Source: Candidatus Saccharimonadota bacterium (lineage in GTDB: Bacteria > Patescibacteriota > Gracilibacteria > BD1-5 > UBA2023). Taken from it: 32,000 bases of DNA. Shown piece by piece: positions 1 to 32,000 of this stretch. Both the position numbers and the translations under genes were made by a program. The notes beneath the pieces were generated by a model. The model was not told the origin of the DNA. It made no database searches and was given only the letters and a program-made list of their open reading frames with translations. The number at the start of each line of letters is the position of its first letter. Position 1 is the first letter of the stretch. Location of the stretch: the NCBI GenBank assembly GCA_046350815.1, contig JAXLZO010000001.1:930001-962000 (forward strand). Reading direction: 5' to 3'.

Positions 1-808
1 TACCAGGGATACGATCCGTGAGGATGTGATTACTCCACTTGATCTCTTGTTCGACTGCTTGTGCCATCATTTCTCGGATCACTGCCTCGCTATATATCTC
101 AGGAAATTCACGTCTGATCTCACGAATAATATTCGCAAAAAGAGTTACATGGGTAAGTTCATCACGACGAATATAGGCAATCATACGACCAGTTGCCGCC
201 ATACGACCATTGTCTGCGAGGGTATCAAAGAATGCAAATCCATTGTAGAAATAGAGTGATTCGAGGAGAAAATTCGCGATCATAGCACGGAAAAAATTCG
301 CATCCGTAGGATCATCTCGAAAATCCTCATAAATCGATCCAATATACTGGTTGCGCTCGAGGAGAATCTTATCATCTCGCCAGAAATTATAGATCTCTTC
401 TCGCTCAGCACTCTCGACCACACTCTCGAGAATGGTTGCATAGCTTTGTGAATGTATTGCCTCTTGGTAGGCTTGTATCGAGAGAAGGAGCTTCACCTCA
501 GGTGCTGTGATATAGTCAGCAAAATTCGGAAGATTTACCGTCTGAATCGAATCGAGAAAGATGAGGAATGATATAATCCCCTTGTATGCACGTTGTTCTT
601 CTTTGCTGAGTGTTGGAAATTGTGACTTGTCTGCATTGAGTCCAGAGACCTTCTCAGGAAGCCAAAAATTCCCCACCATCACCTGATAGAGTGATTTTGC
701 CCAAGCATATCGAGTATTATTGAGATTAAAAAGTCATGTTGTATTACCATGAATGATACTCAGATGAACGTCGTCACCTTGAGGATTAAAGAGCTTATTC
801 TTTTGCAT
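1..808 (-). CDS. nrdB: Ribonucleotide reductase class Ia small (beta) subunit. The C-terminal part runs off the window start.
   Basis: Minus-strand translation from ATG (808-806) gives MQKNKLFNPQGDDVHLSIIHGNTT[TGA=G]LFNLNNTRYAWAKSLYQVMVGNFWLPEKV... It contains the di-iron ligand motifs EAIHSQSY and RRDELTH and the FYNGFAFF block typical of NrdB. The frame stays open to base 1. Confidence 0.9.
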
Positions 809-817
809 AGAGATATA

Positions 818-1303
818 TTATTTGCGTAACAAATTAATCTGGCGAACGAGACTCTCTTCGAGGGCTGAGAGTCGCTCAAGTTGTTTGGTTTCGAGATTTT
901 GATGTTCTTGAATCTCCTGCAGATCATGAAGTGCTTTTTCAAAGTTCTCATACATCTCCATCTGCATCTTGCGAATATCCTTACCTTTGGACATGCGCCT
1001 CTCGATGAAGAGTGCTCCCGTATAGGCAAATATTGGAAGTGCGACAATAGCATAACACATCGCGAGTACCTTGCCTATATCCGTATGCGGAGCAAAATCA
1101 CCATACCCAACACTCGCTACCGTAATCACGGTAAAATAGAGGCTATCAAGTAGAGTCCATCACTCGATGAGATGAAATGCATATGCTCCGATACAAATAA
1201 GTGTTAGGAGTAACAGTACCTCTAACTGAATCAGTGATGGGAGCGAAAGTCTATTGAGCCAAGCCCTGAGGCGAGTTATATGAATGGTGTATTTGAGGGA
1301 CAT
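818..1303 (-). CDS. Small 2-TM potassium channel (KcsA-like pore) with a C-terminal coiled-coil tail, 161 aa
   Basis: ATG at 1303-1301 and TAA at 820-818. The sequence ...FHLIE[TGA=G]WTLLDSLYFTVITVASVGYGDFAPHT... carries the pore helix and the K+ selectivity filter (SVGYGD). The in-frame TGA at 1162-1160 restores the common E-G-W pre-pore motif. The tail KMQMEMYENFEKALHDLQEIQEHQNLETKQLERL looks like a coiled coil. Confidence 0.85.
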
Positions 1304-1360
1304 AGGAATATTAATACAAACTCTCAATTTGCCCCCTTACCATATTGATTATATTCGATA

Positions 1361-1380
1361 CATTGTTTATTGAAACAATG
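1361..1380 (-). other. Perfect 8-bp hairpin (CATTGTTT-ATTG-AAACAATG) directly downstream of the membrane-protein stop, with no U-tract
   Basis: Read directly from the sequence. It lies in the 77-nt gap between the stop at 1381-1383 and the K-channel start at 1303. The function is unknown; it could be an RNA processing or attenuation element. Confidence 0.35.
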
Positions 1381-2316
1381 CTACAAGCAGTATATACCAT
1401 ATATTCCAAAAATTATTCCAGAAATAATCGTAAATAGAATTAATGATAAAAGTCTTTTTCTTCTATTTTTCAAAATAATACTAATAGCAAACGCAGATAT
1501 TACTGCGATTAAAGTATTAAGTATATCCGTGATAATATACAATTGTTGTTTCCATTTATAGATTTCATTAGAGTTATATCATCAATCGATTCACGATTTA
1601 TGTTGTCCTGACGCCCATTTTATAGCATCTTGAAGTGATGTCAGAGATCCATTTATATCAAGGTGTATATTTGTTGCTATTAGATCAAATAAATAGTTAT
1701 CTACTTCAAATAATTCTCATAAAAAAAATAACAAAAAAGATACGAGCATAACATAGAGTAATATCTCAAAAAATTGGGCTAATTTTTGTTTTAAGGGTTT
1801 ATCACTCTTCCAAAACCAGAGTAGATCAAATCCAAGAATAGAAGTCCATATGAATCAACATAACCCATGCTTATTTGACTCAATCAAACTCAGCTTATAG
1901 GAATCACTCGCACGAATTTTTGGAGCTATTTCTTTCCATAAAAAATAAAGGAAATAAATAGCGAGAATAAATATGCATCAAGGCCATAATACAAAATAGA
2001 AACTTACTCAAGTATCAATAAAGTAGATACTAAATGAAGCAATGTAAGCTGCTAGTATAAATAAACCGTATTTCTTAGAAAAACTTCTTGTGCTTTCGCT
2101 AGAATAAAAGAATGCATAGTAAATACACACCTGTGCTAATGCTATTATATGTACTAAAGCAAATGGGCTTATCTCTGAACCCAAATCAGGTATTATTATA
2201 AAAACACCTGATAATGGATCTAGGATTGCAATTATTATCATTGAAATAGTAGCACCCAAGAACCAAAGAAAACTAGCTCATAAGAGTTTTCCTAGAAATA
2301 CAAAAAACTTTTTCAT
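1381..2316 (-). CDS. Hypothetical multi-pass membrane protein, 311 aa
   Basis: ATG at 2316-2314 and TAG at 1383-1381, 312 codons in one frame with 8 in-frame TGA codons. It has several long hydrophobic segments, for example GATISMIIIAILDPLSGVFIII, LFILAAYIASFSIYFI and LLYVMLVSFLLFFL. No family was recognised. Confidence 0.6.
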
Positions 2317-2331
2317 ATTTTTTAAAAATAA

Positions 2332-4890
2332 CTATCCACTACAACTCACACATCCCTCGACCTCTGCTGAGAGTGATCGTACGTAGTAGACAGTCTTCAC
2401 TCCCTGTCTCCACGCCTTAAAATAGTAACTGTAGAGTTCTGCTGGGGATACACGAGCTGGGTCGATCATCCATTCGAATGAGATAGATTGATCGATCCAC
2501 TTGTAGATCACGGAGATCATATCAATCACATCGTTCATATCCATATTTGTATATTCCTTGTAGAGCCAGAAATTCTCAGCAGAGAGCTTCGGTGCTACAC
2601 GGATCGATGTCGTAAGATTGGTCTCGACGAAGTACTTCTTATAAATGGGTAAAAGTGCTGCTGTCGTACCAACAAGCCCCGCCGTTGACGTATTCGGTGC
2701 TGGACCAAAGAGATAACCAAATCGGATACCATTCTTCTCGAGAGCATCGAACACTTCGCTCCATTCAGCACTGTAGGATGAGTTCGTCATATAGTGAGCA
2801 CGATCATGAGAGAGAATTTTGCCCTTCGAATATTCAGATCATTCATAGAGCGGATATGCTCACCTCTCCCCTGCTATCGCAATACTTGACTTAAACACTT
2901 CAAGTGCAAATACTTCAAAGAGATCATCCGCATGAAGACGTGCCTTCTCACTGTCATAGGCATATCCATTCGTCGCAAGGTATTCAGCAAAGCCAAGATA
3001 TCCAAGTGCTACTGGACGGTATCGGTGAGCTGTGCGCTCTGCCTCCTTGATCGGATAGAGATTGAGTGAGATAACATTATCGAGTGCTCGCATCACGAGT
3101 GGGATGACTCGCGCAATTGTCTCTCGATCATGTACCTTGGCAATATTGATGGACGCAAGATTACACGTGACGAGATCACCTGGTTGATACTTAATCGAGA
3201 GTTCGTCTCATTCAAGGGTCTCATCGATGAATTTTGATGGAGATGAATTCTGACAGATCTCAGTACAGAGTTGTGTTGAATAGATATTCCCTGCATGACG
3301 ATTTGCATTGTGCTTGTTGACTGTATCACGGTAGAACACATATGGCATACCAGTCTCAACTGCGGTCTTGAGGAATTTTTTGAAGAGATCTTTGGCGCTG
3401 ATTTCTTTCTTGAGAGTGATACGATCATCCTTCTCGAGCTTCTCATAGAACGCATCAAATTCTGCTCCAAAGTGATCCTCGAGAGAGATACCATAAATCA
3501 TCTTGACCTCATGCGGATCAAAGAGGGTCCATGACTCATTTGCTTCAACACGACGCATAAAAATATCCGGAACCGAAATAGCAGGAAAGACATCAAATGC
3601 CTTCGATCGGATATCTCCCGTCTCAGTCTGGAGATCGAGAAAGTCATAGATATCAAGATGCCAAACATCGAGTGTCACGGATATTGCTCCAAGGCGAGCA
3701 CCAAGCTGGTTCACCGCAATACCTGTATCATTGATCACCTTCGTCCATGGTGTAACACCACCAGACGCACCTACAACACCACGTATGTGTGAACCCTTTG
3801 ATCGGATATGTCCAAGATAGCTTCCAATACCACCACCGAACTTCGATATCTGCGCCATATTCTCGATACCATGATAGATACCACGAAGATCATCATCAAT
3901 ATTTATCTTAAAACAACTCGAGAGCTGCGCAAAGTTGGTACGAGCATTGAGGAGTGTCGGAGTTGGGAGTGATATTTCACCTGTAGCACATGCGCGATAG
4001 AGTGCCTTGGCAAAGCTAAGACGATCCTCTGGCTTCTCAGCGAGAGCAAGAAAGAGTGCGACTGAGAGATACATCTCTTGAGGGAGTTCTTTCTTCTTGA
4101 TAAGATAGCGTTTTGTTAGGCTATGAATCGTGGTATATCGATATCCGAGATCGATGGATTTATCAAGTACGCTTGCCGCGTCCATCAGATCTTCATCTGT
4201 ATATTCAGCAAAACGTGTGTTGTATTTGCCAGACTTAGTCAGCGATCGAACAAGATCTCGATATCCTTCTGGAGAGTACTTACGTCCGAGTTCCTTGTAG
4301 AGATCAAAGAGCTTGATACGAGCAGCAATATGCTCCCAATCAATATTCTCGATGGTAACAAGATCAATACACGTCTTAATAAGAAGTCTTGAGATATCCT
4401 TGGTGGAAATATCAGCGACAATATTCTTCTTAAACGCTTGCTTGAGATCCTCAAAACTACAAGTTTTCTCATATCACTGAGATGCTCGATCAAAGAGCTT
4501 GTGGATTTTCTCAATTTCGAAGAGTTCTTTGCTTCCGTCTTTCTTGGTTACAAAAAGATTTGATTTCTCGAATTTCTTTTGGAGTTTTTCACGATATTCT
4601 TCCCGTTCTTCAGCCCGCTTAGACCGATAAACGATGTATTCTTTTGCGACTTCATAACATCCTTGCTGCATGAGAGCTTGTTCTACCATATCCTGAATCT
4701 TCTCAATTCCTATTTTGGAATCATCATGTCCACAGATCAAATAAATCTCACGAGTGACAATATCAGTAACATTTTCAACATCACATTGGTGACCATTAAT
4801 AGCTGTTACAGCGAGCTCTATAGCTCGAGTGATTCGGCTTGGATCGAACTCTTCGACGGATCCGTTTCGTTTGATTACCTGAATTTGCAT
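2332..4890 (-). CDS. nrdA: Ribonucleotide reductase class Ia large (alpha) subunit with an N-terminal ATP-cone, 852 aa
   Basis: Four ORF-track fragments (4474-4908, 3208-4185, 2860-3096, 2332-2790) share one frame and are joined only by TGA. The N-terminus MQIQVIKRNGSVEEFDPSRITRAIELAV is an ATP-cone. Internal motifs include CNLASINI and GGGIGSYLGHIRSKGS. The C-terminal tail is CVSCSG (CxxC). The stop is TAG. Confidence 0.93.
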
Positions 4891-4902
4891 ATTTGCATAA
4901 AA

Positions 4903-4918
4903 ACACAAGATATAGTGG
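4903..4918 (-). promoter_or_regulatory. NrdR box, proximal (ACACAAGATATAGTGG)
   Basis: Matches the published 16-bp NrdR palindrome consensus acaCwAtATaTwGtgt at 14 of 16 positions. It lies 13 bp upstream of the nrdA ATG. Confidence 0.6.
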
Positions 4919-4934
4919 TGGAGATTTTATAAAA

Positions 4935-4950
4935 ACACTATATATAGTAA
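4935..4950 (-). promoter_or_regulatory. NrdR box, distal (ACACTATATATAGTAA)
   Basis: Matches the NrdR consensus at 14 of 16 positions. It is offset 32 bp (about 3 helical turns) from the proximal box, which is the classical tandem arrangement. On the minus strand it overlaps a plausible -35/-10 pair (TTTACT ... TAAAAT). Confidence 0.6.
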
Positions 4951-5003
4951 ATATTGACTTTTAAAAAAAATGAAGATTTTGCTTCTAGAAGCCAAAACAA
5001 GGC

Positions 5004-5034
5004 AAAAAAATACGATTGACAGTTGGCAATCGTA
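5004..5034 (-). terminator. Rho-independent terminator after the 5047-6180 gene
   Basis: The minus-strand RNA reads TACGATTG-CCAACTGT-CAATCGTA followed by TTTTTTT. It starts 13 nt after the TAA at 5047-5049. Confidence 0.6.
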
Positions 5035-5046
5035 TGGGTTATGAAC

Positions 5047-6180
5047 TTATTTAATAGGATTTATGGGTGAAAGAATGATTTTTTGAATCGAATTATCCTC
5101 ATTGAGAAATGAGAGGATTTCTCCAGAAATATTCGTTAAAGGTCATGCCGCGATTTCTTTTACACGCTTCTCATATGGCTGATAGAGATACGATGCATGC
5201 AGAGTTGAGAGAATATAAGCATGCTCATAGACAAATACCTTCATAGGAGCATCGAATCTATCATTGAGCACTACTCTACGAAAGAGCTCATCATAGAATA
5301 CGAGAGATCCATCAGCCTTAAGTACAAAGAGATCACCTCCGATACTCTGAATATATTTGATATTCTTATCCTCTTGATTCAGCGTAAGCTCTCGGTTTTT
5401 CCCCAGTGGAAGTATCGTACCCGATGAAGTAAGGAGATAGCTTCCACCAATATAGTTAAAGATATGTCGGATGGATCCAGAGTAACCAGTGGGTAGCGCA
5501 AAAATATCATTTCAGAAATATTCTCTTGGGATCGTCACAAATCATGATAGAGTATATCCCACCTCATTTGCAAGCATAGGAGTAATCACTGTGTTTGTTC
5601 AAGCAATCTTAATCGATCAAGAAAGCGTGCTGCTTCCGTATTTGTATTGTTGCACCTGCTTGCAATTTCGCTTATCTTGCAAATACACCGTGCCAATTCA
5701 AAGACAGAGAGACTCTTCTTTCTTCTCTCATGTATTTTCTGATATTTTATAAATTCTTGGATCACTTAGAAGACTAAAATTTCGTCGAATAAACTGATGT
5801 TCATTTTGTACCTCAAAATCAAAATCAATAGAATCAGCACTTCATCACTCTATATGTATATGATGTAGTCCATAGGAGATTTTTTCTTGGATGATTTTTT
5901 TGTTCAGATCACCATGATCCAGAGATATACTGATAGCATCTGATTGTGTATCAATAAGTACAAATCAGAAACGCTCCAAGAACTCTGAGCTCTTTGGAGC
6001 AAGTATTGATCCAGAAAGATATCATTTTTGAGGAAGCAAACGAACAACATCAAAATTGATAGTCCAACCGTTACAGTATGCAAACATCCAAAGAGCAAAA
6101 ATCCACGTGATTATCCAAAAAGTTGCATGGATAGCATGATAGGGTGAACGTTCCTTTCGGAGTATGTGTCAAATATTCAT
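5047..6180 (-). CDS. Hypothetical protein with an N-terminal membrane anchor, 377 aa
   Basis: ATG at 6180-6178 and TAA at 5049-5047, 378 codons in one frame with about a dozen in-frame TGA codons. The N-terminus has a hydrophobic segment (ATFWIITWIFALWMFAY). The gene starts 15 nt after the GT2 stop, so it is probably co-transcribed. No family was recognised. Confidence 0.55.
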
Positions 6181-6195
6181 AGGTTGCTCTAAAAA

Positions 6196-7674
6196 TTAGA
6201 CTCGATCAAGTTTTTTTGTCACATCAAAGGAATCAAGTCTTCGTCCAAAGAAAAGCCGCATCTGACTTTCAATAGCAGGTATAGAGAAGAGCGTGAGGAT
6301 GAGAAGTGGAACAAAAAGCCATTGGATCGTATTCACAAAATAATCCCATGGACCAAATTTTTCATATTTTCTCATCATCGTCAGAGAAAAAACAGTCGGT
6401 ATAGCAACAGAAATTGTCAGAAACGTAAATATTCCAGATACAACCAATGGAACGGTAAAGATGAGGAGTGATGCTTGATGTATCTCAAAAAAAGTAGGGA
6501 TACTGCTCATATAAAAGAGCACTACGGGACCCGCCGACCAAAAAAGATGATTAAATAGTAGATAAAAAAACTTTCTGAACTTCTCACGAAATGGAATTTT
6601 TGGTCTCTTTATAAACTCAGGAACAACATATTCAATATCACTGCAACCCCACGACCAACGTCGCAGTTGTTTGTACTGTGCGTAGAGCGTCTTATGAAGA
6701 CTTGTATCTTCAACAAGATCCATATGACATACAGCGAGCGTAGGTATAACTCGAAATTGTCCATCCCAAGCAAAATATGACCTCCAATATTGCAGTCCGT
6801 CTTCTACTATGGAATAGAGATCCCAATAATCTGATTTTTGAAGACAATGAAGCGACATTCCATAAACAGCAAAATTACGAAAAAACTCAGGATTCTGAGA
6901 TTCATTCATTTGCCAAAAGGTTGTATTCATAGCAACAATACGAGCAAAAAAATGACCACGAAGCCAATTATTTGAATAAATAGGTGTGTATTGAAAAATG
7001 GCTTGATCGCGCGCTTCAGTATTCAAAAACGTATGTGTAACAACGGAAAGAAAATTCTTTTCGACGACAGTATCAGCATCGATTGTTGATACAAATGTAT
7101 TCATAGGGTCGAGATGTTTCATCTGCTCTATTTGCTTCATAGCATAAGTGATGTTTGCAGACTTCACCTTTCATTCATTTTTCCGACCATCTGGATGAAT
7201 AATTTTTACAAGATGAAATGACACAACACTCTCCAATCGATGCATGAGTTCATGAGCAATTTGCACCGCTTGTGATGATCTTCCTTCAGCACAAAGAACG
7301 ACTGTCAGATTTTCCTTATGTGGGTAATCATTATTTTCAAATGCTTTTACTGCCATCTCTACAACAGAATACGGTTCATTGTAGAATGGTATGAGAACAA
7401 TATGCATGAGATCTTTTGCATCATTTCGGACAATGTTTGTCTGAGCATATGGAAAAAGAAGAGATCTCTTGATCGTAAAAAAAGATCTTGTAAGAAAAAA
7501 ATAGGACTTAAAAACCTTTACTCACCAAAACGCTATAAAAAATGATATGAATGCAAGTCCAAGTTGTGGGTGTATTTTGTAACAAACGATCGGTAGCAGG
7601 AGAAGTCAAAAGAACGCAATACCCGGAATTTTTGAGAGAACCGATTGTTTTGTATACCAATGTCAAGAACGCAT
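6196..7674 (-). CDS. Membrane-bound processive family-2 glycosyltransferase (cellulose/chitin-synthase-like), 492 aa
   Basis: Fragments 7171-7407 and 6196-7167 are in one frame. Extending upstream through three TGA codons reaches ATG 7674 and adds N-terminal TM helices. Motifs are IPFYNE, G[TGA]KVKSAN, TIDADT (the DxD class) and QYKQLRRWSWG (QxxRW). C-terminal TM helices are present. Confidence 0.8.
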
Positions 7675-7709
7675 ACAAATGAAAAAATATAGGCATCACT
7701 GCCTATGGA

Positions 7710-8756
7710 TTAGTAGTTAAGAGTAGCAATAATCGTATCAATAATTTTTTTTGATTGAGCGGTCTGAGTTACATCTTCAAGAACAAAAGTAGAGTCTCAT
7801 TTACCAATATAATAACGTGAATCAATTTTAACAGCTGTCTGTCATTGAAGTTCGCTCAAAAGTTTTCATCGATAAAAATCAACAACCACATCACTATCGG
7901 CACGGCTAGTAGGTTCGGAAGATGATTTTAATGTTATTTCATGGGTTACTCATTTTGGAGCTATAAATCAGTGAAAAAAAGTTGCCACAGGGAAACTATA
8001 AGAATAATTGTATTCCTTCTTAGTATACGTTGCTATTTTTAATTTTGGATCAAGAAGATAAGAATTCATATCGAGTACTACAACATTTGCTGCGGCAATA
8101 TTCGTATTATTTATGGGCTCTATTTTTGCTGAAGTGGATCAAGTCATTCATTGAGGGGGAATGATTATTCAAGTAGAAGCAGAAATGGAAGATATATCAT
8201 TATCATCACTCAAGCCTGCGGAATTTCCTGTTGAGGAGAGCATGCTATTATCGAGCGATGATGTAGATCATGTAGACTCGGTGGATCCAGTATCTCATTG
8301 TGAGCCAGTAAGCACGGACAAGGTGATATCATTGGTTGGCGTAAGACATTCTCCATCGTGTGCAATAATAACCTTTGAATTTTCTGCTAGACAAGCATTC
8401 TTGTATGTTAATCCATTCACACCACACACTAATCTTTCTCACGCATCACACAATACATTATCATTAGACATTTTCTCCCCTCTCGCATCTTTGTCATTTC
8501 AAGAATAGTTACTTACTTGTGAGAGGAAAATACTCAATCCAACAATCAGTGCAAGTGCAGATAGAAAAGCAATAATGAGAGGAATTTTTGAATTTTTTTC
8601 CTCAGGCGTCAGCTCGTCCTCAAGAGCTTGATATGTTTCAACAGCGCTAAGATGCTTCTTGGAGAGTGGTTTCACCAAAGAAGTTTCTTCTCAAATCTCT
8701 AAATTTTTGTTTGCTTTTCCAGTATTTGCCTTGGTCTTTTTGGGGTTTGTTTCCAT
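7710..8756 (-). CDS. Single-pass membrane protein with an extracytoplasmic Kazal-like domain, a Ser/Thr/Gly-rich linker and an unknown C-terminal domain, 348 aa
   Basis: ATG at 8756-8754 and TAA at 7712-7710, 349 codons. The TM segment is IPLIIAFLSALALIVGLSIFL. The Kazal core is C-DA[G]ERLV-C-GVNGLTYKNA-C-LAENSKVIIAHDGE-C, with canonical C2-x7-C3 and C3-x10-C4 spacings and the VCG..G.TY.N.C signature. The gene is invisible in the standard-code track because it contains about 10 TGA codons. Confidence 0.7.
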
Positions 8757-9010
8757 AAGGAAGGATAAAAATACGCTTCTATCTTACCTTTTTTCGAGAA
8801 AAAGCAATTTCAAAGCCTCTTGAAACTTCAAATGAAATCATTAAGCTTCTGATTGTTTTTGATATTTTCTATGAAACGATCCTCACTTTTCTCTCGGAGA
8901 AAAATATTAACATGGGTCTTTGAATCACGAGTACTGAGATCGTTTATCCAAAAATCTCCTTTAGCAGCAAAATTAAGAATCCAAAAAATCTTCCCTCTTA
9001 TCCTTATTGT

Positions 9011-10468
9011 ATGATCCAAATATTTAATACCTTATCTCGAGAAAAAGAATCGTTCAAACCACTTAAACAAGAAGTAGTCAAAATCTACTCATGTGGGCCA
9101 ACACCATATAATTTTGCCCATATTGGGAATATGCGAGCCTATCTCTTTGAAGATTTGGTCATTCGCACGATTGAATATGCTGGATACAAAACACAAACCG
9201 TGATGAATATCACTGATATTGATGACAAGACGATCCGTGATAGCCAGGCACATAATATCAGTCGTGATGAACTCACAGAGAAATATACGAAGGCATTTCT
9301 GAATGATCTCGATCTTCTTAATATCCATCAAGCACACGATATTGTACCAATATCTACCCTTGTCGATGAAATGGTGATGATGATACAAGGTCTCCTTGAT
9401 AAGGATTATGCTTATCTTGCGGAAGATGGAAGTATCTACTATTCTGTAGATAAATTTCCAAACTACGGAAATCTTGCTCATATTGATAGATCAAATCTTA
9501 TCTCCGGAGTCCGTATCAAAAATGATGAATACGGAAAAGATCAAGCGTCCGACTTTGCTCTCTGGAAATGATACGATATAAGTGATGGACCAAATTTTTG
9601 GGAGCCAACCTTCCGTATTGGTGCGAACGAAGTTAAGCTCAAGTGAAGACCGGGATGGCATATCGAATGTAGTGCATGTAACCTAAAATATCTAGGTGAA
9701 CAAATTGATATTCACATGGGTGCAGTGGACAATATCTTTCCACATCATCAAAACGAAATTGCTCAAACAGAGTCCTACACTGGAAAAACATTCTCGAAGT
9801 ATTGGCTTCACGCAGGTCACCTCCTTGTAGATAACAAAAAGATGGCAAAATCTGCTGGGAATTTCTATACCCTTCAAGATATTATCAATGAGTGAGGAAA
9901 ACTTGGTCTCGATGCAAAAATGGTAGCACGATCATTTCGCCTTATGACGCTTCAATCACTCTATCGGGATAATTTTAATTTTGGATTTGATCGTCTTGTT
10001 TCATGTGGCGCAACGATTCGTTCGTTTGATGATTTCTTCCGTCGAATCAAGCGTACTAACTTCCCTGCTTGAAAAGTTCGCCGTAATTTCTCAAGCAATC
10101 TTCAAGCAATTATTCAAGACTATAGCGAATGTCTCTTTGATGATTTTCGAAGTAATGACGCTCTCGTAACTGTACATGAAGCTATCGGGTATTTTCAGAG
10201 AGAGATTGATATGGAATCACTCAACCTCTCTGAGAAGAACGCAATTCTATCACTCTTTGAAACACTTGATAGTGTGCTTGGGATATTTGATTTTTCTCTT
10301 CTTACAGAGGAGGAAATTCCAGAAAATATTCATCTCCTAGCAGCATCTCGTAGTGAAGCAAAAAAAGAAAAGCGCTACGGCGATGCGGATGCAGTACGAA
10401 AACAAATTGAAGAGCTTGGCTATAATATCATAGATACTGCAACCGGTTATAGTCTGGAAAAAAATTAA
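9011..10468 (+). CDS. cysS: Cysteinyl-tRNA synthetase, 485 aa
   Basis: The N-terminus [17 protein letters not shown] is followed by the HIGN class I motif ([10 protein letters not shown]), K[TGA=G]RPGWHIECS (TGA at 9644-9646) and the KMSKS variant KMAKSAG. The fragments 9011-9571 and 10211-10468 are in one frame and joined only through TGA. The stop is TAA. Confidence 0.95.
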
Positions 10469-10478
10469 CCTCCTTTGT

Positions 10479-11276
10479 ATGTTTTCCATTTGCAAACGCT
10501 CAAACTGCTCATTCATTGAGTGATTCGGACTTTTTATTATTGCACTTTTGACCGTTATAGCAACTGCATTGATTACTATCAAACAGTTCAATGGAGTGAA
10601 TCAAGAAATGATATCAACACATTATTACACCATGATGGTTCCAGCAAATTTTACCTTTCAAATATGGGCTCTCATCTATACAAGCTGGATCTTGCTTGGT
10701 ATGTATCAGACATATATTTCTTGCTCTAGGATCAGCTGGATAAAGAGAATTCGGGAGAAAATCTGAGGAGACATGAGTATGTCAAAATGCTCGATTATCA
10801 CCCTTTCAGTCGTTATGTGTCTGACAGTCTTATGGCTCCTCACATGGCATTTGAGCAATATTGCTCTGAGTTTGATAATTATGTCTGCCATCCTTGCTGT
10901 ATTGAGTTATTGGTGGTATAGCGATCGGTCAAAATCTACAAAATACGCATCATGGGTAATGGAGCTCACGACTGGATGGATTATCGTAGCTATCATTGCA
11001 AATCTCGGTGCATTCTTGGTCTCTGCAGATATTGTCCCTGATATTGTATCTCATAGAATGTTTGTCTACACCATAGGGTTACCTGCACTAACTGCGGCAA
11101 TTGGACTTTTTTTCTACACTCGATCACAGATCGCTCTCGGAGTGCTGACTTGGTCAATTCTTTGACTTCTATCAGCACGATCTGGAGAATCAGTAATACA
11201 AATCATGCTCATCATCCTGTTGGTTATATCAGTCATCCTCAATATGTTTTTGGGTGAAAAGACTATCAAAATCTAA
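10479..11276 (+). CDS. Multi-pass membrane protein, TspO/MBR-related (tryptophan-rich sensory protein-like), 265 aa
   Basis: ATG at 10479 and TAA at 11274-11276. Fragments 10548-10766 and 10773-11165 are in one frame. The motif FNGVNQEMISTHYYTMMVPANFTFQIWALIYTSW resembles the nG..tgeiS..Y...tPAgftFsIWg.IY block of the long TspO-like family. The family assignment is from memory only. Confidence 0.6.
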
Positions 11277-11305
11277 ATAATAAGATTTCAATAACCATTA
11301 AAACT

Positions 11306-11749
11306 ATGGCAAACATCAATCCACACATCAATTTCAACGGTAATGCCGAAGAAGCATTCAACTTTTACAAATCAGTATTTGGCGGGGAGTTTGCAAAAAT
11401 AATACGTTTCAAGGATTTAGTAAGTGCCGAATTTCCAGTGGCAGAACATGAGGCAAATAAAATCATGCACATCGCACTACCGATTGGTAAGAGTATTTTA
11501 ATGGCGAATGACGTACCTGAAATACTCTGACGAACAAACGAAAATGAGAACAGAAGTAAAATTGTAGTGAGCGCAGAAAGCAAAGATGAAGCTGACAAAT
11601 TATTCAATGGACTGGCAGCAGGTGGGCAAATTGAAATGCCTATTTCTACGAGTCCTTGGGGTTCATACTTTGGTATGTTCAGAGACAAATATGGAATTGA
11701 ATGGATGGTAGATTTTGACTCAAACTATAAGGGGCAAATAGATTGATAA
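11306..11749 (+). CDS. VOC-superfamily protein (PhnB/YjdN-like glyoxalase fold), 147 aa
   Basis: The sequence MANINPHINFNGNAEEAFNFYKSVFGGEF...MHIALPIGKSILMANDVPEIL[G]RTNENE...PWGSYFGMFRDKYGIEWMV is typical of PhnB-like proteins. It ends ...QID-TGA-TAA. Confidence 0.8.
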
Positions 11750-11780
11750 AAGCAGAATTGTTTAATAATGCTCAGATTGT

Positions 11781-11817
11781 AAAATCCCTTCTATCAATTT
11801 GATAGAAGGGATTTTTT
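11781..11817. terminator. Bidirectional rho-independent terminator between convergent genes
   Basis: A 15-bp perfect stem (AAAATCCCTTCTATC / GATAGAAGGGATTTT) with an AATTT loop. The stem is flanked by an A-run and a T-run. It sits between the VOC gene (+) and rplI (-). Confidence 0.75.
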
Positions 11818-11841
11818 GGATAGCAAATATCCATGAGATAC

Positions 11842-12321
11842 CTATTTTATCTCTTTTCAAGCAGAAAGAACTTCAATACCTATGCGTGCATAGCTATCAA
11901 ATCAAAGATGTACCTGGATATGATGCATACCTATTTTTTTGATAGGTGCTTTATTTGGGAGATGAACATCGCCTTTTTCCAGTGTAATATTGTACTCTTT
12001 CTTGATCTTCTCAATAATTTCATGTTCTGTAATAGAGCCATAGACTTTATCATGATCTCATCGAAGCACAAACTTTAATTTCTTTCCATGGAGCTTCTCT
12101 TGATACTCATGTCTTCGCTCAACAAGCATCTGCCTTTCAAGTTCCTGTCGTTTTGCCTTCTGATTCATCGACTCGATCGTCTTCTCATCGAGAATTTTTG
12201 CTTGTTTCTTTGGGATAAGAGCATTGCGAGCTTGAGCAGATGATACTAATACTCGGTCACCTGGCTTACCGAGACCGGGAACATAGGTGAGAAGCTCCAC
12301 GAGAAGTTTATTCTGAGTCAT
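11842..12321 (-). CDS. rplI: 50S ribosomal protein L9, 159 aa
   Basis: MTQNKLLVELLTYVPGLGKPGDRVLVSSAQARNALIPKKQAKIL matches the L9 N-terminal domain. The gene continues through TGA (..FVLR[G]DHDKVYGSITEHEIIEKIKKEY..). The stop is TAG at 11844-11842. Confidence 0.9.
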
Positions 12322-12507
12322 AAAAGAAAAGATGATAGACAAAATGAGGATATGAAAACTTCATGGAAAGACAAGATTTTCTTTATAAGATCTTTATTGC
12401 GAAATAATTTTCAAATCACACAAGCAGAAAAGAGTTGGATCTTTGTACAAAACAAGAAAGATACTCTAGAATGACAGAGAATATTTTTATCATCTTTTTT
12501 TATCCCT

Positions 12508-15500
12508 ATGAAAAAAATTCTTTCGTCCGTATTGCTCATTACTATGAGTCTGGGTAATTTCTCTTGAGTATATGCTCTATGAGCATTGGATGTTGCCACT
12601 CCCCTTATTGGTGAAATGGCTAAATCTATGGAGGATTTCATCAAATATCCATCATGATCAGAATTTGAGAAAATCAAATCAATCGTCGATACCTATCTCG
12701 TAAGAGAACCAAATCAATATGGAGATACATGGTGGAAAACCAAGCCAAACTACACACCGATCATTGAGAAAGAGCTTAAATTTCTCATCCTCTCAACCTA
12801 TCAATGACACGAAGATTTTTATAAAACCCTCTTCCCTTACTATTCAGGTTGGAACAATGAATCATCAAAAGAGAAACAAATAAAAGATCTTTTGAACGCC
12901 ATACCTCGCTCAAAACACATGAATATATCCTCCATTTTTAATAATGGATCCTCCATTGGTGAGAGCTTTATCGATGCGAGTTTTGGGGTAGATTTTTCTG
13001 AGCAAAATGATAGTTTTGATACAATAGTCGCAATTAAAAATAAAATTAATACCATCTCAGAGAATAAATGCATAAACTATAGTAGCTATTCTGATAGTTG
13101 TTCATGAGATCTATGAAGTTTTCTTCCATCAATAGAAGAATTACTTCAAGAATCTATTTACAAAAATAATCAGGAAATTTTATTATGAGACATCAAAGAT
13201 GAATTTATTTATAAATTAAGTAATGATGAGCAAAAAAGAGTAATTAATAGAGATTATGTAAACTGAGTATCTTCACAATTAAAGAATAAGAATAAACAAG
13301 AGCATGAAATATATGAAATTCTATTTTGAAATAAAAATAGCGATTTTGATCTAGATAAAATTATTTCATGAGATAAAAAAGAAGCACTTCGACTACTGGG
13401 AAGAATTAGTAATTATAATGATTTATGATACGATGATAAATCAATGCTCAAAAATTATATAAAATATCTTCTATCGTCTCAATTATACCCAGAAGGCACG
13501 ACCTACACCCTCGAATATAAGACAAAATCCTACACCTATGAGTCTGCACTTAAAGAGGTAGAATCAAAAGAGAATAAAGCTGAAAAGAAAGACTACAAGA
13601 AACTTATGAATGGTGCAAAAGCTGAAAATATTCCGGAGATTTTTCAGAAAATCCCGAATGATTCTGTATCACTCTATATTAAAAATCCTAAAAATCTCCT
13701 CTCCATTCTCGATCAACCATCGAGTGGGCTTCAGCTTAGCGGAATTGATAGCTCCAAGAAAATCAAGGAATATATGTCAAAATGGCTTGAGATTGATGAT
13801 TTTTCTCAAATTCAAAAGAATCTCAAACATGAATCAGCTATTATTCTCACCAATCTTGATCCAACCACCCCAGAGGTAACATTTATCATATCTGAAAAAG
13901 ATCGTGATGCTCTCTCGTGAGATGGAAAGAGTGCCATCGTCAAACAACAAGACGGATATATCTATGTATCGAGCTCTCAAGCCATACTTGATAGTATTAC
14001 CAACCTCAAGAGCTCGGATTCTCTCGCTGAATCGGATGATTTTCACTATGTTTGGTGGAAGAAATCAGCAAAGATCCAAGATGCTTTTGTATTCGTGGGA
14101 GATAGATTCTTTGAGAAGATAACCACACTCGATACTTTTATCAAACATTATCGCAAAATCCAAGATCATAAGCAGCTCACCTCGCTTCAAGAGCTCACTT
14201 GGGCATACAAAAAAGCATACAACCGTGATGCCAAGAGTTTCGATGAAATTATTGAACTTTTCTCGAAGACATGAGAGAGCTCTCTCACATCGGAGTCATT
14301 AAAAAATTACTCCATCCAAAATGGTCTCGTCATACACAAGAACATAGGAAGTCTTGCGAATACAAAAACAATAAGCGATGCAAATTACGATTTGAATCAA
14401 ATTACTCGAAAAGAACTTGATGATTATAAATATTCCATACTCAAATATCGTGATATCTGGCGAGCGAGCCTTGATCCAATGGGAATTATCATCAATCAAT
14501 ACAAAGATGGAATCAATATCGACTTCTTCATGACGCCAATACCAGATTTTCCTGATGAGGAAACCAATCTTATCTTTAAGAATTTTCAATGAGTTCTCAA
14601 AGATCGACTTGATTTCATCCAAGATACCAATGTTCGATCAGGTATGGCGAGTATAGTATTTGGATTCGATACACAAAAAATCAAAGAAAAACTCGATAAA
14701 CCTGAAGGAGAGATAGAAAAAATGGCGTCAATGGGATATAAAGAAGGACAAAAAGAGCTCTTTGGAAAAGAAATCGATATTCTCTCGATGCTTGGCGGTG
14801 AATTTGCCCTTGGAATCGGTTCGGTCGATGATGATATTCTTGATTTTGATGCAGAAAAAGCAGATACCTTCTTTGCTATCCAAGTGCAGAGTCAAGAAAA
14901 GGGAGAAGAACTCATCAAGATTACACAAGAGCAAATACAGAAATTTGCCGAGATGGAAGGCGGTAGTGAAGGTAGAATGGTATCACAAATAATCAAGATG
15001 TTCTCAAAACCATCCATAGAGGAATATCGTGGGTCAAAAATCTCCTACGTTGACGACATAGGGCTTCCATTCATAGGTGTGACAGGGATTTCATACGGAT
15101 ATGCAAAAGGATTCGTATATTTTGCCTGAAATCGTAATACTATCAAAAAAGCGATTGATACTGCTCTCGATGGTGATACACAAAAGGCAACCATTGTTGC
15201 CAATACTCAAACATCTACAGGAGTACTCTTTGGAGCTATCGTAAACGGAGCAAAGGTGAATGAGAATATCAATGCCATCGTGAAGAAAAATAGTGGACTT
15301 CTCTATATGATGGGGTGATTGGCAGGGCAAACTTCATGAGCACGGGATGCGATCTGGGCATTGAGCGCATGATATTATCAATCATATGAGAGAAATATGC
15401 TCCTCGGACGAAAAGATATTCCATTCCAAGAAAAAATTGGTATTGCACAACTCACTGGAAAAGATGGGCATATTTTCCTCAAGATATCTCCTCAAGATGC

Positions 15501-16197
15501 ACATTTCTCATCAGGAACTATTGCAACCCAATGGAATGATTTCGCACCCAAGATAGATGCTTCTTATACAACTCAAGATGGTATTAATCTCTTGGAGTTC
15601 CTCAAAAAAGATGATACCTTTGTGAGTGAACTTGCCGTGTTTACACTTGCTTCCGTATTTGATAATACAGAGCAAACAAATATTTTCTTTCACAATACAC
15701 TTTTTACGCTCAATCTTGGTAAGGACGAAATTGGATTTGAGCTGAGAATATTTGACGGTGAACAACAACAAAAAAATCTCTTCTCAAAATTACTTGGCGG
15801 AGATACGAGTAGTGTGATGATTATCGTATGAATGGTCGTATTAGCACTCCTTGGTGGAGGTGGATGATTTGTTATGATGCGCCGTAGAAGAAAAATGAAC
15901 GGAAGCATTACCATATCTTCATCTACTCTAGCATCCCCAACAACAGAAACGACCCAATTCTCTCCTCAACCAATAACCGAAGTAATGACAGAAAGCATTC
16001 CAACGTATATTCAGCCGACCACCACCACAGTTATAGCGAACAATATTTCAACTCCATCTACTCATCAGGATATACTCATTCCAGTCGATCTACTATCAAC
16101 AACACCGATAGTGCTCGAAAATACTCCGATCATGCCTACGAAACCACAAAGTGTCATCACTCCACAACAACCATCAGATAATATGATTCGTCCATAG
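12508..16197 (+). CDS. Very large secreted, C-terminally membrane-anchored surface protein of unknown family, 1229 aa
   Basis: All + strand ORF-track fragments from 12892 to 16197 share one frame and are separated only by TGA (roughly twenty). ATG 12508 gives a signal peptide, MKKILSSVLLITMSLGNFS[G]VYA. Near the C-terminus the hydrophobic VMIIV[G]MVVLALLGGGG[G]FVMM is followed by RRRRK and a Thr/Pro-rich tail. The stop is TAG. Confidence 0.8.
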
Positions 16198-16208
16198 ATT
16201 TCTATCTT

Positions 16209-16874
16209 ATGCTATCCATCGAACTGAAAAATATATCGCTCATCTTTCGAGAAGAGGTCATTCTCAAAGATATATCGCTGAGTATTGCACCACATACGAT
16301 CACAAGCCTCTTTGGATCGTCCGGAAGTGGTAAGACAAGTCTCTTGCGAATTGCGAGCACACTTCTCTCCCCTACTCATGGAGAGGTCGTTTGTCAGGAT
16401 GAATATATTCATGAAAAGACTCGAAAAGATATTCTCTCCATGCGATCAAAACTCTTTGGATATTTTTTTCCTGAGCCAATATTTCTCGAAGAACTAACCG
16501 TTCGTGAGAATATTCTCATATCATTCATCCTCTCAAAACAAGCAGTCCCTCAGAAATACTACGATTGATTGCTCAAAAAATTTGAGATCACTCATTTGGA
16601 AGGATTGGTTGTGTCACGCCTCTCGAGTGGTCAGCGTGAGCGAGTGAATTTTATCCGAGCCATCATCCACTCACCCCAGATACTGATACTCGATGAGCCA
16701 TGAGCCAACTTAGATGATCGTATGAAAAAAATACTCTTCGATCATATCAGTACACTCAAAAATCGTATGACAATCCTCATAGCTACACACGACAGTGAAC
16801 TGAAAAAATATTCGGATTTCTCTTATCAACTCTATGATTCTACGCTTCATCCTCTTGAAGATTCGCGCACATAA
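16209..16874 (+). CDS. ABC transporter ATP-binding protein (FtsE/MacB/LolD-like), 221 aa
   Basis: Walker A is GSSGSGKTS, the signature motif is LSSGQRE and Walker B is ILILDEP[TGA=G]ANLD. The gene starts 12 nt after the giant gene. The stop is TAA. Confidence 0.9.
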
Positions 16875-18057
16875 AATACGAAGTAGTATTGTTATTCTTT
16901 CAACTCTCTTGATGAGCATTTTTTTGAGTGCACTCCTTTTTTTATACAGTAATATTGTTGCATTTAATAGTTACTATCAACTCGATGGAGTTGATCCAAG
17001 ACGTATAAGCATCACATCTGATACATCATTCTTTGAACTCTTTGGCAAGGAAAAAAGTGGGCTCTCAGAAGAAATAGAGATGAAAATAAAAAATGACCCT
17101 CTCGTTGATCATTCGTATTTTCTCACATTTGTAGAGATACCTGTACTTGCCCAAATGGATATTTTTTCTTTTCATCTTGCAACCGATATCCCTGTATTTG
17201 GTATTTCGGATGAGTTTTTTTCAGGAATATCTACAAAGAAAAATTCAAGAGAAAATATTCCGATTGGTATATCAAAATCGATGCTTGAATTTTATAATCT
17301 CCAAGTAGCAGGGAGTGCTTCATTTTTTCCTCGAATGAATGAATATTTTCTCAAGTGACAAATAATGACTCTCGAGTTTGGAAAATCAAAGCTCTTTGAT
17401 TACGCAGAAAAATCACCCATTCTTCGCTCGTGATCAGTTGTTACAATCAATCAAGATTTACCAGGATTTGGTCTCAGTATTCCTCTCTCGGTAGTGCAGG
17501 GTTCTCTCCAAAAGCTTGGATACAAAACCCCAAGGCCTTATCGCGCGATCATCTATCTAAAGAATATCGAAGATATCGAGAAAATAAAATCATCATACCA
17601 ATGATATACCTTTGTCTCTGATCGAGATAAAATCGCTCAAGCAGAAAAAAATATACAATTTCTACGATCTATTTTTCTCACCATTGCGGCAGTTTCATCA
17701 TCACTTCTCATTCTTTTTCTCTGATTTATCTTTGCTGGTATTCTCAGAGAGAATTCTCGAATGTTTACACTCTTTCATATGATCGGAGTGCACCGATCAT
17801 ATATTTGGTCCACCATCTATCTCGAGCTTGGGAGTCTTGCAATAGTAGGTAGCATACTGGGAAGTATAGTATCAATCATTGGTTCTATATCTTTCACAAC
17901 ATTTATTACACAATACATAGCATCAATTGGACTATGATTTAGCCCAATTTCTCTTACATGATTGCAAATAGGTTGATTATTTTTTATTCAAAGTACTATT
18001 CTTTTTCTTTTGATTACCCTCCTTGGCTACCAAAAAGTGATATACGAAAAAAATTAA
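16834..18057 (+). CDS. FtsX/MacB-type ABC permease with a large extracytoplasmic loop, 407 aa
   Basis: The N-terminus MILRFILLKIRAHKIRSSIVILSTLLMSIFL is typical of the FtsX family. A loop of about 230 aa follows, then three C-terminal TM helices. The gene overlaps the ATPase gene by 41 nt. The frame is joined through 7 TGA codons. The stop is TAA. Confidence 0.85.
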
Positions 18058-18080
18058 ATGAATCAATAATGAGAGAAAAT

Positions 18081-18120
18081 AATAACTGTTGTTGAGAAAA
18101 AACAACAGTTATTTGCTTTT
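18081..18120 (+). terminator. Rho-independent terminator of the ABC operon
   Basis: A 13-bp perfect stem (AATAACTGTTGTT / AACAACAGTTATT) with a GAGAAAA loop, followed by TGCTTTT. Confidence 0.65.
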
Positions 18121-18274
18121 AAAAAACAAGTATGGTACAGTGCGATCGATAGGTATATGTTTCTATCTTACATATAATGTATATTCAATACATATATTAT
18201 ATATGATAGCAATACTTTTTAATCTATAAAAAATTATGTGATACAATAAAAATCCAGCAAATGTATGCGAGGAT

Positions 18275-19213
18275 ATGAACTCACGAGACCCTTCTCTTTG
18301 AATTCGGGTACTCATCGCAAACTTAGCCGCCAAACAACCAGAACTCTGAGAGCAACTTTTTTTCGTTGACAAAGCTCTTCGTATTCATGAATTGTCTGAA
18401 TGAACGACAGAGGATAAAAAAAGAGCACAAGATGAACTATCTAAACTATCAGTAAAGGATCAAGAAAGAGCACAAAGAATCATAGGGGATTACAAATTTA
18501 AAGCATGATGCAATTTTTATAGTGCAGAGAATTTTGTTATAACAGACAAAGACAAATCATGGATACAAAAGATGAATGGACTGCAATTTAATGCGGTGAA
18601 AAAATATATTGAAGTTCTAGCAAGGCAAGTACTGTATTTTTGGATTCGAGAAAGGTTGATAGAAGAATGAAATAAAAATCCAGAATTTAAACTGTTGCTC
18701 GCAAGCGACTACGATGACATTATATGTTGAACTGATTATATACTTAACATTATTGGAGACCCAGTCATTATTAACGGCATTAAAAAGGAAGTCACCTATA
18801 CCTCAGCCATTGATCTTGCTATTACAAAGAATCCAATTTATGTTCGTGAAAAAATAACTAAGAAACGTGAAAATCCACAGGAATACATAGCAACAAAACA
18901 ATGAACAAAAAGTCAAATGAATTCAAATACACAATTTGATAAAAATATTGTTGTTATACCACCGGATATAATGTGAAAATTTATTGCAGCAAACATGCAT
19001 TATCTCATAAATGGTACATACCCAGCTCAATATCAGACATCATGAACACTTACACCAAAAACATTTGATTTATTCAAACAAATTCATGAGGAGACTAAAC
19101 GGGAAGATAAATTGAATCTAAATATCGCTGATACTGTCGGTCATATCAGAGAAAAATTCGGAATAGTTACAAATTTACCACTTACTTCACTTGCAAATGC
19201 CAATCGAAAATAA
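18275..19213 (+). CDS. Hypothetical cytoplasmic protein, 312 aa (an alternative start at ATG 18236 is possible)
   Basis: A single frame is open from 18230 to TAA 19211-19213 when 8 in-frame TGA codons are read as sense. The gene is completely absent from the standard-code track. No TM segment, signal peptide or recognisable motif was found. Confidence 0.55.
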
Positions 19214-19232
19214 TCGCTCACTATGAACACAG

Positions 19233-19394
19233 ATGGATGACGTACCAGAAGAACTCTTTGTAAAAGACGTGAATGGAGATCTCTATACAGATGAAAATGG
19301 AAATCTTGTCATAGGAACACTGTCCCCCCAGATGAGAAAAATCATCGATGATATTAATCTTGATCTTACGCTGATTAATACACCAAAGCAGTAA
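19233..19394 (+). CDS. Small acidic hypothetical protein, 53 aa
   Basis: The ATG lies 20 nt after the preceding stop. The sequence is MDDVPEELFVKDVNGDLYTDENGNLVIGTLSPQMRKIIDDINLDLTLINTPKQ, ending in TAA. Support is only the open frame, protein-like composition and tight spacing. Confidence 0.35.
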   Translation: MDDVPEELFVKDVNGDLYTDENGNLVIGTLSPQMRKIIDDINLDLTLINTPKQ

Positions 19395-19457
19395 AACAAA
19401 AGATATAGAGAGGTAACGAAAGCTTCTTTCCTCGAAGCACGAACAGAATTTTAGATT

Positions 19458-19778
19458 CTATCTTCGCCTCCAACGATGCCACCAAATTGCTATCCTCGCA
19501 AAGATAATATGCACCTTAAAAAAGGCTATTAATCGCATGAGAATCACTCTTGTTTGTCTTACTCAAAAAACAATCGCAAAGGCAATGATTACGGCAAGAG
19601 TTCAGAGCGGAAGAGGTGTAAAGATAGCAATAACCCCATAAAAAACAAATACAATTGCGAGAAAAATACGCAATATATAAGGAAGCCCAACGATTAATTT
19701 ATAGCCCCTACTTACTTTTATCCGTCTCAGTCCATTTTGAAGAAATCTTCGAATTCGGGTTTTCCAATAATTTTTCAT
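19458..19778 (-). CDS. Small membrane protein with an Arg-rich tail, 106 aa (PGPGW-like architecture)
   Basis: The sequence is MKNYWKTRIRRFLQNGLRRIK...LAIVFVFYGVIAIFTPLPL[G]TLAVIIAFAIVF[G]VRQTR...IAIWWHRWRRR. It has two or three hydrophobic helices, a basic N-terminus and a basic C-terminus. The stop is TAG. Confidence 0.5.
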
Positions 19779-19834
19779 AGACCAAAAGTATAGGAAAAAT
19801 ATATGAAATGTAAAAGATAACAATATTTTGATTA

Positions 19835-20860
19835 TTATGCAAAATCAACACTACTGAGTAGTCGATTTGCCTCGTTTCTTGATTGCTCCTGTTCATGAAT
19901 AATATTTTGAGCAAGTGATTGTTTTTGCTCTCTTTGTTTATTTTGTTGCTCAGTCAGGTTCATCTGTTGTTGTTCAAGTATACTTGCAATGGAAAGAGCT
20001 GATGCATAGAGAACTTTTTCTGGAGCACCTCTGCGATTACTCGAGTCGCCGTTATACTTTCGATATCCGAGATAATCTTGCATTTTTTCTGGACTTTTTT
20101 CAATTTGTGAAAGAAAATTTGGGATTTCACTCTTTTGAATGTTATATCACTTAGATGTGAGCATGCTAGTAAGTGCGTCCATAGCGGTTGATGAGGATTT
20201 AAGGTCTTTAAGATCATCAACTATCATTTGTTCTTTTTTCATATCCATATCACCGATTCAATCTCGTAAAAATGCATGATAAATAGACCCGATCACAAGA
20301 TTTGTAAGAGGATTTGCACGATCATTAGTTGCCTCTTTTATTGCTTTATTCCACTCACTTTGCTCATTTTTTCCGACACTTCCATCAAATGATAATCGGA
20401 AAAGTATCTTGAGATACTGTGGTGAACCATCGAGTATTTTTTGAAAATCCTTGGATTTTTTTCCTGCTTCGGTACAAGCAATGGCAGATTTCTGAAAATA
20501 TTCCTTGTACTTATCTCATCGACCTACTCATTCTTCAAATGACATATCCTTGAGTGGATTTGTGGTCAATTGCATCAAACCTCGTGATCCAGTGCCACTT
20601 TTTGCTTCAGTAGTAAAATTACTCTCACGAGCAATCATGGCCAATAGCTCTCATTTCATTTCCTTTGAATCTCTTCAAACCCCAACTCATTTTATTAACG
20701 TATCTACAAGCATTTCATTTTGCCTCAAAAAATCCTCCCGTTTTTGCTTACTTTTTGCATCGAGACGATCAATAGGTTTATTTGGATCAGTTTCAGATCA
20801 TGATTTTACCTCCTTAGTGCGATCGATCGCTTCATGGCGATCTTGGGATATTTTTAGCAT
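19835..20860 (-). CDS. Lytic transglycosylase (SLT/GH23 domain) protein without a signal peptide and with a Gln/Glu-rich C-terminal coiled coil, 341 aa
   Basis: ATG at 20860 is the first start after an in-frame TAG, and the stop is TAA at 19835-19837. SLT motifs are LLAMIARESNFTTEAKSGTGSRGLMQLTTNP (catalytic E-S, GLMQL) and YRKYNG. The N-terminus MLKISQDRHEAIDRTKEVKS is hydrophilic. The frame is joined through about 9 TGA codons. Confidence 0.75.
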
Positions 20861-20910
20861 AGCGTGACAATACTAACACATTTTTCTCATATATGCAAAA
20901 CCTGCTCTAC

Positions 20911-20944
20911 AAAAAAACACCATCACTTTATGACGGTATTTTTT
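20911..20944 (-). terminator. Probable rho-independent terminator after the 20949-21695 gene
   Basis: The minus-strand RNA reads ACCGTCA-TAAAG-TGATGGT (7 bp including one G-U pair) followed by GTTTTTTT. The structure is flanked by A/T runs on both sides. Confidence 0.45.
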
Positions 20945-20948
20945 AAAT

Positions 20949-21695
20949 CTATCTCTGAGAAGAACAAACACCTGTTTTCTTATCCAACATAAGTGTTACA
21001 ACCTCACCCATGATAGCGATATGATCCAGTTTATTTTCATTCCAATTTAATCCGGGAGTTACAAGAGCTTTTGCAAGGATCTGGTTTGATGTTGCTTCAT
21101 CCATACTATAGAACGGTGTCATATTTGTTTGAAACTGCACTACCTCACTACAACCACCCATTCGTTGCAATATCTTTTGCATTTGCACCTCCTTCATATC
21201 ATGTATATCTATAGTATCTCACATGAGAGCTTGTTCAGCCTTTTGACTTAACTCTTGAAGACTATCAACATATATTTCAATTTTTGTTTTCACCCCATTT
21301 ACTGGTAATATCTTTTTAAAATTCTGTTTTTCATTACATGAAATATCATCAGCATCTTGATAACCACTTAGTTCATTCAAAACGGCCGTGTAGATGATAG
21401 CATTCGAAAGCGATCGATTTTTCTCGAATGTTTGGAGCTTCATATCAACACTCTTGAGAACGGAAAGACGAGTTGATTCACCATCTCGTTTAATCTGCTT
21501 ATTATATTGTGTGAGTAGTTTTTTCGTCATTCTCTTCCCATAAGCATTGAGCTCATAACATTGGGTGACGCCATATTTTTTTCCTTGAGTGAGCTTTGTA
21601 GCTGTGGTACTTGCACTTACGGTAGCAGCAAATATATCTCCGAAAGGCACAACAAGAGATCCAATAAGAATGAGTGCAACAAACGATTTATTCAT
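20949..21695 (-). CDS. Secreted hypothetical protein, 248 aa
   Basis: The signal peptide is MNKSFVALILIGSLVVPFGDIFAATVSA. The track ORFs 21219-21695 and 20949-21197 are in the same frame and joined by a single TGA at 21221-21219. The stop is TAG. Confidence 0.6.
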
Positions 21696-21835
21696 AATAA
21701 TATGAAAGAAAATACAAACTTTATTCTATCCTAGGGAATTGCAGAGAAAAAACAAACAAAAATTATGAGTGAAAATACTTCCCAAAGAGCTACTTTTCCT
21801 TATAATTGCTTTCTTTGTGTTTACATCTACCCATC

Positions 21836-22600
21836 ATGTCGCTTCAACTTCGCAACTATAATGTACATCTATCAGCAGAATCCAATCCGGCTACTATACT
21901 GAATGATATACAATGTGAGTTCACTCCAGGTACAACGACCTACATTCTTGGAAAAAATGGCTCTGGCAAAAGCTCGCTCCTCCTCTCTCTTGCATGAGCA
22001 CCATACTATACTACTCATGGAACAGCATTCCTCAGTGAGGTCGATATTTCCAACTTTGATGCCAGCAAACGCTCAGCACTTGGAATATTCATAGCGCTCC
22101 AATCAATTCCATCGATTCCTGGTGTGACGTATGGAGAATTTCTTCGAACGATCTACACACACAAAATCCAACGAGAAAATCCGGAATTCAAGATATCTCC
22201 ATTTGTTTTTGGTCGAATGCTCCAAAAGCACCTTGATGAGCTTCATTTGTCCAAAGATTTTCTCAAACGAGAGGTAAATGTCGGGTTTAGCGGCGGGGAA
22301 AAACGTCGTCTCGAGCTTCTACAATTACGACTCCTAGAACCAAACATCATTCTTCTTGATGAGATTGAATCAGGACTCGATATAGGAGTATTTGAGTTAC
22401 TCATATCAGAATTAATGAGACTTCGATCTGAATGAAAAACACTAATTATCGTCACTCATAATTTTGAGCTTATGAGACGTGTAGGTGGAGATCAAATACT
22501 CATTATCGAGAGCGGAAATCTCATTAAAACAGAGCAATTTTCTGATATATCAAGCACAGAACTAACCCAATATTTTGATTATCATCCAGAGCATGCATAG
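21836..22600 (+). CDS. sufC: Fe-S cluster assembly ATPase SufC, 254 aa
   Basis: The sequence is MSLQLRNYNVHL...ILGKNGSGKSSLLLSLA[TGA=G]APYY. The LAG motif follows Walker A as in E. coli SufC. Other motifs are FSGGEKRRLELLQL and ILLDEIESGLD. The stop is TAG. Confidence 0.93.
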
Positions 22601-23378
22601 AGAAGTCAAATGGGCAATCATCACTGGTGCAAGTGGCGGCATAGGCCGCGAACTCGCGCTCGAGATAACAAGACGTGGGTATCATCCAATCCTCGTAGGT
22701 CGCAATAGCGAAAGCCTCGATGCAGTCGCACTCTCTATTCAGCAAGAATTTGAAATAGAAGCGATCACCCTGCTTGCAGACCTCAGTGATGAATCAGGCT
22801 GGAGATCGATCAAAGGATTCATCGATGAACATATGCTCGAACCACAGGTACTCATCAACAATGCAGGCACCGGAATATATGGCAATCTCTCTGATACCGA
22901 GAGCGAAGATCTCTCATCCATGATCGATATCAATATCCGTGCTACGACGGAACTCACAAGGATATTTTCACGTGATTTTGCGGAACAATGATGCGGCTAT
23001 ATTCTCAATATTGCATCACTAGGAGGCCTTGCTCCTATGCCAAATATGGCAGTCTATGGTGCTTCAAAAGCATACATTGTATCTCTGAGTCTTGCTATGC
23101 GTGAGGAACTCAAGGAATCGAATGTGATGATTTCTGTCTCATGTCCAGGTCCAGTCGACACCAAATTTCTTATCAAAAACGGCTTTGAGTCCGCAAATTG
23201 GGCGCATGATGATAAAAATATTCTCTCTCCACACGATGTAGCAAAGAGAAGTATTGCATGACTTTTTGCAAATGAACCAATTATTCTTCACCGCAGACGA
23301 GATATATTTACAGCATATTTTCTTCGTATTATTCCGACCAAATGGAGTCTTGCACTCCTATCTCGACTCACCAAATAA
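22593..23378 (+). CDS. Short-chain dehydrogenase/reductase (SDR) family oxidoreductase, 261 aa
   Basis: Motifs are the TGASGGIGRE cofactor motif, NNAG, ..AEQ[G]CGYILNIASLGG and the catalytic YGASKAY (YxxxK). The ATG overlaps the sufC stop by 8 nt. The stop is TAA. Confidence 0.88.
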
Positions 23379-23387
23379 ATCCCATTT

Positions 23388-24770
23388 ATGCAAGACATCT
23401 CACGAGAATTCTTTGATCAAAGTGACACTATATCATATACTCACAATTTGCGTCCATGACTTCATGAAGATGTGATCCGATTTATCAGTAGTCAAAATCA
23501 TGAGCCACAATGGATGCTCGAACATAGACTCAAATCACTCGAGATATTCAGGTCGCTTGGTATGCCAAATTGGGGGCCAGATCTCAGTGATCTCGATCTA
23601 GAGAGTATCTATTATTTTGCTCAGCCAGAAGGTGCAAATGATGCAAAGAGCTGGGATGACGTCCCAGATAAGATCAAGAACACCTTTGAACGACTCGGGA
23701 TTCCAGAGGCAGAACGCACAATGCTTGCTTGAGTGGGTGCACAGTATGATTCTCAGGTTGTATACCACTCACTTAAAGAAGAAATCAAAGAAAAAGGAGT
23801 CATCTTCGAAGATATGTCAATCGCACTTCGTGATCATGAAGATATCGTACGAAAACATTTTATGAGAGCTGTTCCGAGCTCCGATCATAAATTTGCAGCA
23901 CTCCACGGCGCGGTATGGAGTGGTGGAACATTTCTCTATATCCCAAAAAATGTTGAGATATCAGAGCCACTCCAAGCATATTTTCGTATGAATGTGAAGT
24001 CTGGTGGGCAATTCGAGCATACGCTTATAGTCCTCGAAGAAGGAGCTCATGCTCACTATATTGAAGGTTGCTCTGCGCCAAAGTATGGTACCAATTCGCT
24101 CCATGCATGATGCGTGGAGATCTATGTTGGTGAATGAGCATCAATGCGATATTCGAGCGTTGAGAATTGGTCGATCGATACATACAACCTCAATACAAAA
24201 CGTGCCATCGTTCAGAAGAATGCATCCATGGAATGGGTCGGCGGCAATCTCGGAAGTGGTACAACGATGCTCTACCCTGCGAGTGTTCTCCTCGGCGATT
24301 ATTCCAGCGCACGCCATATAGGAGTTGCTTTTGCGAATACTGATATGGAGAGCGATACAGGAGCAAAAGTAACCCATATTGGCAAATATACCCGATCACA
24401 AGTAACATCCAAATCCCTCTCAAAATGAGGAGGAAGATCCACCTATCGTGGCCTCATCAATATCAAGCCAAGTGCCATCGGATCTGTATCCAATGTTGAC
24501 TGTGATGGACTTATTCTCGATGCATCATCCAAGAGTGACACCTATCCAGAGATACGAATTGCTAATAATTCAAGTCAGGTCACACATGAGGCAAAAACAG
24601 GATCTCTCTCAGAAGAAGCACTCTTTTACCTCTCAAGTCGATGATTGAGCGAAGACCTCGCAAAGAATATGATTGTTGGTGGCTTCCTCTCCCCTATCAC
24701 TGCCGAACTTCCACTCGAATACGCCATGGAAATGAACGCGCTCATACAGATGGAAATGGAGTGAATTTAG
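23388..24770 (+). CDS. sufB: Fe-S cluster assembly scaffold SufB, 460 aa
   Basis: The sequence is [11 protein letters not shown]...[17 protein letters not shown]...[21 protein letters not shown]...[10 protein letters not shown]...WVGGNLGS.. Four track fragments are in one frame and joined only by TGA. The protein ends ..EMEME[G]I-TAG. Confidence 0.95.
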
Positions 24771-24797
24771 AAATTATTTTTCGATACTACCGATACT

Positions 24798-25928
24798 ATG
24801 CAGAAAATATTTGATAAAAATACGAGGAAACTTTTACTCTCACGATGAGAGGATTTTATTGTGTCGTTCATTACAAAATGATGTGCTGGAAATAAAGTAA
24901 GTATAGCTATCGCAACGGATGAATATTTTGACAAGAATCTTGACTGCATTATGGAAGGCCAAGAAGGCGATATTCCACTCTGTCTTTGGATAGCACCAGA
25001 AGACACACATCTCCTCGAGAATGCTCGAATGACGATCGTCCCAAAATGAACTGGGGAAACAGTGATTTATACAAGCAATAAAGTATCAAAACGATGCGGA
25101 TGTGGATCGAGTTTTGCCGTAGAGTGAAGAGAAAATACCGCGCACAAACACGAAGAATCCAATCAAGAAAAGATAAAAAAACTCAGTGGCAAAATAACAT
25201 CTCTCAAGGGAAATTTTACAAAGAAATGAACCATCCCAGAAAAAGTTATCTATCTCTCACAAGAGTTATCAACGGATAATAACAGGTTTTTCACTCTCAA
25301 TAAAGAACAAAAACTCATCATTATCGACGATCTCCCTGAGAGTGAAATGGGCATATCCCTATCGGGGATGGGGTCGCTCGAATATTATCTTCTCCTCATT
25401 GAGAGTACCTCACGGAAGCGACTCATCAAATCATTGAACAACCATCAACATATCACAACCCATTTCTTTGTGAATGAATCACAGCAAGATACCCAAACCC
25501 AAAAGAAGAACTATGAGCTCGTGATCGAGGTACATGGATCTCATACGCAGTTAGCATCAAAGAGTCTCACGCTCTCATCAAGCCCAATTCTCACTCGTGT
25601 ACTATCAGGTATTCGCATTCTCTCGGGTCACTCTCATGAGGCAACACTCACACAACGATCTATTCTCCTCTCGGATAATGCATCCATTGCTCAAATTCCA
25701 CTTCTCGATGTTCATACGAACGATACCAAGGCAAGTCACTCAGCAAACATTGTATCCATTACTCCAGAAGAAACTTTCTATATGATGAGTCGTGGGATAT
25801 CGGATGAAGATGCAAAGAATATGAAAATAGTATCGCTCATACGAGAAGTTGTTGATCAACAATATTTGACTCAAGAAGATATAGAACAGTTACTTTTTAG
25901 GCACAATCCCAATCTTGAATCATTCTAA
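24798..25928 (+). CDS. SufA/IscA (HesB)-like domain fused in frame to a SufD-like C-terminal domain, 376 aa
   Basis: Residues 1-109 carry HesB motifs, TK[G]CAGNKVSIAI and ..SKRCGCGSSFAVE. TGA follows at 25125-25127, then a basic linker. The remainder is a SufD-type beta-helix and C-terminus: LLSDNASIAQIPLLDVHTNDTKASHSANIVSITPEETFYMMSRGISDEDAKNM. I checked the frame codon by codon from 25080 to 25347 and found no TAA or TAG. Confidence 0.75.
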
Positions 25929-25969
25929 AAAATATCCTCTCTTCATTCAATGAAGAGAGGATATTTTTT
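25927..25969 (+). terminator. Rho-independent terminator after sufA::sufD
   Basis: A perfect stem of at least 15 bp (AATATCCTCTCTTCA / TGAAGAGAGGATATT) with a TTCAA loop. The downstream T-run partly pairs with the upstream A-run. Confidence 0.75.
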
Positions 25970-26059
25970 ATTAATCTAGTCAATTTTTCTTTTCTGGATG
26001 CTTCACTCGAAGCCAGAGTATTTCAAAGAGTCTTGCGAGTTGTTTGGAAAGGATCTAAA

Positions 26060-26100
26060 TTCAGATATAATTTTCACATTCAATGAAAATTATATCTGAA
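26060..26100. repeat. Perfect 17-bp inverted repeat with a 7-nt loop, 30 bp upstream of the DKNYY gene
   Basis: The sequence TTCAGATATAATTTTCA-CATTCAA-TGAAAATTATATCTGAA was read directly. No T-tract follows it. Confidence 0.6.
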
Positions 26101-26130
26101 TAATCGATTTAGAGTTCTATGTTTAAAAAA

Positions 26131-27150
26131 ATGTGCCTTATCTTACTAGCTATCACAGTTTTTGTAGTCATTCTTATTCCAGATAGGAATACTATTCCAC
26201 GAGATGCACAATTTATTGGTGGTTGATATTACAAAAATGGGAATGATGTATATTTTGAAACGGGTTGAGGTTTTTTTCTTCAACTTCATGATCCGTATGA
26301 AGCATACAGAATTGATGAGGCTGATGGCAAAACATTTAGCTATCTTGGTAATAGTTTTGCAAAGGATAAAAACCATGTATATTTTACATGAAGAATTATT
26401 AAATGAGCTAATCCTGATAAGTTTAAATTTGCATCTGGATCATTTTCACAGTATGTTATAGATGATAAAAATGTTTGGTATGGAGATGAAGCTATACCAC
26501 TCGTAGATATTGAAACATTTAGCTATCTTGGTAATAGTTTTGCAAAGGATAAAAACCATGTATATTTTACATGAAGAATTATTAAATGAGCTAATCCTGA
26601 TAAGTTTAAATTTGCATCTGGATCATTTTCACAGTATGTTATAGATGATAAAAATGTTTGGTATGGAGATGAATTATTACAAGATCGAGACCCATGAACT
26701 TTTGGATTAATATATGATATTTTTCCGCATGAATATACAAAAGACAAAGAGAATGTATGGTATAATAGAGAAATAATAGTATGAGCGGATCCTAAAACAT
26801 TTGAACTACTGAGACCAACAGACGGGCTTACCACTTATTCTAAAGACAAAAATTACGTATACCTCAACTGAAAAAAAATCGATATAGATACTAAAACGGT
26901 TAAGGTTGTAGAATGACAAACTGGTACGATTAGATTTCTCAGAGACCAATATGGTGTCTATTGCTTTGAATCAAAAAGAGAATGACATGATAAATTACAA
27001 TTAAATTGAATTAATCTTAACACATTTGAACTTTTGAATAGTGAATACTTAAGAGATGATAAGCATGTATATTTTGCTAATTGTACTTATCAATGATTTT
27101 ACTTTAAAATAGTAAAATGAGCGGATCCTAAAACGTTTAAAATTAAGTAA
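26131..27150 (+). CDS. DKNYY-family repeat protein with an N-terminal membrane anchor or signal, 339 aa
   Basis: The N-terminus is MCLILLAITVFVVILIP. The repeat motifs recur: KDKNHVYFT[G]RIIK[G]ANPDKF, DDKNVWYG, KDKENVWYNREIIV[G]ADPKTF, KDKNYVYLN and DDKHVYFA...VK[G]ADPKTF. The frame is joined through about 15 TGA codons. The stop is TAA. Confidence 0.8.
26330..26673 (+). repeat. Intragenic tandem duplication: two 100% identical 161-bp copies (26330-26490 and 26513-26673) with a 183-bp period
   Basis: Direct comparison of the two stretches. The offset is 183 bp, or 61 codons, so the duplication is in frame and duplicates one DKNYY repeat unit. Confidence 0.9.
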
Positions 27151-27295
27151 TAATAACGATAAGTGAAAGCCACCCGTAAGAAATAACGATAATTTATACA
27201 CCAATATATAATTCTTACATGGGAATTGATAATACAAAAAATTCTCAATTTCACAATTTTGTTTACAATACAGTACAAAACAAGATAACAATTCC

Positions 27296-28486
27296 ATGAA
27301 ATCCGACTTTCCTATATTCTCGAATCGCCCACTCGTCTACCTTGATTCGGCTGCAACCACCCAAAAACCACAATACGTTATTGATAAAGTAGCTGAGTAT
27401 TTAACTACAAGCAATGCAAATATTCATCGTGGTGGATATGCTATCTCTGATGAGAGTGCAGAACTTTATCTCAATTCGAAGAAATCCTATCAGGAGCTTG
27501 TGCACGCAGGTAAAGAATATTCAACCGTATATAGCGCCAATGCAACTCATGCTATCAATGAAATAGCGCTGATGATCGAGCGAAGTGTAAAAGTACAATC
27601 ATGAGATCAGATCATCATACAACGAGACAACCATCATGCGAATATTGTACCATGGATGATACTTGCGCAAAAAACAGGAGCAACCATTGTATGGCTCGAT
27701 ACTCATAATATATCTTCGGGAAATATCATAAAACAACTTCAACAGATCACGACAGAGCACACAAAAATTATTGCACTAACTCTCGTGACCAATGTGACGG
27801 GAGCAATCTATCCATGGAAAAATCTTTGAAGTACTCTCGGCAATAAGATCTATACTGTCGTTGATGCAAGTCAGGCACTCCCCCATCATCTACTCGATAT
27901 AGAGAGTCTCAATGCGAGCTTTGCCGTCGCAACAGCACACAAATACTATGCTCTCACAGGACTTGGGATGTACACAGCAAAAACCGATCTTCTGAGGGAA
28001 CTCACTCCTGGCATTGGATGAGGTGGAGCAATCAATTTTGTCAGAGAAGATGGGTTTGAATTTGCCGGTATGCCTTATCGACACGAGCCTGGCACACCAA
28101 ATGTTGTCGCTGCAGTATCGCTCCTCGCAGCAATTGAATATTTACGAGATAAAAAAAAGCTGATCCAGTCAAAGGAAGATGAACTCACATCATATTTTCT
28201 CTCTTGATTTGAGGATATTCAAGAGAGATTCGAACTCTTGCAATCTCCTACAGGAAATTGAGTAGGAATATTCTCTCTTGTACCAAAAATCGGACACATC
28301 GCAGACTATAGCGACTACCTCTGAGAGCGTCACATAGCCGTGCGAGCTGGACAGCATTGTTGTGAGCCATATCATACTATCTGTAATATATCATGAACAC
28401 TTCGTGTAAGCTTTGGGATATATACAACCCAAGAAGATATTGATACATTCTTTAGAGTTCTCAAATCATCATACGACTATGTATAA
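27296..28486 (+). CDS. sufS: Cysteine desulfurase SufS (class V aminotransferase), 396 aa
   Basis: The sequence is FPIFSNRPLVYLDSAATTQKP...VDASQALPH...ATAHKYYALTGLG (PLP lysine)...TPGIG[TGA=G]GGAI...RAGQHCCEP (catalytic Cys). The frame is joined only by TGA. The stop is TAA. Confidence 0.93.
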
Positions 28487-28880
28487 TGCTTATTTTCTCG
28501 AGTGTGCAAAAAGTCCGACACACAAGTGATCTCTGAATGATCCAAGTATCCGCTACCGAGAAGAAAATCGTCATTGTGGTGAAGCTATTACTATAGATCT
28601 CTCCATTCGAGATAATCGTGTAGACATTATTCGTTTTAACGGAGATCTCTCGATTGTGACAACCGGAAGTGCTGAGATACTCTGCGAGAATATTACTGAT
28701 ATGACCATAGATGAGATATTTACCCTTACTAGTGATGATATGCTCGCAATGACCGAGATAGAAGTAACCAATCGACGTAAACTTGCACTTATACTCCCAC
28801 TTCTCTCTACAAGAAATGCACTCCATACATATCTTTGTGATGGGATACGAGATGATTTTGGAACATTATTAGATCTATAG
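28479..28880 (+). CDS. SufU/IscU-like protein, degenerate (only one of the three canonical Cys ligands is retained), 133 aa
   Basis: The ATG overlaps the sufS stop (ATGTATAA). The sequence is MYNAYFLECAKSPTHK[G]SLNDPSIRYREENRHCGEAITIDLSIRDNRVDIIRFNGDLSIVTTGSAE...RRKLALILPLLSTRNAL, and it aligns by eye with B. subtilis SufU. The stop is TAG. Confidence 0.7.
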
Positions 28881-28940
28881 AAAAGAAATAAGTCAAGAAT
28901 ATAAAACCATCCACATTTGCAAAACCAATACGATTATGTT

Positions 28941-29555
28941 ATGCTTAAAACCATACGTATATCGTATTTTATAATCTTTTTTGTTATGCTTCTTCTTATT
29001 ATTGGCCCTATCCTCGTTATTACTCTTCTGGTTCTTATCGGAATGTATAATTCCATTATTTCCATAAAGAACAAAGTAGCTGAGTCATTTTCAGCGATTG
29101 ATGCGGTTCTTCAAAATCGATATGATCTCATTCCTAATCTTGTAGAGGTAGTGAAACAATATGCCTCACATGAAGCATGAGTTCTTGGTCATGTATCAGA
29201 GATGCGAGCAAAACTTGTATGAACCAATGGTCAAGCAAATGCAGATCGATTTGCTACAGAAAATGAGCTTCAATCAACTATGAAGTCTATCTTCGCTCTT
29301 GCAGAAAATTACCCTGATCTCAAGGCAAGTACTAATTTTCTCGAGCTTCAAACACAATGGTCAGAAATGGAAGATCGTCTCCAAGGGGCACGCAGAGCAT
29401 ACAATGCCTCTGTAAAAGCTCTCAACGATAAAAAAGAAATGTTTCCATCAAGTATCGTTGCAAGCATGATCAATATACCAACTTACTCACTCTATGAGGC
29501 AACAGCGGAGGCTCGCACAACTCAAATGGATGCAAAAAAAATGTTTGCTTCATAG
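28941..29555 (+). CDS. lemA: LemA family membrane protein, 204 aa
   Basis: An N-terminal TM segment is followed by YNSIISIKNKVAESFSAIDAVLQNRYDLIPNLVEVVKQYASHEA[G]VLGHVSEMRA...YPDLKASTNFLELQ...RRAYNASV, the LemA signature. The stop is TAG. Confidence 0.9.
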
Positions 29556-29563
29556 TGTAGTGT

Positions 29564-30859
29564 ATGAATACTAATATCAATTTTTGAGATCTACCTAATA
29601 TCAGTGAAAAACTCAATGCTTCAGAAATCGCCGAGATGAACAAAGTATTCAATGATCCTCAAGTTCAGCAACGTCTCGAAGAAATTGAAATACAGAGAAT
29701 AACACTTCAGAGATGGAAATATTGAATATATGGCATTATTATACTATCTAGCATAGCTGGATCCATAGATACTCATTTTTCCCAACTATTTGGAATAATT
29801 ACACTTCTGGGCTTTGCAGCTTATGGCTTTCTACAGATAAAATTCTCAAAATTAGTAAATATACCACTAAAAGTAGATGTATTGAGCAAACTTTGCTCAG
29901 TAATATATTCCAAGTTACTATACTCTTATGATGAAAAATATTCGTTTAATGAAATAAATATTCTTCGTGATAAATGAATATTGCAGTCCTATGATAGAAT
30001 TGATTCTGTTGAAGATAGCATGGAATTCGATGTAGATCAAAACGGGAAAAAAATGTTTGTGAATGCTTTTGAAATCAAGACATCCAAAATGCTTGAAAAA
30101 AGAAGCTACAGGCATGGTCATGCAAGTAGACATAGAAAAAGAGTAGTGACGAATCATGCATATCTAATAAAAGCCGTGTTTCCAAATGCCCGTATTCCCA
30201 TGAAAAGTGATTTGGTAATAACCAATGATCAAACTCTAAATAGAGCTATCATGATTCCTTTTGCATCAGGTATGACTTGATTTATGATTTGAGCACTTTC
30301 TTTCCATTATCTCTCATGACTTAATCTCCCAGGAAATACCGAAATTCTATTTGCATTAACTATTGGGTGTAGCCTCTGATTATTGATGTACAAAAAAATG
30401 AAAATGATAAATGAAATGAACAAGGTTGAAATGGAGAATATTGAATTTGAAAAACTCTTTGATGTAAAATGTGAAGACCAAGTTACGAGCCGTATGATCC
30501 TCACTCCAGCATTTATGGATCGTATCGTTTCATTTGTACATAAAACTGGGAATCAATACGAATTTCTCTTTCAAGGGAATACACTCTATATCAAGAGAAA
30601 AATTCCAGGGAAATACCTCGAAGTTGGTACCGAAAAAAACATCCTCACCAATCTATCATGATTTGTTCAATTTTATTGTGATATGAGAGAAGTAATGCTC
30701 TTCATCAATGATATGAACCTCATGTATCTCTCTAAAACTGATAGTTCTCTTGTAAATATAAGTCAAGAGTATCATCGATCGGAAGCTCTGAGATTTGAGA
30801 AAGTAAGTCCACTCTGATTTTTTGCGAAATTCCAACCATTACTTCGTTTTATCAGATAA
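29564..30859 (+). CDS. Membrane protein resembling the DUF3137 family (a frequent LemA partner), 431 aa
   Basis: The gene starts 9 nt after lemA. It has two TM pairs. The block FEKLFDVKCEDQVTSRMILTPAFMDRIVSF resembles the conserved DUF3137 motif, recalled from memory. The frame is joined by about 10 TGA codons. The stop is TAA. Confidence 0.7.
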
Positions 30860-30907
30860 ATAAAGAAAATATATATTCATATAAAGGTCTAAACGACTAT
30901 TCTACAT

Positions 30908-30940
30908 AAGCAAAAAGAACCTCACGGTTCTTTTTGCTTT
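30908..30940. terminator. Stem-loop terminator between convergent genes
   Basis: A 14-bp stem (AAGCAAAAAGAACC / GGTTCTTTTTGCTT) with a TCAC loop. It is A/T-run rich on both arms, so it could work in both directions. Confidence 0.6.
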
Positions 30941-31135
30941 CATTGAGCCACAATGAATACATTTATCATATCAACGTAAGGAATTAGACTTACCAATCCA
31001 GCGAGTTACGATTGTTGAGGCGAGTTAGAGATCTACTTCTACTGTAATACTTGAACGTACCATCCATTCCCAAGATTTCCAGCTACACGGGAATAACATT
31101 TATATTATTCTGTCATTCTGAAATTGATTTAAGAC

Positions 31136-32000
31136 CTACTCTTTCTCCCCTACATGATATTCCTTGTAGAGATCATAGATATCTGATTTAATCTTTGGAT
31201 CTTCACATTCAATATAATCCTTCTGAATATCGGTCTCATGAGATTGCAAATAATTCCGAATATTTTCTTGAAACTTTGGATCATCGGGCATAAACTTATT
31301 GGCTTCGATAATTCTCCTTAAATAGGAATTTTGAATCACATGAACCTTATCCCATTTTCCAGAAAATACATCATACATATGCGTTACCGTCTCTTCGGGA
31401 GCTTGAATCGTTCACATTTCTACCACTCCATGTGTCACCCCATCTCCTCACTCCAAAAGAATTGCCAAATCTCAAAATCAAAAGAATGAAGCAATAAAAT
31501 TTGGATAAGTAGATCGAATGGTTTTAATTTTATTTCTGTCAAGTGACTGTGCATCAGTATACATGGCTTTTTGTTCCACATAGTAGACAATATTCTTGGT
31601 AACGAGAATATAATCCATATCAAGATTAATCATCTGAATATTATAGAGACGATTGAAGTAGATCTGAACTAAGAGACATCAAATCTCAAGAAATATGTAA
31701 TAACTCCGATCATGCAAAAAAATGGATCCAACTGTAAACATTTGGTAAACAATGTAGATAATATCAAGAAGAACAATGATGATAAAGAAAAAATAAAGTG
31801 TTTGAAGCTGATTAAAGAAGGCAGTGAACAACTCATCACCTTCTTCAAGTTCCTGATATATCTGATTGAGATTCCGAATCTCAAAAGACTGATGATGGTT
31901 TTTATGAAAGCTACGAAGATATCGAAACGATGCAAATACAAGATAAAAAGCAAAGAAAGAGAATATCACCCCTAGAATAATTCCAAAAATATTTCAGTGA
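31136..32000 (-). CDS. Membrane protein with a bacterial PH (bPH_2/YdbT-like) domain. The N-terminus is possibly outside the window.
   Basis: Track ORFs 31679-31969 and 31136-31378 are in one frame and joined through TGA codons. The frame stays open to base 32000. TM helices are followed by DYILVTKNIVYYVEQKAMYTDAQSLDRNKIKTIRSTYPNFIASFF[G]F[G]DLAILLE[G]GDGV...IQAPEE, which resembles the bPH_2 pattern. The stop is TAG. Confidence 0.6.

Follow-up and report, generated by a model that had tools for sequence, protein, structure and literature searches.

Translated with the standard bacterial code (table 11), all conserved genes of the stretch of DNA analysed here (32 kb, positions 1..32000, hereafter the window) appear broken, which raises the question of which genetic code they are written in and which amino acid TGA specifies. 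The window is a chromosomal fragment of 37.1% GC that fits translation table 25, the Candidate Division SR1 and Gracilibacteria code of NCBI. The passages of PMC8629427 that cite Campbell 2013 and Rinke 2013 assign UGA=Gly to Absconditabacteria and Gracilibacteria/BD1-5, and this assignment has been validated by proteomics (PMC4032931). We consider it very probable that the window derives from the chromosome of a UGA-recoded, Gracilibacteria-type bacterium using table 25, with a code that is standard otherwise at the codons tested; this joint account includes the tRNA and release factor 2 (RF2) mechanism set out below.

Reading frames and stop codons

When TGA is taken as a sense codon, 27 genes are obtained (the main ones are listed in Table 1), 92.6% of the window is coding and the longest open reading frame (ORF) measures 1281 aa. 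When TGA is taken as a stop, 28 ORFs reach 100 aa or more, totalling 4098 aa, with a maximum of 325 aa; table 11 recovers only some 40% of what the contig can encode, and this as fragments. As a chance control, TAG or TAA was freed instead of TGA, which gave no gain (longest ORF 325 and 332 aa, respectively). The 27 gene frames contain 160 TGA, 444 GGN and 92 TGG codons and neither TAA nor TAG; in the off-frames, TAA occurs 383 times and TAG 226 times. Since the frames are bounded by TAA or TAG by construction, validation was carried out independently, using Pfam coverage and strain differences. Pfam profiles are matched over their full length across TGA codons (NrdA barrel, 1-523/523; SufS, 1-371/371; SufBD core, 1-232/232). 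Relative to a 98%-identical strain, 99 of the 105 differences in nrdA occupy third codon positions, and the TGA-containing frames as a group show 244 synonymous and 32 non-synonymous changes in the 98%-identical strain contigs.

Table 1. Genes of the window and their in-frame TGA codons, read with table 25
Gene or product	Coordinates	Strand	TGA codons and remarks
nrdB, ribonucleotide reductase small subunit, truncated by window edge	2..808	-	1 (734-736); the strain contigs L072 and L073 have GGA
Two-TM K+ channel	818..1303	-	1160-1162 in IE[TGA]W, aligned to IEGW of K2P channels; strain contigs have TGA for the GGT codon that ends at 985
nrdA, class I RNR large subunit, 852 aa	2332..4890	-	4; the 98%-identical strain has GGA at 2860-2862
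Lineage-specific gene, 348 aa	7710..8756	-	13 (54% of its Gly codons); weak Kazal-like match; not visible under table 11
cysS, CysRS, 485 aa	9011..10468	+	9644-9646 in KLK[TGA]RPGWHIECS, on the motif's invariant G
rplI, ribosomal protein L9	11842..12321	-	3; in solved orthologues, one faces a G/S/A column and another a His column
Secreted or membrane-anchored protein, 1229 aa	12508..16197	+	19, one closing the run LLGGGG[TGA]; no Pfam match
Lineage-specific gene, 325 aa	18236..19213	+	10 (59% of its Gly codons)
sufC	21836..22600	+	21995-21997 (SLA[TGA]AP), G in 14/14 standard-code outgroups, also in SufC of E. coli and T. thermophilus
sufB	23388..24770	+	7; standard-code outgroups have G at 23457 (16/17), 23730 (19/19) and 24642 (19/19)
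sufD-like gene	24798..25928	+	5
DKNYY-family gene	26119..27150	+	14
sufS, cysteine desulfurase	27296..28486	+	7; 28019-28021 (GIG[TGA]GG) is G in 15/15 outgroups and 4/4 solved structures
sufU/NifU-like gene	28479..28880	+	1, G in 9/10 outgroups

An earlier note on this DNA had stated that no gene ends in TGA, and this holds for all 26 complete genes, which terminate in TAA (16) or TAG (10). As TGA closes 17 of 57 Suf genes in standard-code outgroups, its complete absence from 26 stops has a probability of about 1e-4. The four TGA codons that the note had singled out, in cysS, sufC, sufS and the K+ channel gene (the last on the minus strand, in IE[TGA]WT), are all in frame and in the context described, and a TGA does encode the last residue of the GGGGG run claimed for the giant protein. 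Its count of four pieces for nrdA needs correction, since four TGA codons yield five; the gene of 1229 aa, for which at least six pieces were given, contains 19-21 TGA. Both genes that it listed as missed by standard annotation are real. The first, 7710-8756, is also called in strain contig L072, and the second has full-length homologues (79-96% identical), with a start that more likely lies at 18236 than at the proposed 18275 because these homologues are 325 aa long. Within the DKNYY-family gene, an exact 183-bp in-frame tandem duplication was observed at 26330-26673.

All 64 codons were checked for further reassignments, a check prompted by the reported reading of CGA/CGG as Trp in Absconditabacteria and of CGG as Trp in some Gracilibacteria, and none was found. 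TGG aligns with W at 15/15 conserved columns, as the earlier note had anticipated. CGA makes up 117 of 9896 codons and aligns with Arg at 15/18 conserved columns; CGG falls on Arg at each of its three sites in NrdA (twice with R 118/118, once with R 62 vs Q 47), and AGG is likewise matched by Arg. With TGG still Trp and these three codons still Arg, no reassignment beyond UGA is indicated.

The amino acid at TGA

Window TGA positions were compared with standard-code orthologues from 16-19 outgroup loci. Glycine is the top residue (128 of 258 comparisons); Asp was found 31 times, Ala 22 times, Cys once and Trp never. In orthologues of solved structure, TGA falls on invariant glycines of the CysRS motif (4/4), SufS GGGE (4/4), SufB RG(I/L)SE (3/3), NrdA ERG (3/3) and NrdA xGS (3/3). 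Alignment of NrdA with 120 homologues, using MAFFT with fast settings, places three of its TGA codons on Gly columns (aa 139, G in 107/117; aa 677 and aa 684, G in 119/120 each) and the fourth, aa 561, on a column that is D in 101 homologues. Taken over the 12 strongly conserved columns occupied by TGA, the residue is G at nine, D at three and W at none. TGA accounts for about 26% of the glycine codons of the window and raises its Gly content from 4.5% to 6.1%.

Moreover, TGA exchanges with GGN. In recoded relatives, the codon opposite a window TGA is GGN in 223 cases, TGA in 87 and TGG in none (0/310); reciprocally, TGA codons of the relatives are matched by GGN of the window 377 times and by TGG never (0/464). 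An exact-protein look-up retrieved two 98%-identical strain contigs (8-11 kb, reaching just 239 bp past the window), in which TGA exchanges within genes with GGA twice, with GGT once and with no other codon, TGG included. In SufS of an 87%-identical relative (L075), the seven TGA sites are GGA three times, TGA three times and TCA once. UGA is read through in the window, and it occupies glycine positions. The tests that the earlier note had put forward for its claim of code 25 and that could be run (ORF calls under alternative codes, TGA columns, stop usage and TGG usage) all agree and, at the level of sequence, support the reading of TGA as Gly, not Trp.

Several TGA codons lie on columns conserved for other residues: Asp in SufS (aa 340), SufB (aa 349) and NrdA (aa 561), Arg/Lys in SufS (aa 319) and His in L9. 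Columns conserved as Asp make up 3/12 of those at TGA but 1/71 of those at GGN, an excess for TGA (Fisher P=0.009). At such columns, G, TGA, N or A is seen in recoded relatives, not D, and for this reason the Asp excess was set aside as a sign of alternative decoding; the pattern points to lineage-specific substitution rather than a different reading of the codon. It is very unlikely that UGA is not purely glycine, with the excess at Asp, His and Arg/Lys columns stemming from ambiguous or context-dependent decoding by tRNA(UCA). Very unlikely, too, is a UGA with two meanings, mostly glycine and, depending on context, also termination or another amino acid. Apart from the non-Gly columns, this reading could draw on one gene that ends in ...TGA TAA (11744-11749) and on the single peptides with other amino acids at UGA seen by Hanke et al. 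(PMC4032931). However, TGA as a stop is needed by no gene, orthologue C-termini lie past the last TGA in all conserved genes, and the residues found in recoded relatives at the non-Gly columns speak against a second amino acid.

Lineage and decoding tRNA

The earlier note had proposed an origin in Gracilibacteria or Absconditabacteria. Consistently, the top SufB matches are metagenome-assembled genomes (MAGs) of NCBI Candidatus Gracilibacteria or MAGs labelled 'uncultured Ca. Peribacteria', most of them with in-frame TGA, and the nearest relatives, Candidatus Gracilibacteria MAGs, have SufB proteins 65-74% identical to that of the window. Absconditabacteria share UGA=Gly and CPR ancestry with it and additionally read CGA/CGG as Trp (Shulgina and Eddy 2021, PMC8629427), with fewer than 37 CGA per 10,000 codons. 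Because CGA is abundant in the window and both CGA and CGG are read as Arg, its coding sequence looks like that of Gracilibacteria/BD1-5 rather than Absconditabacteria. The window does not differ in kind from known users of table 25: UGA is sense and found at Gly columns, termination relies on UAA and UAG alone, UGG is Trp, GC content is low to moderate, the recoding is shared by the nearest relatives, which are Gracilibacteria MAGs, and a tRNA(UCA) bearing the Gly identity set occurs in close relatives. Its organism is absent from the scanned GTDB species representatives, among which SufB revealed no relative above 72-74% identity; a metagenome scan with the right-end gene of the window yielded relatives of about 70% identity (L074-L078), all without tRNA genes.

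No tRNA gene was detected in the 32-kb window by ARAGORN, an Rfam scan of the window was likewise empty, and no release-factor gene lies within it; we therefore infer the decoding mechanism of the source genome from relatives and the literature. Two of the closest relatives (L003 and L004, SufB 68-70% identical) carry a tRNA(UCA) adjoining tRNA-Gly(GCC), with an acceptor stem GCG.../...CGC and U73, which Rfam scores as an ordinary tRNA (RF00005), not as tRNA-Sec. The set G1:C72, C2:G71, G3:C70 and U73 corresponds to the Gly criteria used in PMC8629427, and proteomics at UGA in a BD1-5 bacterium gave 40 Gly peptides vs one Trp peptide (PMC4032931). The source bacterium putatively belongs to NCBI Candidatus Gracilibacteria (GTDB class JAEDAM01, with the orders BD1-5 and Absconditabacterales). 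Its UGA codons would be decoded by a tRNA-Gly of their own, with anticodon UCA and this identity set; RF2 would have been lost, so that no termination would occur at UGA, and RF1 would handle UAA and UAG. Table 25 would then be in use as such, with UGA an ordinary Gly codon, UAA and UAG the sole stops and UGG Trp.

The UGA share of glycine codons in the window is intermediate between that of high-GC relatives (0-3%) and that of the HOT-871-containing clade (50-71%). Relatives with 55-60% GC in the clade of the window keep tRNA(UCA), avoid TGA as a stop and use TGA for 0-3% of their Gly codons. In a milder and likewise very unlikely variant of a UGA that is not purely glycine, the clade of the window would span nearly the full range of UGA use, with these high-GC relatives in a near-unassigned UGA state; such a state, if real, would inform on how code 25 arose or decays.

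Other codes and public annotations

Translation table 4, in which UGA is Trp, is used by Mycoplasmatales, by several insect endosymbionts, by Hodgkinia, Zinderia, Nasuia and Stammera, and by some Eggerthellaceae. It shares with the window the change of UGA from stop to sense, the retention of UAA and UAG and the expected loss of RF2, and read-through of TGA fits it as well as it fits table 25. Nevertheless, this reading is highly improbable, being refuted by the column and substitution tests: W is missing from all outgroup comparisons and all 12 conserved columns, TGG is never paired with TGA in relatives in either direction, and strains show no TGA-TGG exchange. Trp content would rise from 0.93% to an abnormal 2.5%, and the relatives' tRNA(UCA), with its U73 and its G1:C72 pair, lacks the G73 found in tRNA-Trp. 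The codon thus differs in its amino acid, Gly here and not Trp, and the phylum differs as well. Public database translations (P0001, P0121-P0123) do show W at TGA sites, which reflects an annotation choice and is not evidence.

A standard code with false stops, created by pseudogenes, frameshifts or errors of sequencing or assembly, would account for the broken appearance of the conserved genes under table 11. It is extremely improbable and is refuted by the frames being interrupted by TGA alone, never by TAA or TAG, and always kept, by recurrence of the same TGA codons in assemblies made independently from other samples (L072, L073, L075), and by the strong purifying selection across TGA-containing frames. 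Selenocysteine insertion, to which the ARAGORN label tRNA-SeC for the relatives' tRNA(UCA) might point (a label given on account of its anticodon), is vanishingly improbable and refuted, since selenoproteins are few, with UGA at Cys/Sec columns, and tRNA-Sec has a long variable arm and 8+5 acceptor/T stems, whereas here UGA is spread across all 27 genes, Cys occupies a single outgroup comparison and the tRNA has an ordinary length of 76-79 nt, a 7-bp acceptor stem and a short variable arm.

UGA=Gly is therefore correct for the window but ordinary for the Gracilibacteria lineage, as the variant has been known since 2013 and is well documented (PMC8629427, PMC4032931). In public protein collections from Logan and ENA assemblies, proteins of this organism are translated with table 4. 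In such entries, about 1.6% of residues are Trp where Gly belongs, and the residue replaced is often an invariant glycine of a catalytic site, as in the CysRS motif and SufS GGGE. For this lineage, these errors will harm composition statistics, structure prediction and searches for homologues. NCBI table 25, Codetta and gTranslate can deal with the code itself. The product of 18236..19213 has full-length homologues at 96, 92 and 79% identity with W at 10/10 of the window TGA columns, a pattern that, judged from the protein sequences, fits translation of a TGA codon with table 4.

TGA as a sense codon

In the window (32,000 bp, GC 37.1%), the standard bacterial code gives 28 ORFs with a length of 100 aa or more, summing to 4098 aa, the longest being 325 aa. 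Taking TGA alone as sense extends the longest ORF to 1281 aa, while freeing TAG or TAA in its place brings no gain (325 and 332 aa, respectively). The increase is thus specific to TGA and not a by-product of dropping any one stop codon. With TGA as sense, 27 genes cover 92.6% of the window (see table), and Pfam domains are matched across TGA codons over their full profile length (RNR barrel 1-523/523, aminotransferase class V 1-371/371, SUFBD core 1-232/232). The gene frames contain 160 TGA codons and neither TAA nor TAG; their two off-frames contain 383 TAA and 226 TAG. These results bear out the earlier note, which had read TGA as sense, and the four codons it quoted (1160-1162, 9644-9646, 21995-21997, 28019-28021) are all in-frame TGA in the peptide context described.

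The 26 complete genes all have TAA (16) or TAG (10) as their stop and none has TGA, as had also been claimed. Because gene frames were delimited by TAA and TAG, this count is partly circular as evidence, but three independent checks support it. Firstly, orthologue alignments run on past every TGA, up to the C-terminus. Secondly, Suf genes in standard-code outgroups use a TGA stop in 17 of 57 cases, compared with 0 of 26 genes in the window (P ~1e-4). Thirdly, a strain contig of 98% identity differs mainly at the third codon positions of these frames (nrdA 99/105, GT2 27/27, cysS 7/7).

Genes of the window read with TGA as sense, in order
Gene	Coordinates	Remark
nrdB		partial
K+ channel		
membrane protein	1381-2316	
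nrdA	2332-4890	
hypothetical		
GT2 glycosyltransferase		
Kazal-like hypothetical	7710-8756	348 aa
cysS		
membrane protein (second)		
VOC/glyoxalase family	11306-11749	
rplI (L9)		
secreted protein		1229 aa
ABC ATPase		listed with FtsX-like permease
FtsX-like permease		listed with ABC ATPase
hypothetical	18236-19213	325 aa
SLT-domain protein		
hypothetical		
sufC		
SDR		
sufB		
sufD		
DKNYY family	26119-27150	
sufS		
sufU		
lemA		
DUF3137		
hypothetical		partial

Two genes named in the earlier note are real. The Kazal-like gene is called at the same length in the strain contig L072. The other had been placed at 18275-19213; its start is moved to 18236 by full-length homologues of 325-327 aa (96, 92 and 79% identity).

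Glycine at TGA positions

Searches were run with TGA translated as X, so that the alignments carried no bias toward any residue. In orthologues of solved structure, all from standard-code organisms, TGA coincides with the invariant Gly of Cys[12 protein letters not shown] (4/4), SufB RG(I/L)SE (3/3, besides two more Gly columns), SufS GGGE (4/4) and NrdA ERG and (Y/F)xGS (each 3/3), as well as with the Gly of SufC LAG and of IEGW in K2P channels. Trp is never found at these columns in the solved-structure orthologues. Some TGA codons lie on variable or non-Gly columns (SufS Asp 4/4, SufS Arg/Lys 4/4, L9 His 3/3 in solved structures).

When GTDB species representatives were scanned with SufB, 71 loci were obtained, and their sufB, sufC, sufD, sufS and sufU were compared with the window codon by codon. 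In 258 comparisons with loci that have no TGA in frame (Dojkabacteria, Woesearchaeota, Chloroflexota, Saccharibacteria and others), TGA codons of the window align with Gly 128 times, with Asp 31 times, with Ala 22 times and with Trp never, in agreement with the Gly assignment first proposed. Likewise, 120 NrdA homologues, for the most part standard-code Moranbacteria of about 61% identity, show, at the four TGA columns, G in 107/117, D in 101, G in 119/120 and G in 119/120. As to the nearest NrdA homologues, a few recoded relatives share 73-77% identity and the next nearest about 60-64%; those of the latter that carry a source name are mostly Moranbacteria/Moraniibacteriota (standard-code CPR), a likeness that may stem from common descent within the CPR or from gene transfer.

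As CGA and CGG have been reported as Trp in Absconditabacteria, and CGG as Trp in some Gracilibacteria (PMC8629427), every codon was tabulated against strongly conserved outgroup columns (Suf 508, NrdA 543). Sense codons agree with their standard assignment at these columns, apart from CAC, CTG, TTA and GTA, for each of which only 2 to 9 conserved columns are available. CGA corresponds to R at 15 of 18 columns, CGG to R at 3/3 NrdA sites, and AGG to R. TGG, held in the earlier note to have remained Trp, matches W at 15/15. TGA falls on G nine times and on D three times. This excess of Asp-conserved columns over GGN (3/12 versus 1/71, P=0.009) could reflect dual or ambiguous UGA decoding, though this is unlikely: recoded relatives have G, TGA, N or A at those columns, and lineage-specific substitution is therefore the simpler reading.

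Exchange of TGA with glycine codons in related genomes points to the same residue. In the five Suf genes, TGA codons of the window face GGN 223 times, TGA 87 times and TGG never in 52 loci with in-frame TGA of their own; reciprocally, TGA codons of the relatives face GGN 377 times, TGA 87 times and TGG never in the window. The strain contigs L072 and L073 (Logan SRR12901020 and SRR12900999, from other samples) are 98% identical across 2333-11279, with 244 synonymous to 32 non-synonymous changes. Within genes, the only exchanges of TGA are two with GGA and one with GGT; the one remaining change, from TGA to TAA at 7698, is situated upstream of the GT2 start codon, and none of the TGA changes between the window and these contigs involves TGG. 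In an 87%-identical SufS (L075), the codons at seven TGA sites of the window are three GGA, three TGA and one TCA. Composition was also compared: Gly amounts to 4.5% of residues by GGN alone and 6.1% with TGA, and Trp to 0.93% by TGG, which code 4 would raise to 2.5%. Code 4, in which UGA encodes Trp, is rejected, as all column and substitution tests contradict it. The standard code combined with pseudogenes or sequencing errors is rejected as well, since frames are interrupted by TGA only and are kept throughout, identical TGA codons turn up again in independent assemblies, and the genes are under purifying selection.

Divergence from the 98%-identical strain contigs is patchy: nrdA has 97 synonymous differences in 852 codons and cysS 7 in 486, and the identity of 1-1304 is no more than 91%, a pattern suggestive of recombination between strains. 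In these contigs, the membrane-protein gene 1381-2316 (1304-2332, against L072 8948-9694) gives way to an unrelated segment, some 750 bp long and carrying an ORF of 101 aa.

Lineage and decoding

The closest SufB proteins (65-74% identity) among the GTDB species representatives scanned, which do not include the organism itself, belong to MAGs named Candidatus Gracilibacteria or, in automated submissions, 'uncultured Ca. Peribacteria'; most share in-frame TGA. CGA is frequent in the window (117 codons), unlike in Absconditabacteria, and this abundance would fit a Gracilibacteria/BD1-5-type organism. UGA as Gly is the code known from this lineage, and hundreds of table-25 genomes are already present in GTDB and GlobDB. 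The reading of TGA as Gly is right in observation and interpretation, and the window exemplifies a well-known code, one that its lineage is known to use.

The window contains no tRNA gene, Rfam match or release-factor gene and thus offers no direct sighting of the decoding machinery. In L003 and L004, which are among the closest relatives, a tRNA with anticodon UCA directly adjoins tRNA-Gly(GCC). Its acceptor stem (G1:C72, C2:G71, G3:C70) and discriminator U73 are those by which Shulgina and Eddy define tRNA-Gly(UCA) (PMC8629427), and it fits the model for ordinary tRNAs (RF00005), not tRNA-Sec. The shape of this tRNA, together with the number and spread of UGA sites, rules out selenocysteine at UGA. 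Given these relatives, the known hallmarks of code 25 (tRNA-Gly(UCA) and RF2 loss) and BD1-5 proteomics, in which UGA gave 40 Gly peptides versus 1 Trp peptide (PMC4032931), we infer the same mechanism here, over and above the read-through and Gly identity shown by the genes of the window: a tRNA-Gly(UCA) would decode UGA, and RF2 would have been lost.

One practical point concerns public entries. Those for this organism (P0001, P0121-P0123) have W at TGA columns of the window; in NrdA, for example, ...LYEWSEY puts W where G is invariant among orthologues. This would fit translation with table 4, and such entries place Trp on invariant glycines.

Variation in TGA use and minor features

The TGA share of Gly codons follows gene GC content in the window, ranging from 7-18% for nrdA, nrdB, sufB and sufC, which are conserved and richer in GC, to 40-59% for the AT-rich lineage-specific genes 1381-2316, 7710-8756, 18236-19213 and 26119-27150. 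Among relatives compared for their Suf genes (L001-L004 and L019 versus L038, L041, L042, L044, L045, L054 and L071), the TGA share of Gly codons is 0-3% in MAGs of 55-60% GC and 50-71% in a clade including HOT-871, mostly of low GC (25-40%). Suf stops in the 55-60% GC MAGs, where gene ends are present, are still TAA or TAG only, and L003 and L004 have tRNA(UCA).

The VOC/glyoxalase-family gene ends in ...GAT TGA TAA (11744-11749 for the last two codons), TGA directly preceding the real stop, and sufB in ...GAG TGA ATA TAG. The largest non-coding gap (19214-19834, 621 bp) has no Rfam match and holds small ORFs only, for example 53 aa at 19233-19394 (+). Within the DKNYY-family gene, a segment of 183 bp (61 codons) is tandemly duplicated in frame at 26330-26673, with 1.9 copies that match exactly (100%); the repeat either arose very recently or is an assembly artefact.

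Follow-up and report, generated by a model that had tools for sequence, protein, structure and literature searches.

A predicted surface protein with a four-cysteine Kazal-type domain neighbors a conserved glycosyltransferase-partner module in a code-25 Gracilibacteria-type bacterium

Introduction

Here, we present an analysis of three adjacent genes, referred to as A, B, and C, in a 32,000-nucleotide stretch of DNA (the window). The question raised by this locus is whether the three genes work together. The first-pass annotation described them as an operon for a membrane-anchored Kazal-like protein, a processive glycosyltransferase of family GT2, and an anchored protein, and proposed that they could build a surface polysaccharide layer that displays a protease inhibitor. 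On balance, we lean toward a different explanation, in which B and C belong to a glycan module, while A separately encodes a surface Kazal-type inhibitor.

Results

[quoted passage not shown] In the source organism, UGA is read as Gly (code 25), and several conserved positions agree with this reading. A 10-residue stretch of CysRS includes a TGA codon at a position that is occupied by Gly in solved structures of the enzyme; at residue 168 of gene B, which is a TGA codon, the aligned homologs have G (13 proteins), W (5 proteins), or N (1 protein), with W representing TGA as translated by code 4; the Gly in the Kazal "CG" motif of the A ortholog in L002 is encoded by TGA; and the "SPDG" motif in the PD40-like repeats of P0007, a second surface protein discussed below, is recovered only if TGA encodes Gly. 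With stops limited to TAA and TAG, ORF calling returned the same three minus-strand genes as described previously, separated by gaps of 35 and 15 nt. The numbers of in-frame TGA codons are 13 in A (348 aa), 4 in B (492 aa), and 12 in C (377 aa). Database entries for the orthologs were translated with code 4, so that Trp stands where Gly belongs, and come without a precomputed Pfam match; in recoded genomes, domains escape standard pipelines. No Rfam match and no tRNA was detected in the window, and no protease gene was found there.

Gene A (7710..8756, minus strand) is predicted to encode a 348-aa type II (N-in) membrane-anchored protein that consists of, from the N to the C terminus, a Lys-rich tail, a TM helix, a Kazal-type domain, a Ser/Thr/Gly-rich linker, and an orphan C-terminal domain. 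The single TM helix (8520..8585, minus strand; aa ∼58 to 79), for which the best Kyte-Doolittle 19-mer covers aa 60 to 78 with a score of 2.84, lies ahead of the Cys motif, as reported previously, and is kept in every A ortholog. The linker (8112..8345, minus strand; aa 138 to 215) is a low-complexity region rich in Ser, Thr, Gly, and Asp and is poorly conserved. The orphan C-terminal domain (7713..8102, minus strand; aa ∼219 to 348) is conserved and common only to A and P0007; in the latter, it is the terminal module of a protein with PD40-like repeats. Pfam and PDB searches with this domain gave nothing significant, and a HMMER search of 1.84 billion representatives returned only P0007 and one 45-aa fragment. 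Protein A itself is represented by only one 50%-identity cluster among the 1.84 billion representatives, and its alignment found no relative among the representative GTDB species genomes. A word-index search returned only seven proteins for A and six for C, and neither full-length protein had a significant match in PHROGs. Between relatives, the identity is 92 to 93% for B, 63 to 68% for A, and 68 to 72% for C. A is a predicted, lineage-restricted surface protein that is confined to one narrow clade.

Classical Kazal domains contain six Cys that form three disulfides (1-5, 2-4, and 3-6). The whole A protein contains exactly four Cys (103, 111, 122, and 137), arranged as C103-x7-C111-GVNGLTYKNA-C122-x14-C137, and this pattern matches the Kazal core motif Cys2-x7-Cys3-G-x2-G-x-T-Y-x-N-x-Cys4 together with the C-terminal Cys6, while Cys1 and Cys5 are absent. 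The four-Cys count rules out the classical Kazal subtype only; Cys1 and Cys5 are likewise missing from the insect protein GmSPI-2, an accepted nonclassical Kazal member, and from many prokaryotic Kazal domains. In Pfam, the isolated 71-aa region scores 24.1 bits against Kazal_2 (PF07648) and 21.7 bits against Kazal_1 (PF00050), i.e., above the gathering scores of these models (22.8 and 21, respectively; MEROPS I1), whereas full-length A scores just below them (20.1 and 17.2 bits, respectively). All six members of the A family match both models, and all 11 PDB matches of the family profile at an E value of <0.01 are Kazal proteins. Thus, Pfam, the PDB profile matches, and the Cys count agree with the original assignment to a Kazal domain that has lost Cys1 and Cys5. 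The Cys pattern is also conserved among homologs: six of six orthologs retain all four Cys as well as GxNGLTYKNAC and HDGEC without change, and the scaffold codons carry many synonymous changes that leave the motif unchanged. Structure modeling relied on ortholog fragments in place of the window protein in its code-25 form. For the Kazal region, AlphaFold2 with a six-sequence alignment gave a mean pLDDT of 38, which is too low to be used, and the support for the fold is solely the gap-free alignment to solved Kazal structures. Judged by its sequence, A contains a genuine four-cysteine, nonclassical Kazal-type domain (8346..8450, minus strand; aa 103 to 137), as detected by Pfam, by PDB profile matches, and by alignment to the insect inhibitor GmSPI-2. 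By analogy to GmSPI-2, we predict the disulfides C103-C122 and C111-C137.

Gene B (6196..7674, minus strand) encodes a 492-aa, membrane-embedded, processive-type GT2 with the motifs DAD (199 to 201), VED (290 to 292), and QLRRW (336 to 340). The Pfam matches are Glyco_tranf_2_3 (1.5e-8) and Glyco_trans_2_3 (8e-7). Among 90 B homologs, D199, D201, E291, D292, and Q333 are invariant, while R339 and W340 show ≥90% conservation. The structural model of B (pLDDT 85.5, pTM 0.88) has two N-terminal and three long C-terminal helices, and the top full-length Foldseek matches to it are Chlorella virus HAS (E value of 4.6e-10, TM-score 0.55), followed by Xenopus HAS1, BcsA, and Chs1. Motifs, Pfam, and model therefore concur with the earlier description of a QxxRW/DxD processive-type GT2 with TM helices flanking the GT domain. 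We conclude that B is a hyaluronan-/cellulose-synthase-like GT2 with, based on the model, a channel-type architecture. B probably polymerizes a nucleotide sugar and would pass the glycan product through a TM channel that B itself forms.

Gene C (5047..6180, minus strand) is predicted to encode a 377-aa, N-terminally anchored extracellular protein; it is fast-evolving and has no match in Pfam or NCBIfam. In 68 Gracilibacteria loci, a gene for a PEGA-type partner lies directly downstream of the GT2 gene; for one partner protein, the PEGA match exceeds the cut-off. The C-family and partner-family profiles match each other with an E value of ∼1e-6 and match nothing else; this match covers only ∼120 columns with 75% probability, and the link of C to the family rests on the match and on position. 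On these grounds, C is, by all appearances, a diverged ortholog of the PEGA-type partner that trails this GT2 across Gracilibacteria. Clustering of flanking ORFs for other neighbors that could define the polymer, e.g., a polysaccharide deacetylase, found nothing conserved except the GT2 and the partner.

Downstream of C, a 9-bp stem (5035 to 5010) followed by a T-run forms a predicted terminator (5000..5035, minus strand) that is conserved in L001 and L002, in line with the terminator previously placed at 5004 to 5034. The 35-nt spacer between A and B contains a second, terminator-like hairpin with a T-run (7681..7706, minus strand), which was overlooked in the first-pass annotation and has a 7-bp stem (7706 to 7689) with compensatory substitutions. 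Consequently, the gene set is not free of internal terminator-like elements; rather, a conserved hairpin and T-run split A from B. This hairpin is weak (about −9 kcal/mol), and we found no promoter-like site for B in the 3′ end of A. For these reasons, B and C may still be read through from the A promoter, and for the predicted transcript structure of A, B, and C, such read-through is plausible.

Discussion

We suggest that the B-C module and gene A are distinct entities whose proximity in the window is coincidental. In the B-C module, which is conserved as a two-gene unit across Gracilibacteria, C probably handles or organizes the polymer outside the cell. In A, the Kazal domain would be positioned ∼25 residues beyond the membrane on an N-in anchor and be followed by a flexible Ser/Thr-rich stalk and the orphan C-terminal domain. 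By analogy to known inhibitors, we suggest that this domain most likely functions as a canonical (standard-mechanism) serine protease inhibitor at the cell surface, with an inhibitor loop that diverges fast on a fixed scaffold and has Ala105 as the predicted P1 residue.

The predicted reactive-site loop (P2 to P3′; 8433..8447, minus strand) comprises D104, A105 (P1), G106 (encoded by TGA), E107, and R108, with P1 placed at Cys+2 as in GmSPI-2. The loop is variable across orthologs, while the scaffold is invariant. Specifically, in the comparisons of the window with L001 and with L002, four of the five loop codons differ nonsynonymously and none synonymously, and the residues found across A and its orthologs are Ala, Asp, or Glu at P1 and Gly, Ser, or Asn at P1′. 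Canonical inhibitors classically show such loop variation on an unchanging scaffold. It is also possible, though less likely, that the Kazal-type domain of A is real but has no inhibitor role; it would then serve as a small, disulfide-stabilized module for binding or spacing within an adhesin or a protein for host contact, comparable to the modules in follistatin, agrin, RECK, and OATP. Many Kazal-like modules, including those of agrin, follistatin, and RECK as well as the OATP loops, are noninhibitory; agrin, follistatin, RECK, and OATP are among the Kazal-like matches of A, and the best PDB matches include RECK, agrin, follistatin, and OATP1B1. Also, the loop is atypical in its P1 and P1′ residues, with an acidic P1 (Asp or Glu), which is unusual in broad inhibitors, in most A orthologs, and conservation within A is highest in the C-terminal domain and not in the reactive loop. 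On the other hand, the closest single-domain match, GmSPI-2, has proven inhibitor activity and the same Cys spacing as A, the Asn of TYxNxC, which we take to be the loop-supporting residue, is invariant, and the variation is concentrated in the loop, albeit in small numbers. We favor the inhibitor function; if the domain is indeed an active inhibitor and its loop is hypervariable, it would mark a host-symbiont or predator-prey protease interface.

The idea of a single functional operon in which A, B, and C generate a surface polysaccharide layer displaying the inhibitor, e.g., with the C-terminal domain of A binding the glycan made by B and C, appears unlikely to us. The three genes are codirectional with gaps of only 35 and 15 nt, read-through across the weak A-B hairpin is plausible, and the A-B-C order recurs in L001 to L004 and L095, i.e., in all related contigs carrying A. 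The anticipated synteny was found inside this narrow clade but not at the GT2 loci examined outside it. Moreover, in L001 to L004, the synteny spans the whole neighborhood from CysRS to RNR, including unrelated housekeeping genes, and therefore says little about functional linkage. In ∼70 other Gracilibacteria species, A is absent beside the GT2 gene, while the partner gene is always present. Similarly, none of the 68 loci with a GT2 and a partner has a Kazal gene or an A-type C-terminal domain nearby, at odds with a single conserved three-gene operon, and neither Kazal nor A C-terminal matches were found in ∼80 other GT2 loci. The reuse of the A-type C-terminal domain as a terminal module in the surface protein P0007 would fit this idea; however, the P0007 gene does not adjoin a GT2 gene. 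Because A is confined to one clade and absent at other GT2 loci, and because a hairpin with a T-run, kept by compensatory change, lies between A and B, the three-gene operon and the inhibitor-in-polysaccharide-coat idea are weakly supported.

An extended version of this idea, which we regard as improbable, is that A is a surface-tethered, fast-evolving inhibitor whose C-terminal domain, common with P0007, docks on the glycan of the HAS-like synthase and PEGA partner, giving this Gracilibacteria lineage a polysaccharide coat whose inhibitor would be tuned through an arms race against proteases of the host or prey. If true, docking would open an experimentally tractable route to understanding the survival of code-25 CPR episymbionts on the surface of their host. 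Finally, that the Kazal likeness is a chance Cys pattern in a fast-evolving orphan protein would agree with full-length Pfam scores slightly below the gathering cut-offs and the failed fold prediction, but is extremely improbable given that the isolated domain exceeds both cut-offs, six of six family members match both models, the PDB profile matches are exclusively Kazal proteins, the profile also retrieves multi-Kazal clusters from the representative library, and the four Cys and the motif are fixed despite heavy synonymous change.

We return to the preferred explanation of a B-C module beside a separate Kazal-type inhibitor and compare its parts with known systems. Similar to class I hyaluronan synthase, BcsA, and chitin synthase, B has the DxD, (T/V)ED, and Q(Q/R)xRW motifs and TM helices around a GT-A domain. 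B differs from these synthases in that the sequence identity is only 9 to 16%, in having "AEG" (with an invariant E130) at the position of the first UDP-binding "DDG", and in lacking a PilZ domain, and its partner is of the PEGA type and not BcsB. The GT2 and its PEGA-type partner constitute a predicted surface-glycan module that is near-universal in Gracilibacteria. For work on envelope biology in these uncultivated symbionts, the module may be a more useful lead than A.

In the case of A, the closest known inhibitor is GmSPI-2, an insect protein that inhibits subtilisin and proteinase K and has two disulfides (5-24 and 13-39) and P1 at Cys+2 (PMC4169406). The two proteins share a 38-residue gap-free alignment with ∼39% identity by eye (E value of 3e-6 with the family profile), the presence of only four Cys with the spacing C-x7-C-x10-C-x14-C, the core CGxxGxTYxNxC, and the terminal GEC. 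The insect protein has 36 residues, is free and secreted, and carries Thr at P1, whereas the domain in A is one module in a 348-aa membrane-anchored bacterial protein with Ala at P1 (Asp or Glu in orthologs). The Kazal domain EPI1a of Phytophthora infestans functions with two disulfides, the number predicted for A, and inhibits subtilisin-family proteases at a host-microbe interface (PMC1236909); EPI1a lacks Cys3 and Cys6, whereas A lacks Cys1 and Cys5.

The literature that we searched contains no paper tying Kazal domains to Gracilibacteria or CPR, a Gracilibacteria metaproteogenomics paper does not mention glycosyltransferases or protease inhibitors, and we found no tested function for any prokaryotic Kazal protein. 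Contrary to the earlier statement that Kazal domains are rare in bacteria, they are not particularly scarce among prokaryotes: at an E value of ≤1e-3, the profile retrieved 1518 clusters from the representative library, many with bacterial lipoprotein signal peptides, and one NCBI protein from a metagenome-assembled genome (MEK7118669.1) is already named [quoted passage not shown]. The GmSPI-2 spacing is present in 116 of the 155 hit-cluster proteins examined. L099 encodes a 73-aa lipoprotein with a single Kazal domain of this kind that is 49% identical over 35 aa, and P0284 has a prokaryotic gene context. Acquisition of A from a eukaryote finds no support, as the nearest Kazal relatives in the libraries look prokaryotic (lipoboxes and a restriction-modification neighbor). 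These prokaryotic proteins resemble A in the domain family, in often lacking Cys5 with matching spacing, and in being tethered to the envelope, in their case via lipoboxes. They differ in that most of them carry the domain in tandem, frequently together with an additional "CGC" cysteine, and have a lipid anchor and not a TM helix, and the C-terminal domain of A is found in none of them. Nothing here overturns current knowledge: the two-disulfide layout is not new, being known from GmSPI-2 and common in metagenomic prokaryotic Kazal proteins, lipoproteins included, and A is an additional member of known families and no new kind of system. Rather, A adds a TM-anchored, single-domain, four-cysteine member to the Kazal proteins of prokaryotes, a set that has received little study.

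Results

Code 11 reads the window poorly, with ORFs of at least 100 aa covering 38% of it. With TAA and TAG as the sole stops, we recovered the exact coordinates of the three minus-strand genes and their gaps reported in the first-pass annotation: gene A (7710-8756; 348 aa, 13 in-frame TGA codons), encoding the Kazal-domain protein; gene B (6196-7674; 492 aa, four in-frame TGA codons), encoding the GT2 synthase; and gene C (5047-6180; 377 aa, 12 in-frame TGA codons), encoding the anchored partner protein. The gaps are 35 nt (A-B) and 15 nt (B-C), and the flanking housekeeping genes are those for the RNR large subunit, CysRS, L9, ABC/FtsX, SufCBD/SufS, and LemA. Four observations argue that TGA is read as glycine, not tryptophan, in this lineage: (i) one TGA in the neighboring CysRS gene aligns to the Gly of a conserved motif in solved CysRS structures; (ii) across homologs, the column of B residue 168 holds 13 G, 5 W, and 1 N, the W residues being TGA codons that the databases translated with code 4; (iii) the A ortholog on the related contig L002 has TGA at the glycine of the Kazal "CG"; and (iv) the "SPDG" motif in the PD40-like repeats of the database protein P0007 is regained solely when TGA is Gly, the database version reading SPDW. 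The public predictions from the same lineage (P0001-P0006 and P0008-P0013) were translated with code 4, which places Trp at every TGA, and they have no precomputed Pfam domain; because of this recoding, routine annotation missed the Kazal domain.

Elsewhere in the window, two palindromes resembling NrdR boxes (ACWATATNTWGTG; minus strand, 4904-4916 and 4936-4948, 32 bp center to center) immediately precede the gene for the ribonucleotide reductase large subunit, whose start is likely the ATG at 4890. The window has no further match (0.02 expected by chance), and both palindromes are conserved in the related contigs L001 and L002. On the plus strand, a 1281-aa ORF (12352-16197; 21 TGA codons) has a hydrophobic segment near its N-terminus and, toward its C-terminus, a TM helix and then a tail rich in Pro and Thr, lacks a Pfam match, and directly precedes genes for an ABC ATPase and an FtsX-like permease (16209-18057); it may encode a large surface protein served by its own transporter. 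Also on the plus strand, a DKNYY-family protein (26119-27150; Pfam E 2.9e-66, 14 TGA codons) has four repeats and a near-perfect internal duplication of about 60 aa.

Gene A encodes a Lys-rich N-terminus, a single strong TM segment at aa 60-78, and just four cysteines in the entire protein (103, 111, 122, and 137), arranged as C-DAGERLV-C-GVNGLTYKNA-C-LAENSKVIIAHDGE-C. In the Pfam search proposed earlier, full-length A scored slightly under the cut-offs (Kazal_2, 20.1 bits against 22.8; Kazal_1, 17.2 bits against 21), whereas the isolated 71-residue region exceeded both (24.1 and 21.7 bits) and 6/6 family members matched both models. Moreover, all 11 PDB sequences matched by the A-family profile at E<0.01 are Kazal proteins, and the Kazal assignment is thus upheld. 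AlphaFold2 modeling of the region, for which only six sequences were available, gave a pLDDT of 38, too low to confirm the fold.

Only six full-length relatives of A (61-95% identity) were found among 5.8 billion clustered proteins; a search of 1.84 billion representatives gave a single cluster at 50% identity, and no relative was found in GTDB species genomes. In a DNA-pattern scan of metagenomes, we found one further strain that is nearly identical (L091) and two additional contigs of the family (L095 and L097). All four cysteines, G(V/I)NGLTYKNAC, and HDGEC are invariant across orthologs, as the proposed cysteine pattern predicts, and the loop consensus is C-[DS]-[ADE]-[GSN]-x-x-L-V-C. Based on pairwise codon comparisons among the window, L001, and L002, the loop has nonsynonymous differences in 4 of its 5 codons and synonymous differences in none for the window against L001 and against L002, and 3 nonsynonymous and 1 synonymous for L001 against L002; the Kazal scaffold has 3-7 nonsynonymous versus 7-13 synonymous changes. 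The numbers are small; such a fixed scaffold with a variable loop is the pattern typically seen in canonical inhibitors. The linker is variable and of low complexity. The best-conserved part of A is its C-terminal 125-130 residues, which have no relative in Pfam or PDB and were found elsewhere only at the C-terminus of P0007 (L005, 5014-6864; 604-616 aa), a protein with PD40/Tricorn-like repeats that ends in this orphan ~125-aa domain and is not encoded adjacent to a GT2.

Homologs of B carry the label Gracilibacteria, where more than 200 have 45-55% identity; identity is ~30% in other CPR groups. DxD, VED, and QxxRW are invariant among them. A confident model of B (pLDDT 85.5, pTM 0.88) aligns along its whole length with the hyaluronan synthase of Chlorella virus (E 4.6e-10, TM-score 0.55), followed by Xenopus HAS1, BcsA, and chitin synthases; these matches point to a membrane-integrated processive-type synthase, in agreement with the original prediction. 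The C-terminus of B (6196-6240, aa ~478-492) reads "SFDVTKK", which resembles the FxVTxK gating-loop motif of the cellulose synthase BcsA; F483, T486, and K488 are near-invariant in 90 homologs. The first UDP-binding "DDG" of BcsA-type synthases is instead "AEG/TE" in B and all homologs (7285-7293, aa 128-130), and the family may thereby bind nucleotide sugars in a way of its own. E130 is invariant.

Direct searches detected only six relatives of C. However, at 68 Gracilibacteria loci, the GT2 gene is directly followed by one for a 410-450-aa protein with a C-like N-terminal anchor. The C-family and GT2-partner-family profiles match each other alone (E about 1e-6), hhalign gives 75% probability across the anchor and first beta-rich domain, and one GT2 partner passes the Pfam PEGA cut-off. 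Because clustering of all flanking ORFs revealed no other conserved neighbor, B and a C-type partner form the conserved unit, which we infer to be a Gracilibacteria-wide glycan-synthase/partner module.

The first-pass annotation had placed A in one operon with B and C. The A-B-C order is kept only in close relatives, in which the whole neighborhood from CysRS to RNR is syntenic, and neither a Kazal nor an A-type C-terminal domain was found in ~80 other GT2 loci, where the genes upstream of the GT2 are heterogeneous and frequently on the opposite strand. Moreover, the A-B spacer contains a hairpin with a 7-bp stem and, after it, a T-run, retained in L001 and L002 by compensatory substitutions (e.g., A-T to C-G and C-G to T-A); its strength is similar to that of the terminator following C. 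Because the hairpin is weak and no promoter-like site was found for B, read-through from A to B is possible. Identity between relatives is 92-93% for B, 63-68% for A, and 68-72% for C; constraint differs strongly among the three genes. Altogether, the evidence says that A does not belong to the B-partner unit, or at most loosely; A lies upstream of the module and is not demonstrably tied to it.

Discussion

Bacterial Kazal domains are less unusual than initially proposed. Through the Kazal portion of the A profile, the representative library yielded 1518 clusters at E<=1e-3. Many matches begin with bacterial lipoprotein signal peptides (e.g., P0138, P0140, P0154, P0167, P0191, P0194, and P0198); one, from a MAG, is named [quoted passage not shown] by NCBI, and P0284 is in a prokaryotic context, adjoining a type I restriction enzyme gene. 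Similarly, the Kazal domain without Cys1 and Cys5 is real but not unusual, as 116/155 hit-cluster proteins examined have the C-x7-CG-x9-C-x14-C spacing without Cys5 in at least one domain. On the metagenome contig L099 (MDSZ01205948.1, 25% GC; 133-354, minus strand), a 73-aa predicted lipoprotein is made up of a lipobox-bearing signal peptide and a single four-Cys Kazal domain, which is 49% identical to that of A and shares its C-x7-C-x10-C-x14-C spacing. This is an independent bacterial instance of a single Kazal domain tethered to the envelope. As these matches show, neither a two-disulfide layout nor tethering to the envelope is new among prokaryotic Kazal proteins; peculiar to the A family are its TM anchor and its orphan C-terminal domain.

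The best single-domain PDB match of the A-family profile is the insect Kazal inhibitor GmSPI-2 (Galleria silk proteinase inhibitor 2; E 3e-6, 38 residues, gap-free), which shares the cysteine spacing of A. GmSPI-2 has only four cysteines, forming two disulfides (5-24 and 13-39), of which the first two flank a stretch of seven residues; its P1 lies two positions past the first cysteine, and it inhibits subtilisin and proteinase K (PMC4169406). By analogy, the disulfides of A would be C103-C122 and C111-C137, and its reactive site would be P1 Ala105 and P1' Gly106, the latter encoded by TGA. A is best regarded as a member of the non-classical (GmSPI-2-like) Kazal family that is anchored in the membrane and specific to its lineage, and it probably acts as a protease inhibitor at the cell surface.

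Follow-up and report, generated by a model that had tools for sequence, protein, structure and literature searches.

A predicted SufA-SufD fusion with a TGA glycine codon at its domain junction in the suf cluster of a code-25 Gracilibacteria genome

The locus analyzed here lies within a stretch of 32,000 nucleotides (hereafter the window) from a Gracilibacteria genome that uses genetic code 25, where a suf cluster is encoded on the plus strand in the order sufC-SDR-sufB-[sufA~sufD]-sufS-sufU, with the bracketed fusion gene in its middle. The sufC gene (21836..22600) encodes an ABC ATPase of 254 aa (Pfam ABC_tran, 9e-17), and sufB (23388..24770), which lies upstream and is separated from the fusion gene by 27 nt, encodes a protein of 460 aa with a SUFBD_core domain (Pfam, 5e-76). 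This SufB matches E. coli SufB (5awf) at E=4.9e-93 and conserves the equivalents of Cys405 and His433-Glu434. Downstream of the fusion gene lie sufS (27296-28486; Pfam Aminotran_5, 2e-91) and a SufU-like gene (28479-28880; Pfam NifU_N, 1.1e-6). The same gene order recurs in five related loci (L081, L082, L090, L091 and L101), and the position of sufC is identical in L081, L090, L091 and L101. Folding revealed a 21-bp perfect hairpin that begins at the TAA stop of the fusion gene and is followed by a U-run (25926..25976, plus strand), with a dG of -27 kcal/mol and a z of -8.5; none of 200 shuffles folded equally well. This intrinsic-terminator-like element would close a sufC-SDR-sufB-sufAD unit. 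A promoter/terminator scan, which missed the post-TAA hairpin and whose counts were at shuffle level, returned no comparable plus-strand terminator-like element after the TGA at the junction of the two domains.

The SufA-linker-SufD open reading frame (24798..25928, plus strand) starts at ATG 24798, ends at TAA 25926-25928 and contains no internal TAA or TAG, giving 376 aa plus the stop when read in code 25. The initial annotation had described it as a single SufA(HesB)-SufD frame running through a TGA, a description borne out by the frame itself, by the domain matches given below and by the same frame in relatives. Five in-frame TGAs are present, at codons 17, 28, 84, 110 and 144. Same-clade alignment covers codon 17 (24846..24848), read as glycine, and codon 84 (25047-25049), while codon 28 (24879-24881) is read as the glycine preceding the ligand Cys29 and aligns with the conserved glycine of the IscA GC[SA]G motif. 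Codon 110 (25125..25127) sits at the domain junction and is read as glycine from comparative codons. Before this junction TGA the frame reads ...KRCGCGSSFAVE and after it RENTAHKHEESNQEKIKKLSGK..., and the junction-spanning stretch of the predicted product is ...SSFAVEGRENTAHK... The 266 codons that follow are free of stops, for which we roughly estimate a chance of ~3e-6 at this base composition. As the initial annotation had also stated, the first in-frame ATG, GTG or TTG after the junction TGA is ATG 25347 (codon 184), which would yield only 193 aa. Internal initiation at Met184 or Met191 was considered and rejected, Met184 being found only in the window and Met191 being absent from L082 and L088. 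In GenBank the fusion is already entered as a single 376-aa CDS, and the NCBI entry MFO0764160.1 ('SufD family Fe-S cluster assembly protein [Candidatus Gracilibacteria bacterium]') is 100% identical to the fusion product. The public labels for this protein disagree, with 'SufD family' used at NCBI and 'IscA' or 'SufB' at JGI.

The 25 called genes of the window contain 159 in-frame TGAs versus 440 GGN codons, and their stops comprise 16 TAA, 10 TAG and no TGA. Six TGAs of sufB can be aligned to E. coli SufB and three of them fall on glycine; a seventh lies just beyond the end of the alignment, at a position that we take to be glycine in the E. coli protein. Comparison of relatives showed TGA and GGN exchanging at codons 54, 101, 181/182 and 277 of the fusion gene, and the invariant glycine of the CGCG motif is encoded by TGA in four related loci (L082, L093, L095 and L098). 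A tRNA-Gly(UCA) was looked for, and neither the window nor nine related loci contained any tRNA gene. Judged from these codon comparisons, the junction TGA behaves as an ordinary code-25 glycine codon, like the other four TGAs of the gene.

The first 109 residues (24798..25124, plus strand) form an A-type carrier domain of the HesB/IscA/SufA-like kind, as indicated by profiles, Foldseek and invariant residues, and carry the three ligand cysteines Cys29 (24882-24884), Cys100 (25095-25097) and Cys102 (25101-25103). NCBIfam SufA/IscA models match the domain at E=1e-6 to 1e-5, under their curated cut-offs (TIGR00049, 25.2 bits vs a cut-off of 58.8), and Pfam PF01521 gave no match in the window protein and E=0.0068 in the best of eight homologs. 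A profile built on the N-domains of four lineages and searched against the PDB matched E. coli IscA (1s98) at E=4.4e-8 as well as HI1723 and SufA (2d2a). Positions 16-107 of this profile span residues 22-106 of the 107 in IscA, and this end-to-end alignment places the junction TGA one codon past the stop of stand-alone carriers, in agreement with the earlier proposal that the carrier domain ends where free A-type carriers end. Foldseek on the N-domain model, whose pLDDT is only 45-65, returned IscA 1r94 (prob 0.98, TM 0.52) and also 1s98, 2apn and 1x0g. Residues C29, C100, G101, C102, G103 and F106 are invariant over four deep lineages, and the cysteines align with those of IscA.

The carrier is followed by a basic linker of 37 aa (aa 111-147; 25128..25238, plus strand), which includes TGA codon 144 at 25227-25229. 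A helix is predicted at aa 122-135, and AF2 gives a pLDDT <45 outside this helix call. The linker motif [LI]K..F.KK(G)[TI][IT]P was found again in L091, L092, L100 and L101. Indels in the linker are in-frame and of 1-3 codons, and its dN/dS is 0.19-0.22, compared with 0.13 in the carrier domain and 0.14 in the SufD part.

The remainder of the protein (aa 148-376; 25239..25925, plus strand) consists of a SufD beta-helix core followed by a domain of helices at the C-terminus, as seen with Pfam, PDB, AF2 and Foldseek. A profile search had been proposed as the test of SufD homology in this part, and it found SUFBD_core (PF01458) at aa 279-342 with 60.9 bits vs a Pfam cut-off of 27 (E=1.6e-16) and the SufD model TIGR01981 at E=2.7e-19, the latter scoring 69.5 bits vs an equivalog cut-off of 222. 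PRK10948 scored 45.8 vs 489, and the TIGR01981 and PRK10948 matches are both confined to ~80 C-terminal residues. SufD in the PDB was matched at E=6e-8. In the AF2 model, strands run over aa 148-320, helices lie at 323-369 and the pLDDT is 76-94, and the best Foldseek matches of this model were SufB/SufD 5awf (E=2.5e-7), 2zu0 and 1vh4. The residues Pro347, His360, Tyr374, Arg378, Gly379 and Ala385 of E. coli are listed as SufD hallmarks (PMC6006206), and their counterparts P301, H314, Y328, R332, G333 and A339 are invariant in three family alignments, His314 (25737-25739) being the counterpart of His360. An N-terminal helical domain like that of E. coli SufD is absent from the AF2 model, in which the linker, with its one predicted helix, precedes the beta-helix. 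In a profile-profile alignment of the fusion family with Peribacteria SufD, only ~90 C-terminal columns align confidently, and the SufD N-terminus could not be placed in the linker.

Homolog representatives were searched with database sequences carrying W at TGA positions. The fusion architecture is common to at least four deep code-25 lineages, always directly after sufB in a sufC...sufB-[sufA~sufD]-sufS cluster, and fused genes were seen only in code-25 contigs. The GTDB ortholog scan returned standard-code Peribacteria/Peregrinibacteria alone, with no code-25 genome, so it was used only as an outgroup. In the 80 loci of this outgroup, sufD is short (median 281 aa), and neither a motif search nor an HMM search found a carrier gene within 6 kb of it in any locus. 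In one related contig, L101 (Ga0247839_1011954), carrier and SufD are encoded by two separate, overlapping ORFs, parted inside the linker by a single-base frame difference. Formally, sufD thereby has its own start and sufA a stop other than TGA, a state that the initial annotation would have counted against its claim. The split lies in the linker and not at the carrier C-terminus, occurs in one contig and is nested among fused lineages; the simplest reading of it is a derived state or an error of sequencing. The L101 contig shows an A6 run and, if this run is real, TTTTAAAAAATGA would be a candidate site for -1 slippage. As the halves are separate in L101, covalent linkage may not be essential.

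Taken together, we consider it highly probable that one code-25 gene combines a complete A-type carrier, a conserved basic linker and a short SufD in a polypeptide of 376 aa, with the junction TGA read as glycine. The single-base frame difference between the halves in L101 might suggest that the fusion is instead an artefact of assembly or annotation, such as a frameshift error or a chimeric contig, but the frame is full-length and continuous in 17 contigs of close relatives, assembled independently (ENA, Logan, NCBI and JGI), as well as in four deeper lineages, which makes such an error barely credible. The initial annotation had further allowed that TGA 25125 could still terminate fully or partly, giving a free 109-aa SufA, with SufD made from an internal start or by rare read-through. 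This TGA stands at the natural C-terminus of the carrier and is found in 13/13 distinct close-clade sequences, but codons 17, 28 and 84 are equally invariant, and in distant fused orthologs the junction codon is GGT (L090), GAG (L092/L100), AAT (L091) or one for Ser (P0163). The 73 codons past the TGA are under purifying selection and show in-frame indels, and no start codon is conserved after it (L082 has none at all up to codon 200). No gene of the window ends in TGA, and code-25 lineages are not known to have RF2. Because of the distant GGT, GAG and AAT junctions, the selected linker, the in-frame indels and the missing conserved start, we reject termination at this TGA in silico and regard it as very improbable. 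A different objection accepts the single polypeptide and takes its N-terminal domain for a degenerate relic, a structural stand-in for the lost N-terminal helical domain of SufD that no longer carries Fe-S clusters. The scores under curated family cut-offs and the low AF2 confidence are in keeping with such a relic, yet lineages of only 26-43% identity all keep the three ligand cysteines and the GC.G and CGCG.SF motifs unchanged, the domain evolves at the low dN/dS given above, and no second carrier gene was seen in the window or the related loci, all of which render a relic improbable.

As to the origin of this carrier-SufD fusion, the initial annotation proposed that sufA, ending in TGA, and sufD were separate ancestrally, and that the reassignment of UGA to glycine erased the stop so that translation ran into sufD, leaving the junction glycine as a fossil stop. 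The junction codon does lie one codon beyond the point where free carriers usually end, three of five deep lineages have glycine there (TGA in the window clade and GGT in both L090 and L101), and L101, whose junction codon is GGT, has a further TGA one codon upstream. The fusion was seen only in code-25 contigs and in none of the standard-code outgroup loci, which places it on the stem branch on which the code also changed. On the other side, no standard-code relative examined has the unfused sufA-TGA-sufD order, and the TGA junction is confined to one shallow subclade, the window's own, in which SufB is at least 94% identical. TGA makes up 27% of the glycine codons in this genome, so a TGA at the junction is unremarkable. 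Codon parsimony on a SufB-based grouping favors a GGN root (4 vs 7 steps), with synonymous sites being saturated at this depth, and the linker motif is conserved over all lineages, unlike what would be expected of former intergenic DNA. Capture of a stop codon thus seems unlikely to us. Of the original proposal, the fusion itself stands, but its origin by TGA reassignment finds no support in the 80 outgroup loci without a carrier near sufD or in a TGA limited to one subclade. Judging from the ortholog codons, the junction glycine is plausibly ancestral, and the TGA would be a synonymous variant of it. If, as we doubt, the ancestor of Gracilibacteria and Absconditabacteria, while changing UGA to glycine, welded the carrier to SufD by reading through the sufA stop and kept the product, this would provide a concrete, datable case of a stop-codon reassignment creating a new multidomain protein, and would favor a code change through an ambiguous intermediate rather than one preceded by the loss of every UGA stop. 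For studies of code evolution the locus also holds a caution, as a TGA at a domain boundary resembles a captured stop and yet proves interchangeable with ordinary codons in comparisons.

From the comparisons above, TGA 25125-25127 would be translated as glycine within a single polypeptide, and we propose that its SufD half, which includes the C-terminal SufC-binding helices, would pair with SufB and two SufC subunits into a SufBC2D-type scaffold. The tethered carrier may take the finished cluster at the SufB/SufD interface and hand it on to client proteins, and the E. coli-type hand-off from SufBC2D to SufA would become intramolecular. The physical SufBC2D-SufA hand-off is poorly defined in E. 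coli, and A-type carriers usually bind clusters as dimers; with dimeric binding usual and one tethered copy per SufBC2D, the geometry of the hand-off in the fusion is speculative. Transfer of the cluster from SufBC2D to SufA is the accepted model in E. coli (PMC6006206; PMC2682760). A conserved covalent SufA~SufD would give independent evolutionary support to a carrier acting on the SufD side of the scaffold, and structural studies of the transfer step would find in the natural fusion a construct ready for use. We found nothing relevant in the searchable literature on a SufA-SufD fusion or on SUF in Gracilibacteria.

SufA~SufD is a new domain architecture built of known parts. Its SufD part resembles E. 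coli SufD in the SufBC2D complex (2zu0, 5awf) in the beta-helix core, the C-terminal helical domain, the hallmark-residue equivalents and the neighboring sufB, sufC and sufS, but measures ~230-266 aa compared with 423 aa and has a linker and a carrier domain in place of the N-terminal helical domain. Among GTDB genomes, the closest relatives of this SufD are the short SufD proteins of Peribacteria/Peregrinibacteria (35-48% identity in the C-terminal domain), which also have sufB in their neighborhood and for which a short form without the N-terminal helical domain is the rule; unlike the fusion, they have no carrier domain or nearby carrier gene, and their genomes use the standard code. The use of TGA at glycine positions, with TAA and TAG as the only stops, does not differ from code 25 as described for Gracilibacteria and Absconditabacteria (PMC11452946). 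With the A-type carriers (E. coli IscA, SufA and ErpA; HesB, PF01521), the N-terminal domain shares a length of ~109 aa and the GC[SA]G...CGCG.SF ligand motifs; its low-confidence model resembles IscA in fold and, as for SufA, it is encoded within a suf cluster. Its sequence has diverged far enough to score under the curated cut-offs of both Pfam and NCBIfam, and it is not a free protein, its C-terminus running on into SufD. The carrier-like domain of gammaproteobacterial NfuA is not known to have the ligand cysteines, whereas the fusion keeps all three. NfuA, in which a degenerate A-type domain is covalently joined to Nfu, is a precedent for a carrier module fused to a second Fe-S biogenesis module (PMC2682760), but its partner is the Nfu carrier domain, whereas the partner here is a subunit of the scaffold.

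The fusion gene (window 24798-25928, + strand) runs from ATG 24798 through ...KRCGCGSSFAVE, the junction TGA (25125-25127) and RENTAHKHEESNQEKIKKLSGK... to TAA 25926-25928, with five in-frame TGAs (codons 17, 28, 84, 110 and 144) and no internal TAA or TAG, confirming the single sufA-sufD frame that the initial annotation had described. Past codon 110, the earliest in-frame ATG, GTG or TTG is ATG 25347 (codon 184), leaving 193 aa, so the SufD part has no earlier start of its own, again as described. NCBI lists a protein of 100% identity, MFO0764160.1, from a 1.28-Mb contig under the name 'SufD family Fe-S cluster assembly protein [Candidatus Gracilibacteria bacterium]', so the frame already stands as one CDS in public annotation; the carrier half is not named in that entry. 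Homologs of the fusion family are named 'IscA' or 'SufB' by JGI and 'SufD family protein' by NCBI (database records P0203, P0194, P0017, P0165 and P0208), both domains are named by no source, and code-11 gene calling fragments the family at TGAs (e.g., P0016 and P0206).

The analysis shows a single predicted polypeptide of carrier, linker and SufD. Profile and fold comparisons identify the N-terminal 109 aa as a putative A-type carrier. Single-sequence scores were weak (NCBIfam SufA/IscA E=1e-6, below the cut-off) and a Pfam search of this domain gave no match, while a four-lineage profile matched E. coli IscA at E=4.4e-8 (profile 16-107 to IscA 22-106 of 107), with further matches to HI1723 and SufA 2d2a, and a fold search with a low-confidence carrier model returned IscA 1r94 (probability 0.98, TM 0.52). 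No variation occurs in the three ligand cysteines or in the GC.G and CGCG.SF motifs. Free carriers stop two residues past ...SF and here three precede the TGA, so its placement at the natural carrier C-terminus was correct. The SufD homology proposed for the C-terminal part is upheld by Pfam SUFBD_core (60.9 bits; cut-off 27), by TIGR01981 (E=2.7e-19, under its full-length cut-off) and by E. coli SufD structures (E=6e-8). In the AlphaFold2 model, aa 148-320 form a beta-helix that is followed by three C-terminal helices (pLDDT 76-94 for both), and the best PDB fold matches are SufB/SufD of 5awf, 2zu0 and 1vh4. Six residues singled out in E. coli SufD (Pro347, His360, Tyr374, Arg378, Gly379 and Ala385; PMC6006206) correspond to P301, H314, Y328, R332, G333 and A339, which are unchanged across all alignments made.

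The window belongs to a code-25 genome and, with TAA and TAG as sole stops, divides into 25 long, non-overlapping genes, in which in-frame TGAs number 159 and GGN codons 440; gene ends comprise 16 TAA, 10 TAG and no TGA. The alignment to E. coli SufB covers six of the seven SufB TGAs, three of which coincide with Gly, among them the Gly of the RG[IL]S motif, and the seventh lies just beyond the alignment end. No tRNA genes were found in the window or in the related loci. Code-25 lineages are not known to have RF2.

Within this code, the junction TGA appears to be an ordinary Gly codon. Seventeen contigs from independent assemblies carry close relatives (protein 69-99% identical), all with the full-length frame; TGA is invariant at codon 110 in 13 distinct sequences, as it is at codons 17, 28 and 84. 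TGA and GGN replace each other at codons 54, 277, 101 and 181/182. Codon 101 (window 25098-25100), for the leading Gly in the invariant cluster-binding motif CGCG, is TGA in four related loci (L082, L093, L095 and L098), which demonstrates cleanly, from within the window clade, that UGA stands for Gly there. Purifying selection continues past the junction, with dN/dS of 0.13 in the carrier domain, 0.19-0.22 over the 73 codons that follow the TGA and 0.14 in SufD, and linker indels are of whole codons (1-3). No in-frame start past the TGA is conserved, as Met184 occurs only in the window and L082 has none through codon 200. Deeper fused orthologs came from HMMER, run exhaustively against 1.84 billion representative proteins, from a second search that was word-based and from a scan of metagenomes. 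Their contigs are all code 25, with the same neighborhood, sufC...sufB-[fusion]-sufS, and their junctions read ...CGCGSSFAFS-GGT(G)-LPHP in L090, ...SFSFE-AAT(N)-KVID in L091, ...SFSFE-S-KAID in P0163 and ...SFGFE-GAG(E)-KKV in L092 and L100. Termination at 25125, which had been raised as an alternative, was set aside as contradicted by these observations. Because codon behavior, selection, frame integrity and distant orthologs agree, the frame is predicted to be translated through the junction.

For the origin of the fusion, the initial annotation proposed that a sufA UGA stop was captured when UGA was reassigned to Gly, a history that we regard as unlikely. By SufB identity, the lineages fall into the grouping ((((window clade, L092), L090), (L091, L101)), Peribacteria), and among 185,579 GTDB species genomes, the nearest SufD relatives are in standard-code Peribacteria/Peregrinibacteria. 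Motif and HMM searches found no carrier gene within 6 kb of sufD in 80 such loci, whose SufD is short (median 281 aa), so the fusion is placed on the stem branch of the code-25 lineages sampled, where the code itself also changed, a position compatible with capture. Three of five deep lineages have Gly at the junction (TGA, GGT and GGT), and the residues of the others (Ser and Asn in the L091 group, Glu in L092) lie within one or two steps of GGN, so an ancestral Gly is plausible from these codons and would be the expected remnant of a captured UGA. However, an unfused sufA-TGA-sufD stage turned up nowhere, the junction TGA is confined to one shallow clade, and codon parsimony prefers GGN at the root (4 steps compared with 7 by our count, with synonymous sites saturated at such depth). 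TGA already accounts for 27% of the genome's Gly codons, and the linker motif [LI]K..F.KK(G)[TI][IT]P is kept in all lineages, unlike former spacer DNA.

An orthologous locus with an independent sufD start and a non-TGA stop after sufA, which the initial annotation had named as grounds for rejecting its claim, does formally exist, but it has no bearing on the window gene. L101 (L101:2784-3934; JGI Ga0247839_1011954), a locus on a 26% GC contig and sister to L091 (SufB 71% identical), has a 130-aa carrier ORF ending ...SFNF-TGA-GGT-KKVKINLTKLKDLKNNFKK-TGA-ATA-TAA-TAA and a separate 255-aa sufD ORF in the -1 frame, overlapping it by 10 nt, with a start ATG that runs into the second TGA (A-TGA). 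The break lies within the linker, at the codon matching window codon 144 and beside an A6 run, not at the carrier C-terminus. L101 falls within the fused lineages, so its split would most simply be a derived fission or single-contig error; real fission, slippage-dependent expression or sequencing error could each be involved, and a -1 slip on the A-run would restore the fusion.

The gene lies in a + strand cluster of sufC (21836-22600), a short-chain dehydrogenase gene (22593-23378; adh_short, E=2e-43) that overlaps the sufC stop by 8 nt, sufB (23388-24770), the fusion, a DKNYY-repeat gene (26119-27150), sufS (27296-28486) and a SufU-like gene (28479-28880; 133 aa) whose start overlaps the sufS end by 8 nt. 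A perfect 21-bp hairpin with a U-run (25926-25976; dG -27 kcal/mol, z = -8.5), missed by a consensus terminator scan, begins exactly at the fusion TAA, suggesting that sufS and sufU are transcribed apart from sufC-SDR-sufB-sufAD; no comparable hairpin was found 3′ of the junction TGA. The slot between sufC and sufB also holds a short-chain dehydrogenase gene in L081, L082 and L092, holds a NUDIX gene in L091 and is empty in L090. Between the fusion and sufS, the DKNYY gene is present in the window, L087 and L088, small ORFs in L083 and a minus-strand gene of 708-713 aa in L081 and L082. The window copy contains a perfect 183-bp tandem duplication (26330-26673, 1.9 copies) that doubles a 61-aa DKNYY repeat, a very recent event given the 100% identity. 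The SufU-like protein matches NifU_N weakly (E=1.1e-6) and by eye apparently has Ser at the usual second conserved Cys of SufU/IscU.

Both halves of the fusion, and the adjacent SufB, have conserved ligand and interface residues. In the E. coli model, SufBC2D hands its cluster to SufA (PMC6006206; PMC2682760), and by analogy the SufD half would join SufB and a pair of SufC subunits, and the carrier tethered to it would take up the cluster formed at the SufB/SufD interface. As carriers normally ligate clusters as dimers, this would take either two complexes or SufD-SufD pairing. Literature searches yielded no carrier-SufD fusion, and among the top matches of the exhaustive protein search it occurred only in code-25 lineages. 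The fusion gene combines known parts in a new domain architecture. Carrier-like domains are already known in fused form, NfuA being one case (PMC2682760).
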